In this document: one piece after another, positions 1 through 64,000 of the stretch
Layout of the letters: each line of letters starts with the position of its first letter
Position numbering within the stretch: the stretch's first letter is position 1
NCBI GenBank assembly: GCA_017559385.1
Contig: JAFYSK010000051.1
Span: forward strand, 25,778 to 89,777
Direction of reading: 5' to 3'
DNA length: 64,000 nt
DNA from: Paludibacteraceae bacterium
GTDB taxonomy: Bacteria > Bacteroidota > Bacteroidia > Bacteroidales > Paludibacteraceae
The notes under the pieces: model-generated
Told to the model about the DNA's origin: nothing
What the model saw: only the letters and a program-made list of their open reading frames with translations
Database searches by the model: none
Translations under genes and position numbers: made by a program

Positions 1-821
1 TAGATAGTTGCCACGTTATCTACCACAGCACCTACCTCTATTGGTAGTGCACCGCTTGGCACTTGGCGACGGATACATGCGTCGATGAGTTGTTTCTCAC
101 CACCTTGTGGGTATTTCAACTTCAATGGCTTCACCTCAATACCTAGTACGCGGCTTGCCAATGTGCTCATCTTTTCAATTGCATCTGGTTTATTTGCCTC
201 AATACCGATGATAGCTTTGTGGATGTTAAGAGCACGCATCAATAGTTGGATACCGATGATGATCTCCTCACCCTTCTCTAGCATCAACTGATGGTCACAT
301 GTCAAGTATGGCTCGCACTCTACACCGTTAACGATCAACACCTCGGCTACTTTACCTGGAGGGGGCATCAACTTCACATGGGTAGGGAAACATGCACCAC
401 CCAAACCTACGATACCAGCCTCTTGCACTTTCTCAATGATAGCTTTTGGTTCCAAGTTGCAAAGCTCTTTCACTAGGGTAGTGCTACGATCAATACTCTC
501 AAGCCACTCATCACCTTCTACATCCATAAAGATGGCTGGCATCTTCATTCCCCATGCATCGATGGTTGTATCGATCTTGGTGATGGTGCCGCTGAATGGT
601 GAGTGAATATTTGCACTAACAAAACCTCCGGCCTTAGCGATGAGCTCGCCTACTTTCACTTTCTGTCCTTTCTCCACTACGGCTTGCGCAGGAGCACCGA
701 TGTGTTGTGCCAACGGAATGATTGCTTTTGCTGGCAAACCACACTCGGTGATTGGTTGGTGAACAGAATATTGCTTATTGTCATGTGGATGAACTCCACC
801 TATTCTAAACGTACTTTTCAT
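1..821 (-). CDS. rnfC: Rnf electron-transport complex subunit C, N-terminal part (gene runs off the left edge)
   Basis: The reverse-strand ATG at 819-821 gives MKSTFRIGGVHPHDNKQYS.... The frame stays open to position 1 and contains ...GLGGACFPTHVKLMPPPGKVAE.... It has an ATGA overlap with the rnfB stop. It is absent from the ORF track because no stop lies in the window. Confidence 0.9.
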   Translation of the reverse strand, partial: MKSTFRIGGVHPHDNKQYSVHQPITECGLPAKAIIPLAQHIGAPAQAVVEKGQKVKVGELIAKAGGFVSANIHSPFSGTITKIDTTIDAWGMKMPAIFMDVEGDEWLESIDRSTTLVKELCNLEPKAIIEKVQEAGIVGLGGACFPTHVKLMPPPGKVAEVLIVNGVECEPYLTCDHQLMLEKGEEIIIGIQLLMRALNIHKAIIGIEANKPDAIEKMSTLASRVLGIEVKPLKLKYPQGGEKQLIDACIRRQVPSGALPIEVGAVVDNVATI

Positions 822-1741
822 GCCTTTGCCTCCTCTCCTTCAACCTTTGAAACTTCTGAAACTCCTGAAACTCCTGAAACTTCTGAAACCTTTTCAACTG
901 GCGTAGCCTCTGGCTTCGCCTTGCGTGGTGGGAAGTTCACTGCGTGGATCGCACCTGTAGGGCACGCATCCTCGCACTTGCGACACAAGCGGCACTTGTT
1001 GTAGTCGATGTATGCCAAGTTGTTCTCAATGGTGATTGCATCAAACTCGCATACCTTTTGGCACTTGCTGCAACCGATACAAGCGTTGGTACATGCCTTG
1101 CGTGCTACAGCGCCCTTGTCTTTGTTGACGCACATCACGACGATGCGGCGGCTCTTAGGACCTTTCTTGCGCAGCTCGATGATGTTGCGTGGACATGCGC
1201 TAACGCACTTACCACAGCTAGTACACTTCTCATCGTCCACCTCTGGCAAACCCGTCTCTGGGTTCATGTGGATGGCGTCAAACTCGCAGGCAGCTACGCA
1301 GTCGCCACAACCCAGACAACCGAACGGACAAGCTGTCTCACCCACATAGCAGTTGTGCATGATTTGACAACTCTTAGCACCATCGTAGATGCTTGTTCTT
1401 GGTCGTGCTTCGCACGTACCGTTGCAGCGTACCACTGCTACTTTGGGGTCGATCGCTCCGACCGCCATTCCTAGGATCTCACCTACGGTTTTCATCGTAG
1501 GTGCACCGCCTACAGGGCAGAGCAGACCGTCCAATGTCTCGGCTTTGACGCAGCCTTCGGCAAACGCGCGACAGCCAGCATAACCGCAACCACCGCAATT
1601 AGCGCCAGGCAATGCCTCTTGCACCTCGTCGATGCGTGGGTCTTCCTCTACCTTAAACTTCTGAGCCACGATATAGAGCAGCACCGCTGCTATCAATCCT
1701 GTTGCGCCCAGAACGGCTAAAGCAATTAGAATTAAATTCAT
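818..1741 (-). CDS. rnfB: Rnf complex subunit B (Fe-S protein)
   Basis: N-terminal TM helix, a CGGCGYAGC motif and several CxxCxxCxxxCP ferredoxin motifs (CTSCGKCVSACP, CRLCRKCEDACP). It lies directly upstream of rnfC. Confidence 0.92.
   Translation of the reverse strand: MNLILIALAVLGATGLIAAVLLYIVAQKFKVEEDPRIDEVQEALPGANCGGCGYAGCRAFAEGCVKAETLDGLLCPVGGAPTMKTVGEILGMAVGAIDPKVAVVRCNGTCEARPRTSIYDGAKSCQIMHNCYVGETACPFGCLGCGDCVAACEFDAIHMNPETGLPEVDDEKCTSCGKCVSACPRNIIELRKKGPKSRRIVVMCVNKDKGAVARKACTNACIGCSKCQKVCEFDAITIENNLAYIDYNKCRLCRKCEDACPTGAIHAVNFPPRKAKPEATPVEKVSEVSGVSGVSEVSKVEGEEAKA
848..892 (-). repeat. Five tandem 9-nt units (TGAAACTYC variants) inside the rnfB 3' end
   Basis: Read directly: tgaaacttc tgaaactcc tgaaactcc tgaaacttc tgaaacctt. 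The array is in frame and encodes ...VSEVSGVSGVSEVSKV... Confidence 0.9.
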
Positions 1742-1780
1742 TGTGTTTGTATAATTTAGTTTTTATTGATCGTTTCACTC

Positions 1781-1920
1781 TTAGATCACTGCGTTGTTAG
1801 ACCATTTCATTGTTAGATCGTTCGCTTTGCTCACTGTTAGATTTCTTAGTCTAACAGCCGCCTAGCGGCGGTCTAACAGCCGAAGCCGGTCTAACTTCTA
1901 ATAGCCCATAGGGCGGTCTC
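1781..1920. repeat. Word array: about 4 GTTAGA-type words followed by about 4 inverted TCTAAC-type words
   Basis: ttagatc, gttagacc, tgttagatc and ctgttagat are followed by gtctaacag, ggtctaacag, ggtctaac and ggtctc. The array fills the rseC-rnfB spacer. Confidence 0.8.
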
Positions 1921-1921
1921 T

Positions 1922-2452
1922 TTACGCTCGCTTGCGAGCCGTAAAAGAAAATTCCTTTTGCAACTTATCTTTAAACATACCTAGCACGAGGTAGTACACT
2001 GCCATGGCGCAGAGTGCCACTGTACCCAGCACAGCCTCTCTTTTTGCCTCATCGCCTAATAGCCCTGTCGCCTCATCGCCCATAGCCAATAGCCCATTTC
2101 CTACAAACATCACTGCCAGCATCACAAAGAATGGCAGTAGATATGCCAGCACCACAGCTTTCCATCCCATCTTCTGCTGCACCATCACTTCCACAGTATC
2201 GCCAAGCTTGTATTGTTCAACATTGTTCAAGGTTGTTGTTTCCTCAGAAGACAATTTTGAACCATCTTGAACGGCGCTTTGCGCCTTTGAACCACTTTGA
2301 ACTAATTGCACCGTCATCTCCTTCTCGGCGCTCTCTGCACTGGCGCACATCGCCTTGGCTTTGCACGCTGCGCACGCACTAGTTTGCACGATTCGCACAA
2401 GGGCGGTGCCGTCCTCATTCAATGCGATTATTATGCCGTCATGTTTGATCAT
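1922..2452 (-). CDS. rseC: RseC/MucC-family (SoxR-reducing system) membrane protein, usual partner of rnf operons
   Basis: MIKHDGIIIAL..VRIVQTSACAACKAKAMC cysteine motif with two C-terminal TM helices. I chose the ATG at 2450-2452 over the upstream ATG at 2506 because a -7 box lies at 2478-2485. Confidence 0.8.
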   Translation of the reverse strand: MIKHDGIIIALNEDGTALVRIVQTSACAACKAKAMCASAESAEKEMTVQLVQSGSKAQSAVQDGSKLSSEETTTLNNVEQYKLGDTVEVMVQQKMGWKAVVLAYLLPFFVMLAVMFVGNGLLAMGDEATGLLGDEAKREAVLGTVALCAMAVYYLVLGMFKDKLQKEFSFTARKRA

Positions 2453-2477
2453 TTTCCTTTTGCTTTGCAAAAACGCG

Positions 2478-2485
2478 CAAAGGTA
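2478..2485 (-). promoter_or_regulatory. Bacteroidetes -7 box (TACCTTTG on the minus strand) for rseC-rnf
   Basis: Plus-strand caaaggta reads TACCTTTG on the minus strand and matches TAnnTTTG. It is preceded by a T-run and lies 26 nt upstream of the rseC ATG. Confidence 0.55.
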
Positions 2486-2506
2486 CAAAAAAATACGCAC
2501 ATACAC

Positions 2507-2814
2507 AAGCGTTTTGAGCGAAAATTTATTTTCGGGCTAAAAAATGCTTGTGTATGGGCTGCGTAGGGTGGCAGTAGCTTCGGGGGAATTGCTTCAGCAA
2601 GGCGGCGTCCGAAGGTACAATATTGCCATTCTACGTTAGGGTGTAGCCCGCATCTTGTGTAAGCGTTTTGAGCGAAAATTTATTTTCGGGCTAAAAAATG
2701 CTTGTGTATGGGCTGCGTAGGGTGGCAGTAGCTTCGGGGTAATTGCTTCAGCAAGGCGGCGTCCGAAGGTACAATATTGCCACTCTGCGCTAGGGCATTG
2801 CCCGCAAATACGCA
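2507..2814. repeat. Two tandem copies of a 154-bp unit
   Basis: 2507-2628 and 2661-2782 match at 121 of 122 positions by eye. The 32-bp tails of each unit (2629-2660 versus 2783-2814) are related but diverged. Confidence 0.9.
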
Positions 2815-3051
2815 AGGAAATACGCACAAATTCGCCATTTTCTATTCCTTTATCCTTTTGATCCCCCTTTATCTGCCACCTTCCTCCATCGTGACCTCAT
2901 CGTGACCTCATCGGAATCTCGCCGAATGATTAGCGTATCTTCAAGCAGAGATTACCGAATTTTCTGCTCAATGGCAAAATCATCTCGGGTTGGTGAATCG
3001 AACTTTTCCAAAAAAAATCCTTGCCTTTTTGTATATATTAAATATTTTTTG

Positions 3052-3059
3052 TACCTTTG
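3052..3059 (+). promoter_or_regulatory. -7 box TACCTTTG
   Basis: It sits in the context ttttttgtacctttgc, 41 nt upstream of the ATG at 3100. Confidence 0.55.
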
Positions 3060-3099
3060 CGCAAAATTCATGGACTTTCTTTTAAAAAAACAGAACTGT

Positions 3100-3813
3100 A
3101 TGAGACGTAGATTTGTAGTGGCTCTTGTGTTAATGCTGGGAGCAATAGCATCCTTAGCACAGGTCCAACCCACAGATACAAAGTATATGATTTCGCTGCA
3201 TACTGGTTATGCACACAACTTGACTTATGGCTCTTATGCTACCTTTGATCTAGATGCGTATGTGCCTATTCATCAGCACTTTGATATGCAGGCCAATCTT
3301 CGTACAAGTACAGCCAATTCTCATAGTCTTGGCGTACAATTACGTCCTAAGTTTGCTTTGCCTGTGGGCGAGTTGTATATAGAAGATCGATTAATGATGC
3401 GCTTTGTGGCTTGCGATGAGTTTAACGAGTTTTTGCATGCGATATCCCTAGGGTATATGATGGAATATGTGAATGTGCAAGTAGGTGTGTACACTCGTGT
3501 TATTCAGCCTTTGCCTTATATCCCTCGTAGCGAAGATGAATTGATCTGCGAACCATTTGATGTACTATACCGAGTAGAGGCTTTTGTTCGCCCACGCACT
3601 TCGCCATGGAATATCAGTTTGGCTCTCTCTAATGTGGATAATTATCAAGTGGAGCGTATGTGGCAACCTATGTTTTACTTAGGTGGTTGGTATGATATCA
3701 ACGAACATTGGCGAGTACGCATGTCTGGCAAGCTGAAACTAGCGGGCATGTTCCACCTCAATGCTCATTACTACGCATCTGAACTCCGTGTAGGAGCTGA
3801 ATATAGATTTTAG
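3100..3813 (+). CDS. Hypothetical outer-membrane beta-barrel-like protein
   Basis: Signal peptide MRRRFVVALVLMLGAIASLAQ, alternating aromatic and hydrophobic strands, and a C-terminal ...GAEYRF. The track ORF start at 2902 is a GTG inside the spacer, so I rejected it. Confidence 0.6.
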   Translation: MRRRFVVALVLMLGAIASLAQVQPTDTKYMISLHTGYAHNLTYGSYATFDLDAYVPIHQHFDMQANLRTSTANSHSLGVQLRPKFALPVGELYIEDRLMMRFVACDEFNEFLHAISLGYMMEYVNVQVGVYTRVIQPLPYIPRSEDELICEPFDVLYRVEAFVRPRTSPWNISLALSNVDNYQVERMWQPMFYLGGWYDINEHWRVRMSGKLKLAGMFHLNAHYYASELRVGAEYRF

Positions 3814-3841
3814 TTGAAGGTTTGTTTTGAAGCACGAAATT

Positions 3842-4738
3842 ATGAAAAAGAATATTCAAATTTATCTTGGCTCCTTATTATCTGTTTTTAGTATTATCCT
3901 GACCGCTTGTGGTCCTGATGCTCGTTTGGATATGGCTGGCATGTTTGCAGGTTCTTCGCCCAAGATTGACGACCGTTTTACGGAGTCGCAAGTGTATAAT
4001 AATCAGCATGGTTTCTGTACACTTCAAGCTCCTGCAGAGGATTACCATGTGTATGTGTGTACCGATACACATATAACTAAAACGCAGAAGCGTTGGATTA
4101 ATTTTATTGAAACCTATCGCCAAGATATGCTTTGTCCAGTAGCGGTACACCTAGGGGATATTATTGATGCGCAGAATCATTTTGATGAGATGTATTCTGC
4201 TTATCAATCTGTGCCGATGAATCCTGCTAAATCAGATACTCTGATGGCTATCGCAGGTAATCATGATATCTATTTCAAGCAATGGCCGCAGTTTATCGAA
4301 TTATTCAAAACGTGTACCTATTATTTCATCGTTCGTACGCCATCGGGCGCGCAAGACTTGTTTATCTGTTATGATTCAGCCGATGGTACTGTAGGTTCTA
4401 AGCAATTGCAATGGCTTACTCAGACGCTTCAATGGGCTGATACACAGGGCTTTCGTCATATAGTAGCATGTACCCATACGCATTTTTTTAAGCGTGATTA
4501 TTCTCAAGGACATACCTCCAATTATACCACTGAGGAAACGTTTGCTTTGTTAAATCTTTTCGCCAAACATGGAGTGGAAATGCTATGGTCAGGACATGAC
4601 CATGCCCGCGAGGTTACTAAAGTGAAGGGGATGACTTGTATTGTTGTTGATTCGATGAAGGATGGTGACAAGAATCCATTTTATATGCTTGTGACCATGG
4701 GCAAGTCTATCTCTTATGAGTTTATACCCGTTGACTAA
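3842..4738 (+). CDS. Calcineurin-like metallophosphoesterase lipoprotein
   Basis: Lipobox LTAC. Phosphoesterase motifs: CTDTH, GDIID, GNHD, THTH and GHDH. I preferred the ATG at 3842 to the TTG at 3827. Confidence 0.8.
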   Translation: MKKNIQIYLGSLLSVFSIILTACGPDARLDMAGMFAGSSPKIDDRFTESQVYNNQHGFCTLQAPAEDYHVYVCTDTHITKTQKRWINFIETYRQDMLCPVAVHLGDIIDAQNHFDEMYSAYQSVPMNPAKSDTLMAIAGNHDIYFKQWPQFIELFKTCTYYFIVRTPSGAQDLFICYDSADGTVGSKQLQWLTQTLQWADTQGFRHIVACTHTHFFKRDYSQGHTSNYTTEETFALLNLFAKHGVEMLWSGHDHAREVTKVKGMTCIVVDSMKDGDKNPFYMLVTMGKSISYEFIPVD

Positions 4739-4796
4739 ATAATCGGTTTCCCCGAGCGTTTGGGGGCCTGAAGAGCCCCTAATATATAAGCACAAT

Positions 4797-4834
4797 AAAA
4801 TCCTTGAATGTTTGTATTTTCAAGGATTTTTTTT
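4797..4834. terminator. Rho-independent hairpin shared by convergent genes
   Basis: aaaatccttgaa, a 10-nt loop, then ttcaaggatttt followed by a T-run. Confidence 0.7.
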
Positions 4835-4838
4835 GTAG

Positions 4839-4949
4839 TTATTTCCGTGGGACTTTTCTGTGCTTTTTTTTCGTGCTGAATAGTAAAAATGGCAGAAAAA
4901 ATAGTGCTATCATTCCCAGTGAGATTAAGCTGATTATCCAGTGGTTCAT
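4839..4949 (-). CDS. Small single-TM protein (start uncertain)
   Basis: MNHWIISLISLGMIALFFLPFLLFSTKKKHRKVPRK. It is the third member of the YtxH / holin-like cluster. There is no homology evidence. Confidence 0.3.
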   Translation of the reverse strand: MNHWIISLISLGMIALFFLPFLLFSTKKKHRKVPRK

Positions 4950-4995
4950 AGTTGTTAAGTTTGAGTCGTGAAATAGGTTGATTTTTGTCTTCGGA

Positions 4996-5469
4996 TCAGT
5001 GGCCTTTGATAAGTTGCAAAATGCCATCTATCAGTATCCAATCTTGTCGGATATTATGGATGTCTTGTTGTAAAGCTTGCTGTTGTTCAATGGATTGATA
5101 CTCAGCGGCTTGTTTTTGGTGATCTAGCGGAGTTGTGTCGTCTAAAATCACATCGCTTAGTTGTGTTTCTAGGGGCTGGATAAACCACTTTTTTCGGCAC
5201 CAAAATACCGTCAGAGCGACCAGGAGAATGCAGCCAGAAATCACCAAATATGATGCCCACATAGGCAGCCAATATTCTAGCCAAGCGGCCAGTGCAATGG
5301 CGGCAAAAATCAGTCCGATTATCATCAATGTGATGATGATTACAGCGGCGATAATCATGCCTGTAATTTGGCTCAGTTGCTTCACTGTTTTTACCTGTAG
5401 CAACTTGTATTGCAGTTTAATATATTCTTGTGTATCAGTTAGCAACTGATTATAAATCCTTGTATCCAT
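4996..5469 (-). CDS. Holin-X / phage-holin-family-like membrane protein
   Basis: Two long TM helices are flanked by coiled, Gln-rich segments. It is adjacent to a YtxH gene, as is common in Bacteroidetes. The family assignment is from memory. Confidence 0.55.
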   Translation of the reverse strand: MDTRIYNQLLTDTQEYIKLQYKLLQVKTVKQLSQITGMIIAAVIIITLMIIGLIFAAIALAAWLEYWLPMWASYLVISGCILLVALTVFWCRKKWFIQPLETQLSDVILDDTTPLDHQKQAAEYQSIEQQQALQQDIHNIRQDWILIDGILQLIKGH

Positions 5470-5649
5470 AAATCATGATCTATTGTATAATTGATTGTCA
5501 TCATTGTTGTTTGTAATTGTCTTTATTGTTGACATTAATTGTCGCTATTGTTGAAACTTTTGTTTCCTTGTCGCGCAAGGATGTTGATTCGAGCGCAAGT
5601 TGTTGATTTAAGTTGTCGAAATTGTCGTTAATAATTCCTTTTTGTACTC

Positions 5650-5681
5650 AAAATAGCGCAGAGGGATGTTGCCCCCTGCGC
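5650..5681 (-). terminator. Hairpin terminator after the YtxH gene
   Basis: On the minus strand, gcgcaggggg-caacat-ccctctgcgc (one G-U pair) is followed by TATTTT. Confidence 0.6.
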
Positions 5682-5687
5682 ATGGTT

Positions 5688-5951
5688 TTACTTCTTCGCA
5701 GCTTCCTCTACAGCGGCTTCGATGTCAGCTTTACAATGGCAGTTGCACATGCCATTCTTGATGCGTCTCATCACTTTCTCCACCACGTTGGAGATCTCGT
5801 CTAAGTTCATTTGTGAGTACTTCTCGCGTGCGATTGCCGCGATCTCTGCGCGCAGTTCACTGCCGCGCTTTGGAGCGAATAGCAAGGCTACTGTAGCTCC
5901 TACTACGGCTCCGCCTAAGAGAGCCAATAGCATCTTTGATCCAGTTGTCAT
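5688..5951 (-). CDS. YtxH domain-containing protein
   Basis: N-terminal glycine-zipper TM segment (LLALLGGAVVGATVALLFAPKRG) followed by a helical tail. Confidence 0.8.
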   Translation of the reverse strand: MTTGSKMLLALLGGAVVGATVALLFAPKRGSELRAEIAAIAREKYSQMNLDEISNVVEKVMRRIKNGMCNCHCKADIEAAVEEAAKK

Positions 5952-5977
5952 AGTTAATTAGGTTTTAGTGTTAATAA

Positions 5978-6012
5978 ATACAGGAAAGTGACCTTATTGC
6001 CCTTTCCTGTAT
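5978..6012 (-). terminator. Hairpin downstream of the giant gene
   Basis: atacaggaaag, a 13-nt loop, then ctttcctgtat. The U-tract on the minus strand is weak. Confidence 0.45.
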
Positions 6013-6056
6013 ACTTAGACACAAAATGCGTGCCAAACTCTTTGGAGGTTGAGTAA

Positions 6057-6126
6057 CCTCTAACCTATAACCTATATCCTATAACCTATATCCTATAACC
6101 TATATCCTATATCCTATAACCTATAA
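6057..6126. repeat. Ten tandem heptamers, CCTATA[A/T] (the first unit is cctctaa)
   Basis: Counted unit by unit. It begins 8 nt beyond the stop of the 2129-aa gene. Confidence 0.9.
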
Positions 6127-6133
6127 CCTCCCA

Positions 6134-9100
6134 TTACCACACCACAGCTTGTGTGAACTGCTTGCTGTTGTCGCGCATGATAGCCTCTACTACGTACACG
6201 CCAGCAGGCACACTAACGGCAGTGCTGTTGTATTGTAGATCAAGTGATTTCTGCGCGATTACTCGACCTGAGAGGTCATATACATTCACAGCTTTCATGA
6301 TGTCATCTGATGCGACTACCATCTTGCCTTGTTCTGGCGAATATGCCCAGATGTTAATCTCTGCACCCATCTCTGGCTTGCTTGGATTATTAGTAGATGT
6401 GGTCACATCGTTATTTGAAGCTCTGTCAGGACCCTCAATATAATATCTATTCTCGTGATTTTGTGGCATTTCCATCTTTAATATCAGACCATCCAATATA
6501 CGATAGCGTTTACCCGTTACAGCATCGCAGAAATAGCATTTCTTATTCCAATTTCGTGACAGATAGAAGGAGAACACCACCTCCTCCGTGCGATAATCAT
6601 CGTGTACCAACATGGATACAGGCACCGTATCAATATGCTCTCTCACGTCCACCATCATAGGTACTTGCTTAGACACCGTATACATATTGATTGGCGAAGT
6701 GGCGGATGCAAAATTCACTCCTTGCTCCACACCCGAAGAAATAAACAAGGCGTCCTCATCACCATTATATATATCACTCGCGTACGCGTACGATGCCAAC
6801 ATACAACGGGCATGACCATTATCGCAATTCGCATAGATCGTCATCAATTGTGCTTCTTCATCTTCTCCATCGAGCGCAATTCTTCTTGACTTTTGTCTTG
6901 CAGGTGCACTGGCGTTCATATGATCTTTTGACAAGCTTACAGTGATAGATTTCTTAGCTTCAACACCCTCCTTCAACTCCAACATCACCGAACGCATCGG
7001 AGCTAACATGCCAGACGCAGGATCACTGGTAATCGTATACCAGTTCTCAGCTTTCCAAGCGCTTTCCTCCATCGTATAATACTTCGCCGCTAGAATATGA
7101 CTATTCGCTGCTAAGAATTCAGCCATATCAATTTCTCCCATCGTTGGATTACCAAACATAAACTGTTTGCTTGCGATATCATTCGTTAGCGTGATGGTCA
7201 TATTTCCCGATTGATCCGGATCAAAGGCCAATCTATTCGAGTGACTAACGGATACGCGCTGGCTAGATTCGCTTCCATCCTTATTAAAATAACTATAATA
7301 GGTGTCTGGCTTAGGCAGACGAACGATAATCTCGTCACCTGCCCCGCGAGTTGGACCAAAACCTAGCACCTGATATCCACTTCCTACAGGCAAGGTTTGA
7401 CCCAATGAGTTGGTTTGTGCGAACAAAGCCGTCTCCGTCAATGCTGGGTACGACTGGTTACCATTCTCGTGGTAGATAGTCACACGTTTGTTGTACAGCG
7501 ACTGCCAGAATACATATGGCGCTTTGCTAGTGCGTGTGCCTTTAAAACCGCTTACGGCAAACGGATAATTGCTATGGTCGGTTACATCGTCGTATTCCAC
7601 ACTTACTTGACCTTCATGTGGCACATACATATCACCTGTGTACATACCCTTCAACGGTGGTGCCATTGAGTTCCAGTTGGCCGCACCTATCTGCATATCA
7701 ACAAATGCCTTCTTATATTCTAGCAAATGTTGATTGTAGACCATCGAACCAACCTTAAAGTAGATGTTATTACATGCATGAGGACTATAGTTCACGTCCA
7801 TCGGGTGCAGATCCTCCTCCTGGATAATAGGCGCTGCACCATTTGGAAGAATAACATTCGTCTCTGCCATAGGAGCAAATCCCTTGTCCGTTAGACTACC
7901 ATCAGCTCTCACTCCTTTCCAGTTTCCATCATCGCCCCATATATTCGATACTGCACCAGTCCATTGAACCGTCTTGGGTACCACACTCAAATAGAAGTAT
8001 ACATATCCTACACGACAATCTGTGGTATCGCCCTGAATATAGGCATTACCATCTTGATCGTAAAACGCCATACGCATCAGGTAATCTTCTCCTACTTCTA
8101 GCGTAGCAGGCGCCTCGACTACCCGGATTGCTGCATCAGTTATACTCACATACTCCAATACACGAGGAATAGGAGTATGATAACTAAATTTCAAAGTGTC
8201 CCTACCTGGCGCAAAATCCAAGTTTGTACTCAGCAACGTGCTATCTAGTAACTCTTTGATAGGTATAGCCACTTCCGTCGTTCCTTCTAGTATGCGCACA
8301 GATGGTATCTCTAGGCGTTGCTTGTGAGTTTGGTTTTCCTTATCCAAAGGAGATAAGTTCACCGCATATTCGGAGTAACTAGACTGTACTTTCACCCACA
8401 GCGGTTCGTCGCAATCAAACAGCGGATAGGTATTTCCGTTGAACTCAATACTTGCATCCTGTGCCACAGGATAGGCCCAATAACGAACAATCTCCTCGGA
8501 ACCCATATAGAATTGCACAGATTTCTTATATAATGTTAATTTGCCCTCAGCGCACAAGCGCTTAATGAGTGCTAAATCTTCGGCATCGAAGAAACTCGTT
8601 GTTACCAATTTATCTACATCCTCCTCTTGGTAATTAGGATTGGGCGTATCTAGCGATGGCATCTGACGCATATGGCTGATAGCTTCACGCAGTGTGTGAC
8701 GGTCACAACCATATTTTTGTTCAAAGGCTTGGTTTGAAGCGTTTCGCTCTTCTTCGGTCATGGTACGCATATGGCAATATACGTCATCACTTTCTTCTCC
8801 TACCAACCAGTCCGCGTGTATCTCAGCACCCATCGTCTCCAAACCACCACCAATACCCGAAGCAAAGGTGTTTTCTACGCGTACGTTGAGGAAGTAGATA
8901 TTATTTGCACAAAGTTCATCGCGACATTCTACACGCTCTACACTGCCCTCTGTGTCTTTTAACTCAATATAGGTATCCGTTGTTGGATAAATTGGAGTGG
9001 TTGACGAACAGTTGGCCTTGGCTAATTCGGCTGGATCGTGAGCAATCACCAATTGATAATCCTTATTCTTTTCTAGGTATATATCCGAGTCATCTCCCAC

Positions 9101-12100
9101 AACTACATTTTGGGTGTTAGGAATGATGTGAATCATATACAGATACCATTTGGTGTCGCTGACATCCCTTACATAACATTTGCTATGTCTAGTTTTACTA
9201 TCTACCAATGTATGCAAATGCGCTTCCAATTGAGGTACAATTTCTGCTCCACTTGGTATATAGTCTTTATTGGGTATCTGTACCGAACCAAATGCATCAG
9301 AGATATTTTCCGTGTTTTCTGCATAATAAGCGGATATAACATTTCCCTCACCATCCAAAGTTTTCAATTTAACGATACGATTATCGGTGATGTTGTTCAG
9401 TTGGTAGTACACCCATTTATGTTCTAGGTCAGGATTCAATTGCGTATAATCCATACGTACCACCACTGCGGTACTGGCCTCCTCTACGTTAGTCGCTGCA
9501 CGACAACCCATTGTTGCCTGATAGGCTGCCAATGACAAGGGCGATACATACAAGCATATATCGTCAATCATAAAGTCATTACCACCCGCACTCGTCGCAA
9601 AATTGTAGATGCTAACACGCGTTTCGGCATATGACTCTTTGTCACTCAAAACAGGGAAGTTAATTTGTTCCCATACTCCCCCTTTTTTTTCTACAGCACC
9701 TACAAAGAATACACCCACATCGCTCCATTCTTCGTCTTTACCATTGCGACCTTGAATATTACAACGGAAAACAGGATCTACACCGCTCTTGCCTACATTG
9801 CTCAACCACATCGAGCAATACATCGTTTGTCCTGAGCATACAGTAGCATCCGTAGATATACTTGCTACCAATCCAGGTTCACTAGTACCATCCACATATA
9901 GTGCGTAACCATTCAATCTGCCACCGTGATTTTCTGTTGTATATGCCCAACTTGCGCAATTGTCAGGAATCTTGTTGAGCAAGTAATATTCACCCCAATA
10001 TGGAATATATATACTGCTTCCACTCGTTCGACCACGTGGCAAGGCTGCTTCTTCGGGATAAGTATAGCCGTATGACGCTTCATTCCAAGGCAAATGGTAA
10101 TTTAGAAATTTATACCCTTCACCCGGAGCAGGAGCACCAAAACTAAAATCAATCTCTTCAAGCAACATATAGTTGTTCAGAATATCGTTGCGAGTAATAA
10201 GTGTGGTGGTGCTAGGTCCGCAATCATTCACAAAATTCACTTCGAATCTCGCAATACGCACATCTCCATCGTCAATCTTTCCGTTCAGATTGACATCTAC
10301 ACCTAGTTCGTAAACTTTCTTACCTGTAGAGCTAACAGTTAATGATAGATAGTCTTTAGCTGTATAACTCACTGGTGTTATATCTGTGTATTCTTCACCA
10401 TTAACCTCAAACCACTTGGCCGTTACACCATCTTTGCCGACACACTTGTAACCACCCGAGGCATTCACTCCATTAACATAATAATAGTAACTCTTATCCG
10501 ATTCGTCACCTCCGCCGTAGCGGTAGTCGGTAGTCAAATAGATATTTTGACCAACAGGAGCGGTATACGTGTGATACTCTAAGAATTTGTTTTCCGCTGC
10601 TGCCGCCTTAAATTTCTCTGCCATCTCTTGCGCAGGGCGCAAATGGAATAATTGGCGATAGGATAAAGTGGGTTCTGTGAAGTAATTGTCGGTCCCCCCG
10701 CCTGAATAATCTCTATAATTGCTAATATCGCAAGCAATTATATGTCCATTTCCATCAGCCCAACCTTTGATAACAGGTATAGTTCCTCCCTCTGAATTTA
10801 TTGAGTAGATGCCATAGGTGTCACCAATACTATTATTTAGCAATGTTCCAGCTGGCTGAGTTGCCCATGTTGTACGATCTGATTCAATCGCATTGTATTG
10901 TGGGTTGCCGTTTGTCTGATAATCATACCAACGATAGTAACCGTTGAAACTCGTTTCGGCTATTCGTAAAGTAATTTCCTCATTAGGCAAATAATAGATG
11001 GTCTTTTCTGCGGTATGCACCATCTGCTCGTCAGCGCCGGTATAAGGATTCTTTCCAAACTCTGTGTTGCCATAACCCTTTTGTGGCAAATAAGTCATCT
11101 GACCATCCTTTACTTTCTGCTTGATCGGTATAACCACAGTCTTACTATGCGTATCGTTCGCATCGTCTGGATCAGTATAAGTGATCACTCCTACCAAACG
11201 AGCTTCGCGTTCCGTGGTGTTCTGTGAGTTGTCACTTGCTGAAACGGTCATAACACCGTTGCTGATGGACTCTACGGTCAACCAATTTACAGTGGTCTCA
11301 TCCAACATGCTTTTCGCTGCAAAACTAATTTTCGCTGCGTTAGTTACATTTTCATTTGCCGCGCGAACTATTTCCCCTGCTTTCGTTACTCCGTCAGATT
11401 TGATGATATTAGCACCATTTTGGTGGATACATGTCAAAGTGAAGGTGGTTTGTCCACCTGCTTTACCAAAAGTGTAACTTGTTGGCGATACTCCTACATC
11501 AAATGTAGGCCACTCTTGCAAGTGATATGCCTCGCGTTTGACTTCAGCAGAAACACGGTTGGTTGTCTCTGAATCCTTGCTGCGGAATGTAGCTACTACC
11601 TCGTCTGAATAATCAATCCAATCACCATTGGCATCCACAAGATTCGTTGGACTTGCACCTTTTGCCGTTACAGTTATATTCCACGTGTCTTCTTCGGTTG
11701 TGCTCTTCTCCCAACTCAACTCCAGCATATCGCGCTCCTTAACTTCGCTATCGGCCAATGTGCTACAATTTGCCTTCGAGATAGCACTATTACCATTCTT
11801 TCGCCATTTAAAACTAATATCAGCTAATTCGATCGCTTTTCTCTTTTCTTTGATATTATTAGCAGCTGCAGGAACTGGAATTTGTACATCATCTCTATTT
11901 AGGCAATAATAGTATCCTCCTGCGCCACCGACTTGCTTAAGTGTGAATTTCAAATTCTTAACTTCGTTATTACCAGTTTGATTACAACCAAAGTCAAGGG
12001 AACCAGGTTCAAATTTTCCAGTAACCTCGCCACCTGCACCTCCCGCTAACTCCCATTTTTCGATGGTGAGAATTGATGCTTCGTTTTGAGCTTGTGTTGT

Positions 12101-12523
12101 GGAGTTTTCTTGAATGAAAAATTGATTTGACACAAGAGTTCCTTGCATTATGTTTGCGGAGTTAGTTCCTGTGAAGGTAAATGCTTTAGGGGTTGCTGCT
12201 ATTTGTAATGCTCCGCCTGAGGCAATGCTAAATCCTGCATATTGTCCTGCTTCTTGCATTGATAAATTTGCAAACGCATATTGTCCTGCTACTTCGGATA
12301 CAATCCATAAACAAGTAAGGTCTATTGTAGTTTTACCGTCTAACTTTAATGCTCCAGTCCAAGATTTTGTACCATAAAAATAGTATTCAACCCCACCTTT
12401 TGTATAACTTATCGTCACAATATCACCATCTTGGATGGCGTACAGAGGTTTTGTACTTAACGCTAATGCGCACGCGCACATAAAGGCAACTGCGAAAATT
12501 CTATTACAGAAAAATCGTTTCAT
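6134..12523 (-). CDS. Giant (2129 aa) secreted surface protein with a T9SS type-A-like C-terminal sorting domain
   Basis: Signal peptide MKRFFCNRIFAVAFMCACALALS. The last ~75 aa (...VNVYDLSGRVIAQKSLDLQYNSTAVSVPAGVYVVEAIMRDNSKQFTQAVVW) fit the Por-secretion CTD pattern. I recognised no other domain. Confidence 0.88.
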   Translation of the reverse strand: MKRFFCNRIFAVAFMCACALALSTKPLYAIQDGDIVTISYTKGGVEYYFYGTKSWTGALKLDGKTTIDLTCLWIVSEVAGQYAFANLSMQEAGQYAGFSIASGGALQIAATPKAFTFTGTNSANIMQGTLVSNQFFIQENSTTQAQNEASILTIEKWELAGGAGGEVTGKFEPGSLDFGCNQTGNNEVKNLKFTLKQVGGAGGYYYCLNRDDVQIPVPAAANNIKEKRKAIELADISFKWRKNGNSAISKANCSTLADSEVKERDMLELSWEKSTTEEDTWNITVTAKGASPTNLVDANGDWIDYSDEVVATFRSKDSETTNRVSAEVKREAYHLQEWPTFDVGVSPTSYTFGKAGGQTTFTLTCIHQNGANIIKSDGVTKAGEIVRAANENVTNAAKISFAAKSMLDETTVNWLTVESISNGVMTVSASDNSQNTTEREARLVGVITYTDPDDANDTHSKTVVIPIKQKVKDGQMTYLPQKGYGNTEFGKNPYTGADEQMVHTAEKTIYYLPNEEITLRIAETSFNGYYRWYDYQTNGNPQYNAIESDRTTWATQPAGTLLNNSIGDTYGIYSINSEGGTIPVIKGWADGNGHIIACDISNYRDYSGGGTDNYFTEPTLSYRQLFHLRPAQEMAEKFKAAAAENKFLEYHTYTAPVGQNIYLTTDYRYGGGDESDKSYYYYVNGVNASGGYKCVGKDGVTAKWFEVNGEEYTDITPVSYTAKDYLSLTVSSTGKKVYELGVDVNLNGKIDDGDVRIARFEVNFVNDCGPSTTTLITRNDILNNYMLLEEIDFSFGAPAPGEGYKFLNYHLPWNEASYGYTYPEEAALPRGRTSGSSIYIPYWGEYYLLNKIPDNCASWAYTTENHGGRLNGYALYVDGTSEPGLVASISTDATVCSGQTMYCSMWLSNVGKSGVDPVFRCNIQGRNGKDEEWSDVGVFFVGAVEKKGGVWEQINFPVLSDKESYAETRVSIYNFATSAGGNDFMIDDICLYVSPLSLAAYQATMGCRAATNVEEASTAVVVRMDYTQLNPDLEHKWVYYQLNNITDNRIVKLKTLDGEGNVISAYYAENTENISDAFGSVQIPNKDYIPSGAEIVPQLEAHLHTLVDSKTRHSKCYVRDVSDTKWYLYMIHIIPNTQNVVVGDDSDIYLEKNKDYQLVIAHDPAELAKANCSSTTPIYPTTDTYIELKDTEGSVERVECRDELCANNIYFLNVRVENTFASGIGGGLETMGAEIHADWLVGEESDDVYCHMRTMTEEERNASNQAFEQKYGCDRHTLREAISHMRQMPSLDTPNPNYQEEDVDKLVTTSFFDAEDLALIKRLCAEGKLTLYKKSVQFYMGSEEIVRYWAYPVAQDASIEFNGNTYPLFDCDEPLWVKVQSSYSEYAVNLSPLDKENQTHKQRLEIPSVRILEGTTEVAIPIKELLDSTLLSTNLDFAPGRDTLKFSYHTPIPRVLEYVSITDAAIRVVEAPATLEVGEDYLMRMAFYDQDGNAYIQGDTTDCRVGYVYFYLSVVPKTVQWTGAVSNIWGDDGNWKGVRADGSLTDKGFAPMAETNVILPNGAAPIIQEEDLHPMDVNYSPHACNNIYFKVGSMVYNQHLLEYKKAFVDMQIGAANWNSMAPPLKGMYTGDMYVPHEGQVSVEYDDVTDHSNYPFAVSGFKGTRTSKAPYVFWQSLYNKRVTIYHENGNQSYPALTETALFAQTNSLGQTLPVGSGYQVLGFGPTRGAGDEIIVRLPKPDTYYSYFNKDGSESSQRVSVSHSNRLAFDPDQSGNMTITLTNDIASKQFMFGNPTMGEIDMAEFLAANSHILAAKYYTMEESAWKAENWYTITSDPASGMLAPMRSVMLELKEGVEAKKSITVSLSKDHMNASAPARQKSRRIALDGEDEEAQLMTIYANCDNGHARCMLASYAYASDIYNGDEDALFISSGVEQGVNFASATSPINMYTVSKQVPMMVDVREHIDTVPVSMLVHDDYRTEEVVFSFYLSRNWNKKCYFCDAVTGKRYRILDGLILKMEMPQNHENRYYIEGPDRASNNDVTTSTNNPSKPEMGAEINIWAYSPEQGKMVVASDDIMKAVNVYDLSGRVIAQKSLDLQYNSTAVSVPAGVYVVEAIMRDNSKQFTQAVVW

Positions 12524-12528
12524 ATCAA

Positions 12529-13080
12529 TTAAGATTTTATGGATTTTACAAACTTGTGATTCTTAAACCACCGTACTACAGCATATGCCGCCGCCATTAG
12601 TAACAATGGCAGTAGCACATCGCCTACAGGACTAGCAAAACTATCATCTAACTCACCTGTAGGTGGGGTCTCGTAGTCTTCTCCGGGGAACTGAATGACG
12701 CGACGCAAAGATTGTGCACCGGAGCCGTCTGAGTTCTGTGTTGAGTTATTTCGATGGATTGTAATGAACGAACCGCCCCAAGCTTGTGTGTTTACATTAC
12801 CAGCTCCATATGAGTTGATTGTTTTGCTTGAACTACGTGTGGTAATGATACTTCCACCAGAATAAGATATGGATGAATGTTCAGTATGATTCTTGAATCC
12901 CGCTTCTGTCCTAGCATGACTGCTATATCTAACGATTCGAGATCCGCCTATAAAGTTGGTTGATAAGTTACTTGATAAGTTGCTCTGAAAACTATTACTC
13001 ATCACGGTATAGTCAGTGTGTGAAACGCCGTATGACGTTCCTGTGTAAGAGATGCTATGTAATCCTTCTGAATTAAACAC
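12529..13080 (-). CDS. Ser/Thr/Asn-rich protein with a single C-terminal TM anchor
   Basis: It lies 5 nt upstream of the giant gene. The C-terminus is ...ASPVGDVLLPLLLMAAAYAVVRWFKNHK. The start at 13080 is GTG; an alternative ATG lies at 13002. Confidence 0.5.
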   Translation of the reverse strand: MFNSEGLHSISYTGTSYGVSHTDYTVMSNSFQSNLSSNLSTNFIGGSRIVRYSSHARTEAGFKNHTEHSSISYSGGSIITTRSSSKTINSYGAGNVNTQAWGGSFITIHRNNSTQNSDGSGAQSLRRVIQFPGEDYETPPTGELDDSFASPVGDVLLPLLLMAAAYAVVRWFKNHKFVKSIKS

Positions 13081-13301
13081 TGTGATAAGCTATTTTTTTT
13101 GTACCTTTGCTGAGATTTGTAAAATTACATTTTAATGCTTTTAATTTCGCTTGCCGCAAAAATGCGCGCAAAATTACTTCTTTGTCTTTAAAAATGTGTT
13201 GTAGAACATAAATTAAATGTTTCATTTTCGCAAATGGAACACAATTTTATAAAAATAGTACGTTTTTTTAAGATTGTCTTGCATGGTTGAAATATTATTA
13301 G

Positions 13302-13309
13302 TATCTTTG
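13302..13309 (+). promoter_or_regulatory. -7 box TATCTTTG
   Basis: 56 nt upstream of the ATG at 13365. Confidence 0.5.
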
Positions 13310-13364
13310 CAACGTTATTTACGCTATTATGGCCAAGGTTGAATTTTTTGTAAAAACATAAGCT

Positions 13365-14495
13365 ATGGAGATAACAAATCTGACATCTGTCATGCACATT
13401 GCTGCCACATGGGCTCATGTGTTCCTATCGCTGGCTGCAGCTATATTGCTTTTTATCAAACATCATATGCCAAAGGAGCGTTCACAATGGTATATTGTCA
13501 CCTTTTTTGGCCTATCTTCTTTGGCTGCTATTATCGAGGTACTGGTTATCCTAATTAATCAACGTACTCTTGACAATGTCCACCTATTTGACGGTCGACT
13601 GATACTAACGGGTGCCATCACACTCTCGTTCCTAATCATCTACTATTTAGACCTTTTGCGCCCACAATGGCTTAACGTCAAACGCTACATTTTGCTCTTT
13701 GCTCCCGGCGTAATAGCTATCGTTATCGTAATCGTGAGTTTTATTCTCGGTCACTTCAAGCATATTCATTCTCTAGCAGATATACGTGAAGCTTGGACAA
13801 GCATCGATTTCATCGCTCGTTTCGTACTAGCTATATCACCTTTGCTATACATCTTTTGGATCATGTCGCTATGTATGCGCGGCCATTCTGGTTACAAATG
13901 TCCTCGTATTATGATGCGCGGCACCATGCTTATTTCTGCAGCGTTGTGTATCACCTTCTTCCTAAGCCGAGGATTCAATTTCTTTATTGCATACATGATC
14001 CATGAGGCAATATTTATTACGCTTGGTGTATTGCTAATCTATGTTGAACATTACGAGCGACTGCATATTCCGCTGGAGGAAGTACTAAGCTACTACGTGC
14101 CCAAATCGCTGCCTAAGACCACCGATGTTACCATCAGCCAGGTAGCAGAGCGATTGCAAGCACTACTAGAAGATTCATCCGTCTGGAAAGATCCTGATCT
14201 TACCGGCGATAAGTTGGCTCAATTGGCTGCTACCAATCGTACCTATGTCCAACAGGCAGCTAAGGAATTGGGATTTGCAGGTTTGGTCGAGATGATTCAC
14301 CATCGTCGTATTGATTATGTTTGCCAGCAATTGCGTCAGGATCCATCCGCTTCTATTCAAGATCTATTCTTTGAAGCAGGATATAGATCTCGTACTACTG
14401 CTTGGCGACACTTTAGTGATATCGTTGGATTCACTCCAACCGAATTTGTTGAGCGTAATAGTACCCCTAAGAAACAGGGCAATCCAATTCGCTAA
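13365..14495 (+). CDS. Membrane-bound AraC-family regulator (about 7 TM helices plus a C-terminal HTH)
   Basis: About seven hydrophobic helices are followed by ...TNRTYVQQAAKELGFAGLVEMIHHRRIDYVCQQL....AGYRSRTTAWRHFSDIVGFTPTEF, a typical AraC HTH_18. Confidence 0.85.
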   Translation: MEITNLTSVMHIAATWAHVFLSLAAAILLFIKHHMPKERSQWYIVTFFGLSSLAAIIEVLVILINQRTLDNVHLFDGRLILTGAITLSFLIIYYLDLLRPQWLNVKRYILLFAPGVIAIVIVIVSFILGHFKHIHSLADIREAWTSIDFIARFVLAISPLLYIFWIMSLCMRGHSGYKCPRIMMRGTMLISAALCITFFLSRGFNFFIAYMIHEAIFITLGVLLIYVEHYERLHIPLEEVLSYYVPKSLPKTTDVTISQVAERLQALLEDSSVWKDPDLTGDKLAQLAATNRTYVQQAAKELGFAGLVEMIHHRRIDYVCQQLRQDPSASIQDLFFEAGYRSRTTAWRHFSDIVGFTPTEFVERNSTPKKQGNPIR

Positions 14496-14527
14496 ACATA
14501 TATTCCTATCGATAGCTACTACGCATT

Positions 14528-15643
14528 ATGCATTTCTCGTATATTGAATCCATATACAACCTCGTTCTTCTGGGCATACACATCTTTGTGCAGCTAGTGG
14601 CTGCTGTGCTGATTTATATCAAACGCCACGAACCTAAAGATCGTTCTTGGCGCTATATATTCACCTTTTTTACCTTATCTGCACTAGCATCCGTAGTTGA
14701 GATGTTTATGATGATGCACAATGCTATTGTCTTGGACTTCTACAAGCTACTTAACCCTTCGATCATTATCCCTGGATTCTATATCTTCGCCCTGTTGATT
14801 TGTTATATCTTAGAACTGACTAATCCCCGTTGGCTAACCGTCATGAGGGCAATAGTACTATTCCTACCTAGCATCATTTTGGCTGGATATGTGATATACT
14901 ATTATTCTATTGGTGATATTACCAATATCTATAGTGTAGCCCGTATAAAGGCTGTGAGTGATACTCCTAATGTGATTGCTCGAATAGTTTTTATGTTGGT
15001 TTTTGTGCTATATCCAATTATGTTGGTTGTTCTTCGATTCAAGTGGAAGAAGCCGCAATTACAGAAGTATATTGATGTGCTCATACTATTTGCCGCGTTG
15101 TTGTGCGTGTCGTATATCCTTAGTCGTGGCTTACAAATATTCAGTGGCTATCTATTGCACGAACTCTTGTATATATTGATAACCATTGGTGTCCTCTATT
15201 TTGAATTCTACGAGCGCCTGCATATTCCACTGGAAACTGTTCGTACCTATTACGAACAACCAGAGGTGCCCAATAATACGTTGATTACAGTCAATGTAGT
15301 TGCAAATAATCTGCGCGAACTGATGAATGATGACAGTGTATGGCGTGATCCAGAATTAACTGCCGATAGGGTGGTGCAACTAGTAGGCACCAATCGAACC
15401 TATATTCAGCATGCTGCCAGACAATTGGGCTTTGCCAACCTGTCAGATATGGTACATAGGCGTCGCGTGGATTATATATGCGAATGTCTGCGCAAAGATC
15501 CTAATGCCAATATACAAAATATCTTTTGGGATGCTGGTTATAGATCTCGAGCCACTGCGTGGCGAAACTTTACCAATATCGTAGGATGTACTCCTACAGA
15601 TTTTGTTTATAGAATTACCCCCCCAGCGGACGTAAACAACTGA
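14528..15643 (+). CDS. Membrane-bound AraC-family regulator, paralogue of the preceding gene
   Basis: Same architecture and collinear motifs: HEPKDRSWRYIFTFF versus HMPKERSQWYIVTFF, EHYERLHIPLEEV versus EFYERLHIPLETV, and the same HTH. Confidence 0.85.
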   Translation: MHFSYIESIYNLVLLGIHIFVQLVAAVLIYIKRHEPKDRSWRYIFTFFTLSALASVVEMFMMMHNAIVLDFYKLLNPSIIIPGFYIFALLICYILELTNPRWLTVMRAIVLFLPSIILAGYVIYYYSIGDITNIYSVARIKAVSDTPNVIARIVFMLVFVLYPIMLVVLRFKWKKPQLQKYIDVLILFAALLCVSYILSRGLQIFSGYLLHELLYILITIGVLYFEFYERLHIPLETVRTYYEQPEVPNNTLITVNVVANNLRELMNDDSVWRDPELTADRVVQLVGTNRTYIQHAARQLGFANLSDMVHRRRVDYICECLRKDPNANIQNIFWDAGYRSRATAWRNFTNIVGCTPTDFVYRITPPADVNN

Positions 15644-15702
15644 TATAGAATGGTTTATGGTGGCTTATTGCGTAATTTAGCTTAAGAGCATGGCTGTATA
15701 TT

Positions 15703-15734
15703 AACAAGAGATGCAAAATTTTGCATCTCTTGTT
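15703..15734. terminator. Perfect 16+16 palindrome, bidirectional terminator between convergent genes
   Basis: aacaagagatgcaaaa / ttttgcatctcttgtt. Confidence 0.75.
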
Positions 15735-15763
15735 GTTTGTTAGATAAGTGAGACTGCTAGTGC

Positions 15764-16870
15764 TTATCTCAACTGCATGGTATAATATAGTCCAATAGTG
15801 TCGCCTGATTGTACCTTCTGTAGGTCTTGTAATATGCGTTCGGGGTGAACGGTGCCTGACTCCCAAAAGTCATTGGCTCCAGAGGCTAGCGTGCGGCGAC
15901 GGAAATTATAAACATGGCCTGTCTGAAAGGCTTTGAACCATGTGTGCTTTTGGTCAATAGATGACAATTCTGCCATACTATTTGCTTCGCATCCGACCCA
16001 CACATCAGCTTCGGCAAAGTCTTGCAAGGCTTGCTCTATAGTCAGCGGAATGGATGTTGTAGATGGATTGTCCTCGTACTGATATTGTGCGCCAGCATCG
16101 CGGAAGAGGTGGCCCATGAATGTTCCTCCCGTAGGTACATACCATGTTCCTCGCCACGACATTCCGGACATGATGCTCGCTTTGCGAGTGTTCAGTAGCC
16201 CTGCGGGCTGTTCAGAATGGTTCAATGCTTCGCGTTCAGAGTTGCCTTTTCGCCTCATCGCCTCATCGCCTTTCAACTGCTCATATGCGTCTCTGACACT
16301 CGCGTATATACTATCCGCCATTGACTGGCAGCCGAAGATAGCCCCGAAGAAGCGTATCCATTCTGCCCGCTTGAGTGGGGTGGTTTCTGTCCATTCATTG
16401 CAATAAAAGACAGGAATACCCAATGCCTCAATCTGTCCTGGCACCTGATCACCTTCGGCATAGGTGGAGATGATTACTGCATCGGGTTTGGCGAGCAGAA
16501 TAGCTTCCATATTAGGCTGAATGTCATCGCCAATGTCTATCATAGTCTTGCGTTGCTCATCGCTAAGGTTATAGATGCGATTGGGGCGACATACCCCAAT
16601 GACCTTGTCCATCAAACCTAGTTCGTGCATAAAACCCATATGCGTGGCAGAAGTGCATATGACGCGTTCTAAAGGGCGAGTCATTGCATATTGCGCCATC
16701 ACTTCCCCTTGTTGCCATGGCGAGTGAATCGTAATGTGCGTAGTATCGCCCGACTGAGCAATATCAAAGCCTGCGGTATCATCCGATGCGGGTGAACTAA
16801 CTATAGGTTGGCATGCCGTGCACACCAACCCAAGTAAGCACAATGCTATGTGAAATTGTATTTTGAGCAT
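15764..16870 (-). CDS. Periplasmic-binding-protein type 2 (BtuF / siderophore-type) ABC substrate-binding lipoprotein
   Basis: Lipobox LVCTAC and a Peripla_BP_2-like layout (..VICTSATHMGF..DAVIISTYAEGD..). It carries the in-frame repeat at 16190-16270. Confidence 0.8.
   Translation of the reverse strand: MLKIQFHIALCLLGLVCTACQPIVSSPASDDTAGFDIAQSGDTTHITIHSPWQQGEVMAQYAMTRPLERVICTSATHMGFMHELGLMDKVIGVCRPNRIYNLSDEQRKTMIDIGDDIQPNMEAILLAKPDAVIISTYAEGDQVPGQIEALGIPVFYCNEWTETTPLKRAEWIRFFGAIFGCQSMADSIYASVRDAYEQLKGDEAMRRKGNSEREALNHSEQPAGLLNTRKASIMSGMSWRGTWYVPTGGTFMGHLFRDAGAQYQYEDNPSTTSIPLTIEQALQDFAEADVWVGCEANSMAELSSIDQKHTWFKAFQTGHVYNFRRRTLASGANDFWESGTVHPERILQDLQKVQSGDTIGLYYTMQLR
16190..16244. repeat. 55-nt element, copy A (inside a CDS)
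   Basis: gttcagtagccctgcgggctgttcagaatggttcaatgcttcgcgttcagagttg. It differs at 4 positions from copy B. Confidence 0.9.
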
Positions 16871-16912
16871 ATGTAAGTCCCTCCCTTAGAGGGAGAGATT
16901 TAGGGTAGGCTT

Positions 16913-18184
16913 TTAAATTACCTTCAATTCACTTCCTGGGAAATAGTGCGCTAAGATTTGCTCGTAGGTATAGCCCTTGTCTGCCATGACGGCTGCACCA
17001 ATTTGGCACAAACCTACACCGTGTCCCCAGCCTGCACCCGTGAGGATGAAGTCGCCATTCTCGTTGCGATCTACTACAAAGGCACTACTGTACAAGTGGC
17101 TCTTGCTCAACCATTTGCGAATTTCTAACTCCTTGCCAATCACCATCGTGCGCTTGCTACCTACAATCTGCATCTCGTACAAACGAGCAGAAGGACCGCG
17201 CTTGATAGGCACTAAGTCAATGATCTCGCCAAAGTCAATACCCGAACGCTCGCGGATAATCTCGCTCAGCTCCTCTTTGGTATATTGTACCGTCCAGCGG
17301 TAGAAATCCTTGGTCTCTTGGTCGTAGTTGTTGAGGACTTGGCTGAGGATGCGCTCGTCGGTGGTATTGCAATAAGCCGAAGGCGAGGTACGGATAAACG
17401 CCTGCGCATTCTCCTCAATAGTCAAATCGGGTAGGGGAGTGCCAATCTCGTCACGAACAGGCTCTAGGTAGTCATAGTGCTCGTTTGCCCATGCGTTTTC
17501 AAAGAGTTCGGTCGCACCACCACATGCCTTGTAGAAGCGTGCGTCGCACACCTTGCCGTCGTACATAAGCACTTGTCCACGGGTGGCATCGATAGCTTTT
17601 TGTACATTAGCAGCAGCCTCTGGGTGCTCATCACGACGGGTGATACCCTCGTAGCGTTGGCAGTGGTCGTCAGCGCATACATCAAAGCCCTCGTGCGCGT
17701 CACGCTCATACCAAACGATGTGCTCGCTTTCGCTCGCGTTCAGTAGCCCTTCGGGCTGTTCAGTGTGGTTCAGTGCTTCGCGTTCAGAGTTGTTCGATGT
17801 TGAACTATTTTGAACTACCGTTGAACAATGTTGAACCGCATTTTGCGGATGCAAAATGGGTTTGAGTACCCAGCTGCGGGAGATAACGGCGTGTGCTTTC
17901 AAGAGCTCCAACGATGAGGTAGCTGACATCTCGGAGGTGATAACCGAACTGAGGTAGTCTTCTACATCGAGGCGGTTGATGGCAGTCTGTGTGCCATCTG
18001 CATTGTCGCGTATTTCAAGTGTACCTTCAAACTCTTGGTCTTCCAAACGATCCCAGTGGAAACCAATACCAATGCGGACATTCTTCAATAGGAAGGTTGG
18101 ATGTTCTGGAGTAGAGTGAGGACCTGGTATAACGGCCTCAATCTTTGGGGCGGTCATTACGCCCACAGCAATTTGGTGTTTCAT
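16913..18184 (-). CDS. SpoIID/LytB domain-containing protein
   Basis: ...AHAVISRSW...FDVCADDHCQRYEG...GWGHGVGLCQIGAAVMA... core motifs. Confidence 0.88.
   Translation of the reverse strand: MKHQIAVGVMTAPKIEAVIPGPHSTPEHPTFLLKNVRIGIGFHWDRLEDQEFEGTLEIRDNADGTQTAINRLDVEDYLSSVITSEMSATSSLELLKAHAVISRSWVLKPILHPQNAVQHCSTVVQNSSTSNNSEREALNHTEQPEGLLNASESEHIVWYERDAHEGFDVCADDHCQRYEGITRRDEHPEAAANVQKAIDATRGQVLMYDGKVCDARFYKACGGATELFENAWANEHYDYLEPVRDEIGTPLPDLTIEENAQAFIRTSPSAYCNTTDERILSQVLNNYDQETKDFYRWTVQYTKEELSEIIRERSGIDFGEIIDLVPIKRGPSARLYEMQIVGSKRTMVIGKELEIRKWLSKSHLYSSAFVVDRNENGDFILTGAGWGHGVGLCQIGAAVMADKGYTYEQILAHYFPGSELKVI
17738..17792. repeat. 55-nt element, copy B (inside a CDS)
   Basis: gttcagtagcccttcgggctgttcagtgtggttcagtgcttcgcgttcagagttg. 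Confidence 0.9.
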
Positions 18185-18290
18185 GCGTGTATAGTTTTTA
18201 TTGTTATTTGCTTTCGTCGTCCCACGGATTTCACGGATGAATCACGGATTAAGATATTGGTGTTAATCTGTGTTATCAGTGGGAATATTA

Positions 18291-18656
18291 TTATTGTTCT
18301 ACTTTGCCTTTCCACGAGTTGAAGCCCGTGTTGAGTTCTACTACTTGGTAGCCGTTCTTAGCAAGTAGCATGGCGGCATTTTTGCTTCTTCTGCCCGAAC
18401 GACAGTAGAGAGCAATGGTTTTATCTTTAGGAAGCAGTTGCTCTGCTTTCTGCATAAAGTCGGCTTGTGTGACATCAATAAGCAACGCACCAGGGATATG
18501 TCCTTGCGCATATTCGTTCGCAGTCCTAACATCCAGGCGCACAACGGTGGTATCTTCAATAATCTGCGCAAAAGTATCCGCATCCACCGAGCGGAAGTCT
18601 GCTGCCTTGCAGCCTAAAAAACTCATCAGGCAGAGTAGGATAGGAAAGGGTTTCAT
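18291..18656 (-). CDS. Rhodanese-like domain protein (secreted)
   Basis: MKPFPILLCLMSFLGC signal and active-site loop YCRSGRRS. The upstream part of the track ORF (to 18797) overlaps yeiH and was rejected. Confidence 0.85.
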   Translation of the reverse strand: MKPFPILLCLMSFLGCKAADFRSVDADTFAQIIEDTTVVRLDVRTANEYAQGHIPGALLIDVTQADFMQKAEQLLPKDKTIALYCRSGRRSKNAAMLLAKNGYQVVELNTGFNSWKGKVEQ

Positions 18657-18669
18657 GATGTTATAATGG

Positions 18670-19650
18670 TTATGCGTTTTTACTTGAGTAGAATATATGC
18701 AAGACTGGCAGCGCTGATGATAATCCACAGCAGGACGCCTTGCAGTAACGGACGGATGCCAACGGATTTGATGACTCAACGGAGAGGGAGGCACCAATGA
18801 AGAACATCGTGATGATCAGACCTTTGCGTGCAATACCTGCGATGAATTTACCTATCTCGGGATAGTCCGCTAAGAGGTAAGTGTTGATGAGCATGGCGAC
18901 GATAAAGAACAAGATAAACCAAGGGATACTAATCTTCTTGCCGTCGCTGCGGAAAATCACCGAGGTAACCAATGCTAATGGGATGATCCACAAGGCACGA
19001 GTGAGCTTGATGGTAGTAGCCACTTGCAGGGCTTCTTCGCCATAAGCCGCTCCTGCGCCCACTACCGAACTTGTATCATGGATAGCAATAGCCGCCCATG
19101 TGCCGAACTCTTGTTGGCTTAGTTCCAACCAATGACCCAAAATTGGGAAAAGGAAAAGACCAATGGCGTTAAGGATAAATACCGTAGCTAATGCCATGGA
19201 CATATCCGTGTCTTTGGCCTTGATAATTGGTCCTACTGCAGCGATAGCACTACCGCCGCAGATGGCTGTGCCCGAACTAATAAGGTAGGATGTGTTGCGG
19301 TTGAGTTTCAATACTTTGCAGCCAATAAACATACCAATAAGCAAGGTACCGATGACCGATATAATCGTAAAGAACATGCCTTCCTTACCCGAGGCGAGGG
19401 AGGCTTGAAGGTTCATTCCAAAGCCCAAACCGATAACGGAATATTGGAGGAGTTTCTTGGATATGTTCTTATTGAAAGTGGGGTAAGCTTGTCCGCAGAG
19501 CAGAGCGAATGCTAAGCCGATAAACAGCACCACAGGAGGAGTTACCCACGTCGCAAGGAAACGGAGCGCGGGGATATAATCGCAAAGTAAACACAATGTA
19601 AGCAGGGATAGCAGTGCGATGTAAATATGTCGGTTGTATTGGCGGAGCAT
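18670..19650 (-). CDS. yeiH: YeiH/UPF0324-family membrane protein, 3' end apparently frameshifted
   Basis: Multi-TM protein with ...SSGTAICGGSAIAA.... After ...GASLSVES the frame reads SNPLASVRYCKASCC.... The frame reached by restoring one apparently missing base near 18771-18776 reads IKSVGIRPLLQGVLLWIIISAASLAYILLK*. Confidence 0.8.
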   Translation of the reverse strand: MLRQYNRHIYIALLSLLTLCLLCDYIPALRFLATWVTPPVVLFIGLAFALLCGQAYPTFNKNISKKLLQYSVIGLGFGMNLQASLASGKEGMFFTIISVIGTLLIGMFIGCKVLKLNRNTSYLISSGTAICGGSAIAAVGPIIKAKDTDMSMALATVFILNAIGLFLFPILGHWLELSQQEFGTWAAIAIHDTSSVVGAGAAYGEEALQVATTIKLTRALWIIPLALVTSVIFRSDGKKISIPWFILFFIVAMLINTYLLADYPEIGKFIAGIARKGLIITMFFIGASLSVESSNPLASVRYCKASCCGLSSALPVLHIFYSSKNA

Positions 19651-19672
19651 GGGGGGTTATTTATGAGTTTAT

Positions 19673-19708
19673 CTTAGGAAATAACTTAGGAAAAGACTTA
19701 GGAAAAGT
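19673..19708. repeat. Three tandem 12-mers, CTTAGGAAA[taa/aga/agt]
   Basis: Read directly. Confidence 0.85.
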
Positions 19709-19901
19709 ATGTATTTGCGGTTAGTTTTTGCATGTAAATTAGTGAGTTGTCTAATACGACGACTTGTTATGTCTATTTTAGTTATCAATGATTGCTAATT
19801 CGAATTGCGATTGGCGTATTTGTTTTTGTATAGTAGCTATGTAATTCTTTTGTTGGGTTTGATGAATACTGTCTAAGATTAGTCAATGTTGAAATTATGG
19901 C

Positions 19902-20615
19902 TTATATTTTTCTTCCCTTTTTCAAGATTGTTTGGTATAAGTCGCGAACTTGAACCCTGTACTGTTCAAATTCTAGATAATTAGAATCTTTTATCCATAA
20001 TTGACCTTCTCCAATGTTTCCTCTGTGTTGTCCGTGGGAATAATATCGATTTTCTTCTACTTCTTTGTTGGTCAACACCCAATAATCAATCTTATCTCTC
20101 CAAACTGCTATCCACACGAATACATTACAACAAGCTGGTTTAATTTGTTGAAAGTTCATGTTAAATTTTGCATTACTATTGCTAGATAAGGCCTTCTCGG
20201 TAAGTGTTGCCCCGCTAACACGTTTTACTGCACGTGAGGCTTTAACTTCAACTCGGATACCCTCTAACCATAAGTCATATTGTCCTTTATAGTCAGAGTC
20301 AAGTAACGGAGTTGGATGTTGGAATTCAGGAACTAATTCTGTGAGATGTCGCTGCCCCCACGTCTCTCCAAATGTGCGTGGAGCAATTTCGAATAGGTGA
20401 AGATACTTATTTCGGGTTAGATACTCAGAACGAATACGCAAATATCCTTGCATATCAATGACATGATTTGCAATCAAATGAGATATGATATATTCGAATC
20501 TATTGAAAGGATATACACTATATAGCCTATTCAACAAATCATCACTAAGTTTTACCATCTCCTCTTTTGGGAGTTGTTTCTTAAATTCGTTGAGTTCTTT
20601 AATTAACGTTTCCAT
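19902..20615 (-). CDS. PD-(D/E)XK nuclease-like protein (putative restriction endonuclease subunit, long form)
   Basis: The YDLWLEGIRVEVKASR motif (D...ExK) is followed by QQIK and HRG..EGQ blocks shared with the upstream ORF. It has an extra ~110-aa N-terminal domain. Confidence 0.55.
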   Translation of the reverse strand: METLIKELNEFKKQLPKEEMVKLSDDLLNRLYSVYPFNRFEYIISHLIANHVIDMQGYLRIRSEYLTRNKYLHLFEIAPRTFGETWGQRHLTELVPEFQHPTPLLDSDYKGQYDLWLEGIRVEVKASRAVKRVSGATLTEKALSSNSNAKFNMNFQQIKPACCNVFVWIAVWRDKIDYWVLTNKEVEENRYYSHGQHRGNIGEGQLWIKDSNYLEFEQYRVQVRDLYQTILKKGRKI

Positions 20616-21151
20616 AATTTTAATAATTTTTTTAATAGTACACTTATCATTAACAGAGTGCTGTGATAAGGATTAACTAATTTATATAGTGATTCATACG
20701 TAAAAGTATCTGCTTTAAAATTGTTTATATGGTATTGTAAGTTTTCATTTGTGATATGAAACTGACCTTCGACATAATCCTTTGCCTGTCCTCGATGCAT
20801 GCGATTGCTCCAACCTTGAATAGAGGTTATTGTTTTTGCATCTACTTTAAAGATAAGTATATTGTCCCAGAAGAATAATCCATAATAGAGAATATCGAAC
20901 TCAGAGTGTTTAATTTGCTCAATATTTCGGTAGAATTTTTTCTTCTGACATTCATTATATTTAATTGGAGTATTTTGCCATTTCGCTGTTAAGCATTTTT
21001 CAATAATTGTGGATTCTGTGATGGTTTCATTATCTTTTTGTCTAACTGTTGAGAATTTTATTTCAATACGTTGGCTGTTATTGTTATCCCATAAATCGTA
21101 TTTGGTTGTTGCTTGTGGTGGATAGGAAAGATTATACTTCTTTTTTATCAT
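20603..21151 (-). CDS. PD-(D/E)XK nuclease-like protein (putative restriction endonuclease subunit, short form)
   Basis: YDLWDNNNSQRIEIKFS (D...ExK), EQIK and HRGQAKDYVEGQ. It is collinear with the core of the downstream ORF and overlaps it by 13 nt. Confidence 0.5.
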   Translation of the reverse strand: MIKKKYNLSYPPQATTKYDLWDNNNSQRIEIKFSTVRQKDNETITESTIIEKCLTAKWQNTPIKYNECQKKKFYRNIEQIKHSEFDILYYGLFFWDNILIFKVDAKTITSIQGWSNRMHRGQAKDYVEGQFHITNENLQYHINNFKADTFTYESLYKLVNPYHSTLLMISVLLKKLLKLWKR

Positions 21152-21232
21152 TATTTCAGCAACTTTTCCTAAGCGAGCAGTTTGAAGAAGAAAAATGCCA
21201 TTTCTAAAAAGTTTTTGTTAAAATTGTCATAG

Positions 21233-23116
21233 CTATCGTGATATGTTATTTTGTGTGTTTTTAGAAATAATCCAATTACGCTCAAACTCGGAAATGTTAA
21301 AAATATCAAATACATAATCATCAATGAGAGATTGTAACTCTTGATGTCTAGTAGGTTGTGACAAAATTAGATCTACAATATTTGCGAGATATGAATCCTC
21401 TGGATGGGATAATTTGGGGAAAGGTAAAGTACTTAAATTGCTTTTTAAGACTTTCATGTCCGAGAAACTATTGAGATATAAATATTGATACAGTGCTGAA
21501 TTCAATAAAGCAGCAACCGTCTTTGTTGATATGGTCTCTATCTCAGGAATAAGTATATTTGCGCTATTCAGGCAAAGGCGTTGTTTGTTATCATATGCTA
21601 CAATTGGACGATTCGCAATAAACCGATAGATCAATTTTTCAGGTGCTCGAAAATATTCTTCTTTAGCACATTGCTGAAAATTTATAGGGTCAAACACAAT
21701 GTATTTTTTTTCGTGCGAAACGACAAATGATTCCACCTCTTTGCCCGTAAATATTGGTTCCGCATTACCAGTCTGTTCTAATAATAACTTTTCTTTATTA
21801 TTTCCAGTAACTATTCCTAATGCCCATTTGCTATGGGTTAAATAGTCGTTTGCTTTCTCTGTGACTTTCTGCTTGATGGATTCTTCAATCGGTTCTGTCT
21901 CTATGATTGGAATTTCTGTTTGATCTGAAGATGTTTTAAATTCTATTTGGGAGATGGAATCTTCTTTTTTAACAGAATATACTTGATGTGAAGATGTTGT
22001 TGGATGGAGTATAATGCTAAAATAATCAGTAAATACTCCATCAAAACGTCCGTTATACAATTCTATATGCTCAATCGTAGTGTTCTTTAATATATATGAA
22101 CGTACATCGCGATGTTTTTGAATTTTAAGAAGAGATGTAGGTAAGAGGAATCCTAAGTGTCCATTACTTTTCAATGTTTTCATAGCTTTAACCAAAAACA
22201 TGGATGCGCGTTCTTTAGAATGAATACCTAATACCTTGTATTGATTCTTCCTATCGGCACCCCATGGGGGATTTGTGTATATATAATCATGTTTCTGGGT
22301 GTCATAACACTTTAGAAAATCTGTACATGAAATATTAGGGACAAAATTTTTATTTTGATGCTTGACTAAAAGGTTTACTTTTGTTATAAGAACAGCAAGA
22401 GGATTCAAATCAGTTCCGTATAAATTTTCAGGGTGATCGGTTTCTATGGCAATTAAAAATGCCCCACTACCACAACAAGGGTCGTAAAATGTCTCATTGG
22501 GTTGAATATGTACCCCCTTTAGCATCGTTCTAACAATGCTATTGTTGGTATAATATTGTCCAGTCTCATTGCGTTCTCCTTCTGCCAATAAGGACTGTAA
22601 AATGAAACCTAATATATCTTCATTGCAATCCCAGATTTCATGTGAGATAGTAAGTTTAAGATACTGATATGATTGGTATGGAGCAAGTGTTTTTTGTACA
22701 TTTGGTTTGTGCAGGATATGTGCAGCTTCAAGCTTTTTAATGCATAATGTATATATAATATCTTCCAACGGAGCATCAAAAGACGAAAGTTGTTCAAGTA
22801 AAGTAGTTGCTTGATTTGTTTGAATGTAACTCGAAGCAATCACTTTTTTTGCAGAAAGCGTCTTGTTTGCTCTATTGGTTAAACGTCCTTCTATGGATGT
22901 ATTTAATCTGTGCCAATTAGATTTTGTTGCGTTGCTAATGGTTGACATAACTAAACCCTGTGATTTTGCCTGCAAAGGTACATTTTTTTTATGAGATTTG
23001 CAAGAGAATTGTAATTTTTCGTGTTCGAGTTGCGATATTTGACTACTATCAACGATAGCAGGTGTTGATAAGATGAATTCCGGAAATGGGATTCGTAATG
23101 TTTGTGGATGTGACAT
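21233..23116 (-). CDS. N6-adenine DNA methyltransferase, gamma class (Eco57I/TaqI-like, with a C-terminal specificity domain)
   Basis: Motif I FYDPCCGSGAFL, motif IV YTNPPWG, and later GIVTGNNK / IFTGKEVESF blocks. An alternative start is M57 at 22948. Confidence 0.88.
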   Translation of the reverse strand: MSHPQTLRIPFPEFILSTPAIVDSSQISQLEHEKLQFSCKSHKKNVPLQAKSQGLVMSTISNATKSNWHRLNTSIEGRLTNRANKTLSAKKVIASSYIQTNQATTLLEQLSSFDAPLEDIIYTLCIKKLEAAHILHKPNVQKTLAPYQSYQYLKLTISHEIWDCNEDILGFILQSLLAEGERNETGQYYTNNSIVRTMLKGVHIQPNETFYDPCCGSGAFLIAIETDHPENLYGTDLNPLAVLITKVNLLVKHQNKNFVPNISCTDFLKCYDTQKHDYIYTNPPWGADRKNQYKVLGIHSKERASMFLVKAMKTLKSNGHLGFLLPTSLLKIQKHRDVRSYILKNTTIEHIELYNGRFDGVFTDYFSIILHPTTSSHQVYSVKKEDSISQIEFKTSSDQTEIPIIETEPIEESIKQKVTEKANDYLTHSKWALGIVTGNNKEKLLLEQTGNAEPIFTGKEVESFVVSHEKKYIVFDPINFQQCAKEEYFRAPEKLIYRFIANRPIVAYDNKQRLCLNSANILIPEIETISTKTVAALLNSALYQYLYLNSFSDMKVLKSNLSTLPFPKLSHPEDSYLANIVDLILSQPTRHQELQSLIDDYVFDIFNISEFERNWIISKNTQNNISR

Positions 23117-23163
23117 GATGAGTAGTTTTTAGTAGTTAAACATACGTTTTTTGAAATCGGCTG

Positions 23164-23171
23164 CAAAATTA
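23164..23171 (-). promoter_or_regulatory. -7 box TAATTTTG (minus strand) for the methyltransferase operon
   Basis: Plus-strand caaaatta, 48 nt upstream of the ATG at 23116. Confidence 0.45.
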
Positions 23172-23208
23172 CTATACCAAACTGCTAAAACTTGTCAGTA
23201 TGTAGAGA

Positions 23209-23245
23209 AAAATGCACTTTTTTTTGCGGAAAAGTGCATTTTTTT
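23209..23245. terminator. Bidirectional hairpin with T-runs on both sides
   Basis: aatgcactttt, an 8-nt loop, then aaaagtgcatt followed by ttttt. Confidence 0.55.
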
Positions 23246-23314
23246 AGGAACTGAGTTAACTTTCTTAGGATATGAGTCAACTTTTTTAGGAATAGAGTCA
23301 ACCTTTTTAGGAAA
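23241..23314. repeat. Four units of about 21-22 nt, each containing TTAGGA[A/T] and GAGT[T/C]AAC
   Basis: tttttaggaactgagttaac / tttcttaggatatgagtcaac / ttttttaggaatagagtcaacc / tttttaggaaagc. Confidence 0.8.
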
Positions 23315-23336
23315 GCAATCTTAAGAAAAGTGCGGA

Positions 23337-23371
23337 GTTCTTAGCCGCAAGGGCACGATAACGCTTCGCTC
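23337..23371. repeat. Dispersed repeat GTTCTTAGCCRCAAGGGCACGATARCGCTTCGCTC, copy 1
   Basis: It matches 43906-43940 and 43973-44007 with 1-2 mismatches. Confidence 0.85.
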
Positions 23372-23748
23372 TTCTCTCGGTCGTCTCTCGGTTGTCTCTC
23401 GGTGGAGTAGGGAAAGGTAAAGAGGAAAACAAATCTTAATAAAAAGCCTTTTTTGAGATTTTGAGTTCTTAGGTTCATCCTTGGTTCGTCCTTGGTTCGT
23501 CCTTGGTTCTTCCCTGGTCTTTTACCCGCGAGGAATAGGGAAGGTACAACGGGAAGGAATCTTAAGAAATGTACGCAAATTGATTATCCTACTCGCAGCA
23601 AACTGCTCGAGAAATCTAAACAATCTAAACTAAATACAGAGTACTCCGTAATGAATTGCTACCGCTCCTCATTTCGCTAGCGAAACTCGTGCGCTGAATC
23701 TTCTGCAAATACCAAAGATAATGAATTGTTGTGTGAGCGAAATAAAAT

Positions 23749-24681
23749 CTAAACTATTTCATCTGCCACTTCGCGGATGATATCGCGGAGTTTGGATGGG
23801 GTGAGGCGGTCGAAGCTCTCGCGGTTGGCTACAATACCTATGCCGCCCATCTCTACTGTACCTGGAGAGAAAAGAATACGTTCATTCTCAGGCGCAAAGA
23901 AGCATTGAGGACGGGATTCGCGGCGGAAGAACACGATTGTGTTGAATCTAGGCGATGAGGCGATAAGGCTATTAGGCGAAGAGGCTGGCTCGTACCACGA
24001 GATGATATTCCAGCGAGGCTCCCATTCTTCGGTGCGGGAAGCACCTGCGGTGAGTGAGCCTGTTTGGCTGGCGTTCTCTGGAATACTTGCCATGGATAGC
24101 ACTTTTTCTAGTGCTGCCAAATGGGATTGTAAATCAGATTCTTGCACCAATACGGCATTGGCGTAATTGGTGTCAAAATGATCTTCTATCGGCATACTAT
24201 GTCTTGGAACTGCTTGGAAGTGCATATGATCTGGCGCACTAGCACCACACATAGGACCGTTATAGAAAATACTCATCTCGGGCATTGCCTGAGCCAAATG
24301 CAACATTGACTCCATGTGCGGAGCAAAAGTTTGACGCTCGTGGATAGCGGACGAGATGGTGAAATGGTGGTTAAAGATAGGGAAGGGGTTGACACGAATA
24401 AAATACGTTTGACCCGTAGGGGAGTCCCAAACGGTGGTGAGCTGTAGAGGCTCTAAACCATCAGGACAAAGGAAGCATGCGCGCTTTTGCAAGGCCTCTG
24501 GACTGACGTCTGCCATCACACTACGCACGCGAGCTGGGTTGAAAAAGAGCTTGGCAGGAAAACCGTCGATGGTCATATCTTTGACTTCGACCTGATCCAA
24601 AGCTCCGTAGTTAACGAAAGCTCTCCCGCGAAGCTCAAGTTCGCGGGAGAACATCTCGGATATTTGTGTATAGAGGTTCAT
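23749..24681 (-). CDS. GalT/HIT-like (HxHxQ) nucleotidyltransferase-fold protein, probably the DUF4922 family
   Basis: ...CFLCP...RVNPFPIF.HH....APDHMHFQAVP. The family name is recalled from memory, not searched. Confidence 0.7.
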   Translation of the reverse strand: MNLYTQISEMFSRELELRGRAFVNYGALDQVEVKDMTIDGFPAKLFFNPARVRSVMADVSPEALQKRACFLCPDGLEPLQLTTVWDSPTGQTYFIRVNPFPIFNHHFTISSAIHERQTFAPHMESMLHLAQAMPEMSIFYNGPMCGASAPDHMHFQAVPRHSMPIEDHFDTNYANAVLVQESDLQSHLAALEKVLSMASIPENASQTGSLTAGASRTEEWEPRWNIISWYEPASSPNSLIASSPRFNTIVFFRRESRPQCFFAPENERILFSPGTVEMGGIGIVANRESFDRLTPSKLRDIIREVADEIV

Positions 24682-24683
24682 AA

Positions 24684-24772
24684 TTGTTCAATGTTGTTCA
24701 ACATGGTTCAATGTAGTGCAATGTTGAACGCGAAGCGCTGAACTATTTTGAACAGCGCATGCGCTATTGAAC
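24684..24772. repeat. Word array of GTTCAA / TTGAAC units
   Basis: ttgttcaa tgttgttcaa catggttcaa tgtagtgcaa tgttgaac gcgaagcgc tgaac tatt ttgaac ... ttgaac. Confidence 0.8.
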
Positions 24773-24787
24773 GTGCCTAAGGCACAA

Positions 24788-26212
24788 TTATTTTCCTTCG
24801 TTCATTTGGATACGTGCCTTCAACTCCCATGTACGGATACGATCTTTGTACAAGTGGTTGTTGTTCATGGTCACGATATCGCAGTTTGCATCAGAGTTGT
24901 CATCCCAACGACGGCAGTTATACACTACGTCATAGATACGACCAATTTGATACTCACGGCTTACGCGCAAGCCAACTGCATAATCCTCACCATACTTGGT
25001 GGTTGGGAAGTTGATAGTGCGGAGCATTGGGGTGTAGAAACCACGTGGTGCACCAAGACCGTGGATACGGAGTGCGTTGTTACGACCATTGTCTGGTGTC
25101 CACTCTTTGTGGTCGATTACTCCAGGAGGAATGAGGTTACCGTCGAAGTCGGTCAATTGGTAAGTACCCACTACCATTGCGCAGTTTTGCTCGTGGAAAG
25201 CGTCAATGAACTTTTGAACAGTGTTCTCATCGAAGTATGTATCGTCAGAGTCCAATTGGATAGCGAAGCGACCGCATTTCTCGTGGTGGAGAGCTACGTT
25301 CCAGTTACCACCGATAGCGTGCCAAGTCTTGTCTTGAGCGATATAAACGAGGTTCTCGTGACCCTCAGCAACGATGCTCTTGATTACATCTACAGAGCCA
25401 TCCTCAGAGTTGTCATCTACAACGATTACATTGAATTTATAAGGAGCCTTAACTACTTGGCTAAGCGCGCTCTTGATAGCGGTACCGATGGTACGAACGC
25501 GGTTCTTACATGGGATAACCACAGTAGCGTCATACTCAAAGCCTTCGCAGTTGAGATCTACATCCTTGAAGCCAGGAGCGAGGTAACCATTGATATCTTT
25601 GAGGTGTTGGGTAGCAGCTTGCTCCATCTCGATTTGTACGCCACGGTTCTTAGGATCAACATAGTCGAAGTTCTTCTCGCCAGTGGTACGGTTGTCGAGC
25701 TCTACATCATAATAGAGGTACTCGTTGATGTGCTCCAAAGCGCCCTTTTGGCTAACTTTCAAGCGAAGGTCATAGAGACCAGCGTATTGATAATCCACAT
25801 CCATGCGAGCCACTGCCTCTTTCACAGCGCTAGTGCGATAGAAGAGAACAGAACCGAACTCGAAGTCGTCGCGGATAGAACCCAATTGGTAATCAATAAC
25901 AGGAGCGTTGGTACGAACCTCACCTACTTGGTTGAAGTGGTCTGCGTAAACCATAGCAGCCTTGGTGTCCTCGATGAGTGCCTCCATACGCTCAAGCGCG
26001 AAGAGAACGAATGAGAGGGTGGTGTACTTGGTGTAGATCAAGGTGTACTCGGTGTTAGCTTTCTCAGCGATCTCGCGAACAGTAGCTGTTGAGCGGATGT
26101 CACCGTGCAAGAAATGAATGTCTGCTACGAGCTCTTGAGCCTTCAAGTTAGCTACGGTAGCTTGTACTTGTTCCTCACTTTGGAAAGGAATAAAACATGT
26201 GATATTTTTCAT
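24788..26212 (-). CDS. Two-domain glycosyltransferase family 2 protein
   Basis: VVIPCKNR...VIVVDDNSEDGS...IQLDSDD (a DxD-type GT-A core) in the C-terminal half. Confidence 0.88.
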   Translation of the reverse strand: MKNITCFIPFQSEEQVQATVANLKAQELVADIHFLHGDIRSTATVREIAEKANTEYTLIYTKYTTLSFVLFALERMEALIEDTKAAMVYADHFNQVGEVRTNAPVIDYQLGSIRDDFEFGSVLFYRTSAVKEAVARMDVDYQYAGLYDLRLKVSQKGALEHINEYLYYDVELDNRTTGEKNFDYVDPKNRGVQIEMEQAATQHLKDINGYLAPGFKDVDLNCEGFEYDATVVIPCKNRVRTIGTAIKSALSQVVKAPYKFNVIVVDDNSEDGSVDVIKSIVAEGHENLVYIAQDKTWHAIGGNWNVALHHEKCGRFAIQLDSDDTYFDENTVQKFIDAFHEQNCAMVVGTYQLTDFDGNLIPPGVIDHKEWTPDNGRNNALRIHGLGAPRGFYTPMLRTINFPTTKYGEDYAVGLRVSREYQIGRIYDVVYNCRRWDDNSDANCDIVTMNNNHLYKDRIRTWELKARIQMNEGK

Positions 26213-26340
26213 ATTGTTTCAAAAATAAATTTGGTTGTTTTCTTTTTAGTGTATGGTGTAAAGTGTATGGTGTAGAGGCAGGGATTATGCGGCATAGCCG
26301 CTATCCCTCGCCTTTAAACACTAAACTCTAAACCCTAAAC

Positions 26341-28332
26341 TTAGAGAATATGATATTGCACAAACGCCTCGATAGCCTCATACTCAGCTAGTCCGAGGTC
26401 AGAGTACATCTTAGCGGTGTCGTGGTTGCGATCCTCGGCGCGTTGCCAGAACAAGCGCTCGTCGTCGCCCAAGAATGGAGCAGACTCCATTTGGCTTGCG
26501 TGGCGGAGGATAGCGTTACGTTTAGAGCGAAGCTCCTCTGGAGACATTGGCACTGCCATCTCTACAAGGTCAAGCTCCCACTCCATCCAAGCACCACGGT
26601 ACATCCAGATGCGGCAGTCTTTCAACCACTCATCCCATGCTGCGGTGTGCTTCAACTCGTCAAGAGCAGCGAGCACAGCGTCGAGACATACACGGTGTGT
26701 ACCGTGAGGGTCAGCGAGGTCACCAGCAGCAAAGATTTGTTGTGGTTTAACATCCTCAAGCAATGCTTTTACGATATCCACATCAGCTTGTGAGAGAGGA
26801 CCTTTCTTGATGGTACCGGTCTCGTAGAATGGCAAGTTGAGGAAGTGGATGTTTTCGGTTGGAAGACCCATGTAGCGGCAAGCTGCGGTAGCCTCACCAC
26901 GGCGGATAAGCGCCTTTAGGTTGAGGATCTCGCGGGTGTCGTTGTCGCCTACCTTCTCGTTTTTGAAGAAATGCATGTACTCGTCGTACTTCTTCTCGAT
27001 TACTTCGTCGCCAGGAATAAGCATTTGCTTATAGCCCTTCATAAAGTCCATGAAACGTACTACCTCCTCGTCGCAAACAGCGATACAACCGCTGGTCTCA
27101 TAAGCCACATGTACGTTATGACCTTGCTTGATGAGGCGTTGGAAGGTACCACCCATTGAGATGACGTCATCATCTGGGTGAGGAGAGAAGATTACAATAT
27201 CTTTTGGGAATGGTTTAGCGCGCTCTGGGCGGTTGGTATCATCCGCATTTGGCTTGCCACCAGGCCATCCGGTGATGGTGTGTTGCAGGTCGTTGAAGAC
27301 CTTGATATTGCAGTTGTATGCAGAGTCATATTTAGTAATGAGCTCGCTGAGTCCGAAATCGTTATAGTCCTTGTTGGTAAGTTTGAGGATAGGCTTCTTA
27401 GTTTGCTCGCAGAGCCATACTACAGCGCGGCGAACGAGTTGGTCGGTCCACTCGCAGTTGGTTACTTTCCATGGATGGTTGATGCGGGTGAGTTTGTCTG
27501 CAGCCTCTAGGTCGATGACGAAGGATGCATTCTTGTGCAATTGCAAGTATGATGCAGGGCAAGTGGCATTAGCTACTTCCTCAATAGCTTGTTGTACGAT
27601 ACCTGCTTTGTGTTGACCAAACGCTAGGAGAATAACTTCTTTGGCTTGAAGGATAGTGTCAATACCCAAGGTGATAGCGCATGTAGGCACTTGTGTGGCG
27701 TGGCCAAACAATGACTTAGCGTCCATGCGTGAGTTGCTATCCATGATCACGAGGCGAGTAGATGAGTTAGGTTGTGTACCTGGCTCATTTACAGCGATAT
27801 TACCGCATTGACCGATGCCCAAAACTTGGATGTCAATGCCGCCAGCTTCAACGATAGCTTTCTCATACTCCTCGCAGAAGGTGAACACAGTCTCCTTTGG
27901 TAGATCACCAGGGAAGGTGTGTACGTTCTCTGGTAGAATATCTACTTGGTCAAGCAATTGGCTCTTGATTTGACCCATGCTACCTAAAGAAGCGTCTGCC
28001 AAAGGATAGAATTCGTAAGAACCAAATACTACTACGTTCTTAAAGCTCAAGCCCTCTTCTTTGTGAAGACGAACGAGCTCAACAAACAAGTCGCGCATGG
28101 AGCGACCAGATGCCAATGACAATACGGTCTTTTGGCCATTAGCTTCGCGGCGGTTGATCAAGGTGGCAATACGAGCAGCTACTGCAGCGATACCCTCTTG
28201 AGGTTTCTCTACGATAGTGGTGTTTACATGCTCCATGCGGGTAACGCGTGATTGCTCATATGCGTCCGCAGGGCGATACAATTTCTCTTCGATTTTGCAG
28301 AGAGAAATCATTTGACTAAGATTATTTCTCAT
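26341..28332 (-). CDS. nagB: Long-form glucosamine-6-phosphate deaminase/isomerase fused to a LmbE/PIG-L-type deacetylase domain
   Basis: 663 aa. The N-terminal half is NagB-like. The C-terminal half carries FSPHPDDDVISMGGT, the PIG-L motif. Confidence 0.88.
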   Translation of the reverse strand: MRNNLSQMISLCKIEEKLYRPADAYEQSRVTRMEHVNTTIVEKPQEGIAAVAARIATLINRREANGQKTVLSLASGRSMRDLFVELVRLHKEEGLSFKNVVVFGSYEFYPLADASLGSMGQIKSQLLDQVDILPENVHTFPGDLPKETVFTFCEEYEKAIVEAGGIDIQVLGIGQCGNIAVNEPGTQPNSSTRLVIMDSNSRMDAKSLFGHATQVPTCAITLGIDTILQAKEVILLAFGQHKAGIVQQAIEEVANATCPASYLQLHKNASFVIDLEAADKLTRINHPWKVTNCEWTDQLVRRAVVWLCEQTKKPILKLTNKDYNDFGLSELITKYDSAYNCNIKVFNDLQHTITGWPGGKPNADDTNRPERAKPFPKDIVIFSPHPDDDVISMGGTFQRLIKQGHNVHVAYETSGCIAVCDEEVVRFMDFMKGYKQMLIPGDEVIEKKYDEYMHFFKNEKVGDNDTREILNLKALIRRGEATAACRYMGLPTENIHFLNLPFYETGTIKKGPLSQADVDIVKALLEDVKPQQIFAAGDLADPHGTHRVCLDAVLAALDELKHTAAWDEWLKDCRIWMYRGAWMEWELDLVEMAVPMSPEELRSKRNAILRHASQMESAPFLGDDERLFWQRAEDRNHDTAKMYSDLGLAEYEAIEAFVQYHIL

Positions 28333-28359
28333 GATTTTTTATATAATTATGTCGATTTT

Positions 28360-28440
28360 CTCCTAAAACTCCTAAAACCTCTAAAACTCCTAAAACCTCT
28401 AAAACTCTTAAAACTTCTAAAACTCCTAAACTCCCCAAAA
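28360..28440. repeat. Nine tandem 9-mers (CTCCTAAAA / CCTCTAAAA variants)
   Basis: Counted unit by unit. It lies 28-108 nt upstream of the nagB ATG. Confidence 0.9.
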
Positions 28441-28469
28441 CGACCCAATAATCCATACTAAATCGCCTG

Positions 28470-28477
28470 CAAAATTA
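28470..28477 (-). promoter_or_regulatory. -7 box TAATTTTG (minus strand) for the nagB operon
   Basis: Plus-strand caaaatta. It would give a ~130-nt leader containing the 9-mer array. Confidence 0.4.
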
Positions 28478-28592
28478 CATTAATTTATACAAATCTGCAA
28501 ACGGTTGCATAAGATTTTTTAAAAAAATAGTTTTTTATATGTTTTACAACATAAAAGACGGTATAGCGCTTGCGCGTGTGGAAAAAAAAATG

Positions 28593-28600
28593 TACCTTTG
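28593..28600 (+). promoter_or_regulatory. -7 box TACCTTTG for the kinase-murQ-susC locus
   Basis: It sits in the context aaaaaaaaatgtacctttgc, 65 nt upstream of the ATG at 28665. Confidence 0.55.
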
Positions 28601-28664
28601 CAAGCTATTTTATGTGTAGTGGCTAATTTTGGATAAAATAACAACTTAAATAAATTTAAAAATT

Positions 28665-29522
28665 ATGATTTTAATTGCAGATTCAGGCTCAACCAAGACC
28701 CATTGGTGCTTAATGGCGGCTAATGGTCATTGCAGTGAGTATTTTACAGATGGTATCAATCCATTCCAACAAACATCTGACGCTATTAAGAATAGTGTGA
28801 ATAACCAACTTCTTCCTAAGATGGCTAGCGAGATGTGGGCTGGTAAGATTACTGGCGTGTATTTCTATGGAGCGGGTTGTACTCCAGAGAAGATTCCAGT
28901 AGTTGTGTATGCTTTGGAGGATATCTTTAAGGGTGCCAAGATTGAGGTGTATTCTGATATGGTTGGTGCTGCATGTGGATTGCTTGGTGAGGAGACTGGT
29001 GTGGCTTGTATCTTGGGTACTGGTGCTAACTCTTGCCTTTGGAATGGTAAAGAGATTGAGAAGAATGTTCCTGCTCTAGGTTTTATCCTTGGTGACGAGG
29101 GTAGTGGTGCTGTGCTGGGCAAACGCTTGGTAGCTGACCTCTTGAAAAACCAACTTAGCGATGAGCTCAAGGAGAAATTCTTGACCCAATATGGTATTAC
29201 AGCTGCGGATGTAATCGAGAATGTATATCGTAAACCTTTCCCTAATCGTTACTTAGCCTCATTGAGCAAATTCTGCTCTGAAAACATGGACAACCCATTG
29301 ATTGCACAACTCGTTTACGATCACTTCGACTACTTTGCTAAGCGTATTTTGCCTCAATATCCTGCTCTTCCAGTAGGCTTTATTGGTTCAATCGCTTACT
29401 ACTACCAAGATGTATTGAAGAAAGTGTTGGCTGACAATGGTTTCCAAGTGGGTAAGATTCTTCAAGGTCCTATGGAGGGCTTGAAGGAGTACCACAAGAA
29501 AGATGTCGTTCCTACAATGTAA
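28665..29522 (+). CDS. BadF/BadG/BcrA/BcrD-type sugar kinase (GlcNAc / MurNAc kinase, MurK-like)
   Basis: MILIADSGSTKTHW... ATPase fold motifs. It is 285 aa and lies directly upstream of murQ, as in the Tannerella forsythia murK-murQ arrangement. Confidence 0.8.
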   Translation: MILIADSGSTKTHWCLMAANGHCSEYFTDGINPFQQTSDAIKNSVNNQLLPKMASEMWAGKITGVYFYGAGCTPEKIPVVVYALEDIFKGAKIEVYSDMVGAACGLLGEETGVACILGTGANSCLWNGKEIEKNVPALGFILGDEGSGAVLGKRLVADLLKNQLSDELKEKFLTQYGITAADVIENVYRKPFPNRYLASLSKFCSENMDNPLIAQLVYDHFDYFAKRILPQYPALPVGFIGSIAYYYQDVLKKVLADNGFQVGKILQGPMEGLKEYHKKDVVPTM

Positions 29523-29547
29523 TAACCCTGTTCCCTCTGTTGTTTAC

Positions 29548-29617
29548 GGGTTCATGACGGGTTCATGACGGGTTGTTACCGAGAGAACACCGAGAGATCA
29601 CCGAGAGATCACCGAGG
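29548..29617. repeat. Two word arrays: 3 units of GGGTTCATGAC, then about 3.5 units of CGAGAGATCAC
   Basis: Read directly in the kinase-murQ spacer. Confidence 0.85.
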
Positions 29618-29645
29618 GAAAAGAAATGAAAAATACTGCAAAATT

Positions 29646-30464
29646 ATGGCTTTTACAAAAGTTACAGAACAAAGTTCATTGCATGACAATCTTGACCAGA
29701 AATCTGTTGGTCAGTTGCTTGTGGAGATGAATGAGGAAGACCAAAAGGTGGCTTTGGCTGTCAAAGAGTGTATTCCTCAAATTGAAAAACTTGTGGAGGG
29801 TATCGTTGAACGTATGAAACAAGGCGGTCGCATCTTCTATATGGGTGCGGGTACTAGTGGTCGTCTTGGTGTGTTGGATGCTAGTGAGATCCCTCCTACA
29901 TTTGGTATGCCACCATCATTCGTGATTGGTCTTATCGCGGGTGGTGACCATGCGTTGCGTAACCCAGTTGAAAATGCTGAGGATGATCCAGAGAAGTCTT
30001 GGAAAGAGCTTTTGGATCACGATATCACTACGCTAGATACAGTGGTAGGTATCGCTGCTTCAGGTACTACTCCTTATGTAATAGGTGCGCTCGAGCGCGC
30101 ACGCGAGTTTGGCTGCTTGACAGCATCTGTGTCTTGTAACCCAGGTTCACCTGTGGGTCAGGTAGCAGAGATCGCTATCGAACCTATGGTAGGTCCTGAG
30201 TTCGTGACTGGTTCTACTCGTCTGAAATCAGGTACTGCACAAAAACTCGTTTGCAACATGATCACCACCATCACCATGATCAAGATGGGCCGTGTTAAGG
30301 GTAATAAGATGGTCAATATGCAACTTTCTAACAAGAAGTTGGTGGACCGTGGTACCCGCATGCTCGTTGAGGAGTTGGGTCTTGAGTATGACAAAGCGAA
30401 AGACTTGCTTTTGCTCCATGGTAGTGTGAAGAAAGCAATGGACGCTTATCGCGAGAATAAATAA
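29646..30464 (+). CDS. murQ: N-acetylmuramic acid 6-phosphate etherase
   Basis: SIS-domain motifs GAGTSGRLGVLDASE and TGSTRLKSGTAQK. I chose the ATG at 29646; the track start at 29565 lies in the word array. Confidence 0.9.
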   Translation: MAFTKVTEQSSLHDNLDQKSVGQLLVEMNEEDQKVALAVKECIPQIEKLVEGIVERMKQGGRIFYMGAGTSGRLGVLDASEIPPTFGMPPSFVIGLIAGGDHALRNPVENAEDDPEKSWKELLDHDITTLDTVVGIAASGTTPYVIGALERAREFGCLTASVSCNPGSPVGQVAEIAIEPMVGPEFVTGSTRLKSGTAQKLVCNMITTITMIKMGRVKGNKMVNMQLSNKKLVDRGTRMLVEELGLEYDKAKDLLLLHGSVKKAMDAYRENK

Positions 30465-30507
30465 GACTAATCAATAAAGATAATAAATCATTTAATATCT
30501 GATATTT

Positions 30508-33500
30508 ATGAAGAAAATACTCTTTGTGTTGACTTGCTTGTTCTGCTCAGTCGCTATGATGGCTAGCGTTAAAGTAACAGGTACAGTCATTTCTGCAGAG
30601 GACGGACTTCCTGTAATTGGTGCTTCCGTTCTTGAGAAAGGAACATCAAATGGTACTATTACCGATTTTGATGGTATTTACGAGCTGACAGTATCTGATA
30701 ATGCTGTCTTGGTATTTAGTTATGTAGGTTTAGCTTCTCAGGAGGTTAAAGTTACTGGTCCAAAACACGACGTAACCCTCAAGGGCGATGCTATCGCCAT
30801 GGAGGAGGTTGTGGTTACCGCTATGGGTGTGGTTCAAGAGAAAAAACGCTTGAACTTTGCTGTACAAAACATCGGTGGTGACGCTTTGACCGAGAATAAG
30901 AGCTCTAACTTCGTTAACTCACTTCAAGGTAAAATCGCGGGTGTGTCTGTAACCAACGCAGGTGGTTCACCTAACTCTGGTAGCCAGATTATTATCCGTG
31001 GTATCTCTTCTGTGAACAACTCACAAAGTAACGAGCCTCTCTTTATCTTGGATGGTGTGGCTATCTCTGGTGGTGCTTCTACAGCTGCTGATATCAACCC
31101 TAACGATATCGAGAATATTACCGTCCTCAAAGGTGCTGCTGCTGCCGCTCTTTATGGTCAAGATGCTGCCAACGGTGTCATCATGATTACTACCAAACAA
31201 GGTGAGGCTGGTAAAATCAAAGTGCAAGCTAATGGTAGCTGGCAATGGGATCAAGCAACTCGTCTTCCTCAACTACAACAGTCTTTCGGACCTGGTGCAC
31301 AAGGCTTCTACAAAGACAAAACTTCTGGTGGATGGGGTCCATTGCTCGGTGAGGATGATGTGATTTATGATAATATCGGTAACTTCTTTGAAACTGGTTT
31401 CTATCACAAATATGACTTCTCTGTTACTGGTGGTAGCGAGAAATTTAACGCATATGCTTCTGCTAACTGGTCTAACGCTGAAGGTATCATTCCTGAGGAT
31501 TACAAGACTCGTTTCGGTGCAATGGTTAAAGCTTCTTTCACTCCTGCTAAATGGGTAACATTCCAATTGGGTGTTAATATGACCGATACAAAATCTCGTT
31601 CTACCAGTGGCGTGAGCTCTGTTTACGGATGGCCTATTAACAACGATATTACTGACTACAAACACGATAACGGTCTTCCTACTCACCGTTATTGGAGCGA
31701 TACCGAGAAAACAGGTTCTCCTATCAGCCCTCTTTATAGCATCTACGAGGATGATGGCGTTGCTAAGAAAAATCGTAGCGTGTTGAGTGGTAGTATTACT
31801 CTCAAACCTATCAAGAACCTCCAAATCGTTGCACGTGCTAGCTACGACGTAAGTTACTCTTCTTCTGATAGCTACTCTGTTCCACGTTGGGATGATAGCA
31901 ACATAGTTCCTTCAGTTTCTCAACCTAAAGGTGACAAACCTGCTGATTATGATACTGCAGCTCCTGGCACATATGCTGATTGGGACAAGTATTATCAATA
32001 TCTTGCTTGGAAGACTTCAACTTCTGCTGATGAATACTTTGATCTTCTTGGTTTGACTGGTGGTTATATGCACCCAGACAACTATATCCTTACTTCTGAG
32101 GATATCGAGAATATGAGTAAGTCTTCTCTTGGTGCTTATTCTGCTTCAATGAGTCGTAGCCGTCTTTTCACCGCAGGTGCTAACATTAGCTACAAGGTTG
32201 AACTTCCTAAGGACTTCTCTATTGACCTTATGGCAGGTACCGAGCTTAAGATGAGAGAGGGTTACTCAATGTCTAACTATGGTGTGGACTTCATTATCCC
32301 TGGTACTTATAGCCTCTCTAACACCAACCGTGATTACATGGAATTGTCTGATCGTACCGTTGGCCATAGCGAGGTTCGTCGATTCGGTTACTTCGGTGAG
32401 ATTCGTGCGGATTACAAAGGCCTTGCTTCTCTCTCTGTAACAGGTCGTTGGGACTGGTCTTCTACTATCAATAACAACCCATTCTTCTATCCATCTATCA
32501 CTGGTGGTGTTATCCTATCTGAGTTGATACCTGGTTTGAATGAGACCAAAAACAACTGGTTCTCTTATTGGAAGATTCGTGGTAACTACGCGGTTGTAGG
32601 TAAAGATGCTCCAGCACAATTGTATGACCGCCGATTCAAACAATTTGGTACTTACCCAGATGGTGGTTATGGTATCGACCCAACCATGTCTTCTGCTTCA
32701 CGCGACCTCATGCCTGAGATGTCTTACTCTTGGGAGGTTGGTACTGATATCAAATTCTTTGATAACAAGACCCGTCTTGACTTCGCATACTATTCTACTC
32801 GCGTTGATAACCAAATCGTGACTGTACGTGTATCTCCATCTTCTGGTTATATTCTTCAAACTCGTAACGAGGGTGAGATCCGCAACCACGGTATTGAGTT
32901 TACACTCGATCAAGACATTATTAAACGCAAAAACTTCAACTGGACAATGGGTCTCAACTTTGGTCTCAACCGTGGTACTGTTGTAGGTCTTCCAGAGGAT
33001 GTACACGAAATTACAGGTCCTCAATATGGTGATGTCTTTACTTCTGCTTACCTCGGTGGTTCTACTACCGCTCTTACTGGTAAAGATTACCAACGTAATG
33101 CCGATGGTCAAGTGATCGTAGATGAGAATGGTTATCCAAAGATCAATCCTAACAAGAATGAGCTTATCGGTAACCGTGAGGCTAAATTCCAAGCTGGTCT
33201 TAGCTCAAGCATGAATATCTACGGTGTTCAATTCTCTTTCCTCTTTGACGCACGCGTAGGTGGTGATGTGCTCAACGTTACTGGACGTAACCTCATCTCT
33301 AGCGGTAACCACAGTATTCTTGAGAAATACCGTGGTCGTCAAGTAGTATTCGATGGTGTTGTTGAGACAACTGATGATGCTGGTAACGTAATCTACGTTC
33401 CTAACACCAAACCTATTACTCTCAACCAAACTACTATCACTAACTACTTCTATAACGTATCTACCAACTTCATCGAGGATGGTACTTACCTCCGTCTTAG

Positions 33501-33732
33501 TTATGTGACACTCGGTTATGACTTCGCTAAACTCTTGAAGAATCAAAAAGTTCTCAAAGGTTTGAAACTCAACTTTACTTGCAACAACGTATTCCTCTTG
33601 ACCAAATATACAGGTACAGATCCTGTCTGCAACGCATCTACTGGTCAAGGTGGTACAGGTTCTGCGGGTATTGATAACAGTCCTATCCCAAGTACACGTA
33701 GTTACAATATCAGCCTTTCGGCTTCCTTCTAA
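30508..33732 (+). CDS. SusC/RagA-family TonB-dependent outer-membrane transporter
   Basis: Signal peptide, carboxypeptidase-regulatory-like N-domain, a plug with a TonB-box region, and a C-terminal ...YNISLSASF. It is followed by SusD. Confidence 0.95.
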   Translation: MKKILFVLTCLFCSVAMMASVKVTGTVISAEDGLPVIGASVLEKGTSNGTITDFDGIYELTVSDNAVLVFSYVGLASQEVKVTGPKHDVTLKGDAIAMEEVVVTAMGVVQEKKRLNFAVQNIGGDALTENKSSNFVNSLQGKIAGVSVTNAGGSPNSGSQIIIRGISSVNNSQSNEPLFILDGVAISGGASTAADINPNDIENITVLKGAAAAALYGQDAANGVIMITTKQGEAGKIKVQANGSWQWDQATRLPQLQQSFGPGAQGFYKDKTSGGWGPLLGEDDVIYDNIGNFFETGFYHKYDFSVTGGSEKFNAYASANWSNAEGIIPEDYKTRFGAMVKASFTPAKWVTFQLGVNMTDTKSRSTSGVSSVYGWPINNDITDYKHDNGLPTHRYWSDTEKTGSPISPLYSIYEDDGVAKKNRSVLSGSITLKPIKNLQIVARASYDVSYSSSDSYSVPRWDDSNIVPSVSQPKGDKPADYDTAAPGTYADWDKYYQYLAWKTSTSADEYFDLLGLTGGYMHPDNYILTSEDIENMSKSSLGAYSASMSRSRLFTAGANISYKVELPKDFSIDLMAGTELKMREGYSMSNYGVDFIIPGTYSLSNTNRDYMELSDRTVGHSEVRRFGYFGEIRADYKGLASLSVTGRWDWSSTINNNPFFYPSITGGVILSELIPGLNETKNNWFSYWKIRGNYAVVGKDAPAQLYDRRFKQFGTYPDGGYGIDPTMSSASRDLMPEMSYSWEVGTDIKFFDNKTRLDFAYYSTRVDNQIVTVRVSPSSGYILQTRNEGEIRNHGIEFTLDQDIIKRKNFNWTMGLNFGLNRGTVVGLPEDVHEITGPQYGDVFTSAYLGGSTTALTGKDYQRNADGQVIVDENGYPKINPNKNELIGNREAKFQAGLSSSMNIYGVQFSFLFDARVGGDVLNVTGRNLISSGNHSILEKYRGRQVVFDGVVETTDDAGNVIYVPNTKPITLNQTTITNYFYNVSTNFIEDGTYLRLSYVTLGYDFAKLLKNQKVLKGLKLNFTCNNVFLLTKYTGTDPVCNASTGQGGTGSAGIDNSPIPSTRSYNISLSASF

Positions 33733-33752
33733 TCTAATATAATATAAGGAAT

Positions 33753-35576
33753 ATGAAAAAGATATTTATTATACCTGCTCTTCTAGGAGCAATGTTGTTT
33801 ACAAGTTGCGAGAACTTTTTGGATATCAACAAAAGCAAAGACTCTGCAATTTCAACTTCTGTGGCTCAAGTGTTGCCTGTAGCAACATTCTATGCTTCAC
33901 AAATATGCTATGACCACGCTGAATATGGCGTGTACATGTGCCAAGCCCTCACTACTGGTGGTAAGAGCCAAACTGGTTCATATCCATATAGTCAAGGTTG
34001 GGAGTTCCTCGGTGTAAACCGTCACCCAATGTGGCGCCGTCACTTCTATGACCTCGGCGCGAACATCCAAAAGATGAACGAGATCGCAGAGGAAAAAGGC
34101 AACTATAATGCTATCCTTATCGGTCGTACCGTTATGCTCATGTCAACCATGTTGACTACCGATGCATTCGGTGATATGCCTCGTTCACAAGTTTATCAAA
34201 GCAACTCTCCTCGTTATGATACTCAAGCAGAGGTGTATGAGTGGATGTTCCAAGAGGTTGATGAACTTCTCAAACTCTATCAAGATCCTACTTGGACCAA
34301 TGCTCCTACTAACCTTCTTATCAGCCAAAAGATGGATCGCATCTATGCTGGTGATTTGAGCAAGTGGGAAGCTTTCTGCAAAGGTCTCAAAGCGCGCCTC
34401 TGGTTGCGTAAATTGCCTAACTGGGACAATACTCCAGCTGTTTGCCAAGAGATCGTTCGTCTCGTTGACGATGCACTCGCTACATGGGAAGAGCCTCAAT
34501 ATCACTACCCAGGTGGTGTGACTGAGTCTAACTGCCCTTGGGGACCATATGCTCCTAAGATCAACTCTTGGGAGAGCCGTGACAACCGTCTCGCTTCTTC
34601 AATCCCTACTACTTTCTTCTTGCATGGCATCTTGGGTGGTATAGATGGACAATATCAACTAAGTCGTGGTTATGCGCTCGATCCACGTGCTGCAAAAATC
34701 ATGGAACCACGTAACGACAAAACTGGTATGTTGCACCTTGAGAGCAATATAGGTATGGATATCAATAATACTATTGCTGATTTCCCAGATCTTCTTACAC
34801 AAAGTGCTAAAACCAACCCATTAACCTCTAACACAGGTTATATTCCTTTGATGATGACCGAAGAGTTGATGTTCATCAAGGCTGAGGCACAATATTGGGC
34901 TGGTGATCGTGCTGGTGCTTATAATACAACTGTTGAGGCTACTAAGGAGAGTATGAAGCGCTACGGTATCGTTGAATCTCAATTGGAGGATACCGACCCT
35001 AGCAAATACAATGGTGGTGCGCTTGATCAATATCATCGCTTCTTCAATATCAAGTTGCCAGGTGCTGACAAGTTCACTATTGCAGACCTTATGCAACAAA
35101 AGTATGTGGCTATGTATCTCCAACCAGAACAATGGACCGATATGCGCCGTTACAACTATTCTTCTACCGCTAATGGTATAGCATATGCACTACCAGGACA
35201 AGCTCCTGTGTATGTGTATGACGTGAAGAATGTACACGATGGTTCTGTTAAAATGTTTGCTGCTGACTCTGTTAACTTCAAACTATCTTATTCTTTGCAT
35301 CGTCCATTTAACCTTTATGAGGCTTACTGGTGTACTCCAGATGACTATGGTAAAAATGCGAACCTCTCTCCTAATGCTTGGGTAAACCGTCTCAATGCGG
35401 ATACTGAGACCGAAACCAAGTACAACAAGAAAGAGCTTGATCGTATGGGTTACTATACCACCAATGCGGCTGGTGAGAAAATCCTCGATTACCGTATCTT
35501 GAAAAAACGTATGATTTGGGCACAAAAGAATCCTAGTGTTGTTCAGTGTGCTGATGACGATATCGTTTGGATGTAA
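33753..35576 (+). CDS. SusD/RagB-family nutrient-binding lipoprotein
   Basis: Lipobox LFTSC followed by ENFLDI, with the expected size and position after SusC. Confidence 0.9.
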   Translation: MKKIFIIPALLGAMLFTSCENFLDINKSKDSAISTSVAQVLPVATFYASQICYDHAEYGVYMCQALTTGGKSQTGSYPYSQGWEFLGVNRHPMWRRHFYDLGANIQKMNEIAEEKGNYNAILIGRTVMLMSTMLTTDAFGDMPRSQVYQSNSPRYDTQAEVYEWMFQEVDELLKLYQDPTWTNAPTNLLISQKMDRIYAGDLSKWEAFCKGLKARLWLRKLPNWDNTPAVCQEIVRLVDDALATWEEPQYHYPGGVTESNCPWGPYAPKINSWESRDNRLASSIPTTFFLHGILGGIDGQYQLSRGYALDPRAAKIMEPRNDKTGMLHLESNIGMDINNTIADFPDLLTQSAKTNPLTSNTGYIPLMMTEELMFIKAEAQYWAGDRAGAYNTTVEATKESMKRYGIVESQLEDTDPSKYNGGALDQYHRFFNIKLPGADKFTIADLMQQKYVAMYLQPEQWTDMRRYNYSSTANGIAYALPGQAPVYVYDVKNVHDGSVKMFAADSVNFKLSYSLHRPFNLYEAYWCTPDDYGKNANLSPNAWVNRLNADTETETKYNKKELDRMGYYTTNAAGEKILDYRILKKRMIWAQKNPSVVQCADDDIVWM

Positions 35577-35609
35577 TTTAATATTCACGAATTTATAACT
35601 TTTGAAAAT

Positions 35610-36704
35610 ATGAAAACAATATTCAAAACACTTGCACTTGGTTTGTTGCTCATCGCTACTGCATCATGCGAACAACATGATCCATTTGATGAGAATACCA
35701 TTACTGGTGCTATAGGACCTCACGCATATTGGACTATTGAAAGTAGTATGGTCAAAGCAGGTGAGACTATGGGCTTCGTAGGCCAATATTACTCAACTGT
35801 TGATCGCGATTATATCGATCACTCAGAGGTTTGGTACGAACTCTTTGAAGTGGAAGATAAAGTGGTTACTGCTTCACTTATCAAAGCTTTTACATACAGT
35901 GTAACTAGCAATATCACAGCTCAAAAGCGTATGTTGCAAACTATCCAATCATACCCACACTCTGAAGATATGTATAGCGATTCTTTACGTGCTTATGTAT
36001 TGGAGGACCGATTCCCTGTTAGTAACACATTGTCTCCTATTACTTGGGCGCAACCTACTGACACTGTTGGTTTCAACAAGAACCTTTATGCTTACTTTGG
36101 CGAGAACTTCGCTGCAGAATTCAAGGCTGGTGTGACAGCTAAAATGAATCCTTCAGAGGAAGAACGTAACTATGCTGCTTATATGAACGTTATCCAAGGT
36201 CTAAGTCTTCTTACTGATACCATCGTTACTGCTAACGGTGATCGTATGCCTTACGTTCAATGGATCACAGACTCAACCTTCAATGCTAACACTAACACTT
36301 GGGTGAAAGGTTTCAAACTAAATGATACTGTTTGGAGTAAGGTTAATTTTGATACCATTGGTTTCAAGGTAGATTCTACACCTATCAAAGAAGGTCGTCC
36401 ACCTGTAATCGTAGGATATAAATATGATACTACCCCTATACTGAAACCAGTGGTTGAAGAAGTAATCTATGTTTATCCACAAATCAAAAATGCGATCGAT
36501 AGCGTTTGGGAGAACCACGTATCATTCTATGACTTGATCCAAGGTGCTGATGGCTACTCTATTGGGTACAAACGTGAGTACTACATCAATGCAGAGCTCC
36601 GCGTTTATGATCGCAAGGGATTTGTTGAAGGTAAGGATACTCCTGGAGCGTACACCGGTGGTACATATAGTAAGACCGATGAGAAAAAGATTTCAATTAA
36701 CTAA
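35610..36704 (+). CDS. PUL-associated surface lipoprotein, function unknown
   Basis: Lipobox ATASC. It occupies the position typical of SusE/F-like accessory proteins. Confidence 0.65.
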   Translation: MKTIFKTLALGLLLIATASCEQHDPFDENTITGAIGPHAYWTIESSMVKAGETMGFVGQYYSTVDRDYIDHSEVWYELFEVEDKVVTASLIKAFTYSVTSNITAQKRMLQTIQSYPHSEDMYSDSLRAYVLEDRFPVSNTLSPITWAQPTDTVGFNKNLYAYFGENFAAEFKAGVTAKMNPSEEERNYAAYMNVIQGLSLLTDTIVTANGDRMPYVQWITDSTFNANTNTWVKGFKLNDTVWSKVNFDTIGFKVDSTPIKEGRPPVIVGYKYDTTPILKPVVEEVIYVYPQIKNAIDSVWENHVSFYDLIQGADGYSIGYKREYYINAELRVYDRKGFVEGKDTPGAYTGGTYSKTDEKKISIN

Positions 36705-36733
36705 TAAGTCTAATTTTGATAATACACAAAAAT

Positions 36734-38458
36734 ATGAAACGAGATTTTTTGAAAATGCTATTCATAGCACTTCTCCCTCTCTTTGCAGCGTCTTGTGTTC
36801 CAAACGTGCCTGAAGAAGAGGTGCTTCCAAGAGATGCGGTTTCTTTTGAATATTATATCGATCAAAATACAGATTCTAAATACTATTTGGATTTCTATGT
36901 TGATTCTGATATTACTTTCAAGAATACTTCTCCAGAAACTACTGTTGGTGAGCCAACATGGGACTTTGGTGATGGTACCGTTGAAACTGGCAATAATGTA
37001 ACTCACTTCTATGCAAAAGCCGGCACATATACCGTTAAACTTACCATTGGTGACTTCTCTGCTAAACAATCTATCATGATCGCGCCTATCAAACCTATCG
37101 TTAAGGTTGTATATGCTGATGAGGTTTGCGAGGTACGTAGCACTCCTGTTACTTTTGAGGTAGAGTTGCCTAACCCAAAGAACAAACCAGCTACATTCTA
37201 TTGGAGCTTCCCAGAAGATACAAAGAATCAAAATGATGAGGATTATGCTAGTTATGAAGGAAAAGGTGTGAAAGATCTTCCTGCTCCAGTAAAATTCTCT
37301 CACGTTGGTTCACAACAAGTACAACTTAACGTGAAACTTGGTGAGGACGATCTTGAGCCTACTTTCCTCAATGTGCAAGTGGCATATGATAAGGAAGTTC
37401 CAACTCTCTACTATGCTGTTGCTGGTGGCCCTATCAAGGCGCACAAATTGGCTAACGATGCTCCAGCTGATATGAAGATCTATTCATATGACCTTGGTGT
37501 AGCTTCTGGTCAACACCCATTGAATATCCTCTTCCATGACTCTCTGCTTTATGTTTTGGACGCAGGTAAACAATTCTACTATGTAAACGATGTAAATGGC
37601 GTTTTGGGTGATGGTAAGATTTCTGTTATCTCTAAAGATGGTAGCAAAGTTCAAACCATGATTTCTAATGCTGACCAAGCTGCGTTTGATGATCCATTCT
37701 ATGGTTGCATCGATGGCGACTACCTCTACTACGCTAACCGTAATACTGGTATAATCAAAGTTCCTTTGACAGATCGTGACAAAGTGTATAGCGTAAATGA
37801 TTATCCTTATTGGGTTCAAAATAATACTTTAGGTTACTATGCTAATGGTATTGCTTATGGTGCTATCGGTGGTATGTTTGGCAAAATCAATGGTATATGG
37901 CACTGGACTAAATTCTATAACGGTAATGGTATTTTCCGCTTTGAGGAAGGTGATATCCAACCTAAAGCTGTAGATGGTTCAGACAAGACTCTCATTCCTA
38001 AAGCTGGTATTATGCTTGAGAGTATGTGGCACAAGTCTTTTGCATATGCAGCTAAGAGTGCAACACCTAAACTCGTATTGCACATCATGGATGTAGGCTA
38101 TAATGGTGTATATGCTGCTACCTACGACGAGTTTAATGCTGTAGGTTCATCTAAAAATAGCATGAAACCTTATGCTGTGACTTACAATGGTATGATGTTT
38201 GAGAGTAATACAGCAGGTAACTTAGCGTCTAAGGAAGGTACTGGTACCGAATCTATTGGTATTTGCCAAATGACTTATGACGAGGTAAACGACTGTGTAT
38301 ATTTCGCTTATCGTAATAATGCTCCTGGCGGCGCTGGTAAATTCCCAGCAAGTGGTATCTACTCTTATCATGTAGCAACTGGTACCGTAACTTGCCTCGT
38401 TGAAGGTGTAGAAGCATACGGTGTAGCAGTAAATAATACTCCTTCTAAATTGTTCTAA
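36734..38458 (+). CDS. Lipoprotein with a PKD domain and a beta-propeller-like C-terminal region
   Basis: Lipobox FAASC and PKD signature WDFGDGTVETGNNVTHFYAKAGTYTVKLTIGD. I chose the ATG at 36734 over the TTG at 36716. Confidence 0.75.
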   Translation: MKRDFLKMLFIALLPLFAASCVPNVPEEEVLPRDAVSFEYYIDQNTDSKYYLDFYVDSDITFKNTSPETTVGEPTWDFGDGTVETGNNVTHFYAKAGTYTVKLTIGDFSAKQSIMIAPIKPIVKVVYADEVCEVRSTPVTFEVELPNPKNKPATFYWSFPEDTKNQNDEDYASYEGKGVKDLPAPVKFSHVGSQQVQLNVKLGEDDLEPTFLNVQVAYDKEVPTLYYAVAGGPIKAHKLANDAPADMKIYSYDLGVASGQHPLNILFHDSLLYVLDAGKQFYYVNDVNGVLGDGKISVISKDGSKVQTMISNADQAAFDDPFYGCIDGDYLYYANRNTGIIKVPLTDRDKVYSVNDYPYWVQNNTLGYYANGIAYGAIGGMFGKINGIWHWTKFYNGNGIFRFEEGDIQPKAVDGSDKTLIPKAGIMLESMWHKSFAYAAKSATPKLVLHIMDVGYNGVYAATYDEFNAVGSSKNSMKPYAVTYNGMMFESNTAGNLASKEGTGTESIGICQMTYDEVNDCVYFAYRNNAPGGAGKFPASGIYSYHVATGTVTCLVEGVEAYGVAVNNTPSKLF

Positions 38459-41004
38459 TGAAATTTATTCATAAAATATCTATTCTTGCTCTTGGCTTGT
38501 GCATGGCGCTTACGCTCCATGCACAGCCCAAGCGTGAGTTTCGTGCCTCATGGTTAACCACCGTGTGGGCAATCGATTGGCCTAATCCACATAGCCAAGC
38601 TGATGCTGCTGGCCAATTGAAGCAACAAAACCACATGATCTCGCTCATCAAACTCCACGAGAAGGCTAACCTCAATGCGGTCTTCTTCCAAGTACGTGGT
38701 TTCTGTGATGCGATGTATAAATCTGAGTACGAGCCTTGGAGTCAGTACCTCACAGGTACTCGAGGTGGCGAACCTACCTACGATCCTCTCCAACTCGTCA
38801 TTGACTCTGCCCACGCACGTGGTATTGAGGTACATGCGTGGCTCAACCCTTATCGTTATGCTTCTTCGGATGCTACTTACGGTAAGAATCACTCTAAGGA
38901 CTACTACAATACCCACCCAGAGTGGCTAGTTAAGTGTGGTGATATCACTATCCTCAATCCATCCCTACCTGAAGTGCGCGAGCAAATTTGCAAGGTAGTT
39001 GTTGACATCGTTAAGAACTACGACGTGGATGGTATTATCTTCGACGACTATTTCCATCAATCGGGTTATCAAAACTCGTATGATGATGCACAATATAATG
39101 CGTACAAGGACACAGCGGCTAATGCCATGTCTCGTGCAGACTGGCGCCGTGCACAAAACAATCTGATGGTGCGCATGGTTAATGAGGCTATCAAGGCTAC
39201 CAAACCTTGGGTCAAATTTGGTATCGGTCCTGCGGGTGTAGCAGGTAAGGCCAATACTTCTGCTCCTGTCTATGGCGTTGAACCTTGTCCTACTCCTTCA
39301 TCCGACTGGCAGTACAACCAAATTTATGCAGACCCTCTAGCATGGTACAACGAGAAGACCATCGATTATATGGCTCCTCAAATCTATTGGACCATCAGTT
39401 CTTGGGCCAACTATGATGTGATTTGTAAATGGTGGTCAGACATGGCTTGCCACTTCAATCGTCACATGTATGTGAGCCATAGCCTAAGTGCAATGGTAAG
39501 CGACAATGTTACATTGTCTAGCGGTCAATTCCATAAAAGTGAGATAGGCGCACAAATTGAACTCAATCGCCTTTACGATCGCATGGACGCCCCAGGTAGT
39601 TGCTGGTATGGCTTCTCTACAGGTATGTCCACCAAGGACTATTTCAACTACATCGAGTCTGATGTCAATACCAATGCAGCGGTAGTTCCTCAAATGTCTT
39701 GGCTCTCCACCAATGAGTGCCTCTACGTGAGCAATATCACCAAGTCGGGCAACAAACTGACTTGGAAAGCACCTAAAGAGAATCTCCGTTATGCAGTATA
39801 TCAAATCCCTACATCAGAGATTGGCAAACCAGGCGTAGCATATTCTAGCCAATATCTACTAGGTACTACTTATACCACAGAGTTTAATGTGGCTAATAAG
39901 TTTGCTTTGGATGCTTCTATTCCATTGGTTTATGCCGTGGCTGTATTGGATCGTTATGGCAACGAGCACCCTGCACGCACGATGGATAATACCTCATGGG
40001 GCAAGTCGCCTGTGGCGGAAATTACGTATCCTCTGAATAATGATGCTGCCCTCATGCCATGTAATGTGACATGGAAACCTGTCACGGGTGCTGACTCATA
40101 CTTCTTCCAACTCTCTAAGTCTGCTGACTTCTCTGAGATTGATTATGAGTACGAGGTTTCAGAGCCTACATTCTATTTGGGCAAGATCTATTGGCTCAAA
40201 TCCGATGGCACTTACTACTGGCGCGTGCGCACACGTAGTATAAATAAGGAAGATTCATTTACTGGGGTTCATTCCTTTAACGGATCTTATTTCCGTATGC
40301 AAAACCCTGCAGAAGGTGACACCCTAGACTTTGTTACTCCTACCTTCGTATGTGACAAGGTTAACTACTCAGAGGTTAAATACACCTTCGAACTCTCCAC
40401 TTCAGCCAAATTTGATGAGGCTTCTATGCTACACGTAGGTACTTCATCTACCAATAGCTACCAACTGCCATTTGATCTATTGGCTTCTCGTGATTATTAT
40501 ATCCGCGCAACAGCTGCATTCAATGGTATGGAGGTAATGACTACTACTACCAAGTTCCGCACCAAAGCACAATATGTGCCAGTTCCTGTCATCACATGGC
40601 CTACTAATGGCTTGAATGTCGCAGGTCAAGATCTTAAAGTGGTTTGGAAGAAACAAGCGTCATCCGGTTTCCAAGTGGAACTCAGTACTTCCAAATCGTT
40701 TGCGCCTCGTAATACTACGAAGATTCGTCTAGATGATCCTGCTGCAACATCTACCACTACCACTCTCAAAAGCGGTAAATGGTATATCCGTATGCAAGCT
40801 GTTGCCGAAGGCGGTTATACTGAATCTTCTAACGTGGTTGAAATTAATATGGGCGTTGATGGAGGTGTCAATGGATTGGAAGATCCTACTGCGGTTGAAG
40901 ATATTACTGTTTCTACCACTCCAACAAAGATCGTAGAGAACGGATATGTATATATCCTTCGTGATGGCAAACGCTATAACTTACTTGGCAATCACGTACA
41001 ATAG
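38458..41004 (+). CDS. Glycoside-hydrolase-like family 10 (GHL10/DUF187) protein with Ig-like repeats and a short conserved C-terminal tail
   Basis: REFRASWLTTVWAIDWP...GIEVHAWLNPYR... is typical of GHL10. SPI signal peptide. TAATG overlap with the upstream gene. Confidence 0.82.
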   Translation: MKFIHKISILALGLCMALTLHAQPKREFRASWLTTVWAIDWPNPHSQADAAGQLKQQNHMISLIKLHEKANLNAVFFQVRGFCDAMYKSEYEPWSQYLTGTRGGEPTYDPLQLVIDSAHARGIEVHAWLNPYRYASSDATYGKNHSKDYYNTHPEWLVKCGDITILNPSLPEVREQICKVVVDIVKNYDVDGIIFDDYFHQSGYQNSYDDAQYNAYKDTAANAMSRADWRRAQNNLMVRMVNEAIKATKPWVKFGIGPAGVAGKANTSAPVYGVEPCPTPSSDWQYNQIYADPLAWYNEKTIDYMAPQIYWTISSWANYDVICKWWSDMACHFNRHMYVSHSLSAMVSDNVTLSSGQFHKSEIGAQIELNRLYDRMDAPGSCWYGFSTGMSTKDYFNYIESDVNTNAAVVPQMSWLSTNECLYVSNITKSGNKLTWKAPKENLRYAVYQIPTSEIGKPGVAYSSQYLLGTTYTTEFNVANKFALDASIPLVYAVAVLDRYGNEHPARTMDNTSWGKSPVAEITYPLNNDAALMPCNVTWKPVTGADSYFFQLSKSADFSEIDYEYEVSEPTFYLGKIYWLKSDGTYYWRVRTRSINKEDSFTGVHSFNGSYFRMQNPAEGDTLDFVTPTFVCDKVNYSEVKYTFELSTSAKFDEASMLHVGTSSTNSYQLPFDLLASRDYYIRATAAFNGMEVMTTTTKFRTKAQYVPVPVITWPTNGLNVAGQDLKVVWKKQASSGFQVELSTSKSFAPRNTTKIRLDDPAATSTTTTLKSGKWYIRMQAVAEGGYTESSNVVEINMGVDGGVNGLEDPTAVEDITVSTTPTKIVENGYVYILRDGKRYNLLGNHVQ

Positions 41005-41006
41005 AC

Positions 41007-41083
41007 GCACTATTCACGCACAATAAATGCACAATAAATGCACAATAAATGCACAATAAACGCACAATTGACGCACAATAATG
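41007..41083. repeat. Seven tandem 11-mers (GCACAATAAAT variants)
   Basis: Counted unit by unit. It starts 3 nt after the GHL10 stop. Confidence 0.9.
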
Positions 41084-41309
41084 ATATGATTCCTGATAGA
41101 TAACCGAGGTAGAGGTATCACTAAGAAGTCCAGCAGCCGCGCAGCGGTGGTCTAACAACAAAGTGGTCCAACAGCCGAAGGCGGTCTTTCAGCGAAGCGG
41201 TCTTAAAAAATAAACAACACAATTTAATTACTTAACGCAACCGAGGTCCACCGTGGACGTGTCCACAACGGATGAGGAAGCAATTTATTAACCAAAAAAC
41301 AACAAATTT

Positions 41310-43772
41310 ATGAAAAGATTTTCAATCTTTTTTGCAGCTCTTTTTGTAGCTGTGACTTCATTTGCTGCCGTTTCTTATGAGTTGAACGGTGGTGTGACCA
41401 ATGACGACAATTGGTTGAGCAAAGGTGACATGTGGACAGCTTTCTGCGCTGACGCTGGTATTACCACTTTGGGTACTCTAGAAGAGGTAAAGGCTCTTGG
41501 TGACCCTTACTCTGCAATCTGTACTCCTCTTGCCACAGCTAACGCTCAGGCTATTCTTGACAATGCAAAATGGGACTGGCTCGAGGCTTACATCATGCAA
41601 GTTCAAAATGCTGACGCTGCTGCTACTGTTCTTGCAGAGGGTACTTCTGGCGCAGGTTGGCGTTATGCTTTTGCTGCTTTCTTCTTGGAAGGTAAACGCG
41701 CTTCATGGCCTGTATCTACAGACTTTGCTGTAGCTGGTACTCCAGAGGCTTTCATCCCATCCTGGAAACACGCTTTCGCTAACCCAACTGAGCCTACAGC
41801 TGAGTGGGTGTTGAACGCTCCTTACTACGAGGGTAAAACTTTCGACGGTTGGTACGCTGCTGCTGACTTCTCTGGCGACAAAGTTGTTAAAATCGACGCT
41901 ACTACTACTGGTACTCTCTACGCTAAATGGGTAGAGTATATCCCAAGTGTAGTTGAGGTTCGCGCTTTGGCTGACGATACCGAGACCAAGGTTTCTGGTG
42001 TTGTTAACTTCATCTCTGGCAAGAACATCTACATCCAAGACGCTACCGCTGGTATCCTTGTTTACACACTTGAGACTCCTAACTGCCAAGTAGGTGACAA
42101 GATCGTTGCTAAGGGTGTGAAAGTTATGTACGGTGGTGCTCCTGAGGTTAAGAGCGCTGTTATTGAGTCTACTGAGGCTGCTTCTGTAGCTGCTCCTACC
42201 GTATTCGAGACTTTGGCTGCACTTGTTGCTGACTCTCTCGAGCACAAATATTTCGCTACCAACGTTCAAATCGCTGGTGTAACTATCGTTGAGTACGATT
42301 CTTACAACAACCCAACTGTACAAGATGCTACTGGTGAGAAGGCTTTGTGCTACAAGATGGTACTTGATCCAGTTGCTTTCCCAATCGGTTCTAAAGTTAC
42401 TGTTACTGCTGTGGCTGGTTGGTACAATGGTTTCCAATTCGTTGGTGACGCTAAGAACATCGTTATCCCTGTTGCTGGCGTAGTTGAGGACTTCACATAT
42501 CCTGTTCGTCACGATGGTCGCTACTCTTTGAAGAACAACTGGGTAATCTCTAACATGGAGGATAACTATGCTGCTAACAAACCAGGTTCTAACGACTATG
42601 TTCGTGGTATGGCTGCTAGAAATGGTAAGATGTACTTCATCAACCGTGAGACTGAGTCTATCGTTGTTGTAGATGGTAAGACTGGTAACATGCTTGATCC
42701 TATTAAGCTTACTGGTGACCACCTCTTCCAAAAGGTTACAGGTACTGATTCTATTACAGGTGAGGCTACTTATGCTGCTGGTACTACCCTTCCTTTCAAC
42801 GATATCAAGTTCGACCAAGCTGGTAACTGCTTGATCGGTGCTTGTATGACAGGTGCTACTACATGCCAAACTTTCTTCATCTACGTTGTTGATCTTGAGA
42901 CTGGTGCTTGCACCAAGCTCATCGAGGACGTTCTCTGGGATAACCCAGGTTTGGATCAAGTACAATTCCGTTTCGACGCATTCGGTGCTGCTGGTGACGT
43001 AACCAAGAATGGTGTAGTTATGGCTGCTGATGCTAACGGTTCTTGGAACGTATATCGTTGGTTGATCACTGACGGTGTGGCAGGCGAAGGCGAGCAAGTA
43101 GCTGTTCTTCTTGACCCAGCTGTTGACCAATCACTCTATATCAATGCTGCTGGTTACGGTACAGCTCCTCAAATCTTCCCACAAGACGAGTTGGGTGAGC
43201 TCTTCTACGTAGACGGCTTCAACACATTGCCAATGTTGTTCTACGGTAACCCAGACGAGGGTGCTAACCTTATCGACGACTTCATCAACGTTCCTACTGG
43301 TGTTAAGGTTTGGAATAATGATGGTGACACTATTAAAATGAATGCAAACTTCAACGGTCTTGTTGAGTTCCAAGTAGGTGAGGAGTATTTCCTCTTGATG
43401 GTTGCTGCTAACAACACTCATAGCGTTCCTACTACTTACGCTCTCTACAAGTTCGCTGACGAAGACCGTGCATTCGCAGGTATGGAGCCACTTTGGTACT
43501 TCCCACACAACGGTCTTGGTACAACTACTATCGGTTGCCGTACAGCAACTCCTTCTGTTGACGTAGTTAGCGATACAGAGGCTACTCTCTACCTCTATGC
43601 TACCAACAATGGTTACGCTGCTTACACCTTGACTATCGATCCTACTATCATCTCTGCTGTAGAGGATGTTGAGACTGTTAAGGTTGAGGCTAAGAAGGTT
43701 ATCGAGAATGGCAACGTTGTTGTTATCAAGAACGGTGTTAAATACAACATGCTCGGTGCTGAGGTTAAGTAA
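41310..43772 (+). CDS. Secreted surface protein with an N-terminal Listeria-Bacteroides (InlB B-type) repeat and the conserved C-terminal tail
   Basis: SPI signal. YELNGGV...GKTFDGWY...GTLYAKW repeat signature. Codon usage is very strongly biased. Confidence 0.82.
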   Translation: MKRFSIFFAALFVAVTSFAAVSYELNGGVTNDDNWLSKGDMWTAFCADAGITTLGTLEEVKALGDPYSAICTPLATANAQAILDNAKWDWLEAYIMQVQNADAAATVLAEGTSGAGWRYAFAAFFLEGKRASWPVSTDFAVAGTPEAFIPSWKHAFANPTEPTAEWVLNAPYYEGKTFDGWYAAADFSGDKVVKIDATTTGTLYAKWVEYIPSVVEVRALADDTETKVSGVVNFISGKNIYIQDATAGILVYTLETPNCQVGDKIVAKGVKVMYGGAPEVKSAVIESTEAASVAAPTVFETLAALVADSLEHKYFATNVQIAGVTIVEYDSYNNPTVQDATGEKALCYKMVLDPVAFPIGSKVTVTAVAGWYNGFQFVGDAKNIVIPVAGVVEDFTYPVRHDGRYSLKNNWVISNMEDNYAANKPGSNDYVRGMAARNGKMYFINRETESIVVVDGKTGNMLDPIKLTGDHLFQKVTGTDSITGEATYAAGTTLPFNDIKFDQAGNCLIGACMTGATTCQTFFIYVVDLETGACTKLIEDVLWDNPGLDQVQFRFDAFGAAGDVTKNGVVMAADANGSWNVYRWLITDGVAGEGEQVAVLLDPAVDQSLYINAAGYGTAPQIFPQDELGELFYVDGFNTLPMLFYGNPDEGANLIDDFINVPTGVKVWNNDGDTIKMNANFNGLVEFQVGEEYFLLMVAANNTHSVPTTYALYKFADEDRAFAGMEPLWYFPHNGLGTTTIGCRTATPSVDVVSDTEATLYLYATNNGYAAYTLTIDPTIISAVEDVETVKVEAKKVIENGNVVVIKNGVKYNMLGAEVK

Positions 43773-43821
43773 TTCGCTAAGTTGTACTTAGGAGTTATAT
43801 AAACTCAAATAACCATAATCC

Positions 43822-43853
43822 AGGAGTGCGTCTTACGGCGCACTCCTTTTTTT
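43822..43853 (+). terminator. Rho-independent terminator
   Basis: aggagtgcg-tcttacgg-cgcactcct followed by ttttttt. Confidence 0.8.
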
Positions 43854-43905
43854 GTTTGTAGTATTTACGGAGGAATAATGGAGAGACTCATCGCTCCTCA
43901 TTTAT

Positions 43906-44019
43906 GTTCTTAGCCACAAGGGCACGATAGCGCTTCGCTCCTCCTTCGGAGTTCCTTCGGTCTTCCTTCGGAGTTCTTAGCCACAAGGGCACGATAACGC
44001 TTCGCTCCTCCTTCGGAGT
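43906..44019. repeat. Two 47-nt direct copies (period 67) of the dispersed GTTCTTAGCCACAAGGGCACGATA... repeat
   Basis: 43906-43952 and 43973-44019 differ at one base. Between them are TCCTTCGG words. Confidence 0.9.
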
Positions 44020-44103
44020 GGTAACGGAGAAGACAGGGTGGGAAAGTAGTGGGCATGTTGAAACTTTTTTTCGCAAACGTTTGTATATTTGAAAAAAAAG
44101 TAG

Positions 44104-44111
44104 TAACTTTG
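44104..44111 (+). promoter_or_regulatory. -7 box TAACTTTG
   Basis: 47 nt upstream of the ATG at 44158. Confidence 0.5.
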
Positions 44112-44157
44112 CGGGGTAATTTGTAAAATTGTATTATTACGTTAAATTTTATATACC

Positions 44158-46485
44158 ATGAAAAGAATTTTACTATCTTTGATTTCCCTTTTGTGTATAG
44201 CTTCTACGTATGCTATCTCATTAAATGGTAGAGAGTACACCATTGATACTCTCTCTATGTATCCTGTAGGTCCTGGTACTACTTTCTACGAGCTTCGCAT
44301 GCTTCGTGTAGATGCAGTTAGTCGTTTGGACTGCTGGCTGCTGGCAGTGGATACCCGTGATCCATATGTTTCTGTAGAGCAAGTTTTGGGTACTGGTAAA
44401 ATCTGTGGTACAGAGACTCCATCCAAGATGGCAACTCGTAGTACTACCGATAGCAAAATCTTCTTTGCTGGTGCTAATGGCGACTTCTTTACTACTCAAG
44501 ATGACCAATCTACCGCTGCTTATCACGAAGTAGGTATGCCTGTTAGTACCACAATCGTGAATAGCGAGTATGCGCATACTCCGATTGCTAATCGTACCAA
44601 ACGCCGATTAGGTGCTATTGATGCAGACGGTAAAGGTATTACTGCTGTTACTCATACAATTGCTATGCATCTTGTGTTGGCGGATACTACTCTTGAAATC
44701 AAACATGCTAACTATCTCCGCAAAGACAACGAGTTGGTTCTTTATAATATCCACAATGGTACAACTACAGCTACCAATGCTTATGGTACTGAGGTGCAAA
44801 TTCAATTGCTAGATGGCCAGAAATGGCAAACTTCAGGTACTATGAAGGCTAAAGTAACCAAGGTGGAGGATCAAGTAGGATCCATGCCTCTTGATAAGGA
44901 TCATGCTGTTCTGTCAGGTCATGGTACCATGGCTACAGAGTTGAACAAACTCAAAGTGGGTGATGAGATTACACTTGATTTTGAAATCAAATTCGAGGAC
45001 AAACTCGTTAATATCGCTCAAGCAATAGGTAGTGATAATTATACTCAAATCCTTGTAAATGGTAATGTGGCACAAGACGGTTTCTGGAATGAATTGCACC
45101 CACGTACTGGTTTTGGTGTATCACAAACACGCGATACAGTGTTTATGTTAGTTGTGGATGGTCGTAGCGCTATCAGTGCCGGTTGTACAACCAAAGTGTT
45201 GGCTGAGATTCTTCAACATTATGGTGCATACAATGCCGTAAACTGGGACGGTGGCGGCAGTTCTTGCCTCTATATACGCCCTATGGGTCAAATGAATAAT
45301 GGTTCTGATGGTGGTGAACGTGCGTGTGGTAATGGTATGTTTGCAGTAGCTAATGTGCCAGAAACAGATAACACCATTGCTAAGATCGCACCTTATCAAC
45401 CTATTTATCCTCTTCCACGTTACGGTGTGGCTGCTCCTCAGTTCTTGGGTTATAACAAGTATGGTGTGCTTGTAGAGACAAACGTGTCTGGTGTTACACT
45501 ATCATGCGCTCCTGAAGTAGGTGAGATTTTGCCTGATGGTCGCTTCTTAGCTTCTGGTGAGAATGGTGGAAAATTGGTGGCAACCTATGGTGATGTTACA
45601 ACCGAATTGGAGGTACGTTTGATGGCTTCTGCTCCTGTTGCTATTCGTCTAGATTCTGTTATTTGCGATATCTTACATCCATACAAGGTAGAGGTACAAG
45701 GTGCTATTGGTAATAGTTATGTAGAAGTGCTCGCTGATGCTTTAGAGTGGGAATCTTTAGATCCTACAATTGCAACTGTAAATGAAAAAGGTGAAGTTAC
45801 TGGTGTTAAGAATGGTAGAACAATCGTAGTAGGTACGCTAGGTGAATTTGCAGATAGCATTATTGTTGATGTGGAGATTCCAGAAGCCAATAAGATTGTG
45901 TGGGATGATTTCCGTAATGCCGCTTCTTGGGAGATTAAAGGATCACCTACATCTTTCAAGCCATCTCTGTCTGTTCCAGAAGATCCTAATGCTCCTGTTA
46001 ACTTGCTCTTTACTTACGGATCAGGACGTAACCCATTCATCCAATTATCTAAAGACTCGCTTCTCTATTCTAAACCAGAGAAAATTCTTGTTCCAATAAC
46101 TACTAATGCAGTGTTCGAGAAAGTAATCGTGATGATTCGCGCGAATAATTCTAACACCACAGAGCAAATTACTTTCTTGAATCCAAAAGCAGGTGAGGAG
46201 AATATTTTGGAGATTGATGTAAAAGAGCGCTTTGGCGCAGATGTTGCCATTTATCCTTTACACTTCCTCTCTTTGAAGATGGTTCCTACTTCTGAGACTA
46301 CCAAAGGTGAATGTTATGTGACTCTTCCTGGTATTATTGAGGTGTTTACAGAGGAAACAACCGATGTGGAGAATATCACCACCTCTAGCTCAAGTACCGC
46401 TGCTAAATTTATCAAAGACGGTTCGTTGTATATCCAATCAATGGATAAGGTTTATGATGTGTTAGGAGTGCAAGTTAGCAAATAA
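44158..46485 (+). CDS. Phosphodiester glycosidase (DUF2233 / NAGPA-like) protein with a Big_2 domain and the conserved C-terminal tail
   Basis: NAVNWDGGGSS hallmark motif, Big_2-like LDPTIATVNEKGEVTGVKNGRTIVVG, and an SPI signal. Confidence 0.82.
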   Translation: MKRILLSLISLLCIASTYAISLNGREYTIDTLSMYPVGPGTTFYELRMLRVDAVSRLDCWLLAVDTRDPYVSVEQVLGTGKICGTETPSKMATRSTTDSKIFFAGANGDFFTTQDDQSTAAYHEVGMPVSTTIVNSEYAHTPIANRTKRRLGAIDADGKGITAVTHTIAMHLVLADTTLEIKHANYLRKDNELVLYNIHNGTTTATNAYGTEVQIQLLDGQKWQTSGTMKAKVTKVEDQVGSMPLDKDHAVLSGHGTMATELNKLKVGDEITLDFEIKFEDKLVNIAQAIGSDNYTQILVNGNVAQDGFWNELHPRTGFGVSQTRDTVFMLVVDGRSAISAGCTTKVLAEILQHYGAYNAVNWDGGGSSCLYIRPMGQMNNGSDGGERACGNGMFAVANVPETDNTIAKIAPYQPIYPLPRYGVAAPQFLGYNKYGVLVETNVSGVTLSCAPEVGEILPDGRFLASGENGGKLVATYGDVTTELEVRLMASAPVAIRLDSVICDILHPYKVEVQGAIGNSYVEVLADALEWESLDPTIATVNEKGEVTGVKNGRTIVVGTLGEFADSIIVDVEIPEANKIVWDDFRNAASWEIKGSPTSFKPSLSVPEDPNAPVNLLFTYGSGRNPFIQLSKDSLLYSKPEKILVPITTNAVFEKVIVMIRANNSNTTEQITFLNPKAGEENILEIDVKERFGADVAIYPLHFLSLKMVPTSETTKGECYVTLPGIIEVFTEETTDVENITTSSSSTAAKFIKDGSLYIQSMDKVYDVLGVQVSK

Positions 46486-46494
46486 TCATTCATT

Positions 46495-48789
46495 ATGAAA
46501 AGAATACTATTCTCTTTATTTTCTCTCTTATGCATAGCGTCATCCTATGCTATATCCCTAAATGGTATAGAATATACTATTGATACCTTATCTATGTTTC
46601 CTGCAGGTCCGGGTTCCACCTATTATGAGCTACGACTTCTTCGTGCTGACAATGGTTTGGGACGCTTAGATGCATTCCTCTTAGCAGTAGATACCCGTGA
46701 TCCTTATGTGCAAGTGCAACAGGTCTTGGGTAAAGGTAAGGTTACTGGTTGTGAGGTACCATCTAGTATGGCAAAACGTAGCACTACCGATAAGGAGATT
46801 TATTTTGGTGGAGTCAATGGCGACTTCTTTGCTTACGAAGCTCCTGTAGGTACTACAATTATCAATGGTCAGTATGCCCTCACACCTTTTGGTTCTGGTG
46901 GAGGTCGTCGTCATGGCGGTATTGATGCTGAAGGTAGAGGCGTAACGGCTTATACTCATACCTATTCTATGAAGGTTACAACGCCTGCGAATGCGACTCT
47001 TGATATACATCACGTAAATGACTATCGCGATGAAAATCAATTGGTTCTCTTTAATCATCATTTGGGCACCACTACTGGAACTAATGCCTATGGAACAGAA
47101 GTGAAAATCCAATTGCTAGAAGGAGAGACCTGGAAAACAACCGGTACTATGAAGGCTAAAGTGCTTGCCAAAGAAGAAAATGTAGGTTCTATGCCTCTAG
47201 CGGCTGGTTATGCAGTTCTTTCTGGTCATGGCTCGATGCAACAAGCATTGAATCAGCTCAATGTGGGTGATGAACTTACACTTTCATTCGAACTACGTCT
47301 GGATGATGAACTAGTTAATGTGGCGCAGTTCATAGGTGGTGATCATTATGAAGCTATGATTCTGGATGATGGCAAGGTAGCTCAATCTGGTTTCTGGAAC
47401 GAATTGCACCCTCGTACCGGTTTCGGTGTTTCTCAAACCCGTGATACTATCTTTATGATGGTGGTTGATGGTCGTGGTGTAAGTAAAGGTTGTACCACTA
47501 AAGTAATGGCTGAGATTCTCAAGCATCATGGTGCTTGGAATGCTGTCAACTGGGATGGCGGTGGTAGTTCCTGTATGTATATTCGCCCATTTGATCAAAT
47601 GAATAATGGTTCAGATGGTAAAGAACGTGCCGTTACCAATGCAATGTTTGCAGTGGCTCACGTACCAGAAGTAGATACTAATGTGGTTGCTATTGCGCCT
47701 TATATGCCAAACTATTATTTGCCTCGTTATGGTGTGGCAGCACCTCAATTCTTGGGCTATAACAAGTATGGCGTGCTTGTTGAGACCAACGTGACTGGTG
47801 TTAAACTCTCTTGCGCTCCAGAAGTAGGTGAGATTCTCGAGGATGGCCGTTTCTTGGCTACTGGAGAAAAGGGAGGAAAGTTGGTGGCTACTTGGGGTGA
47901 TGTAACAACGGAATTAGATGTTCGTATATCTTCTACAGCTCCTATCGCTATACGAATAGATACAGTTTTGTGTGGTCCTCAACCATACAAAGTGGAGGTT
48001 GAAGGTACTGTAGGTAATAATACGGTAGAAATCTTGTCAAGTGCATTGACTTGGAGTTCAGCCGATCCTACCATTGCTACAGTGGACGAGGAGGGTAATG
48101 TAGAAGGTAAGAAAAATGGTATGGTAGTGATTACTGGTAAATTGGGTACATTCACCGATCAAATCGTGGTTAAAGTAGAATTTCCAGAATCAGATCCATT
48201 GATTTGGGATGATTTCCGTCAAGCAAGCTCATGGGAATTGAAAGGATCACCTACATCTTTCAAGCCATCTCTGTCTGTTCCTGAAGATCCAAATGCCCCT
48301 GTTAACTTGATGTTTACATATGGTTCTGGACGTAATCCTTTTGTCCAATTGTCTAAGGATTCTCTTCTCTATTCTACACCAGACAAAATCCGTGTTCCTT
48401 TGACTACAAATGCGGTGTTTGAGAAGGTGATTGTGATGATTCGTGCGAATAATTCTACTACCACAGATCAGATAACATTCCTTAATCCTAAAGCAGGTGA
48501 GGAGAATGTTCTTGAGATTGATGTGAAAGAACGTTTTGGAGATGATGCAGCCATTTATCCATTGCGTTTCCTAGCTTTGAAGATGATACCTACTTCTGAA
48601 ACACCCAAAGGTGAATGCTATGTGACGCTTCCTGGAATTATTGAGGTGTTCTCTGAGCAAACTACTGATCTAGAAGATGTGACTTCTAATCAATCATCTA
48701 CGAATGTGAAATATATCCAAAATGGCAATTTGTATATCCAAACGGTGGATAAAATATACAATATATTAGGTGCTGAAGTAAGCAAATAA
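46495..48789 (+). CDS. Phosphodiester glycosidase (DUF2233 / NAGPA-like), tandem paralogue
   Basis: It is collinear with the preceding protein over its full length and has the same motifs (NAVNWDGGGSS, Big_2, C-terminal tail). Confidence 0.82.
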   Translation: MKRILFSLFSLLCIASSYAISLNGIEYTIDTLSMFPAGPGSTYYELRLLRADNGLGRLDAFLLAVDTRDPYVQVQQVLGKGKVTGCEVPSSMAKRSTTDKEIYFGGVNGDFFAYEAPVGTTIINGQYALTPFGSGGGRRHGGIDAEGRGVTAYTHTYSMKVTTPANATLDIHHVNDYRDENQLVLFNHHLGTTTGTNAYGTEVKIQLLEGETWKTTGTMKAKVLAKEENVGSMPLAAGYAVLSGHGSMQQALNQLNVGDELTLSFELRLDDELVNVAQFIGGDHYEAMILDDGKVAQSGFWNELHPRTGFGVSQTRDTIFMMVVDGRGVSKGCTTKVMAEILKHHGAWNAVNWDGGGSSCMYIRPFDQMNNGSDGKERAVTNAMFAVAHVPEVDTNVVAIAPYMPNYYLPRYGVAAPQFLGYNKYGVLVETNVTGVKLSCAPEVGEILEDGRFLATGEKGGKLVATWGDVTTELDVRISSTAPIAIRIDTVLCGPQPYKVEVEGTVGNNTVEILSSALTWSSADPTIATVDEEGNVEGKKNGMVVITGKLGTFTDQIVVKVEFPESDPLIWDDFRQASSWELKGSPTSFKPSLSVPEDPNAPVNLMFTYGSGRNPFVQLSKDSLLYSTPDKIRVPLTTNAVFEKVIVMIRANNSTTTDQITFLNPKAGEENVLEIDVKERFGDDAAIYPLRFLALKMIPTSETPKGECYVTLPGIIEVFSEQTTDLEDVTSNQSSTNVKYIQNGNLYIQTVDKIYNILGAEVSK

Positions 48790-48812
48790 AATATCACTTA
48801 AATTTAATCAAT

Positions 48813-51809
48813 ATGAAAAAAACATTTCTATTTCTTCTTGGAATCTCCGCTGCCTTGATGGCAAGTGCTGAGATCCGTGTACTTAGCAATGTGAAATTAG
48901 GCGAAGGATTTTTCCCTCGCTTTGCAGATGCTGAGACTGTTACTTATCTTACGAGTGAAAATGCTGATTATGTCACTGTTGCTGACGAGGCAGACTTGCG
49001 CGTAGATAATGAGAATTTGGACCTTAACCTATATCGCAATGGCGAAAAGGTTGTGCTCAAACCTCATGGTGATGTTAACTATATTTGGGCGTCTCTTTCT
49101 CCTGACCAAACCATGATTCTTTTCAACACCAAGTATGGTACTGCTGTATGTGACCTTAATGGTAATGAAATGATTAATCTAGGTAATGTGAATGCTCCAG
49201 TATGGTATGGCAATGACTATATCGTCGGTATGAATGATTTGCACGATGGATATCATTTTACATCATCTAATATCGTTATCGCTTCTGTGGATGGTACCGA
49301 GCGTCAAGAATTGACAGACGCTGTGGAAATGGGTTATTATCCAGATGTAGATGCTAAGTCTGGTCGAATCGTATATCACACAGAAAAAGGTCAAATCCGT
49401 TTGATGCAATTGAATTTGACTGAAGAGCCTGTTCGTACCAACTTGCCTCGCTTGCTACAAAAGCCTGACGGAACCTTGCTCAACCAAATGAAACGCCAAG
49501 CTAAACGTGCGTCTTCTACCAATCCTGCCGATTACAAGATTTATATCAACCCTGGTCATGGTGGTTATGACTCCGATGACCGTTTGATGTATCTATATCC
49601 AATCTTCGTAAATCAAGTAGTGCAAGAACCTTATACCCGTGAACAAAGTTTCTGGGAGAGTACTTCCAACCTTGATAAAGGTCTTCGCTTGGATACTATG
49701 CTTCGTGCATTGGGCTTCCAAACCAAACTCTCTCGTATTACTAATACTACTGCAGATGACCGTAGTCTTTCAGGAATTTCTGCGGAGGCAAGTCAATGGA
49801 ATGCAGATTTCATGCTTTCTATCCACTCCAACGCAGGTAATCCATCCAACTATGTTCTTCAACTCCACTCAGGTATTACTCCTGGCGACCCTTATGGTTT
49901 GAATGGTTATCCAGAGAAAGTGCCAGAATGGGTATGCGACGAGGCACGCAAAATTACCACATTGATGGGTAATAACCAATATTCTAACCAAGTTAGCTGC
50001 TGGTCACGCGAGCCAAATATCGCAGGTGATAAGACTTTTGCGCGTACCATCATGGGATGGTCTAATGGTTATGGTGTTATGCGTAACTTGAAAGTGCCTG
50101 GTACAATCTCAGAGGGTATGATGCACGACTACTTGCCTGAGACATATCGCTTGGTAAATATTGATTACAAACGCCAAGAGTCTTTCCAATTTGCTAAAAC
50201 TTTCTACACCTACTTCTGTGGAAAAGAGCTTCCATATGGTGCTATTGGTGGCAAACTTCACGACGTATACCAAAAACAATTGTTCCCAGATTATAAGGCT
50301 CGCAAAGGTTCGCGCGACGAGTATCGCCCAATCTTGAAAGGTTTGGTGGAGTTGTGGCAAAATGATCAGTTGCTAAAGACATACGTTACTGATACTCTTT
50401 ATAATGGTGTGTACTATTTCTGGGATCTCAAACCAGGTACCTACGTTGTAAAGGCAAAGCCAGAAGGTTATTATCCACAAGAGCAAACAATTGAGGTGAA
50501 GAATAATGAAATTTCTTATGGTATCTTTGCTCTTTCTTTGCAACGCCAAACACCTCCTGTAGTTTTGGATTACAGTCCAAAGGTAGAACTTACAGATAGC
50601 GTTTTAGTTTCCACTCAACTTACTATCTCTTTCAACTGGGATATGAACGAGGAGGAAACAGCTAAGGCTCTCCAAATCTCACCAGCCGTAGAGGGTACTA
50701 TCACATTTGAAGATGATGCCCACACTATGCGCTTCAAACCTGCATCACGTTTTGAGCCAGGTGTTGAATATACTGTTACCTTGGGCACTGGCGCTTGCCA
50801 CCCTGATACAATGTTTAACAATCATTTGCAAGAGCCATTTACCTTCAAGTTCCGTACTCAAAACCGTGGTTCAGTGCGTGTAATGCAAACTTATCCTACA
50901 AATGGCTCAGAGAATATTCCTGTAGATGCAGCGTTTATTGCTATCTTTGATGGTAAGTTGGCTAACTCATCTAACAAATACTTCAAGGTGTATGACTCTG
51001 CAGGCAATGATATTAGCCCTGTTTCTCGTAACGTGAAACTGAATGGTGTAGCTCCTGCTCCTTATGGATCAGCTAAGTTCGAGTTGAAAGCCGGTACATT
51101 GAAACCAAACTCTGAGTACAAGATGGTTATTGGTGCTGAGGTTGCTGATGTTAATGGTGTGCTTGTGAACGATCCTGTTACTGTTACCTTTAAAACAGGT
51201 GACGAGGTGACATCTACTCTTCCTATATTGAATAACTTGGATACGCTCTATTTTGAGGGAGACAAAGAAACTTCAACCGGCGTTGCATCTGTTTCTACAC
51301 TTAGAAATACTGCGTCTAAATATGAGGGTTTGGCTTCTAATAAGTTGACCTATACATTCTCAGAAGCAAATGGCGAGGCTATTTATGTTGTAGATGATGT
51401 TACAGCTATCAAGGGTAATAGTCTTTCTACATTCGGTATGCATGTATTTGGTGATTATACATTCAATACCCTATATGCAAAATGGGCTGTTGAAGGTGAT
51501 ATTCAATACACTAAGATTTGCGATCTTGACTATGCTGGATGGTTGTATCAAGAAGCTGATATGTCTGCCCTTCCTGCAGGTGTTGACTATCAGTTTATGG
51601 GCTTCAAGTTAGTTCGTGGTACATCTTTCCTTTCAGAGAAGGGTGAGATTAGTATCGATGCATTGCGTGTTCAATTTGAGTCTACACCAAATGCTGTAGA
51701 AAATGTTGAAACTACAAACCAAACCAATAGCAAGAAAATCAATAATGGTTACTTGTATATTATGAAGAATGATGTTGAGTACAATATCCAAGGTGCTGTT
51801 GTGAAATAA
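48813..51809 (+). CDS. Multidomain secreted N-acetylmuramoyl-L-alanine amidase (Amidase_3) with a propeller-like N-domain, SbsA-Ig-like repeats and the conserved C-terminal tail
   Basis: IYINPGHGGYDSDDR...MLSIHSNAG... are Amidase_3 motifs. The later segments ...TISFNWDM....TVTLG are Ig-like. Confidence 0.8.
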   Translation: MKKTFLFLLGISAALMASAEIRVLSNVKLGEGFFPRFADAETVTYLTSENADYVTVADEADLRVDNENLDLNLYRNGEKVVLKPHGDVNYIWASLSPDQTMILFNTKYGTAVCDLNGNEMINLGNVNAPVWYGNDYIVGMNDLHDGYHFTSSNIVIASVDGTERQELTDAVEMGYYPDVDAKSGRIVYHTEKGQIRLMQLNLTEEPVRTNLPRLLQKPDGTLLNQMKRQAKRASSTNPADYKIYINPGHGGYDSDDRLMYLYPIFVNQVVQEPYTREQSFWESTSNLDKGLRLDTMLRALGFQTKLSRITNTTADDRSLSGISAEASQWNADFMLSIHSNAGNPSNYVLQLHSGITPGDPYGLNGYPEKVPEWVCDEARKITTLMGNNQYSNQVSCWSREPNIAGDKTFARTIMGWSNGYGVMRNLKVPGTISEGMMHDYLPETYRLVNIDYKRQESFQFAKTFYTYFCGKELPYGAIGGKLHDVYQKQLFPDYKARKGSRDEYRPILKGLVELWQNDQLLKTYVTDTLYNGVYYFWDLKPGTYVVKAKPEGYYPQEQTIEVKNNEISYGIFALSLQRQTPPVVLDYSPKVELTDSVLVSTQLTISFNWDMNEEETAKALQISPAVEGTITFEDDAHTMRFKPASRFEPGVEYTVTLGTGACHPDTMFNNHLQEPFTFKFRTQNRGSVRVMQTYPTNGSENIPVDAAFIAIFDGKLANSSNKYFKVYDSAGNDISPVSRNVKLNGVAPAPYGSAKFELKAGTLKPNSEYKMVIGAEVADVNGVLVNDPVTVTFKTGDEVTSTLPILNNLDTLYFEGDKETSTGVASVSTLRNTASKYEGLASNKLTYTFSEANGEAIYVVDDVTAIKGNSLSTFGMHVFGDYTFNTLYAKWAVEGDIQYTKICDLDYAGWLYQEADMSALPAGVDYQFMGFKLVRGTSFLSEKGEISIDALRVQFESTPNAVENVETTNQTNSKKINNGYLYIMKNDVEYNIQGAVVK

Positions 51810-51836
51810 GCAACGCATATCTCTCAATAAATAAAG

Positions 51837-51868
51837 ACAGGGGACACAATCTTGTGTTCCCTGTTTTT
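51837..51868 (+). terminator. Rho-independent terminator
   Basis: acaggggacac-aatctt-gtgttccctgt (one G-U pair) followed by tttt. Confidence 0.7.
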
Positions 51869-51965
51869 ATACCCTCTACCACTTTCATTTTTGACTTTCG
51901 ACCTTGACTTTCAACTCTCAGCTATAAACTTTCAACTAAAATTTGCATATTTGCAATTTTTTTAG

Positions 51966-51973
51966 TAACTTTG
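51966..51973 (+). promoter_or_regulatory. -7 box TAACTTTG for secA
   Basis: 52 nt upstream of the ATG at 52025. Confidence 0.5.
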
Positions 51974-52024
51974 CAGGCTGTTTTATATAAATATAAATTG
52001 TAAATAAGTAAATTGTAAATTAAT

Positions 52025-55000
52025 ATGGGTTTTATTGACATTATTACGAAACTATTTGGCAACAAGTCTCAAAAGGATATGAAGGCTGTTATGCCATACG
52101 TAGATAAGATCAAAACAGTGTATGCAGAGATAGATGCACTAAGTGATGATGATTTGCGTGCACGTAGCGCATTGTTGATGCAACGCTTGCAAGATGCAGT
52201 GGCTGATAATAAAAGCAAAATCATAGAATTAAAAGCAGGTATCGAGGAGCTAGAGATTGATCAACGCGAGAAAGTATATAATGAGATCGATCATCTTCAA
52301 AAACAGGTGCTTGATATCTATGATAAGACATTGATGGATATATTGCCTGATGCATTTGCTATTGTTAAGAGTACTGCGCGTCGTTTCGCTCAGAACGAAA
52401 CCATTGAGGTTACCGCTACCTCGATGGATCGCGACTTGGCTGCCGATCCTCGTTTTGACTTTGTTGAAATCGAAGGTGACAAAGCAATCTATCATAACTC
52501 ATGGACTGCTGGTGGTAACGAAGTGATATGGGATATGGTGCACTACGATGTGCAACTCATTGGTGGTATAGTTCTACACGAAGGTAAGATCGCAGAGATG
52601 GCCACAGGTGAAGGTAAGACCTTGGTGGCTACATTGCCAGTCTTCCTCAATGCCTTGACCCACGAAGGTGTTCATGTGGTGACTGTCAACGATTATCTGG
52701 CTAAACGTGACTCAGAATGGATGGGTCCTCTATACATGTTCCATGGTTTGACGGTAGATTGTATTGACAAACACAAACCTAATTCAGACGAACGACGCAA
52801 AGCATATGCTTGTGATATCACTTTTGGTACAAATAATGAGTTTGGTTTTGACTACTTGCGCGACAATATGGCAACAAGTCCTATGGATCTAGTACAGCGT
52901 AGTCATAATTATGCTATTGTGGATGAGGTGGACTCTGTATTGATTGATGACGCTCGTACGCCGTTGATTATCAGTGGACCAATTCCAAAGGGTGAGGTAC
53001 AAATGTACGATGAATATAAACATCGTGTTGAATTGCTCGTTCGTACTCAAAACTCATTAACGACTAAGTTACTAGCAGAGGCGAAAGCCAAAATGTCAAG
53101 CGAGGACGAAAAGGAGCGCGAAGCTGGTGAGTTGGCGCTCTTCAGAGCATTCAAGGGTATGCCTAAGAGTAAGGCCCTTATTAAATATCTAAGTGAACCC
53201 GGTGTCAAGGTGCGTCTGCAGAAGACAGAGACCTTCTATATGCAGGAGAATGAGAAGAATATGCATATTGCAACCGACGAACTATACTTTGTTATTGATG
53301 AAAAGCATAAGACGATTGAGTTGACAGATAAGGGTATTGATACCTTGACTGGTAACACAGATGACCCTAAGTTCTTTGTGCTTCCTGATGTGGGTTCCGA
53401 GGTGGCTGAAATTGAAAAGTCATCTTTGTCTGCCGAGGAGAAACAGCAGAAGAAGGATGAAATCCTAGCAAGTTACAGCATCAAGTCAGAACGTGTGCAT
53501 ACCGTTCACCAACTGCTCAAAGCATACACTCTCTTTGAGAAGGATGTAGACTATATCATTGATGATAATCAAGTAAAGATCGTTGACGAGCAAACGGGTC
53601 GTGTTATGGATGGCCGTCGTTGGTCCGATGGATTGCATCAAGCTGTCGAGGCAAAGGAGAATGTTAAGGTTGAAGGAGCTACCCAAACCTTTGCTACCAT
53701 TACCTTGCAAAACTACTTCCGTATGTACCACAAACTTGCAGGTATGACCGGTACTGCAGAAACAGAGGCAGGTGAGTTTTGGAATATCTATAAGTTGGAT
53801 GTGGTAGTAATTCCTACCAATCGACCTATTGCTCGTGATGATATGAATGATAGATTATATCGTACGAAACGCGAGAAGTATAATGCGGTAATTGAGGAGA
53901 TCGTTCAGCTTGTAGCTGCAGGTCGCCCTGTACTTGTTGGTACTACATCTGTGGAGATCAGTGAGTTGCTTAGCCGAATGCTCAATATCCGCAAGATCAA
54001 ACATAATGTATTGAATGCTAAGCTCCACCAACATGAGGCCATGATTGTTGCAGAGGCTGGTCGCCCAGGCGTAGTAACTATTGCAACCAATATGGCCGGT
54101 CGTGGTACCGATATCAAGCTTACTCAAGCGGTTAAGGATGCTGGTGGTTTGGCTATCATTGGTACTGAGCGTCATGAGAGCCGTCGCGTGGATCGCCAGT
54201 TGCGTGGTCGTGCTGGTCGTCAGGGTGACCCAGGTTCTAGTGTGTTTTACCTGAGTATGGAGGATGATTTGATGCGTATGTTTGGTTCGGAGCGTCTTGC
54301 TGGACTCATGGATAAGATGGGTATTCAAGAAGGCGAGGTTATTGAACATAATATGATGTCTAATGCTGTTGAACGCGCTCAAAAGAAGGTAGAGGAAAAC
54401 AACTTTGGTATGCGTAAACGACTCATTGAGTACGATGATGTCATGAATCAACAGCGTAATGTTATCTATGCAAAACGCCACCACGCCTTGATGGGTGAAC
54501 GTATCGGAGTAGATATCACCAACATGATTTATGACACTGCATATGCAATGCTTGAGAATGCTCGAGCTATGATGGATTATGAGGGATTGCAACTCGATGT
54601 TATGCAAGTGTTTGCTATGGAAGTGCCATTTGACGAAGATACCTTCCGTTCTGGCAGAGAAAATGTCCTATCTGATAAACTTGCGGAGGCAGCATTGGAT
54701 GTCTTTAAACGTCGCATGGAAACATTGCAAAAAGTGGCATATCCTGTCATTAAGAAAGTATATGAGGAACGTGGTGCAATGTATGAGAATATCCTCATTC
54801 CTATCACAGATGGCAAAAAAGTCTACAATGTAGCGGTCAACCTCAAAGAGGCTTATGAGACAGAATGTAAGGCGATTGTTCGTGAGTTTGAAAAACGCAT
54901 GGTTCTTTTCGTTATTGACGATGAGTGGAAAGATCATCTTCGTCAATTAGATGACTTAAAGCAGTCTGTGCAAAATGCTAGTTATGAGCAAAAGGATCCT

Positions 55001-55351
55001 CTATTGATCTACAAGCTGGAGTCATTCAATATATTCAAACAAATGTTGGACAACTTCAATAGACGCACCATTTCAATTCTGCTGCGTGGTCAGATTCCTA
55101 ATCGAGATCCTGAGGATGTGCGTCAAGCACATGCACAACAACGCCAGGATTATTCACGCTATCGTACCCAGAAGGATGCTGTAGCTAAGGCTGCAGCTGC
55201 TAGCGGACAAGCTGCTGCTGCGGGTAGAGATACACGCGAGCAACAACGCCCAGAGCCTCTTCGTGTGGAGAAAAAACCACGCCCTAATGATCCATGTCCT
55301 TGTGGATCAGGCAAAAAGTATAAACAGTGTCACGGTAAAATCGAAGCATGA
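52025..55351 (+). CDS. secA: Preprotein translocase ATPase SecA
   Basis: Walker [33 protein letters not shown], and the C-terminal zinc motif [14 protein letters not shown]. Confidence 0.97.
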
Positions 55352-56259
55352 TGTTAGGATTTATAACATGGAATGTCGATCCAATTCTGATTCACATTGG
55401 AAATGGAGGTATTCGTTGGTATGGTTTGTTATGGGCTGTAGGTATTTATTTGGGATATCTTATACAGGTGAAATTGTATAAGAATGAGCAATGTCCTGAA
55501 GGATGGACCGACAAACTATTTATGTGGATGGTGATTGGTCTGATTATTGGAGCGCGTGTTGGACATTGTTGGTTCTATGAGTGGCACGATGTCACTGCTC
55601 CTAATATGGCCGCATATTGCAACTATATGGGTATCTCTACCGAACCAGTACAAATATTTGGATGGACGATTAATTATCGAAATCCGTATATTGAAAATCC
55701 TTTGCGCTTGCTCAAGATTTGGGAAGGCGGACTATCTAGTCATGGTGGAGCAATTGGTTTGTTGACCGCAGCTTGGTTGCTTAACAAAAAAGTGTTTTCC
55801 AAAGAACCGAAGTTTCATACATCTCTACTTTGGATTATGGATAGATTAGTTGTGGGTGTTTGTGTGGTCGCTACCTTAATTCGATTGGGTAATTTGATGA
55901 ACTCCGAGATATATGGTACACCTACTGATTTGCCTTGGGGATTTATCTTTGTGCGTGATGGACAGACCGTTCCTTGTCATCCTACTCAAATATATGAGAT
56001 GCTATATTGTATTGTAGGTTTCATTGTGACATGGACCATGTATTGGAAGTTCAAAGCATACAAGCGTGAAGGCTTGCTGTTGGGTGTCTTTTTAGAGATC
56101 ATCTTCTTTACCCGTTTTATGCTAGAGTTTATTAAAAATGATCAAGAGGCATTCGAGGCGAATTATTTCTTAAATATGGGACAGTTGCTGTCGCTTCCAT
56201 TTATAATATGGGGTATATATTTAATTATTCGTGCCTATCATAAAACAGTATCGGATTGA
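55348..56259 (+). CDS. lgt: Prolipoprotein diacylglyceryl transferase
   Basis: Multi-TM protein with the [11 protein letters not shown] motif. ATGA overlap with secA. Confidence 0.92.
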
Positions 56260-57557
56260 TCAAGTTAAAACACATCATAGCGCTTTTTTTTCTTGGACCT
56301 TCCCTTGTCTCTCTTTCGCAGACGATAAGTCCTGACATTATGTCATTAGGGTTGGTTTCGATTGATGGAATTTACGCAAATAAAATAGATACAATCATTT
56401 CTGTTGATACTACTGATTCTCTGGATACTCACCTGCCGAATGATTCGCTGAATACCGTTGACTCGCTCAATGTGGTTGATACCACCAAACAGACATGTGT
56501 CCATCCATTGTGCTTGCCACTAATGTATGTCCCCGATGCTTTTCTATCTATCAAGGATACTACTCCAGAAGATGCCTATACTATATATGCAATTCGAAGA
56601 AAAGCATTGCGCTATATAACTACACATCATGCAGATTTATATGTGTCCATTAGCGATCCTAATAGACTGAAGAAATTAGAAGTGGGTAAGAGCAAAATGC
56701 GTAAGATTCTAGAGGATGATGATGAAGATCTACAGCCATACATCAAACGCGATGTGCACGGAAAGCCCCGTTATTGGAAGAAAAAAGCGTATTTATCCTT
56801 ACAAATAACGCAAAATTATGCTACCAATAATTGGTATCAAGGACCAGTTAATGCGTTTACTATGCTGGGAAATGCAAAAGCAAATGCTAATTATAAGAGA
56901 GATAATATCTCGTGGGAGAATACGTTCGAATGGAGAGTCGGTGTTAGCACAATTACTGGTGATACGGTCCATAAATTGAACACTACTGACGACCGTTTGC
57001 AAATATATAGTAAATTAGGATATCAGGTGCATAAGCAATGGTATGTTTCAATGTTTGCAGACTTTAAAACAAACCTATTGCCTAATTTTAAAGTAAATTC
57101 CAATCGGCTAAATTCAACATTCTTAACTCCATTATATTATTCGATGGGTATTGGCGCAGATTGCAAAATCTGGAAAGGACTAACAATCAACTTTTCACCC
57201 GTAACTTATAAGATGGTGTATGCTTACATGAGTGATTCCGCCAGAATAAATGTAGCTGATTTTGGTTTGGGACCACAAAATATTAGCCATGAGGTTGGTA
57301 GCTCATTGAGAATGTCCTGGAAATGGAAACCACTTAAAGAGATTGAGCTTGAAACGAAATTTTATTTCTTCACTAATTACAAACAGATAGAAACAGAACT
57401 TGAAGTGAATGTTGATTTTATAATCAATAGATTTATGTCTGCAAAATTGATGTTGCATCCTAGATATGATGGCACAATTGATGCGGTTAATAAGGTAAAA
57501 TCAAAACTTCAGTTTAAAGAGGTGATTAGCTTGGGATTTGCTCATACATTTAGATAG
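56256..57557 (+). CDS. DUF3078-like outer-membrane protein
   Basis: The signal peptide begins at the TTG start ([22 protein letters not shown]). It has ...NWYQGPVNAF... and a C-terminal ...GFAHTFR. The family assignment is from memory. Confidence 0.72.
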   Translation: MIKLKHIIALFFLGPSLVSLSQTISPDIMSLGLVSIDGIYANKIDTIISVDTTDSLDTHLPNDSLNTVDSLNVVDTTKQTCVHPLCLPLMYVPDAFLSIKDTTPEDAYTIYAIRRKALRYITTHHADLYVSISDPNRLKKLEVGKSKMRKILEDDDEDLQPYIKRDVHGKPRYWKKKAYLSLQITQNYATNNWYQGPVNAFTMLGNAKANANYKRDNISWENTFEWRVGVSTITGDTVHKLNTTDDRLQIYSKLGYQVHKQWYVSMFADFKTNLLPNFKVNSNRLNSTFLTPLYYSMGIGADCKIWKGLTINFSPVTYKMVYAYMSDSARINVADFGLGPQNISHEVGSSLRMSWKWKPLKEIELETKFYFFTNYKQIETELEVNVDFIINRFMSAKLMLHPRYDGTIDAVNKVKSKLQFKEVISLGFAHTFR

Positions 57558-57560
57558 AAT

Positions 57561-58499
57561 ATGGATAAGAAAGCAATCAGAATTATTTATATGGGTACGC
57601 CAGACTTTGCAGTCGAAAGTCTGCGCGCTCTAGTTGATGGCGGATATAATGTTGTTGCTGTTGTAACAATGCCAGATAAACCAGCCGGAAGAGGACATCA
57701 TCTACAGTTCTCTGCTGTAAAACAATATGCTTTGTCTGTTGGCTTGCCAGTGTTGCAGCCTGAAAGACTAAAGGATGAAATGTTTCTGGAAGAATTACGT
57801 TCGTATAATGCTGATTTGCAAATCGTAGTAGCATTTCGTATGCTTCCAGAAGTGGTCTGGAATATGCCTCGGTTAGGCACCTTTAATCTGCATGCATCGT
57901 TGTTGCCTCAGTATCGAGGTGCAGCACCTATCAATTGGGCAGTCATGAATGGCGATGTTGAGACTGGGGTAACCACATTCATGTTGCAACACGAGATTGA
58001 TACTGGAAATCTTATTATGCAGCAACGAATCTCTATAGCGGAGGATGAGAATGTGGGCTCTGTGCATGATCGATTGATGCTGTTGGGGGCTACATTGGTT
58101 ACCCAAACAGTTGATGCGATTATCACTGCAGATGCCAATGGAGTTGACTTGCAGACTACTCCTCAGGTGGACTCTGCTGAACTCAAACCTGCTCCTAAAA
58201 TATTCAAAGATACCTGCATGATTGATTTCTCATGGGATGCTAACCGCATTCGCAACCATGTACGAGGTCTTAGCCCTTATCCTGGTGCGTGGATAGCGGA
58301 ACTACCAACCAATCACCCGCTAGCAGATATTCTAAAGGGAGCAAAAGTGTATAAGGTTGAACTCGCAAATCAATCAGATATCAAAGGACATATCATTATA
58401 CCTTGCTTAGATGGATATGTTGACGTTATTGAACTTCAGTTGCCTGGCAAGAAGCGCATGAATGCTTCGGCTCTTCTTAATGGCTTGAAAAACAAATGA
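57561..58499 (+). CDS. fmt: Methionyl-tRNA formyltransferase
   Basis: IIYMGTPDFAV... and HASLLPQYRGAAPINWA motifs. Confidence 0.95.
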   Translation: MDKKAIRIIYMGTPDFAVESLRALVDGGYNVVAVVTMPDKPAGRGHHLQFSAVKQYALSVGLPVLQPERLKDEMFLEELRSYNADLQIVVAFRMLPEVVWNMPRLGTFNLHASLLPQYRGAAPINWAVMNGDVETGVTTFMLQHEIDTGNLIMQQRISIAEDENVGSVHDRLMLLGATLVTQTVDAIITADANGVDLQTTPQVDSAELKPAPKIFKDTCMIDFSWDANRIRNHVRGLSPYPGAWIAELPTNHPLADILKGAKVYKVELANQSDIKGHIIIPCLDGYVDVIELQLPGKKRMNASALLNGLKNK

Positions 58500-58506
58500 T
58501 TCTCTT

Positions 58507-59361
58507 ATGGTTATAGCAGTTTTTGGAAATACTCTTCGTCCAGATACGATTTCGGAAGTAAAGCATATTGTTGAATTCTTACAACTGCGTGGTATTACCG
58601 TTGTATTGTCTCCAGAATTGAGACATGATGTCTTTTCCCGTGATATACCTTCGGTGGAAGACTATGTGGCAACTACTGGCGAAACTATTGATTTTGCAAT
58701 TTCTGTTGGCGGTGATGGTACATTCCTGACTACAGCATCTATGGTGGGACATCTTAATATTCCAATCTTAGGTATTAATTGTGGCCATCTGGGATATCTT
58801 GCAGAAGTGCAAACTGGCGATGTTGATTATGTCTTAGATCAATTGATAAATAACCAATATACGATTGAAAAAAGATGTATGTTGGAGGTGTCTAGCTCCA
58901 AGGGTGGAAAAATTGTTTCCCCATTTGCTCTAAACGAAGTGGCAATCTTAAAGTCAGGCTTGAGCAGTATGATTACGGTAGAAGTAACACTCAATGGCGA
59001 GTTTTTGCATAGTTATAAGGCGGATGGCTTGCTTGTTGCAACACCTACAGGATCAACGGCTTATAATCTCAGTGTCGGTGGTCCATTGCTTGATCCGCAT
59101 GTCAACGCAATCATTCTTTCTCCTGTTGCGACACATAGCCTCAATATCCGACCTCTAGTGGTTCAAGATGATAGTAAGATTGATCTAAAGATTTCTAGTC
59201 GAAATGGTAACTATATGGTCAGTGTAGATGGCCGTAGTCAAGTGGTGAATCAAGATATACAATTGCATATTGAACGATCGTCAAGAACGATTAAATTGGT
59301 CCGTGTGTCTGGTCAGACATTTATGCGTTCTCTTAAAGATAAACTGAATTGGGGTAGATAA
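58507..59361 (+). CDS. nadK: NAD+ kinase
   Basis: GGDGTFL motif and ...ATPTGSTAYNLS.GGP.... Confidence 0.93.
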   Translation: MVIAVFGNTLRPDTISEVKHIVEFLQLRGITVVLSPELRHDVFSRDIPSVEDYVATTGETIDFAISVGGDGTFLTTASMVGHLNIPILGINCGHLGYLAEVQTGDVDYVLDQLINNQYTIEKRCMLEVSSSKGGKIVSPFALNEVAILKSGLSSMITVEVTLNGEFLHSYKADGLLVATPTGSTAYNLSVGGPLLDPHVNAIILSPVATHSLNIRPLVVQDDSKIDLKISSRNGNYMVSVDGRSQVVNQDIQLHIERSSRTIKLVRVSGQTFMRSLKDKLNWGR

Positions 59362-59368
59362 GATATTT

Positions 59369-59926
59369 ATGATTGATTATTTGGCTATTATCAATAAATA
59401 TTGTGCGGGTAACGAGGAACTGAAGACTATTTTGATTACTCACTCTCGCCAAGTTGCTGACCGAGCTTTACTTATCCTTTCCCAGCATCCTGAGTGGATC
59501 GAATCGGGCCTAGTAGATCCTGTTTTTGTTGAAGAGGCTGCCATGTTACACGATATAGGAGTCACGTTATGTGATGCTCCGCGCATTCATTGTCTTGGGA
59601 CTCATCAATACATTGAGCATGGATATTTGGGAGCGCAGATTTTGCGAGAAGAGGGGTTGTCCAAGCATGCCGCTGTCGCAGAACGACATACAGGTACTGG
59701 AATTAGCATCGATCAAATTGTTCGTGAAAATTTGCCTATACCGTTAGCAGATTATTCGCCTCGTACAATGGAGGAGTGTTTGATTTGCTATGCCGACAAG
59801 TTTTATTCAAAAACAAAACTAAATCAAGAAAAACCTTATAGCAAAATTCGCCTACACTTGTGGAAATATGGATCAGATACGGTTGCTAAATTCGATGAAA
59901 TGCAAAGCATGTTTGAACCGGATTAG
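59369..59926 (+). CDS. HD/HDIG-domain phosphohydrolase
   Basis: ...AAMLHDIG... H..HD metal motif. Confidence 0.82.
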   Translation: MIDYLAIINKYCAGNEELKTILITHSRQVADRALLILSQHPEWIESGLVDPVFVEEAAMLHDIGVTLCDAPRIHCLGTHQYIEHGYLGAQILREEGLSKHAAVAERHTGTGISIDQIVRENLPIPLADYSPRTMEECLICYADKFYSKTKLNQEKPYSKIRLHLWKYGSDTVAKFDEMQSMFEPD

Positions 59927-60076
59927 GTATAATGCCAAGATGTTGTGAAGTAACCTACGATAATATTTCTATCTGAAAAATAGCAGAAAAATCAATATAT
60001 ATTAGTTAACTTAATATTGCGTTATCTTTTTTTTAGAAAAATGCATATGCGTCTTGCATATTTGCATTTTTTTTTG

Positions 60077-60084
60077 TACCTTTG
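60077..60084 (+). promoter_or_regulatory. -7 box TACCTTTG for pdxJ
   Basis: It sits in the context tttttttgtacctttgc, 39 nt upstream of the ATG at 60123. Confidence 0.6.
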
Positions 60085-60122
60085 CACCGGAATACATATT
60101 GGGCACTTCTATCTAAACAGTT

Positions 60123-60845
60123 ATGACTCGTTTAAGCGTAAATATTAATAAAATTGCAACATTGCGTAATGCACGCGGTGGAAATCTTCCGGATGTAGAA
60201 CTCTTTGCTCGCGATTGTGAAGCATATGGCGCAGAAGGAATTACGGTACATCCTCGTCCTGACGAACGTCATATTCGCCGCACGGATGTTTATGCGCTTA
60301 AGTCGTTGGTGCAGACCGAGTTTAATATAGAGGGTAATCCCGAACCCGAGTTTATCGATTTGGTGCTAAATGTTAAGCCTCATCAAGTGACTTTGGTGCC
60401 CGACGCAAGAGAACAATTGACGAGTAATCATGGTTGGGATACGCGGGCGCATCAGGCAAAACTGGCAACAATCATACAGCGATTCAAAAATGCCGGGATT
60501 CGTGTCTCTGTTTTTGTTGATCCAGATCCTGTTATGGTTGAATATGCAGCTAGAGCAGGTTCTGATCGTGTTGAGTTGTATACGGGCCCATATGCCGAGA
60601 TGTATGATAATGACCCACAACGTGCAATCGAATATTATAGATCTGCTGCTGAGAAAGCACGTGATTTGGGGCTTGGGCTAAATGCAGGACATGATCTTAA
60701 TCTCCGTAATCTCCCTGACTTCATTAAGGCCTTCCCATGGGTGGATGAAGTTAGTATAGGACATGCACTTATAGCAGATGCGTTATATTTAGGAATACAA
60801 GAAACTATTAAACAATACAAATATGCTCTTTCAAATTCAAACTGA
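60123..60845 (+). CDS. pdxJ: Pyridoxine 5'-phosphate synthase
   Basis: [17 protein letters not shown]... and HPRPDERHI motifs. Confidence 0.95.
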
Positions 60846-61533
60846 CATTGACACAAATTTAGTGGCTTCTGTGCAAGAAACAGTGGCTGTAGTAGAAGAA
60901 CCGGTTCAAGAGTCAATTAATTTATTTACCATGGCTGGCTATGGTGGATGGATTATGATCGTTCTTGCTCTTATGTTAGCCTTTGCTATCTATTTGTTTA
61001 TTGAACGAATGGTTGTAATTACCAAGGCTACCAAAGAGGATAAGACTTTCATGGATCGTATTCGTGACTTTATCAAGGAAGGAAATATAGATTCAGCCAT
61101 TAAGTTGTGTAACAAGGAAAATACTCCATCTGCACGCATGATTGAGAAAGGTGTTACACGTATTGGTCGTCCTATGCAAGATGTACAGGTGGCTATCGAA
61201 AATGTAGGTAACCTTGAGGTTAGTAAGCTAGAGAAAGGCTTGGTTCTAATGGCTACTATTGCTGCTGGTGCACCTATGCTTGGTTTTTTGGGTACTGTGC
61301 TTGGTATGATCCAAACTTTCTTCAATATGGCGCAAACCTCTACTGGCGTAATTGAGTTGTCTTCGCTTTCTGCTGGTATGTATCAAGCAATGGTTACCAC
61401 CGTCGGTGGTTTGATTGTGGGTATTCTTGCGATGTTTGCATACAACCTGCTCGTGTCTCGTATTGATAGAGTGGTGCGTCAATTAGAGTCACGCACAATG
61501 GAGTTCATGGATCTACTCAACGAACCAGCATAA
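60823..61533 (+). CDS. exbB: MotA/TolQ/ExbB proton-channel protein
   Basis: Three TM helices with ...[11 protein letters not shown].... The start is uncertain: 60823 overlaps pdxJ by 23 nt, and the next Met is at 60931. Confidence 0.85.
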
Positions 61534-61574
61534 TTCTAAAAAAATCAACAACCTATTCCATAGAATACAAACTT

Positions 61575-61982
61575 ATGGCATTGAAAAGAAGAAATAGGGT
61601 AGAGGCTACTTTTGCTATGTCGTCAATGACTGACTTAGTGTTCTTGTTGCTGTTGTTTTTTGTGATGGCCAGTACGATGTCTTCTCCCAATGATATCAAG
61701 ATTAACCTACCTCAGTCGCGCGCTAATACAACAACCAAACAAGTCGTAGCTAAGGTTTTTATAGATAATCTTGGTAATTATTCTGTAGCACTTGACAAGG
61801 AATTGCCAGTCTCTATCTCATCGGATATGCTAGAGGCATATCTAGCTACAATCCAACGGCGTGATAGTGCTATGTGTATTGCGCTTCATGCTGATCAAGA
61901 TATTGCGTATCGCGAAGTGGTTCATGTTCTCGATATTGCTAATCAACATAAAATGAAAATAGTAATAGCTACTAAAAAGTGA
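61575..61982 (+). CDS. exbD: Biopolymer transporter ExbD/TolR
   Basis: Single N-terminal TM helix (MTDLVFLLLLFF) with the size and position expected of ExbD. Confidence 0.9.
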   Translation: MALKRRNRVEATFAMSSMTDLVFLLLLFFVMASTMSSPNDIKINLPQSRANTTTKQVVAKVFIDNLGNYSVALDKELPVSISSDMLEAYLATIQRRDSAMCIALHADQDIAYREVVHVLDIANQHKMKIVIATKK

Positions 61983-62803
61983 TCGAGAAATATAAATCCC
62001 ATATTATAGCTGCCTTGGGAACCTTGTTATTCATGGGGCTCGTGTTCTTGTTGCTTTGGATTTTGCGACTAGATTTTATCGAACCAATTGAAGATGAGGG
62101 AATTGTCGTTACCTTTGGCTATGCAGAAGATGGTGGTGGAATGGAACAAGCTAATCCTATCGAGGACGAAGCTGAACCACAAATCGAACAAACACCTGCA
62201 CCCCCTACAGTCGTTACGCCCTCAAAAAATGAATTGATGGTTCAAGATTCGGATGAGACCTTGGCGCTGAATAAACAGTCAGAGGACAAGGAAAAGGATG
62301 GTCAGGAGGAGGAATTGATTCGTAAGAGAAAAGAACAAGAGGCGCTTGCTGAAGCTGAGCGTCAAGAACAAGAAAAACTACTTGCAGAGCAAAAGGCACA
62401 GCAAGATAAAATAGATAAGGCTAACAAACTAGGCTCTTTATTCGGCGGTTCAAATAACTCTGATGGAGGTAACGGGCAGGAGCAGAATTCTTCGCCGCAG
62501 GTTCAAGGCAATCCTGTAGGAAAAGGTTCTGGTACTGTGGGCGGAAACAATTGGGAATTAGCCGGTCGTGATTGCAAAGCTTTACCTAAACCTGATTTGA
62601 AATTTAATCAGGCAGGAAAAGTAGTGGTTGATATTATTGTGAATGAAAAAGGTGAAGTAATTAGTGTTAAAGTAGGCGGTGGTTCTACAGTCTCGGATGA
62701 AGAGACACAAAAGTTAGCTCTAGCAGCTGCGAAAAAAGCTAAATTCACACCTGGAGACGGAACTCAAAAAGGAAAAATTGTATATATATTTAAATTCAAT
62801 TAG
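61979..62803 (+). CDS. tonB: TonB-family energy transducer
   Basis: GTG start in a GTGA overlap with exbD. N-terminal TM helix, a Glu/Lys/Pro-rich linker and a C-terminal TonB_C-like ...GKVVVDIIVNEKGEVISVKV.... Confidence 0.82.
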   Translation: MIEKYKSHIIAALGTLLFMGLVFLLLWILRLDFIEPIEDEGIVVTFGYAEDGGGMEQANPIEDEAEPQIEQTPAPPTVVTPSKNELMVQDSDETLALNKQSEDKEKDGQEEELIRKRKEQEALAEAERQEQEKLLAEQKAQQDKIDKANKLGSLFGGSNNSDGGNGQEQNSSPQVQGNPVGKGSGTVGGNNWELAGRDCKALPKPDLKFNQAGKVVVDIIVNEKGEVISVKVGGGSTVSDEETQKLALAAAKKAKFTPGDGTQKGKIVYIFKFN

Positions 62804-62811
62804 ATTAAACT

Positions 62812-63339
62812 ATGAATTACATTTTTTTGGATAATGGATTTGAGGAGATAGAGGCGATAACTACTATCGATTTGCTCAGACGAGCTAATATTGCGTTGAC
62901 AACTGTTTCTGTTACGGGTGACATTCTTGTGACGGGAGCTCATGCTATTCCTGTGAAAGCAGATAAATTATTCGGCGATCTTACTTTTGAGGATGCCGAG
63001 ATGCTTATCTTACCAGGTGGAGCAACCAATTTGATCGATTCCAAACCTCTCTGTGACTTGTTGATTCAGCATAATAACGACAATAAATTGATTGCTGCTA
63101 TTTGTGCGGCTCCTGCTGTGTTGGGTCAATTAGGTATCCTCGATGGAAAACAGGCTACTTGTTATCCTGGCTTTGAAAATCATCTTGCTGAAAGTCATGT
63201 CGGTGGACTTGTGGTTGAATCTCACAATATTATCACAGCCAAAGGACCTGGCCTGAGCAGTGATTTCGCATTTTGTATCATTGAGAAACTTGTTGGCAGT
63301 GAAGTCGCTGATCAAGTATATGATGCAGCACAATATTAA
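62812..63339 (+). CDS. DJ-1/PfpI-family protein
   Basis: Nucleophile elbow AAICAAP and a size of 175 aa. Confidence 0.88.
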   Translation: MNYIFLDNGFEEIEAITTIDLLRRANIALTTVSVTGDILVTGAHAIPVKADKLFGDLTFEDAEMLILPGGATNLIDSKPLCDLLIQHNNDNKLIAAICAAPAVLGQLGILDGKQATCYPGFENHLAESHVGGLVVESHNIITAKGPGLSSDFAFCIIEKLVGSEVADQVYDAAQY

Positions 63340-63380
63340 TTTCTATTCATGTATATATTAACTTCAAATTATATTAATTT

Positions 63381-64000
63381 ATGAAAAAATATTTACTTGC
63401 AATTATTATAACTTGCGTATCGGTTTCATTGTTTGCGCAAGAAGCAGAAACCACTCCTTCTCCATGGTCTTGCTCTGGCGTAATTGGCTTAAATGCTAGT
63501 GCAACTGGCCTAGTTAACTGGGCTGCCGGTGGTAATAATAACATTAATGGAGTGGCCTTTGGCAAAGTTCGTTTGTTGTATTCTGAAGACAATCTTGCAT
63601 GGGAAACCAACCTCAATCTTGAATATGGTATGTCATATATTGATCAAAAAGGTGATGCTTTCCAAAAATCTAGTGATGTAATTGATTTTAGAACTAAATT
63701 CGGTTGGCAATTCCACAAAGCATGGTACCTTGCTGCATCTGCTGGCTTTAAGAGCCAATTTGCTTTTGGTCGTGCTTATGATGGTACAGATGCTGACGAT
63801 CCTATAATTTCTAAATTCCTTTCTCCATCATACACTGATATCTCTGTCGGTATTGATTGGAAACCTAATTCTATTTTCTCTCTCTATCTTTCTCCAGTAG
63901 CTGGCCAAATTACTACTGCCTATGTAGGAGATGCTGTTGAAAATGCTAATCCAGGTTTGCGCCAACAAATGCAAGAAAAATATGGTACTTGGGTGTATAG
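63381..64000 (+). CDS. DUF3078-like outer-membrane protein, N-terminal part (runs off the right edge)
   Basis: The ATG at 63381 gives MKKYLLAIIITCVSVSLFAQ...GLNASATGLVNWAAGGNNNI.... The frame is open to the window end. It is not in the ORF track because no stop lies in the window. Confidence 0.72.
   Translation, partial: MKKYLLAIIITCVSVSLFAQEAETTPSPWSCSGVIGLNASATGLVNWAAGGNNNINGVAFGKVRLLYSEDNLAWETNLNLEYGMSYIDQKGDAFQKSSDVIDFRTKFGWQFHKAWYLAASAGFKSQFAFGRAYDGTDADDPIISKFLSPSYTDISVGIDWKPNSIFSLYLSPVAGQITTAYVGDAVENANPGLRQQMQEKYGTWVY

Follow-up and report, generated by a model that had tools for sequence, protein, structure and literature searches.

Tandem word arrays in the gene junctions of a Paludibacteraceae bacterium and their possible origin in palindromic cassettes

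The gaps between genes in a 64-kb stretch of DNA (the window) from an uncultured ruminant-gut Paludibacteraceae contain short repeated words, and these are real. On balance, we favour the view that the arrays are arms and eroded solo arms of lineage-wide small selfish palindromic cassettes, modified by slippage. By a similarly narrow margin, we regard the cassettes as related to the intervening sequences (IVSs) of rRNA genes, here spread into gene junctions and protein-coding loops. No description of these arrays for the lineage was found in the searchable literature, and it is likely that cassettes in gene junctions have not been described.

Arrays were called with TRF (score ≥30, period 4-50). 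They cover 728 of 4757 intergenic bases of the window (15.3%) as compared to 1.0% of coding bases, and 0.9% of bases in shuffled spacers. Dinucleotide-shuffled spacers hold 44 ± 32 nt in arrays against 655 observed, a value reached in 0 of 100 shuffles. An array is present in 12 of the 19 window spacers above 60 nt, the density is about 3 arrays per 10 kb and all 80 syntenic loci from related species (L numbers below denote loci of relatives) have the array habit of the window. In a 50-kb E. coli control, 0% of non-coding bases lie in arrays of this type. The periods of 583 arrays peak at 7 and 11 nt. An assembly artefact was considered and rejected, since the arrays are shorter than one read and identical spacers are found again in independent MAGs of different studies. 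The original prediction, made without database searches, had listed a set of arrays, and TRF recovered the majority where predicted (Table 1); three (5470-5650, 18223-18249, and 51886-51940) fall under the TRF threshold, yet are visible in the sequence. Spacer enrichment over shuffled controls, which it had proposed as a check, is confirmed by TRF, and the artefact it named as an alternative fails on the identical spacers in independent MAGs. Its claim that nearly every spacer longer than about 60 nt holds an array is overstated, the true figure being 12 of 19.

Table 1. Repeat features of the window, with coordinates counted from its first nucleotide
Coordinates	Strand	Feature	Words or units	Detection and context
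838..909	-	In-frame 9-nt array, RnfB C-terminal tail	GGAGTTTCA; peptide VSEVSGVSGVSEVS	TRF array 848-889, 9 nt x4.7
1775..1921		Composite palindrome	Left arm 4 x TTAGAYC words; right arm 3 x GGTCTAAC words, GC mini-hairpins GCCGCCTAGCGGC, GCCGAAGCCGG between	Between rnfB and rseC; TRF array 1781-1819; DNA fold -25.4 kcal/mol, z = -4.56, 0/200 shuffles match
2040..2292	-	RseC, two in-frame inserts	Insert 1 (2040-2095) GGCGATGAG words; insert 2 (about 2208-2292) GTTCAA/TTGAAC palindrome	
2887..2913		Array	CATCGTGACCT x2.5	TRF
5470..5650		Degenerate words	ATTGT/TTGTTG	Below TRF threshold
6054..6129		7-mer array	CCTATAW x10.9	TRF; directly 3' of stop codon of 2129-aa ORF
16175..16275	-	Periplasmic binding protein in-frame insert, aa 199-232	64-nt module as in SpoIID (88% identical) plus CTCATCGCC words	
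17715..17840	-	SpoIID in-frame insert, aa 115-157	GTTCAA x4, then CTGAAC words; mini-hairpins GCGAAGC, GCCCGAAGGGC, GCGAGCGAAAGCGAGC	
18223..18249		Array	CACGGAT x3	Below TRF threshold; seen in sequence
19673..19707		Array	CTTAGGAAAAGA x2.9	TRF; upstream of yeiH-like gene
23240..23630		Large spacer, four arrays	21-mer x3.6, TCTCTCGGTCG x2.8, GGTTCGTCCTT x4.3, AATCTAAAC x2	TRF arrays 23240-23314, 23373-23403, 23472-23518
23940..23990	-	DUF4922 in-frame insert hot spot	CTCATCGCC/GGCGATGAG words	
24676..24787		Palindrome filling GT2→DUF4922 junction	GTTCAA/TTGAAC; gene sense: hairpin, GTTCAA words with GCGC mini-hairpins, 4 x TTGAAC-NNNN into start codon	TRF (24676-24726); fold z = -3.81
26213..26341		nagB→GT2 junction filling	Gene sense: GTTTAGN x4, central 15-bp hairpin, NNTACAC 7-mer array	TRF arrays 26248-26274, 26315-26341; fold z = -3.15
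28360..28441		One-stranded array	CTCCTAAAA x8.4 (gene sense TTTTAGGAG)	TRF; 9-nt period, higher order 18 and 36 nt
29546..29620	+	badF-like→murQ filling	ACGGGTTCATG x2.6, then ACCGAGAGAWC x3.9	TRF
40994..41081	+	11-mer array	GCACAATAAAT	TRF; starts within last codons of upstream gene
41140..41205		Solo arm, word-plus-mini-hairpin units	GGTCTAACAAC.., GGTCCAACAG-CCGAAGG-C, GGTCTTTCAGCGAAGCGGTCTT	
43906..44038		66-nt module, two tandem copies	GTTCTTAGCCRCAAGGGCACGATARCGCTTCGCTC plus TCCTTCGG words	TRF array 43933-43976
51886..52021		Words, then AATTTGC and TAAATTG arrays	GACTTTCGAC/ACTTTCAAC	After terminator-like hairpin

Most fillings are imperfect palindromes, with tandem words (often with GC mini-hairpins) in the left arm and the reverse-complement words in the right arm. 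The DNA folds of the spacer palindromes are significant (z = -3.2 to -4.6). Sharing between distant loci is shown decisively by the longer modules. A 64-nt module is located at 16181 and 17729 (88% identity), and a 66-nt module (family D10, 71-79% identity) at 43906, 43973, and 23337, the third copy spanning 23337-23402; family D10 is also found downstream of DUF4922 in L001, L002, and L012. Modules of 60-126 nt with 87-98% identity occur at non-homologous sites and in unrelated genes. The palindrome between rnfB and rseC matches GT2→DUF4922 fillings (L002, L004, L010, and L041) and an insert inside the DUF4922 gene of L036, in both cases at 92-97% over 30-37 nt. A 23-nt string is exact at 1870-1892 and, within the solo arm, at 41165-41187, where chance predicts 0. 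TCTCTCGG of the large spacer is the reverse complement of CCGAGAGA words at 29578. Distant arrays have 8-mers in common significantly more often than by chance, in 9 pairs (2.6 ± 1.7 in shuffles; 2 of 500 reach the observed number), one of these 8-mers connecting 19673..19707 with 23240-23314. For single 7-mers, the excess is only weak (17 pairs as compared to 10.0 ± 3.2; 16 of 500 shuffles reach this).

Among species whose flanking protein is 95-99% identical, a single junction can be an empty 4-nt site or be occupied by any one of at least seven unrelated fillings, 50-175 nt long. At the GT2→DUF4922 junction, L008, L015, L017, L020, and L023 have the empty site (TAA-T-TTG); elsewhere, six unrelated palindromes are found in addition to that of the window, seven in all. 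Where some species have an exact 4-nt empty site, others have a complete element of 100-175 nt, and intermediates are lacking. Presence or absence with exact empty sites, and the same module at non-homologous sites, are shown directly. In the right arms at the GT2→DUF4922 junction, the words are similar to the codons with which DUF4922 begins. At the nagB→GT2 junction, 33 species with GT2 93-100% identical have at least eight unrelated fillings; a stretch of about 35 A/T-rich nt ahead of the GT2 start is conserved and the remainder of the filling varies. Copy number differs between species by whole units, GGTTAAA being present once, twice, or three times in L002, L006, and L030. In L036, the final 10 nt of nagB, stop codon included, are repeated once more in tandem, and in L007 and L004 the last nagB codons recur in inverted orientation. 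The badF-like→murQ element is orthologous across 14 species, with 2-3 left and 2-5 right copies; other species have TTCAWAA 7-mer arrays or a 21-nt spacer at this position.

Arrays also lie in frame within proteins. Most of the SpoIID orthologues examined are 396 aa long with a different 20-aa loop at the insert site; aligned orthologues are 96-98% identical outside the loop, and the loop itself is shorter or longer by whole units in some variants (-8 aa, +11 aa). The DUF4922 loop ranges from 12 nt (no insert) to 150 nt, always in multiples of 3, with at least eight unrelated insert types among 27 species. The second RseC insert is identical to the DUF4922 insert of L006 at 67 of 77 positions, and the RseC Pfam domain takes 160 residues for 122 profile positions. 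The original prediction had stated that each spacer largely has its own word, that words and longer strings are shared across distant loci, that words extend into CDSs, and that simple local slippage does not obviously predict the pattern. All four statements held. Slippage does occur, as the whole-unit differences in copy number show, but the modules it acts on are also copied between non-homologous sites and are present or absent with exact empty sites; syntenic spacers, whose comparison it had suggested, differ both in whole-unit copy number and in the presence of whole fillings. It missed the left-arm/right-arm palindromic grammar, the GC mini-hairpins, and the link to cassettes with PF05635, the rRNA-IVS ORF.

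PF05635 is the family of S23p, the four-helix-bundle, bAvd-like ORF of 23S rRNA intervening sequences. A position between co-directional genes and inverted word arms are common to all seven independent PF05635 sites examined and to L098 and L109. In L215, the arms are complementary at 94% over 33 nt. In L051, the ORF is located between AAAGACAAAAG and TCTTTTGTC arms; the same junction is 3-11 nt in L048, L050, and L052 and a gene-less palindrome in L044. The closest relatives of L051 carry these arm words at two further loci; the same arms and the same ORF occur at three different loci. L207 has an internally deleted cassette whose two arms still enclose the start codon of the ORF and its last codons, and L215 and L216 have 12 and 4 copies of a 7-mer. 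These loci show that the arms travel with the ORF, that a gene-less deletion derivative exists, and that copy number changes unit-wise. In the window, 41184-41201 matches the left-arm unit of the PF05635 cassettes in L213 and L204 at 17 of 18 nt, and 16219-16241 and 17767-17789 also match cassette arms. Units of GTTCAA plus GCGAAGC are found in contigs without other nucleotide similarity to the fetched loci; the link of GTTCAA to PF05635 rests on contigs chosen with a pattern taken from the window. Cassette origin is demonstrated for a small number of word families (AAAGAC/ACCGC, GTTCAA, and probably TCGAAAG). Beyond these, it is extrapolated, because the 64-kb window has no PF05635 gene or remnant and 1.44 Mb of related loci has only one such gene.

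In the complete unit, tandem 7-24-nt words, in many cases alternating with GC mini-hairpins that have 3-4-nt loops, would form the left arm, to be followed by the PF05635 ORF and a right arm of reverse-complement words. Most copies would have lost the ORF, leaving bare palindromes of 50-175 nt. Units lie in gene junctions, typically from stop codon to next start codon and co-directional with the operon, with unstructured in-frame versions in permissive protein loops. Different cassette families are inferred to carry different words, and in this view each spacer would seem to have its own word because of it. After insertion, replication slippage may expand, contract, or homogenise one arm until it is a pure array of short period, and mosaics may arise when elements recombine. 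The two arms are predicted to pair into a long stem in polycistronic RNA, as in rRNA IVSs, which RNase III excises; processing of the cassettes by RNase III is untested. Possibly, the words are multiple binding sites for a trans-acting protein, perhaps the PF05635 protein itself; the enzyme that moves the cassettes is unknown, PF05635 is not known to act as a recombinase, and the cassettes showed neither a target-site duplication nor a conserved terminal sequence. Some features point instead to growth in place (the GT2→DUF4922 right arms and the nagB-end copies), and PF05635 genes might prefer inserting into pre-existing palindromes rather than being their source.

The closest known systems are the 23S rRNA IVSs with an S23p/PF05635 ORF (Leptospira, Coxiella, Xanthomonas, and Brucella). 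The 23S IVS of Coxiella is reported to be selfish and to combine an S23p ORF with inverted repeats; RNase III excises it, and the 2-3 tandem heptamers that adjoin its ORF vary in number between strains (PMC4990558). As in the cassettes, a small ORF of the same family lies between inverted repeats beside variable-number heptameric repeats, is often decaying or lost, and the element is regarded as selfish (PMC4990558). Known IVSs occupy helix 25 or 45 of the 23S rRNA gene, with one or a few in each genome, whereas the cassettes lie between operon protein genes and inside CDSs, are mostly gene-less, and have arms of many tandem words. REP/BIME elements (Enterobacteria and Pseudomonas; RAYT-associated) are likewise many-copy extragenic palindromes after stop codons in operons, in mosaic and inverted arrangements; within a genome, a REP family has a single hairpin consensus and is found only outside genes, whereas in the cassettes hairpins vary, words are conserved only within an element, CDS inserts occur, and no RAYT was seen. 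Rickettsia palindromic elements share the size (about 100-150 nt) and the presence in spacers and, in frame, in unrelated genes, with a given element read in the same frame in different proteins, but belong to an unrelated lineage and sequence and lack tandem short words and an ORF link. Mycobacterial MIRU/VNTR and bacterial mini-/microsatellites are also tandem units in operon spacers, polymorphic in number, and some overlap a stop or start codon; MIRU units measure 40-100 nt and fall into a few families, whereas the cassettes have 7-24-nt units, inverted arms, and gain, loss, and replacement of whole elements. MITEs and class II transposon ends (Tn7, Ac/Ds, and En/Spm) resemble the cassettes in gene-less derivatives formed by internal deletion (L207) and in several direct motif copies on one side with inverted copies on the other, but the cassettes have no target-site duplication, recognisable transposase, or conserved terminal nucleotides. 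Neisseria NIME/Correia and pneumococcal BOX elements are similarly modular mosaic intergenic repeats of variable internal unit number; their module sequences are fixed genome-wide, whereas the cassette word differs by family and locus.

A purely local origin, with high slippage and inverted, snap-back, or template-switch copying of flanks and nothing moving, is the strongest rival, although we consider it unlikely. Arrays would persist where neutral, that is, in spacers and protein loops. It is supported by the whole-unit differences between species, the higher-order 9, 18, and 36 nt periods, the tandem (L036) and inverted (L004 and L007) nagB ends, arrays beginning in the stop codon (e.g., L054, L069, and L076), and the likeness of right-arm words to downstream start codons. 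Against it are the long near-identical modules at non-homologous sites and in unrelated genes, complete elements opposite exact empty sites without intermediates, the same arms and ORF at three loci, and the GTTCAA plus GCGAAGC units in otherwise dissimilar contigs; stop-codon-phased duplication is enriched only about 1.7-fold. Selected cis-acting elements, that is, host-used binding-site arrays or RNA structures with sequence free to drift, are a very unlikely explanation. The proposed roles are intercistronic mRNA processing or stability, termination, nucleoid organisation, and translation initiation in Shine-Dalgarno-less Bacteroidota. The location of the arrays (directly downstream of stop codons, in leaders, or in intercistronic gaps), the significant hairpins, the conserved 35 nt or so beside the GT2 start, and 10-11-nt periods near the helical turn favour such roles. 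However, in close relatives the junctions are empty or filled with unrelated sequence, proteins tolerate the same modules in frame, no Rfam family matches, the palindromes lack T-tails, and a scan for terminator-like sequences gave 10 matches as compared to 6.3 ± 2.6 in shuffles, not clearly above chance. A REP/BIME-type system, with word-plus-hairpin units moved by a RAYT (IS200/IS605-type Y1 transposase) encoded elsewhere in the genome, is likewise highly improbable. In its favour, the unit is a conserved short word beside a GC-rich imperfect palindrome, follows stop codons inside operons, and forms inverted pairs and mosaics like those of BIMEs. Against it, hairpins vary from unit to unit even inside one element, units also occur inside CDSs, no Y1 transposase was seen among the 20 window proteins scanned, and the gene actually located between the arms is PF05635.

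The array at 28360..28441 probably lies in the nagB 5' leader; no fold was found for it and the array is unstructured. Upstream, a TAATTTTG box at about 28478 looks promoter-like, as read from sequence alone. By eye only, the reverse complement of 5470..5650 resembles the ACAATAA words of 41007-41083. Also by eye, the GACTTTCGAC words of 51886..52021 look like the right arm (CTTTCGA x4) of the L215 PF05635 cassette.

Short tandem words are enriched in the spacers of the window. With arrays defined as TRF calls (score of at least 30, period 4–50) and the gene map drawn from long ORFs and Pfam hits, arrays occupy 15.3% of the 4,757 intergenic bases and 1.0% of the coding bases. The spacers hold 655 nt of array, as against 44 ± 32 nt in dinucleotide-preserving shuffles, and none of 100 shuffles reached the observed value; the predicted enrichment over shuffled controls therefore held. 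The original prediction placed arrays in nearly every spacer longer than about 60 nt. "Most" is correct (12 of the 19 spacers above 60 nt), but "nearly every" is too strong. The majority of the arrays it listed are TRF calls at the positions listed; three have no call, yet are plain in the sequence (see the table). The claim that strings and words recur at distant loci also held: a 23-nt string is identical at two sites, and consensus units of distant arrays have 8-mers in common in nine pairs (2.6 ± 1.7 expected; 2 of 500 unit shuffles reach this). Consensus units were used for this test; sharing of raw 7-mers was unusable, the null exceeding the observation, because repeats hold fewer distinct k-mers than shuffles.

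Positions of the features discussed (window coordinates unless a locus is named)
Feature	Position (nt)	Remarks
Segment matched by the ferredoxin-like tail of P0178	947–1054	tblastn E = 0.011
Element between rnfB and rseC	1775–1921	folding z = -4.6
Identical 23-nt string	1870 and 41165	matches in 0/100 shuffles
rseC start, GTG	2506	
154-nt unit in tandem	2507–2806	x1.9, 95% identical; GC-rich, internal hairpins
ORF downstream of the 154-nt duplication	2902–3813	
ATTGT words	5470–5650	no TRF call
One-stranded arrays	6054, 23240, 28360, 41000	no fold
2129-aa ORF	6134–12523	
CACGGAT x3	18223–18249	no TRF call
DUF4922/SpoIID region	18670–23748	compared with L202 9059–11191
TaqI-like N6-adenine methyltransferase	21233–23116	
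66-nt module	23337, 43906, 43973	
DUF4922 gene	23749–24681	
GT2–DUF4922 junction	24682–24787	folding of 24676–24787, z = -3.8
GT2 gene	24788–26212	minus strand
nagB–GT2 junction	26213–26340	folding of 26240–26345, z = -3.2
murQ-like ORF, listed start	29565	region 29565–29651; true start probably ATGGCT at about 29640
Match to subfamily-A arm unit	41184–41201	17/18 nt
Tandem paralogue genes	44158–46485 and 46495–48789	
Third related ORF	48813–51809	
Listed array	51886–51940	no TRF call
Array unit within decayed PF05635 gene	L106 8790–8830	GFEREALN

The arrays are spread throughout the lineage. One genome per species was scanned with the GT2 protein, which gave 80 syntenic loci (L001–L080; higher numbers denote other fetched contigs or loci) with GT2 identities from 100% down to 75%. 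By title most are MAGs of uncultured Paludibacteraceae or Bacteroidales, recovered from the guts of ruminants, horses and humans; a few bear other taxon names. Nearly all carry arrays (0–6 per 10 kb; one locus has none), amounting to 9% of non-coding and 0.6% of coding bases overall; the non-coding DNA of a 50-kb E. coli control contained none. Of the 583 arrays in these loci and the window, 92 have a period of 7 nt and 126 one of 11 nt, the two peaks of the distribution. These sharp peaks are followed by 12, 9 and 10 nt, with 14 and 21–22 nt as multiples, and there are no peaks at multiples of 3. The reason for the 7- and 11-nt periods is unexplained; the footprint of a protein and the helical repeat are possible sources.

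At the syntenic junctions, empty sites stand opposite filled ones. The nagB–GT2 junction has at least eight mutually unalignable fillings of 62–190 nt in 33 species whose GT2 is 93–100% identical, and the only conserved part is about 35 A/T-rich nt adjoining the GT2 start; in more distant species the junction measures 3–60 nt. The filling in the window looks like a recombinant of the L001 and L002 types. At the GT2–DUF4922 junction, five species have the empty site TAA-T-TTG and other species have one of seven unrelated fillings (50–175 nt). Between the badF-like gene and murQ, an orthologous element contains two to three copies of ACGGGTTCATG and two to five of ACCGAGAGATC; elsewhere this junction has TTCAWAA 7-mers in some species and no array in others. 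Unit number drifts at orthologous loci (GGTTAAA x1, x2 or x3; ACCGAGAGA x2–5; TCGAWAG x12 versus x4). The comparison therefore separates two processes, unit-number change (slippage) and the gain, loss or replacement of whole elements, and the predicted insufficiency of slippage alone held.

The arrays also cause over-extended gene calls, as the first 29 or so codons of the murQ-like ORF are ACGGGTTCATG/ACCGAGAGA arrays and its orthologues align only from about residue 27–30. The starts of rseC and of the ORF at 2902 are probably over-extended as well. The DUF4922 genes of the window and L001–L041 form two allele clades with many differences between them (for example, LELRGRAF..NHHFTIS versus ASHGRAF..SPHFTVS). 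The adjoining GT2 is 95–99% identical in these species, and insert types do not follow the clades, which implies that these "species" recombine. In four more distant species (L047, L060, L061 and L064), the GT2–DUF4922 spacer contains a conserved stretch of about 45 nt, GGTTTTTGGAAGGTTACCAGRCTCTGAACTATCGGGAAATAG, with a long stem flanking it. By its look, this may be a structured RNA or else another type of small element.

A common grammar underlies most of the fillings examined: a left arm of n copies of a word (GTTCAA, GTTAGA, GGTTAAAG, GTTTTAAG, GTTCAGA or GTTTCA) and a right arm of the reverse-complement words. The words are often parted by GC-rich mini-hairpins with loops of 3–4 nt (GCGAAGC, GCCGAAGGC, CCCACAGGG and GCGACCAAGTCGC). 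Mini-hairpins of adjacent units differ (GCCGCCTAGCGGC, GCCGAAGCCGG, CCCATAGGG); conservation is limited to the neighbouring word and does not reach beyond a family. Three segments of the window fold significantly relative to shuffles (see the table). The one-stranded arrays do not fold, and inserts inside coding sequences have no significant structure (z = -0.6 and +0.6), which is compatible with possible selection against long stems in coding RNA. Arrays in co-directional junctions show no sense-strand G/C skew (A 37%, T 29%, G 18%, C 17%). Pairing of the arms in RNA and their processing are inferred from the sequence alone, and excision by RNase III would be by analogy with rRNA IVSs.

Elements of the same kind are inserted in frame in proteins, and the predicted extension of words into coding sequences held for SpoIID, DUF4922, RseC, a periplasmic binding protein and RnfB. 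DUF4922 has a hot spot between RWNI(I/V)SW and FNT(I/V)(I/V)FFR, where near-identical flanks enclose either 12 nt (no insert) or 48–150 nt of at least eight unrelated types. Every insert length is a multiple of three, and all follow the word and arm grammar; the last three to four residues of DUF4922 and its stop codon also vary between species. SpoIID of the window has a 43-aa insert, where most of the listed close orthologues (396 aa) have a different 20-aa loop; outside the insert, the aligned orthologues are 96–98% identical. Unit number varies here too, with variants lacking one word-plus-hairpin unit (-8 aa) or having 11 aa duplicated. The 64-nt core of this insert has an 88% identical copy in the neighbouring periplasmic binding protein and an inverted copy in the GT2/DUF4922 spacer. 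RseC contains an 80-nt GTTCAA/TTGAAC palindrome (67/77 identity to the DUF4922 insert of L006), and the end of RnfB is a 9-nt array. The GTTCAA element is thus in frame in unrelated proteins: RseC of the window, SpoIID, the binding protein, and DUF4922 of L006 and L012.

Modules are dispersed to non-homologous loci and to other species, so the expectation for VNTR or slippage arrays, that each stays at its own locus, is not met. The element between rnfB and rseC matches the GT2–DUF4922 fillings of L002, L004, L010 and L041 and the DUF4922-loop insert of L036 (all 92–97% over 30–37 nt), and a 66-nt module is found at three places in the window. A metagenome scan with the core of the GTTCAA unit, TGAACGCGAAGCNYTGAAC, matched more than 120 contigs. 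Contigs with a single match are about as many as chance would give (about 40 by our estimate), those from high-GC soil contigs being probably accidental, and only the 30 contigs with multiple (2–10) matches were used; their G+C content is 38–56%, all but three lying within 38–47%. The same phenomenon reaches an extreme in another organism, on the chromosomal contig L098 (Ga0256829_1003035, 1–11976; GC 39%), whose genes include those for Mfd, a Wza-like exporter and a PF05635 protein. Its intergenic regions of 500–1000 nt consist of GTTCAANNNN x20–50 followed by up to 24 copies of ATTGAACGCGAAGC, and roughly half of its length is made of GTTCAANNNN and TTGAAC-GCGAAGC arrays of up to 50 copies, with higher-order units of 83–167 nt. 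GCTGTTG x14 and CCAAATCT x9.6 are also present. Such regions cannot be put down to local accident.

In some relatives the arms enclose a gene. The nagB–GT2 junction of L051 contains a 125-aa ORF with 2 x AGACCGC..CAAAGACAAAAG on its left and TCTTTTG x5 on its right; in the sister species L048, L050 and L052, the junction is 3–11 nt. At the same place, L044 has a palindrome of the L051 arm words without a gene. The ORF belongs to PF05635/PF22296, and its closest homologues are all PF05635, most of them also PF22296. PF05635 is known as the "23S rRNA intervening sequence protein", alias four-helix-bundle or bAvd-like. The L098 ORF (E = 5e-31) and the cassette genes of L204–L218 are also PF05635. 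The closest relatives of the L051 ORF have its arm words too, at a different locus upstream of an EamA gene, and P0194, a relative about 60% identical to it, lies in an RND-pump operon, again with L051-type arms. The arms therefore travel with the gene. Three further PF05635 subfamilies, between RND adaptor and pump and inside fatty-acid oxidation operons, each have their own word and inverted arms. In L215, the left arm (TCGAWAG x12) begins in the upstream stop codon and the right arm is CTTTCGA x4; its sister L216 has four left-arm copies only. Inverted repeats flank the ORF in L215 (33 nt, 94% complementarity), L218 (30 nt, 80%), L217 (29 nt, 79%), L051 (13–20 nt, 90–100%), L213 (15 nt, 80%) and L204 (12 nt, 100%), and the PF05635 genes of L098 and L109 are embedded in GTTCAA arrays.

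A gene-less deletion derivative was found in L207, where an internally deleted copy, comprising the left arm, ATG and two codons, the last ORF codons and the right arm, lies beside a complete cassette; it shows how gene-less palindromes arise. The window has no PF05635 gene, 1.44 Mb of relatives contain only one, and so gene-less forms vastly outnumber any autonomous partner. No PF05635 remnants were detected in the large window spacers (120 queries, E ≤ 1). One window segment matches the arm unit of subfamily A almost completely (see the table).

The most conserved motif of PF05635, (N)IAEGFER, is coded by ..GCCGAAGGCTTTGAACG.., in which a GCC-GAA-GGC mini-hairpin precedes a TTGAAC word, exactly as in the units of the GTTCAA arrays; in L106 such units run on inside a decayed PF05635 gene. 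The match is unexplained: it may have arisen by coincidence, mark a recombination hot spot, or show where the unit came from. In P0178, a 138-aa gene call on a 592-nt contig, a PF05635 protein runs into a 4Fe-4S ferredoxin-like tail resembling RnfB residues of about 229–265. This may reflect either a chimeric contig or a relative with a cassette beside or within an rnfB-like gene.

The best-supported account, which we hold with moderate confidence, is that the arrays are the arms and solo arms of IVS-like selfish cassettes, mostly gene-less. These cassettes would colonise gene junctions and permissive protein loops, and slippage and recombination between elements would then reshape them. Descent from such cassettes is inferred for most word families, beyond the three linked ones, and recognition of the words by a protein is likewise inferred. 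As to mobility, the elements show neither target duplication nor a transposase that could be recognised, and the mechanism is unknown.

The main rival is growth in place by a local mutational process, which we retain but regard as unlikely. In its favour, the nagB end is copied in tandem in L036, the last nagB codons recur as inverted copies in L004 and L007, and the right-arm words of GT2–DUF4922 fillings resemble the DUF4922 start; all of these features could equally reflect microhomology-guided insertion. Tandem duplication seeded by stop codons is real but minor, being found at about 2% of ORF ends versus 1.1% inside genes, and is rejected as the main origin. Intrinsic terminators are rejected as the identity of the arrays, along with sigma-70 promoters: the terminator-like count (10 versus 6.3 ± 2.6 in shuffles) is not clearly above chance, and the palindromes lack T-tails. 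Known RNA families are excluded by the absence of any Rfam match in the window at gathering thresholds; at E ≤ 0.01 there was also none for the 154-nt duplication or the conserved L060 spacer motif. CRISPR or DGR origins are rejected on anatomy (periods of 7–24 nt without unique spacers, no RT or template repeat), as is a tRNA-derived origin (no Rfam RNA-family match, without a dedicated tRNA scan). Assembly artefact is excluded because the arrays are shorter than a sequencing read and identical spacers occur in MAGs of independent studies.

The elements lack a defining feature of each known system compared. The Coxiella 23S IVS is a selfish element with an S23p ORF, inverted repeats and RNase III excision, in which two or three tandem heptamers, differing in number between strains, adjoin the ORF (PMC4990558). 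This description agrees with the cassettes of the relatives (though not of the window), where a PF05635 ORF lies between inverted repeats able to form a stem. However, rRNA IVSs reside in helix 25 or 45 of the 23S rRNA gene, whereas all sites here are between or inside protein-coding genes, and Rfam finds no rRNA in the window. REP/BIME elements have one conserved imperfect palindrome with a conserved 5' tetranucleotide in all copies and are strictly extragenic; here, the mini-hairpins vary and copies lie in frame in proteins. No Y1 transposase (RAYT) was found among the 20 window proteins scanned, which does not cover the rest of the genome. MITEs are similar in their terminal inverted repeats and in descending from a longer element that carries a gene (gene-less L044 and ORF-bearing L051 at one junction; the deleted copy of L207), but empty/filled pairs show no target-site duplication and the only ORF carried encodes a 120-aa four-helix-bundle protein. 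Rickettsia RPEs likewise place the same palindromic element in frame in unrelated proteins, but the elements here are built of tandem words. MIRU/VNTRs show the same unit-number polymorphism at orthologous loci; unlike them, the present elements are not confined to one locus. We found no previous description in Paludibacteraceae or Bacteroidales, or of PF05635 cassettes, in the searchable literature.

A bolder reading, which we put forward only as a possibility, casts PF05635 proteins as the partner that acts in trans on a widespread class of cassettes parasitic on operons. The short word, repeated in direct and inverted copies in the arms, would be specific to each protein subfamily and recognised by it, and the protein would help the cassette, and its far commoner gene-less derivatives, to be copied, maintained or excised from RNA. 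Classical rRNA intervening sequences would be merely the rRNA-resident members of this class. In some Bacteroidota, namely this Paludibacteraceae lineage and the L098 organism, the class would account for much of all intergenic DNA and for numerous protein loops. PF05635 is a very large family of unknown function; were the cassette account true, it would gain a genomic context and a testable role, and the long-puzzling rRNA intervening sequences would join a much broader type of element. About a tenth of the intergenic DNA (as called by TRF) of an entire family of abundant gut bacteria would then be the work of a single class of tiny selfish cassettes, a share that rises with TRF-negative palindromes, and a number of protein loops would also be cassette-written. 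The junctions are hypervariable between species with flanking proteins 95–99% identical, and could therefore serve as fine-scale strain markers in metagenomes. They also mislead gene calling (starts that are over-extended, swapped C-termini and spurious loops of low identity). The elements are a natural experiment in tolerance to in-frame insertion and in the way operon mRNAs of Bacteroidota accommodate long stems between cistrons.

Other features of the window were noted. The 154-nt tandem duplication, absent from the original prediction, lies upstream of both the rseC–rnf operon and the ORF at 2902. In L202 and L203, DUF4922 lies next to SpoIID at a distance of 69 nt; in the window the two are about 5.5 kb apart, and a yeiH-like gene, two ORFs without a Pfam match, the TaqI-like methyltransferase and a 632-nt array-rich spacer lie between them; by its look, the interval may be an inserted restriction-modification island. 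The adjacent tandem paralogue genes (about 770 aa each) are 70–77% identical in DNA over their whole length and, together with the third related ORF and the 2129-aa ORF, probably encode surface or repeat proteins.

Follow-up and report, generated by a model that had tools for sequence, protein, structure and literature searches.

The question raised by this locus is why rseC, in a 64,000-nucleotide stretch of Paludibacteraceae DNA (the window), contains two stretches made of short repeated words, and why such words reappear inside two other genes of the same window. The window belongs to an assembly of 2.0 Mb in 70 contigs with a G+C content of 42.8%, and its nearest DNA relatives are Paludibacteraceae MAGs from the gut of cattle, yak, buffalo, deer, and horse. 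An earlier note on this DNA had pointed out both word-array stretches of rseC, and its coordinates, words, and encoded peptides all proved accurate. Our answer is that the two stretches are probably repeat DNA of a non-coding type that is now read in frame, with units mostly of 7–11 nt across the lineage. The gene and the repeat-derived features in and next to it are the following.

1922-2452, minus strand: rseC, encoding a 176-aa protein of the RseC/MucC family (ORF call and PF04246)
2204-2308, minus strand: site 1, a mosaic of GTTCAA (four copies) and TTGAAC (two copies) with the mini-hairpin GGCGC-AAA-GCGCC
2042-2095, minus strand: site 2, an array of 7/8-nt words anchored on GCC, encoding GLLAMGDEATGLLGDEAK
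1926-1939, minus strand: mini-hairpin GCTCGC-AA-GCGAGC, encoding the ARKRA tail at the C-terminus of RseC
1742-1921, minus strand: rseC-rnfB spacer, 180 nt of GTTAGAC/GTCTAAC words and GC mini-hairpins

The protein belongs to the RseC_MucC family (PF04246) with E=5e-23 and 81.8 bits against a gathering cut-off of 24.4, residues 13-172 falling on profile positions 5-126, and its gene opens an rseC-rnfB-rnfC operon with rnfB and rnfC downstream (window ORFs and the gene table of relative L130). A search of 1.84 billion representative proteins returned distant homologues of 137-145 aa that align with the query over residues 1-51 and about 79-174, leaving residues 52-78 unmatched. We aligned the window RseC with twelve of these distant relatives (alignment A5); C27, C30, and C36 of the N-terminal Cys cluster were invariant, and the window protein exceeded the others by about 27 aa at site 1 and 13 aa at site 2. 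The resulting excess of about 40 aa agrees with the 35-45 aa over a family of about 140 aa anticipated earlier, and it lies at exactly the two flagged places. The distant homologues have neither segment nor equivalent residues there, and measured against the RseC family this alignment marks the two stretches as insertions. Their placement on the RseC structure follows from alignment and hydrophobicity, including two C-terminal hydrophobic segments read from the sequence (residues 97-119 and 139-160); an AlphaFold2 model from 24 close homologues was too poor for use (pLDDT 47).

Site 1 lies between the Cys-rich N-terminal part and an invariant Gly-Asp...Val strand, and encodes the 35 aa QLVQSG...NNVEQYKL in place of the roughly 8-10 aa usual in the family. 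On the coding strand, four GTTCAA words spaced by about 11 nt, with GGCGC-AAA-GCGCC between two of them, are followed by a short centre and then by two inverted TTGAAC words; in window orientation, 2211-2305 accordingly holds two GTTCAA, four TTGAAC, and the hairpin, and encodes QLVQSGSKAQSAVQDGSKLSSEETTTLNNVEQ. Its RNA folds at -25.8 kcal/mol (z=-1.5), and its longest match elsewhere in the genome is at most 22 nt. The architecture nevertheless recurs, with 30 GTTCAR/YTGAAC mosaic clusters in the genome versus 0 in a Markov-3 control, 11 of the 30 inside genes, and these clusters share a conserved right arm of about 50 nt (TGAACGCGAAGCRYTGAAC..YTGAACAGCCCnnnGGGCTAYTGAAC). Site 2 is of another kind. 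Window positions 2046-2095 read GCCTCATCGCCTAATAGCCCTGTCGCCTCATCGCCCATAGCCAATAGCCC, with the minus-strand translation GLLAMGDEATGLLGDEAK, and on the plus strand the words run GCCTCATC GCCTAATA GCCCTGTC GCCTCATC GCCCATA GCCAATA GCC. This array sits at the turn between membrane helix 1 and helix 2, where it replaces the 5-residue turn AIWAV for a net gain of 13 aa. The hairpin at 1926-1939 is a third array-derived piece of rseC, and other alleles end in KKKNN, RKRDGA, or RKK. Beyond the gene, the rseC-rnfB spacer measures 11-19 nt in relatives versus 180 nt here, and its RNA folds at -57.7 kcal/mol (z=-4.2). No Rfam family matched at its gathering score anywhere in the window.

Among the 120 closest RseC homologues (75-100% identity overall), the protein is nearly invariant outside sites 1 and 2. 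Site 1 holds 57 distinct peptides of 10-48 residues, which we sorted by eye into at least nine unrelated classes; the close relative P0111 has merely ten residues there. Nine site-1 alleles were read as DNA, and every one was its own word array or hairpin mosaic, such as three GAACCAA with three TTGGCTC-type words, a 14-mer present twice, CCAATAGC present three times, or GGCGATGA/GGCGAGAA words with a CACCCC...GGGGACCCC hairpin (the two loci carrying this hairpin gave nothing credible in Rfam). Site-1 classes differ by word blocks of 18-21 nt. In the distant homologue P0384 an unrelated insert rich in Gly and Ser occupies the same place, so the site-1 loop is permissive across the RseC family at large. 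Site 2 has 18 residues in most of the 120 homologues, is absent in 11, and also occurs with 10, 16, 17, or 28 residues; it is 30 nt longer in L004, 24 nt shorter in L005, and absent in L001/P0085, where P0085 has the family-typical turn GNAIWAVREEILG. Over seven alleles, 8 of 54 columns vary at site 2 versus 62 of 228 in flanking coding DNA (p=0.08), and third codon positions vary in 5 of 18 cases versus 42 of 76 in the flanks (p=0.06). Site 2 is thus no hot spot of point mutation and, as a trend only, seems more conserved than its flanks, a pattern less expected under neutral decay than if words are homogenised or the DNA itself is constrained.

Intact rseC alleles are all in frame and free of stops. 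Metagenomes also contain candidate broken alleles, namely P0372 with a frameshift at site 1, P0365 with 94 residues and everything between sites 1 and 2 missing, and P0362 with a foreign N-terminus joined at site 1. Within classes, alleles differ by whole word groups, 21 nt being 3x7, 24 nt 3x8, and 30 nt 2x8+2x7. With units of 7 or 8 nt each array cycles through the three reading frames, so that word groups can be tolerated only if their combined length is a multiple of three, and it is by such groups that the alleles differ. Copy number is therefore polymorphic between close strains at rseC sites 1 and 2, and likewise among alleles of the binding-protein gene described next.

The words of site 2 recur at two further loci of the window.

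16175-16270, minus strand: insertion inside a periplasmic binding-protein gene (15764-16870)
23951-23985, minus strand: array of GCC words in sense orientation inside a DUF4922 gene (23749-24681), encoding ASSPNSLIASSP

The word CGCCTCATCGCC lies at 2069, 16251, 16259, and 23951(-), with a one-mismatch copy at 2045, and these five matches compare with 0.09 expected from shuffles; TCGCCTAATAGCC lies at 2052 and 23967(-), two matches versus 0.02 expected. It had been claimed before that the word is duplicated in the binding-protein gene, where it encodes GDEA, and that its reverse complement lies in the DUF4922-like gene; the copies at 16251 and 16259 and the minus-strand copies of CGCCTCATCGCC and TCGCCTAATAGCC bear this out. 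Pfam places the hosts in three families, RseC_MucC (PF04246), Peripla_BP_2 (PF01497), and DUF4922 (PF16269), in agreement with the view that one word serves several frames and both orientations in unrelated proteins: the word yields GDEA.. in rseC and the binding-protein gene, to both of which it is antisense, and ASSPNSLIASSP in DUF4922, where it is sense.

The binding-protein insert combines GGCGATGA GGCGATGA GGCGAAAA words (16244-16270) with a mosaic of GTTCAG words and hairpins, and encodes KGDEAMRRKGNSEREALNHSEQPAGLLNTRKA for a net gain of 22 aa. Comparison with homologues identifies the array as an insertion, missing from P0122, a 95% identical homologue, and from most of the family. Four heptamers (GTTGAAA GTTGATA GTTTAAA GTTTAAA) make up even the majority allele, KVDSLKFKGK; the remaining alleles include arrays of GGCGAxGA alone and one hybrid of both word types. 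A 55-nt module of the insert recurs in the neighbouring gene with 51/55 identity. The DUF4922 array, among the conserved cases of the cross-species comparison below, is invariant in all homologues at 92% identity or more; in L025, a 78%-identical yak-gut MAG, an array of the same length stands at the same place with two different words. For DUF4922, neither a PDB relative nor an NCBIfam model was found. The rseC and DUF4922 arrays match at 32 of 35 positions, which reflects shared vocabulary and not a copied block, since three-word orders are shared between loci only at the level of shuffles (2 versus 1.2 +/- 1.2 in 62 tokenised arrays). Copy-paste of a common block was rejected on the same count.

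Across the 2.0-Mb genome, the 12-mer CGCCTCATCGCC has 46 copies versus 0.24 expected and ranks among the commonest 12-mers. The earlier note had conceded that base composition might make its words common; with the repeat family about 200-fold above expectation, it does not. Tandem Repeats Finder (TRF) reported 1758 arrays at a score of at least 30 and 558 at a score of at least 50, versus 317 and 7 in a Markov-3 control genome. The 734 non-redundant arrays with a score of at least 40 comprise 397 between genes, 237 in called genes, and 100 straddling gene ends, with intergenic DNA carrying 2.0 arrays per kb and genic DNA 0.13 (beyond the window, genes were called by a crude method based on ORFs and codon usage). 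In 122 of the 237 genic arrays the period is not divisible by three, and 61 have periods of 7 or 8 nt. Runs of GCC-anchored 7/8-nt words number 62 versus 0-7 for most control trinucleotides; 45 of the 62 are in genes (the word being antisense in 27 and sense in 18) and 16 are intergenic. The arrays are built from a small genome-wide vocabulary, of which the most frequent words in the 62 GCC-anchored arrays are listed here.

GCCTCATC: 41 tokens
GCCTTATC: 26 tokens
GCCTTTC: 15 tokens
GCCTCTC: 14 tokens
GCCAATA: 13 tokens

The hosts identified by Pfam include AroQ (type II dehydroquinase), IspH, TrmO, a MiaB-like radical-SAM enzyme, RecQ, NAD synthetase, an ABC-F ATPase, and a homoserine-acetyltransferase-like hydrolase. 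The three genes flagged earlier were correctly named, but the scale was understated, and they are merely a sample of at least 45 hosts genome-wide. GC mini-hairpins accompany the words: 129 are flanked by direct repeats of at least 6 nt versus 9 in the control, discrete hairpin modules of 39 and 42 nt lie inside arrays in RecQ and another gene and are present or absent between species with sharp boundaries, and a CACCCC-[variable, always complementary stem]-GGGGACCCCGC element has seven genome copies with conserved ends. Neither replication-strand bias nor loss of mismatch repair could account for the arrays, as the C-rich strand is leading in 23 cases and lagging in 23 (a skew-based and noisy assignment) and the genome has mutL as well as a full-length mutS (39% identity). 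A phage origin was also rejected, a 20-mer having been found in 1 of 2.9 million viral contigs.

For a view of turnover between species, we aligned 22 array-bearing loci of other Paludibacteraceae to the orthologous places here (68-90% DNA identity) and sorted the comparisons by eye. An array stood at the same place in 15 of 22 comparisons, of the same word family in 9 and of another (GAGAGTT, GTTAGAC with hairpins, GTTCAA mosaic, or GATATCC) in 6, and the place was empty or vestigial in this genome in 7, a sample that is biased because its loci were picked for the presence of an array in the other genome. Sites therefore stay occupied across species while their content is rewritten.

Of the arrays with 7/8-nt periods, 61 lie in genes and 55 of these have a stop-free strand, whereas the intergenic figure is 31 of 52 (Fisher p=3e-4). 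Repetition of the consensus unit would meet a stop in the reading direction in 23 of the 61 genic arrays, and the actual word changes exactly there; in the binding protein, for example, the DNA reads GGC GAT GAG GCG ATG AGG CGA and then AAA, not TGA. Within genes, only stop-free, in-frame versions of the arrays persist. Antisense array peptides (GDEAMRR, GEEARGEEA, GLLGDEA) consist to 82% of G/A/E/R/D/K, with 14% hydrophobic or aromatic residues versus 37% in the proteome, and sense array peptides (ASSPNSLIA, SPIANS) are rich in S/L/P/A; SKAQSAVQDGSK, like GLLAMGDEATGLLGDEAK, is a predicted array-encoded peptide. Constraints on stops and composition would be sensible only if the arrays are translated, so that the rseC inserts are probably translated as extra, floppy loops. 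Splicing or translational bypass of the arrays was rejected as unnecessary in view of the in-frame alleles and the avoidance of stop words.

Several known systems resemble these arrays in part. Long simple-sequence repeats have units of 5-11 nt, with heptamers commonest, as summarised in PMC4692102 (Mrazek et al., 2007), and polymerase slippage has been proposed as their cause (PMC4692102). The arrays described here likewise consist of head-to-tail units of 7-8 nt, hundreds per genome and from few word families, that vary between close relatives, and head-to-tail 5-11-nt units are far above chance (558 versus 7 arrays; 62 versus 0-7 runs). However, the arrays of rseC do not repeat one near-perfect unit: they contain 5-6 different words, and a perfect run never exceeds 2.5 copies. 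The words are also degenerate, and the arrays are interleaved with GC mini-hairpins. The Xanthomonas GGGAATC and Nostoc GGGGAYT heptamers are 89-93% intergenic (PMC4692102), in contrast to the GCC-word arrays, 45 of 62 of which are intragenic and appear to be translated. Rickettsia palindromic elements (RPEs), as summarised in PMC10969869, are well-defined, measure about 150 bp, and each encode a single conserved peptide (Ogata et al., 2000). To go by that summary, the resemblance lies in non-coding-type repeats standing in frame in many unrelated housekeeping genes with fold-compatible peptide segments, and in the palindromic word layout of rseC site 1; in-frame insertion into unrelated housekeeping ORFs without disruption is indeed what we found. 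Compared with the elements described there, the words here are of 6-8 nt, have no fixed length or ends, occur in both orientations and several frames, and vary in content between strains. As for a defined consensus element, site 1 shares its layout with the 30 mosaics but matches nothing elsewhere over more than 22 nt, and site 2 does not qualify, its word order being unshared.

Borg tandem repeats, about half of which lie inside ORFs, have in-ORF unit lengths that are all divisible by three (PMC9879509). Like them, the present arrays are fast-evolving, genome-specific, independent at many loci, and a source of new low-complexity or disordered segments, but their 7- and 8-nt units lack the divisibility by three. 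With REP/BIME and REPIN sequences (PMC3116915) they share short GC-rich hairpins, conserved flanking tags, clusters of alternating orientation, and great abundance between genes. Unlike those, the hairpins here measure 11-15 nt (32-35 nt for the CACCCC...GGGGACCCC type), have stems that are variable but always complementary, and lie in many copies inside genes. Cyanobacterial STRR heptamers and small dispersed repeats are reportedly similar as well, being tiny, dispersed, nested, and occasionally genic.

The account of these observations that we consider probable is a lineage-wide load of short tandem-word arrays and GC mini-hairpins in uncultured ruminant-gut Paludibacteraceae, which grows by slippage, is rewritten over time, and is filtered in genes. 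Arrays would gain and lose length through slippage of strands or through unequal recombination. A loop of 7-8 nt exceeds the size that MutS can deal with and may thus escape the mismatch repair that the genome still encodes. The footprint size of the polymerase has been proposed as a cause of the heptamer excess (PMC4692102). Words could spread between loci by short-patch templated copying, through template switching or gene conversion at 8-20 nt of microhomology, and selection would then filter the products for reading frame, absence of stops, and tolerant loops. Inter-locus copying is the weak step of this mechanism: slippage can neither convert one word family to another (GGCGATGA to GAGAGTT) nor give a narrow vocabulary without shared order, and it is from this that we infer the copying. 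The hairpin modules would behave more like discrete inserted mini-elements with a preference for existing arrays as landing sites.

This last point leads to a serious rival, which we think somewhat unlikely as a whole, in which an enzyme of transposase type mobilises miniature elements akin to RPEs, MITEs, or REP/REPINs and inserts the hairpin mosaics, the word arrays being preferred landing sites, by-products, or perhaps wings or footprints of such events, and rseC site 1 one insertion. The palindromic layout of the GTTCAR/YTGAAC mosaics with their conserved right arm of about 50 nt (30 clusters versus 0), the 55-nt binding-protein module repeated in the neighbouring gene (51/55), the excess of mini-hairpins between direct repeats (129 versus 9), the sharp boundaries of the 39- and 42-nt hairpins, and the seven CACCCC...GGGGACCCCGC copies all speak for it. 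It accounts less well for the GCC arrays, which have no fixed ends, no shared word order, and no target duplication separable from the period, or for a site 1 that matches nothing else in the genome over more than 22 nt; the near absence of the 20-mer from viral contigs also argues against it, and a tblastn search with E. coli RayT (E<0.01) found no homologue, a weak negative since the MAG is incomplete and the RayT family distant. Independent local origin with convergence, in which slippage starts from local seeds and the common words are those harmless in all frames, strikes us as improbable. Word-like flanks would supply such seeds, as seen in the conserved Gly-Asp codons GGCGAT beside site 1 and in GTTGAAAG and GGCAAGAG on the edges of the binding-protein site; the hybrid allele L128 of two word types, the hydrophilic array peptides, and the same octamer in arrays of unrelated phyla (20 units in an Oscillochloris MAG, for example) point the same way. 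Yet about half of all 8-mers are stop-free on a strand in a random control, and even so GCCTCATC alone supplies 41 tokens and five words dominate; the same words also fill 16 intergenic arrays, beyond the reach of selection via translation.

The extreme diversity of site-1 alleles, the candidate frameshifted and internally deleted rseC alleles, and the frame shift that gain or loss of one 7-8-nt unit would cause might suggest programmed variation, with the arrays as contingency loci (by phase variation or diversification) that tune RseC/Rnf. We regard this as very improbable, because degenerate arrays with at most 2.5 perfect copies would be poor slippage switches and because the hosts are at least 45 unrelated housekeeping genes, in both orientations, and not surface or restriction-modification genes. 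Instead of a long perfect tract in or before a gene of the latter kinds, we found degenerate tracts in RseC, AroQ, IspH, TrmO, and RecQ, and the variation is in length and whole words, unlike the adenine-specific, constant-length substitutions in targets of diversity-generating retroelements. Chance, base composition, or assembly artefact, for which nothing speaks but the shortness of the words, is refuted by the shuffle and Markov controls, and the same arrays occur in many independent assemblies (ENA, JGI, and NCBI).

A lineage-wide load of tandem words under slippage, rewriting, and filtering, if real, would give the essential and housekeeping proteins of an entire gut lineage loops that are encoded by repeats and change fast, and would do so with units of 7-8 nt, not multiples of three, which textbooks deem incompatible with coding DNA. 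Gene callers, orthology tools, and strain typing would be expected to see false divergence at array sites, De Bruijn assemblies may be broken or collapsed there, and protein models will show unexplained loops. The arrays would also offer a natural experiment on the birth and tolerance of new disordered protein segments, and they pose the question of how single words of 7-8 nt come to be spread over dozens of loci when longer blocks are not copied with them. As a tentative and bolder possibility, uncultured Paludibacteraceae and related Bacteroidales might possess an unrecognised sequence-writing process, either template-switching repair or mini-element mobilisation, that keeps overwriting fixed permissive sites, among them loops in dozens of housekeeping enzymes, with genome-wide words. 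Such a process would amount to satellite DNA adapted to translation, continuously creating strain-specific disordered loops in the proteins of these gut bacteria.

Arrays of short DNA words also reached the 3' end of rseC and the rseC-rnfB intergenic region, where two features were found:

Window 1742-1921: rseC-rnfB spacer in the operon, 180 nt, with GTTAGAC/GTCTAAC words and GC mini-hairpins
Window 1926-1939: mini-hairpin GCTCGC-AA-GCGAGC on the final rseC codons, which codes for the ARKRA tail

Other rseC alleles end in KKKNN, RKRDGA or RKK, and the C-terminus is therefore a third array-affected site. The corresponding spacer in relatives measures only 11-19 nt, and the RNA of the window spacer was predicted to fold, at -57.7 kcal/mol (z=-4.2), into a single long nested hairpin. 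The RnfB C-terminal tail (...PVEKVSEVSGVSGVSEVSKVEGEEAKA; window about 818-900) likewise looks to have a word-array coding origin, the opposite strand of this stretch being SETPETPETSET.

Four broken or rearranged metagenomic rseC variants (P0365, P0372, P0379, and P0362) had their breakpoints at array sites 1 and 2 (window 2204-2308 and 2042-2095). In these variants, site 1 carried a frameshift, the interval between the two sites was missing together with membrane helix 1, or a foreign N-terminus was joined at site 1. The arrays may truly have rearranged with one another in these alleles, or the assemblies may be in error.

A mini-element recurred across the 2.0-Mb assembly (G000). Its ends were conserved, CACCCC...CGGGGACCCCGC, and its inner stem of 7-8 bp was copy-specific in sequence and perfectly complementary in every copy. 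Seven copies were present, compared with none in the Markov-3 control genome:

C2:2118-2149: element copy
C11:3080-3114: element copy
C19:6812-6846: element copy
C20:876-907: element copy
C35:24301-24334: element copy
C51:1135-1169: element copy
C63:34033-34066: element copy

Three of the seven were genic, one lying within RecQ, and GGCGA-type words often bordered the element, for which Rfam returned no match. It also occurred outside this assembly (L004 1525-1565; L017), and its presence or absence between species was sharply bounded (39 and 42 nt). The assembly further held 120 intergenic tandem arrays that repeated every 11 nt, close to one turn of the helix; they were near-absent within genes and diverse in word content (e.g., AAGTCCCTATG, AACCCGTCATG, and AAAGGTAGCGC).

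In a MAG from an unrelated phylum, Chloroflexota (an uncultured Oscillochloris; L021 7240-7490; L053 720-770), the very octamer used in Paludibacteraceae, (CGCCTCAT)n, formed long arrays between genes, with up to 20 units and spread over dozens of contigs. Shorter arrays of it occurred in Thermoanaerobaculia, Deltaproteobacteria, and Chthonomonadales MAGs (L034, L052, and L103); Paludibacteraceae runs reached a maximum of 3-4 units, with other words interspersed.

Within the binding-protein insert, a 55-nt module of GTTCAG words and hairpin had a second copy, with 51/55 identity, in the adjoining SpoIID-like gene:

Window 17738-17792 (G000 C61:43515-43569): module copy in the SpoIID-like gene

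A 95%-identical strain (L126) carried the "empty" allele KVDSLKFKGK (880-925) in its binding-protein gene, and this allele consisted of four heptamers, GTTGAAA GTTGATA GTTTAAA GTTTAAA. Given that this allele is itself a heptamer array, the binding-protein site was an array before the window insert arose.

Follow-up and report, generated by a model that had tools for sequence, protein, structure and literature searches.

A partly decayed restriction-modification island with two nuclease genes

The DNA analysed here, a stretch of 64,000 nucleotides from a Paludibacteraceae bacterium (hereafter the window), contains a real type II restriction-modification (R-M) island with two paralogous nucleases, and this island is partly decayed. 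Three genes form a single operon on the minus strand: M1 (21233..23116), an intact 627-aa ORF for a gamma-class N6-adenine DNA methyltransferase (MTase); RA (20603..21230), a gene for a short-form accessory PD-(D/E)XK nuclease, which would encode 208 aa if intact and is frameshifted near its 5' end; and RB (19902..20615), intact with 237 aa, for the principal long-form PD-(D/E)XK type II restriction endonuclease. The explanation we tentatively prefer, with a confidence a little short of even, is that the island is the degenerate form of a four-gene cassette, M1-RA-RB-M2, in which RA and RB would originally have formed a Type IIT-like heterodimer; the M1-RB part would still be working and the accessory function would have been lost here.

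The first-pass annotation of this DNA had described two small minus-strand ORFs overlapping by 13 nt downstream of a 627-aa MTase ORF with the sequences DPCCGSGAFL and NPPWG, and all of these elements are present. The overlap (20603..20615, minus strand) joins the stop of RA to the start of RB, is read as translational coupling, and exists likewise in three related contigs (L010, L014 and L018). The island (19897..23244) stands out by its low GC content, 30-36% versus about 47% in the flanks, and over its length of about 3.3 kb it is 98.3% identical to contig L013 (DNA alignment of 3.35 kb). It is inserted between a DUF4922 gene and the rhodanese/yeiH genes, a site that behaves as a variable defence hotspot: the site is empty in one genome of the same genus (G417), is occupied by GmrSD-like (GmrSD_N) and HipA-like (HipA_2) genes in another (G412), and carries both the R-M cassette and a TIR-like gene in L010.

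M1 matched the Pfam families N6_Mtase (1.4e-22, residues 168-351), Eco57I (8.7e-14) and TaqI_C (2e-23, residues 454-565), and the PADLOC MTase_II model at 1.1e-76. Motif I (DPCCGSGAF) precedes motif IV (NPPWG) and the target recognition domain (TRD) is C-terminal, indicating a gamma-class adenine methylase, in agreement with the class proposed from the letters alone. The protein is 99% identical to its counterpart in L013, and its relatives begin about 56 codons inside the 627-aa ORF. The TRD is the best-conserved part of M1 (88-92% between a paired and a solo cassette). Within the host assembly, which is 85% complete, M1 is the sole PF02384/PF12950 gene. Apart from one Dam-like D12-class gene, no other adenine MTase of the gamma or beta class was found there, nor any C5 MTase.

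RB belongs to a widespread family of type II restriction endonucleases

The 237-aa ORF had been considered unassignable to a named family. It matched, however, the REBASE-derived PADLOC family PDLC03414 REase_II at 1.6e-59 over nearly its full length, and solo homologues within the RB family reached 5e-67 against the same model. The family comprises 3708 homologues (about 3,700 clusters at 50% identity), mostly without any partner nuclease; the arrangement seen most often is a simple M1-RB unit of two genes, the methylase gene followed by the endonuclease gene with an overlap. Since the same pair constitutes a complete two-gene system in most relatives, M1 and RB of the window are most likely still functional, RB as an ordinary homodimeric type IIP-like enzyme and M1 as its protecting methylase.

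The pairing of nuclease with MTase, on which an R-M reading depends, held almost throughout. An MTase of the gamma or beta class adjoins the nuclease at nearly every RB-type or short-type locus that reaches past the nuclease gene, and the few contigs without one (for example L102 and L112) have limited flanks. Searches of Pfam and NCBIfam gave no match for RB or RA, and tblastn of RB against plasmids gave none either. Because Pfam and NCBIfam are blind to both forms and PADLOC detects only the long form well, present annotation misses the accessory subunit.

RA and RB share one PD-(D/E)XK core

The two nucleases are related to each other, as had been proposed from blocks of shared residues. 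By BLASTP, RB matched RA with an E-value of 2e-5 when the 182-aa ORF was used and of 3e-8 when RA was taken in its intact form, and hhalign of the two family alignments gave a probability of 99.4% (E 5.9e-21). Both proteins also matched the one PADLOC REase_II model, RA weakly (8.6e-4, and 7e-5 for its intact form). The hhalign comparison pairs RB residues 73-230 with RA residues 11-185; the extra N-terminal domain of RB, formerly put at about 110 aa, is therefore only about 70 aa when measured against the intact 208-aa RA. RA is thus the catalytic core of RB without its N-terminal helical domain of about 70 aa.

The D...ExK signature was recognized correctly as a shared nuclease core. In RB, D114, E123 and K125 are invariant in 52 sequences; in RA, E56 and K58 are invariant and D45 is present in at least 90% of 61 sequences. 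Every clade, whether principal or accessory, retains the D/E/K triad together with six more residues of the core. In the AF2 models (pLDDT 91.6 for RB and 89.2 for intact RA) the triad lies on strands 115-117/120-128 of RB and 46-48/53-61 of RA. Foldseek placed NhoI and I-Ssp6803I at the top for both proteins (probability 0.97-1.0, target TM 0.42-0.56), followed by DpnI, SPARDA nuclease domains and NaeI, all of these being weak matches (E about 1e-3, TM about 0.5). Neither single-protein nor profile searches of PDB sequences detected a relative. Taken together, the sequences and models identify RA and RB as predicted PD-(D/E)XK nucleases.

A group of 310-410-aa proteins with two RA-profile stretches was considered as tandem two-core fusions, but each turned out to be a single core with a long insertion before KQHRGN.GEGQFH. 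No natural RA-RB fusion was found.

RA is interrupted by a single-base insertion

The 182-aa ORF (20603..21151, minus strand) exists as it was called in the first-pass annotation, but it is not the whole gene. Its homologues are 205-212 aa long with a common conserved N-terminus, and the true ATG of RA is located at 21230, 2 nt past the M1 stop. The DNA was aligned with L010, L014 and L018, and also with L013. At the frameshift site (21204..21216, minus strand) the window has five A residues in the run 21212-21216, versus four in L010 and L013; with this extra A the frame ends at a premature TAG (21204-21206), and the 182-aa ORF corresponds to a restart at the internal Met27. Such a product is without helix 1 and most of helix 2, which occupy residues 3-14 and 17-31 in the AF2 model of intact RA. 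The A-run insertion is the sole coding-sequence indel in the 3.35 kb compared with L013, and RA in its intact form is 97% identical to the 208-aa protein P0121. Glu25 of RA was examined as a catalytic residue that the frameshift would remove; it aligns with a variable position of RB (Q, E or H) and was rejected.

A second single-base coding indel was observed 2.4 kb away in yeiH, outside a homopolymer. Because it lies so close, the extra A of RA may be an assembly error, a chance that we rate well below even. If so, RA is intact and the locus is close to the picture of the first-pass annotation, a two-subunit endonuclease M1-RA-RB with one methylase. We regard this whole reading as rather improbable. 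The indel is indeed in a short homopolymer, and in L010-13, contigs that come from four different samples, a three-gene unit M1-RA-RB apparently works with a complete RA of 208 aa and in the absence of M2. Pairs of short-family paralogues with one gamma MTase are also recurrent, as described below. Typical homopolymer errors, however, arise in longer runs than five A, the indel in yeiH is outside any homopolymer, and RA is broken elsewhere too, being cut to 81 aa in L008/9 and reduced to a fragment in L024, so that RA is commonly and genuinely lost.

A second methyltransferase in related cassettes

The combination of two different nuclease subunits with a single MTase had been noted as an uncommon arrangement. 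As a native state it is contradicted by the relatives, which in independent lineages carry four genes in the order M1-RA-RB-M2 (L006/7, L014-21, L022, L042, L051 and L209), with M1 of the gamma class and M2 of the beta class, similar to CcrM. M2 is an N6_N4 methylase of 396-399 aa, about 50% identical to CcrM over residues 30-257 (the catalytic and recognition module; E 3e-55). In these cassettes neighbouring genes either overlap or are separated by only 0-26 nt, and RA is always directly upstream of RB and overlaps it.

No M2 was detected in the window or in the host assembly (85% complete). Its remnants are still visible in relatives: in L013, the nearest one, the last 24 codons of M2 remain about 250 nt past RB, and in L029, which has RA and no M2, the first 41 codons remain with an in-frame stop (E 6e-15), while the L029 genome assembly holds no other M2. 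These sequence scars show the single-MTase state in the window to be secondary, M2 having been deleted in the lineage, and this deletion accounts for the oddity of one MTase beside two nucleases. The two-MTase feature that is usual for Type IIT systems is thus absent from the window, where M1 is alone, and present in the relatives as M1 plus M2. The cassette of L209 was also considered as an insertion that split an AMP-binding gene; the flanking ORFs were instead paralogues with complete C-termini.

In the ancestral cassette, RA most likely heterodimerises with RB, providing two different catalytic sites as in Type IIT enzymes, and M1 and M2 would each protect one strand or one half-site. Since the window has lost M2 and its RA is frameshifted, the accessory function has most likely disappeared here. 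L010-13 and L029 tolerate the absence of M2, possibly because methylation of the shared site by M1 could still protect it.

Distribution of the accessory nuclease and rival explanations

For the comparison of loci, the search used a 10-sequence alignment, a broad alignment of 67 sequences being too diverse. Among RB cassettes, all eight lineages with RA have M2 or its scar, versus 3 of the 16 lineages without RA (L025, L030/32 and L206), an association with a Fisher p-value of 2e-4, uncorrected for phylogeny. In a tree of 116 family members the long and short forms split with 100/100 support. Principal nucleases are found in both settings, alone and in pairs, and some that differ in this respect are near-identical sisters (solo in L025 and paired in L022). 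Four accessory clades, in contrast, occur only in pairs: the long RA, the window-type short RA, the short form that is second of a pair, and an insertion-bearing short form. The window-type and long RA clades were never seen without RB. Between cassettes, RB and M2 are 88-94% identical, but M1 only 64-75%.

If RA is the partner of RB, as we propose, this would explain why RA is never found without RB, why the two genes overlap and why RA and M2 go together. From gene content and order, a Type IIT-like enzyme of two subunits is a plausible hypothesis. Besides the lack of natural fusions, three observations are against it. RB clearly works without RA in most genomes, and RA is thus dispensable. 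L010-13 and L029 have an intact RA in the absence of M2, so that M2 is not strictly needed. The short-form family to which RA is related contains restriction enzymes that act alone with an MTase of their own, so that RA could act alone.

The last point leads to the main rival explanation, in which two R-M systems are nested within one cassette, M1 with RB, and a homodimeric RA with M2, the latter possibly of the GANTC type; after the loss of M2, RA would be a liability and would have been inactivated. The sister short-form family of RA (about 428 clusters at 50% identity, with a usual length of 175-195 aa) indeed consists mostly of stand-alone nucleases with a convergent gamma MTase, that is, of self-sufficient restriction enzymes. 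M2, for its part, is related to CcrM, a family with cognate endonucleases of its own. The nested arrangement would also account for RA being confined, among RB cassettes, to those where M2 is or was present, and for its frameshift in exactly an M2-less genome. Nevertheless RA and M2 are not adjacent, RB being placed in between, and neither of the two RA clades named above occurs without RB. An intact RA without M2, as in L010-13 and L029, should be lethal if RA cleaved a site protected by M2. GANTC is not specifically avoided in genomes with RA and M2: its avoidance, examined as a signature of RA plus M2, did not differ between genome classes and was discarded. Finally, tandem pairs of paralogues within the short family recur with one gamma MTase within 4 kb (L118, L127 and L093), indicating that such pairs can share one MTase. 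We consider the nested systems an unlikely account of the cassette.

RA could also be a duplicate without a nuclease role, either a dominant-negative or otherwise regulatory modulator of RB or simply genomic debris. In keeping with this, RA is dispensable, often broken and fast-evolving, and long and short RA forms replace each other beside RBs of 85-94% identity. On the other side, every accessory clade keeps the D/E/K triad and the six further core residues, and the window-type RA clade retains 60-97% identity from lineage to lineage; both forms of conservation argue for selection on catalysis. A decaying or purely regulatory duplicate is very improbable in our estimate.

Returning to the heterodimer in the ancestral cassette, one may place it within a wider scheme, in which the nuclease superfamily forms a stepwise series from homodimeric type IIP to heterodimeric type IIT enzymes through plug-in accessory paralogues. 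The starting point would be a principal nuclease, RB or its short-form counterpart, with a single methylase, and a subunit from one of the four accessory clades would add the second, different catalytic site. In the RB lineage this step would occur only where M2 is available, and the accessory would widen or skew the recognition site, for example one related to TCGA or GTMKAC. This scheme is possible, but we hold it as doubtful at present.

GTMKAC as a candidate recognition site

Of the 2078 hexamers compared in the host, the three with the lowest observed/expected (O/E) ratios were GTCGAC (0.30), GTAGAC/GTCTAC (0.36) and GTATAC (0.53), which together are exactly GTMKAC; the remaining GTNNAC words gave 0.87-1.07. 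The site GTMKAC is palindromic but degenerate, and the asymmetric pair GTAGAC/GTCTAC is among its forms. Solo-RB genomes, too, avoid GTMKAC.

Three of the five other cassette-bearing genomes share the avoidance of all GTMKAC words: G401 with a solo M1-RB, G403 with the four-gene cassette and G405 with M1-RB-M2. Of the other two, G402 (solo M1-RB) showed depletion of GTCGAC alone and G404 (four-gene cassette) partial avoidance. In the pooled flanks of 27 unrelated RB-type contigs, GTAGAC was observed 29 times versus 50 expected, and it was normal in the flanks of short-type contigs (O/E 1.06-1.15). The latter lack another word instead, CTCGAG, with 0 observed versus 17 expected, and with 0 versus 7 at pair loci.

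The avoidance in the host, together with the deficit of GTAGAC in RB-type but not in short-type flanks, makes GTMKAC a candidate site for M1-RB, with the balance for and against it about even. Against the link, all GTMKAC words are avoided in two genomes of the same genus without the cassette (G075 and G412), and the avoidance is partial or absent in G402 and G404. Among cassette-free genomes of the same order, all GTMKAC words are low in G424, with few counts, and in G429 and G243 the palindromes are low and GTAGAC is not clearly depleted.

A half-site model was considered, in which RB would read GTA, RA would read GTC and the heterodimer GTAGAC. It was rejected, since avoidance extends to all three words in G401, whose RB is solo, and in G405, which has M1-RB-M2. 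A blind search for words avoided in RA-bearing genomes only (two genomes) gave nothing convincing, and a search of the literature on GTMKAC and M.AccI found nothing useful.

Methyltransferases for TCGA-related sites have a TaqI-like TRD. The resemblance to AccI, which cleaves GT^MKAC and is accompanied by an m6A methylase, consists in the three most avoided hexamers of the host and in the TaqI-like TRD of M1. It differs in that the avoidance of GTMKAC is genus-wide and only loosely tied to the cassette; the likeness comes from avoidance and TRD, not from the sequence of AccI.

Relation to known two-subunit restriction enzymes

Type IIT enzymes normally have two MTases, and some of them have one large and one small subunit (PMC4081073). 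The cassette resembles BbvCI and Bpu10I in its adjacent, diverged paralogous nuclease genes, each with its own triad, and in the two MTases of its native form (PMC4081073, PMC6326814). It differs from both in that RB is also a widespread stand-alone enzyme, that the MTases are of the gamma and beta adenine classes, and that the heterodimer and its asymmetric site are putative; between BbvCI and RA or RB no match in sequence or fold was found. Unequal subunits are shared with BsrDI, BtsI and BspD6I, RA as the smaller one having little beyond the catalytic core. In those enzymes, however, the large subunits have 2-3 times the size and no relationship to the small ones, whereas RB (237 aa) and RA (208 aa) are paralogous to each other.

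An arrangement with a single MTase for two nuclease genes, present in the window, in L010-13 and in the short-short pairs, is known for BslI, an alpha2-beta2 enzyme with a palindromic interrupted site and a large N4-cytosine MTase (PMC4081073). The window differs from BslI in that its single-MTase state is due to secondary loss. Among annotated defence systems, the PADLOC pattern of PDLC03414 REase_II with a TaqI_C-type gamma MTase accommodates RB, while RA and M2 are outside this two-gene pattern. M2 of the relatives is comparable to CcrM and M.HinfI, the beta-class GANTC adenine MTases, through the module shared with CcrM (residues 30-257), but its C-terminal part of about 150 aa is different, and M2 is absent from the window. 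NhoI and I-Ssp6803I, small PD-(D/E)XK cores, are the closest solved folds to RB and RA; at 11-14% identity and E-values of about 1e-3 the resemblance is at the superfamily level only.

For the host genome itself the significance is modest, the island being a partly decayed cassette of which the remainder resembles an ordinary R-M system of two genes located at a defence hotspot. If RA and RB heterodimerise, they would represent a family of two-subunit restriction enzymes that is both new and very widespread, and such pairs would be candidate sources of strand-specific nicking enzymes. Solo and paired nucleases coexist in this family with states of MTase gain and MTase loss, so that it would be directly testable how asymmetric Type IIT enzymes arise from symmetric enzymes.

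The defence-island hotspot and its borders

The interval between the DUF4922 gene and the rhodanese/SpoIID genes is a defence-island hotspot in the host genus. At this position the window (18660-23760) carries yeiH and the restriction-modification cassette, while the same-genus genome G412 carries a GmrSD_N protein and a HipA_2 kinase (locus L204, C24:21500-27200) and another same-genus genome, G417, is empty (locus L205, C32:53300-54000). In L010, a relative with an intact RA gene, the interval (4546-9432) contains the cassette together with a TIR_2-like gene. Three intergenic stretches of the window, 23126-23710, 24675-24772 and 17757-17837, are present as dozens of short scattered copies in G412 and G417, and the first of these forms the left border of the restriction-modification island.

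In the window, yeiH (minus strand) has a 1-base deletion relative to G412 at about position 18775, near the 3' end of the gene and outside any homopolymer. The deletion represents a genuine lesion or else an indel introduced during assembly, and it has a bearing on the trustworthiness of the frameshift in RA, the short-form PD-(D/E)XK paralogue of the cassette.

The C-terminal helix of RA

RA proteins of the window type possess an additional C-terminal helix of about 20 aa, at 191-207 in the model (residues ~186-208 of the intact RA, L010:7001-7624), in contrast to typical stand-alone short-form enzymes, which lack it. The helix is coded by the gene segment that overlaps the start of RB, the principal long-form nuclease, and could serve in docking onto RB.

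A controller-like gene and neighbours of related cassettes

Upstream of a distant cassette (L044:214-3248; RA 42% and RB 36% identical) lies an 87-aa HTH_3 controller-like gene, and the cassette faces a convergent gamma MTase. As indicated by this upstream gene, the RB/RA nuclease family includes putative classical C-protein control. Genes with a Peptidase_M78 (ImmA/IrrE-like) domain, fused to or adjoining Mrr_cat or HTH domains, recur directly beside family cassettes on unrelated contigs (L014:4829-6088, L018:4687-5931, L118:1582-3936 and L093:5282-7153).

Avoided words

Genome-wide, the three most avoided hexamers of the host (G000) are exactly the set described by GTMKAC, the candidate site of the M1 methyltransferase and RB, and this avoidance is common to the same-genus genomes without the cassette, G075 and G412. 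Depletion is likewise among the strongest for the pentamers TCAGA and TCCGA (TCNGA-like) and for TCGCA. For the short-form sister family, flanks were pooled from 31 unrelated contigs carrying a short-form nuclease with a gamma MTase (L052-L129, about 110 kb). CTCGAG was missing from these flanks (0 observed against 24 expected), which suggests an XhoI-like specificity of this family.

Follow-up and report, generated by a model that had tools for sequence, protein, structure and literature searches.

A conserved 38-residue C-terminal module of secreted Bacteroidales proteins, a probable miniature export or anchoring signal

Five consecutive plus-strand genes (positions 38458-51809) of the window, the 64,000-nucleotide stretch of Paludibacteraceae DNA analysed here, encode proteins that share a homologous C-terminal tail of ~38 residues. 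The tail is a self-contained C-terminal module with defined boundaries, a terminal position, a link to SPI-type signal peptides, diverse passengers and a predicted fold. Its distribution suggests a sorting or anchoring tag, and we propose that it is most likely a miniature signal for export or anchoring, uncatalogued and overlooked by standard predictors.

The five-gene cluster and its tails

The first tailed gene (38458-41004, + strand) encodes an 848-aa GHL10 family glycoside-hydrolase-like protein (PF02638, 1.2e-65), identical to MBR5328130.1, which is annotated as 'family 10 glycosylhydrolase'. It combines an SPI signal and fn3-like C-terminal domains with the tail AVEDITVSTTPTKIVENGYVYILRDGKRYNLLGNHVQ (40891-41001, +), which directly follows a T. 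The next gene (41310-43772, +) specifies an 820-aa hypothetical protein, identical to MBR5328131.1, with an SPI signal, a weak Listeria-Bacteroides repeat and the tail AVEDVETVKVEAKKVIENGNVVVIKNGVKYNMLGAEVK (43656-43769, +). Two paralogs follow, each with an SPI signal and with NAGPA (phosphodiester glycosidase; DUF2233) and Big_2 domains: NAGPA protein 1 (775 aa; 44158-46485, +; PF09992, 2.9e-21) ends in DVENITTSSSSTAAKFIKDGSLYIQSMDKVYDVLGVQVSK (46363-46482, +) and NAGPA protein 2 (764 aa; 46495-48789, +; PF09992, 2.4e-21) in DLEDVTSNQSSTNVKYIQNGNLYIQTVDKIYNILGAEVSK (48667-48786, +). The last gene (48813-51809, +) encodes a 998-aa protein with an SPI signal, Amidase_3 (PF01520, 6e-8) and Big_5 (PF13205, 2e-18) domains and the tail AVENVETTNQTNSKKINNGYLYIMKNDVEYNIQGAVVK (51693-51806, +), preceded by N. 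The five C-termini quoted in the original prediction are thus present letter for letter, and the SPI-type signals that it assigned to all five proteins agree with their SPI-like N-termini.

The upstream part of the same gene cluster (28665-38458, +) encodes a BadF-type sugar kinase, a MurQ etherase (TIGR00274, 314.9 bits against a cutoff of 302), SusC (TIGR04056 match; last residue F), SusD and two tail-less accessory lipoproteins, with intergenic gaps of -1 to 43 bp. The earlier description of SusD and both accessory proteins as tail-less lipoproteins is supported by their lipoboxes, LFTSC, ATASC and FAASC.

When a profile HMM of the five tails was compared with all six-frame ORFs of the window, only these five matched (62-72 bits; next best ORF 9.5 bits), each at its extreme C-terminus. 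Every tail was recovered when left out of the profile (E = 1e-9 to 6e-12; background E at least 0.02), and the tail of NAGPA protein 1 was still found with both paralogs omitted (E 6.7e-5). Ungapped DNA identity among the five tails is 26-63%, which indicates conservation at the protein level and rules out recent DNA duplication as their origin.

Family-wide distribution and predicted fold

In a set of 1.84 billion proteins, the five-tail profile matches at least 1,887 clusters formed at 50% identity. A C-terminal position bias was one expectation of the original prediction, and it is pronounced: all of the best 150 database matches end 0-5 residues from the C-terminus, and all 130 matches in 80 genome loci (the 80 used for fetching the loci plus 50 extra) end 0-10 residues before the stop. 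Internal copies or cytoplasmic carriers, which that prediction held to speak against a tag, were not encountered; we found no credible internal copy, and the carriers are SPI-type secreted proteins. A non-lipoprotein SPI signal was scored by a crude rule in 99 of 113 carriers, the other 14 being contig-end cuts or misses of that rule, and the anticipated association between tail and SPI signal is strong (odds ratio 29, p 2.7e-36). Anchoring of the tailed proteins as lipoproteins or by a transmembrane segment was rejected.

In genome scans, tail carriers belong almost entirely to uncultured Bacteroidales of the gut and rumen. The 80 best loci all come from metagenome bins, and 75 of them bear the label Paludibacteraceae or unclassified Bacteroidales. 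The passengers in the loci belong to 48 unrelated families. Passenger domains are of extracellular types and include BspA-type LRR, InlB B-repeat, Listeria-Bacteroides repeat, Big_2, CBM26/X25, SusE/F-like and CHB_HEX_C domains; elsewhere in the Bacteroidota, such domains are found with type A CTDs. When 369 ORFs of the 80 loci were clustered, no partner family recurred beside tailed genes, bar one syntenic housekeeping block.

Periplasmic PUL enzymes are usually recognised by SPI signals without lipidation, which the carriers have, and the tailed proteins might simply remain in the periplasm, the tail tethering them to peptidoglycan or a periplasmic partner or serving as a stability or quality-control tag. 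The amidase, GHL10 and NAGPA proteins of the window could then work with MurQ on muropeptides once these have been imported via SusC. However, we consider this very unlikely, as the passengers across the family are modules typical of the cell surface or the extracellular space (BspA LRR, InlB repeats, CBM26/X25, SusE/F-like) and tailed genes are very frequent (50 extra matches in the 80 loci; 113 of 369 long ORFs), with up to seven in consecutive arrays that resemble surface-protein repertoires.

The conserved unit of ~38 residues consists of [T/S]-A-V-E-N-V, a variable linker of 6-10 residues and a 24-residue three-stranded β-meander ending in V-K. From a 57-sequence alignment, AF2 modelled the tail of the 820-aa protein with three strands, which span residues 12-17, 20-25 and 28-30 (pLDDT 88); in a model of the last 150 aa of the GHL10 protein, the linker including AVEDI is disordered and is followed by a separate three-stranded meander. 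K13 and G33 are invariant in the meander and the terminal V-K is near-invariant, with the terminal K present in 95% of aligned tail members. The boundary is sharp: position -1 is T (63%) or S (22%) and position 0 is A (87%) or D (12%), whereas positions -40 to -3 upstream of the tail show no conservation, and a longer hidden domain was rejected on this basis. A Foldseek comparison of the 38-residue model with the PDB gave nothing at E <= 0.001, the model being too small to be informative, and a PDB sequence search with the tail profile returned chance-level matches only (best ATV ORF273, E = 0.047).

Comparison with known C-terminal signals and modules

In sortase- and exosortase-type signals, a short motif precedes a hydrophobic transmembrane helix that leads into a basic tail. 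LPXTG, PEP-CTERM and GlyGly-CTERM signals were rejected as counterparts, as the tail has no hydrophobic helix, is charged throughout and is modelled by AF2 as β only. The β-signal of outer-membrane β-barrels, a terminal aromatic residue (usually F) after alternating hydrophobics, was likewise rejected; among 277 members, the last residue is K in 148 and F in 5. A single cell-wall repeat of the choline-binding type was rejected too, having no support from Pfam.

Cellulosomal dockerins resemble the tail in being small, linker-borne C-terminal modules on many unrelated enzymes and carbohydrate-binding modules. Unlike them, the tail has neither duplicated calcium-binding F-hand repeats nor the DxDxNGxIDxxD motif, and it is predicted to be all-β where dockerins are helical; no cohesin-like partner was identified for it, and none of the tails matched the Pfam dockerin model (Dockerin_1). 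The tail could still be a non-covalent docking module of a dockerin-like kind, its meander binding a cell-surface receptor or glycan and holding PUL enzymes and binding proteins near SusC/SusD rather than directing export. At locus L021, a NAGPA homolog carries a dockerin-like double repeat exactly where others have the tail, and the contig encodes one more protein with a dockerin ending. The small autonomous predicted fold on a flexible linker is as in docking modules, and many carriers are PUL-type enzymes or carbohydrate-binding modules in need of surface retention, with SusC genes present in 8 of the 80 loci. Docking nevertheless leaves unexplained how SPI-type, non-lipidated and otherwise CTD-less proteins cross the outer membrane, and no recurrent receptor-like neighbour gene was found in the 80 loci. 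Moreover, docking modules need not occupy the last residues, yet 94 of the best 150 database matches end exactly there, and the sharply conserved [T/S]AVENV in a disordered linker resembles a processing site rather than a binding surface. On balance we regard docking as unlikely.

The original prediction set the tail apart from the canonical T9SS CTD, and HMM comparison agrees, since no Pfam or NCBIfam model matches it. Neither the five whole proteins (E <= 1) nor 63 tails (the five of the window and 58 diverse family members; E <= 10) matched TIGR04183, TIGR04131, NF033708, PF18962 or PF19910, and the DUF6383 model gave no match to the tail. A positive control for the CTD models is available within the window: the 2129-aa protein at 6134-12523, which had been credited with a classical CTD, indeed carries a canonical type A T9SS CTD (6137-6376, - strand) that matches TIGR04183 (9.9e-7, 28.7 bits against a cutoff of 23) and PF18962 (4.8e-4) and grazes the type C model NF033708 (E = 0.028). 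A scan of 150 non-tailed C-termini against NCBIfam, in which a recurrent sigma-54 regulator filled the 25 top-ranked entries, limits the TIGR04183 matches to fewer than 9 of the 150. Started from the CTD of the 2129-aa protein, a local iterative search of 869 ORF C-termini recovered just 2 canonical CTDs, a PDB search with the same CTD returned only one ice-binding protein CTD, and a word-indexed search with the tail alignment yielded only 11 short fragments.

Since word-indexed searches with the CTD of the 2129-aa protein were sparse (3, then 11 close relatives), profile-profile comparison rests on 15 clade CTDs; with this 15-sequence profile, hhalign gave probabilities of 2-26% for the tail against type A CTDs. 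In the best match (26%, P 7e-4; reversed-sequence control 1%), columns 22-36 of the tail align with YDlsGrV, the central strand of the clade CTDs, while the tail hairpin scored at most 0.13% against CTD motifs D and E of the same 15-sequence profile. The original prediction had weighed whether the tail might be merely the terminal strands of a known CTD; the weak match falls on the central strand instead. It is highly doubtful that the tail is a badly diverged or truncated piece of a catalogued type A CTD overlooked by curated HMMs. The hhalign match and the terminal K, as in type A CTDs, favour such an origin, and one L004 protein in which TAVENV is joined to a YDLMGR-type ending hints at common ancestry. 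Endings of this kind and of the form WYDxLGR...GIYIxNGKxxIK, seen at loci L004, L006 and L009, are candidate intermediates. However, the 63 tails lack a CTD-family match even at E <= 10, the conserved unit is 38 residues long with a sharp boundary and unconserved upstream sequence, and three strands are predicted rather than seven; the weak match also covers the middle of the CTD and not the function-bearing terminal D and E motifs. Even with common ancestry the architecture differs, and predictors built from existing models would miss the tail.

In its setting, the tail shares much with type A CTDs (TIGR04183/PF18962). Both form the very end of proteins that are exported by Sec/SPI, carry no lipid and have passengers of extracellular type; the tail is all-β in prediction with a conserved terminal Lys, the residues at its boundary are compatible with the PorU pattern T/E/D/N | G/A/S, and it occurs in Bacteroidales beside canonical CTD proteins without a dedicated neighbour gene. 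It differs in structure and range: type A CTDs are seven-strand Ig-like β-sandwiches of about 70-100 residues (PMC10202324), whereas the tail has 38 residues and three predicted strands, matches no curated HMM, shows no clear motifs A-E in comparison with the 15-sequence clade profile, has in [T/S]AVENV a linear boundary motif of strong conservation, and is concentrated at its best loci in the clade described above. Types B (TIGR04131) and C (NF033708, ChiA-like) are likewise alternative C-terminal T9SS signals that differ from type A, but they span ~100 residues or more and their HMMs do not match the tail; type B substrates also pair with adjacent PorP/SprF-like genes, whereas no recurrent neighbour of tailed genes was found in the 80 loci. 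The closest parallel in size is the minimal 22-residue signal of the HBP35 CTD of P. gingivalis (motifs D and E), which is β-hairpin-sized, C-terminal and Lys-ending (PMC10202324). That signal is an experimental truncation of a full CTD, whereas the tail is a natural conserved form, and the D/E region shows no profile similarity to the tail in the 15-sequence clade comparison. We found no description in the literature of a short or novel CTD class, or of a T9SS in Paludibacteraceae.

A possible compact type IX secretion signal

The best explanation of these observations, to which we give about an even chance, is that the tail may be a compact type IX secretion signal that is specific to this clade and undergoes cleavage between T and A at the module boundary. 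The SPI signal peptide would direct the protein via Sec to the periplasm, where the passenger and the 24-residue meander would fold, and the meander would be recognised by the T9SS translocon and a PorV-type shuttle. After outer-membrane transit, a PorU-type sortase would cut the flexible linker at [T/S]|A-V-E-N-V, and the cleaved enzyme would be freed or fixed on the cell surface. The amidase, the GHL10 enzyme, the two phosphodiester glycosidases and the repeat protein of the window would thereby act outside the cell, feeding cell-wall fragments to SusC/SusD and MurQ of the same cluster. T9SS dependence, PorV recognition, cleavage and attachment are all inferred.

Several lines of evidence are consistent with such a signal, among them the strictly terminal position of the tail, its association with SPI signals and the unrelated passengers described above. 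For secretion of GFP, the final 22 residues of the HBP35 CTD are enough, and the C-terminal lysines are required (PMC10202324); in translocon structures, the one conserved contact of the CTD is made by a near-invariant Lys near its C-terminal end (PMC10994853). The module boundary, with T/S (85%) before A (87%), is compatible with the PorU site described for P. gingivalis, T/E/D/N | G/A/S (PMC10202324), and the putative cleavage point would lie in the disordered linker of the GHL10 model. CTD proteins track T9SS core genes (PMC10202324), so the canonical CTD in the window is indirect evidence for a T9SS in this genome, and canonical type A CTD proteins share contigs with tailed genes both here and at locus L069. 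The lack of a recurrent neighbour family fits a general machinery encoded elsewhere. At locus L006, paralogs end either in the tail or in another short ending that resembles the C-terminal half of a CTD.

Other observations count against a T9SS signal. No T9SS component genes were found in the window, its 10-kb contig flanks or the 80 loci, which leaves the presence of the system in these genomes an inference. Recognition of a type A CTD involves the folded domain, whose seven strands fill a large PorV/SprA pocket (PMC10994853); a 24-residue three-stranded meander would occupy far less of that pocket. SPI-type PUL enzymes can equally be periplasmic, the sole weak profile resemblance appears to involve the central YDxxGxxV strand and not motifs D/E, and in both NAGPA tails of the window the putative P1' residue is D instead of G/A/S. 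It is also conceivable, although quite unlikely, that the tail is the address label of a T9SS-independent sorting or attachment route, such as β-augmentation onto a dedicated outer-membrane or surface-layer receptor or loading into outer-membrane vesicles. Such a route would replace lipoprotein anchoring of PUL enzymes in this Bacteroidales clade, with [T/S]AVENV as the recognition site of a processing enzyme.

Should the tail prove to be a T9SS signal, predictors that find cargo by TIGR04183/PF18962 would overlook the greater part of the proteins secreted by an abundant, uncultured Bacteroidales lineage of gut and rumen, including many PUL enzymes and carbohydrate-binding proteins. It would then also be a natural counterpart to the experimental sufficiency of ~22 residues for T9SS export, offering a clean minimal system for what the translocon recognises and a practical 38-residue tag for secretion engineering. 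A T9SS-independent tail would instead mark a hitherto unrecognised surface-sorting route in Bacteroidota. In either case, a family HMM can now be built, with which annotation pipelines could flag tailed proteins that are currently named by their passenger domains alone or as hypothetical. At locus L006, paralogs end either in the tail or in another short ending that resembles the C-terminal half of a CTD.

The tail and its setting in the window

Five neighbouring + strand genes encode secreted proteins that share a 38-residue C-terminal module, hereafter the tail: a GHL10 protein of 848 aa (38458-41004, +), an 820-aa protein (41310-43772, +), two paralogs of the phosphodiester glycosidase NAGPA/DUF2233 (44158-46485, + and 46495-48789, +) and an Amidase_3 + Big_5 protein (48813-51809, +). 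The C-termini quoted in the original prediction agree exactly with the ends of these ORFs, and its companion statements were borne out: all five N-termini are SPI-like, the tail-less SusD and two accessory proteins carry lipoboxes, and the 2129-aa giant protein (6134-12523, -) bears a canonical type A C-terminal domain (CTD; TIGR04183, 28.7 bits versus a cutoff of 23). An HMM of the five tails returned only these 5 matches among all six-frame window ORFs (62-72 bits, each at the extreme C-terminus; runner-up 9.5 bits). Every tail withheld in a leave-one-out search was regained (E = 1e-9 to 6e-12; background E >= 0.02), as was the tail of one NAGPA paralog (NAGPA1) after withholding both paralogs (6.7e-5). 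Since tail-to-tail DNA identity is only 26-63%, the similarity is kept at the protein level, and recent DNA duplication is ruled out as its source.

The tailed genes end a + strand cluster of a BadF-type kinase, MurQ (314.9 bits against TIGR00274, equivalog cutoff 302), SusC, SusD and two lipoproteins. Positions 26341-51809, including a NagB-like/PIG-L fusion (26341-28332, -), resemble a PUL for peptidoglycan or MurNAc-containing cell-wall material, where an amidase and glycosidases located at the surface would suit the function. Unusually long intergenic gaps flank the 820-aa gene (41005-41309, 305 bp; 43773-44157, 385 bp) in an otherwise tightly packed cluster, and a 475-aa ORF antisense to it (41703-43130, -), with abundant S, T and V, seems to be a shadow ORF rather than a gene. 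Directly 3' of the tailed genes lie secA and lgt (prolipoprotein diacylglyceryl transferase; 52025-56259, +), an adjacency that is probably coincidental, followed by DUF3078 and then housekeeping genes. The window also encodes a SpoIID/LytB-domain protein (16913-18184, -) and a fused type IIG-like restriction-modification methyltransferase with N6_Mtase, Eco57I and TaqI_C domains (21233-23116, -). Close relatives of the giant protein carry the annotation 'T9SS type A sorting domain-containing protein [Paludibacteraceae bacterium]', and its passenger region has no Pfam hit on record.

Distribution, position and carriers

Searched against 1.84 billion representative proteins (whole-library E <= 0.001), the five-tail profile matched 1,887 clusters at 50% identity, and the match ended 0-5 residues from the protein end in 150/150 best hits, exactly at the last residue in 94 of them. 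Two tail peptides, used to probe the species genomes of GTDB, gave 109 confirmed matches. The 80 best loci are labelled Paludibacteraceae (41) or uncultured/unclassified Bacteroidales (34), both recovered from metagenome bins of rumen, hindgut and human gut, with five singletons; one of the latter, a contig in an 'Agathobacter rectalis' bin, is probably mis-binned, as it codes for a canonical T9SS CTD protein as well. A family HMM found 130 tails in the 80 loci, 50 beyond those used for fetching, and all stop 0-10 residues ahead of the stop codon. The anticipated C-terminal bias thus holds throughout both sets, and no credible internal copy was found. At least two tails occur in 35 of the 80 loci, with seven consecutive tailed genes in one (L007) and the GHL10...NAGPA arrangement of the window recurring in another (L011).

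The loci contain 369 ORFs measuring 250 aa or more, and 113 of these have the tail. As expected of a sorting tag on SPI-type proteins, 99 of the 113 are SPI-type and non-lipoprotein by a crude rule (odds ratio 29, p = 2.7e-36), the remaining 14 being cut by contig ends or having obvious signal peptides overlooked by that rule. Passengers in the 80 loci belong to 48 unrelated families, and domains in 92 full-length database members include BspA-type LRR, InlB B-repeats, Listeria-Bacteroides repeats and Big_2, as well as CHB_HEX_C, CBM26/X25, SusE/F-like and OB-fold/DUF6359. All are module types of the cell surface or extracellular space; a periplasmic role for the tail seems improbable. Apart from one syntenic housekeeping block, no gene family recurs beside tailed genes in the loci. 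A syntenic block of a sigma-54-dependent activator (12 loci) and three other conserved genes adjoins an 18-member tailed protein family of ~565 aa (L023, L030, L031, L040, L044, L048, L057, L067, L078 and others).

Anatomy and comparison with catalogued CTDs

Conservation sets in sharply at position -1 (T 63%, S 22%), with none at positions -40 to -3 upstream. The tail starts with A(87%)-V-E(75%)-N-V, followed by a variable stretch of 6-10 residues in which T, V, A, E and K abound, and then by the core K13 (100%)-x-I-E-N-G(97%)-Q-x-x-I(96%)-x-x-x-G-x-x-Y(93%)-N-x-x-G33(100%)-x-x-V-K(95%). AlphaFold2 with a 57-sequence alignment predicted a three-stranded beta-meander (pLDDT 88), too small for Foldseek against the PDB to be informative; the tail profile likewise retrieved nothing from PDB sequences. 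In a model of the C-terminal 150 residues of GHL10, the meander re-formed as a separate unit and the AVEDI-containing linker was predicted to be disordered (pLDDT < 50). The tail thus pairs a conserved linear motif, set in a flexible linker, with a mini-domain behind it.

No match to TIGR04183, TIGR04131, NF033708 (type C), PF18962 or PF19910 was found for the five whole proteins (Pfam-A and NCBIfam, E <= 1), the five tails alone (E <= 10) or 58 diverse family tails scanned singly (E <= 10), the CTD of the giant protein, used as positive control, being detected in these scans. The tail therefore differs from the canonical T9SS CTD, as originally proposed. PGAP names the five proteins by passenger domain or as hypothetical only, and no description of the tail was found in curated models or in the literature on short or novel CTD classes and T9SS in Paludibacteraceae; we regard it as an uncatalogued form of the C-terminal secretion/anchoring signals of Bacteroidota.

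Profile-profile comparison with same-clade type A CTDs gave a probability of 2.2% with a shallow profile and 25.7% (P = 7e-4) with 281 tails against 15 CTDs, compared with 1.1% for a reversed-tail control. The last 15 tail columns (I.r.G..YNvlG..V) align with the central YDlsGrV strand, whereas the terminal D/E motifs gave <= 0.13%, in suboptimal alignments only. Judged from these profiles, the tail is certainly something other than the terminal strands of a catalogued CTD, which the original prediction had considered; given a match on the central strand and not the D/E motifs, a distant common origin is possible but unsupported, and we doubt strongly that the tail is merely a diverged type A CTD.

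A candidate sorting role and other endings

To cross the outer membrane, non-lipidated SPI-type proteins whose passengers are extracellular must have a route, and the known Bacteroidota route uses a C-terminal signal. The best-supported reading, which we infer with about even confidence, is that the tail is a compact, clade-specific T9SS signal that would carry such proteins across the outer membrane. A T9SS is implied in these genomes by canonical CTD proteins encoded on the same contigs, since CTD proteins go together with T9SS core genes (PMC10202324). GFP can be secreted in P. gingivalis with no more of a CTD than its final 22 residues, the terminal lysines being required (PMC10202324). 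The sole conserved contact in translocon structures is a near-invariant Lys near the C-terminus (PMC10994853). The T/S|A tail boundary appears compatible with the PorU cleavage motif T/E/D/N|G/A/S (PMC10202324). Against a T9SS signal, the translocon pocket takes a folded seven-strand domain (PMC10994853), the tail lacks D/E motif similarity in the profile comparison, and no T9SS genes were found among the remaining window ORFs or in the 10-kb contig flanks. That the tail marks a different, unknown sorting route is rather doubtful.

Alternatively, the tail could be a dockerin-like docking module, which we consider unlikely; in its favour, a NAGPA homolog at locus L021 ends in a dockerin-like repeat where others bear the tail. 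This 'bacterium UBA1790' contig encodes two proteins ending in dockerin-like double repeats (GDVDGNGVIDITD...), one at L021:1325-3775 (+) and the other a second ORF (-); one of the two is the homolog of the window NAGPA proteins with the dockerin replacing the tail, and a tailed protein is encoded there too.

Other SPI-type proteins of the clade bear different short endings, at loci L006 (7804-9141, +), L009 (-; ...WYDVLGRETAAPTESGIYIHNGKVVIK), L004 (-; ...TAVENVRPFDSSAPCYDLMGRQIDCQTCNQVVLQNGCKRLRKNIE), and L069 and L070 (...VVIKVTTYSDGT..KVIK). These endings matched no NCBIfam CTD model at E <= 10 and resemble the C-terminal half of the type A CTD, with a YDxLGR strand and then GIYIxNGKxxIK. 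Several such mini-signals, all uncatalogued, may exist in the clade. One short-ending protein fuses TAVENV to the YDLMGR type, and among the L006 paralogs one has a short ending and two others have the tail.
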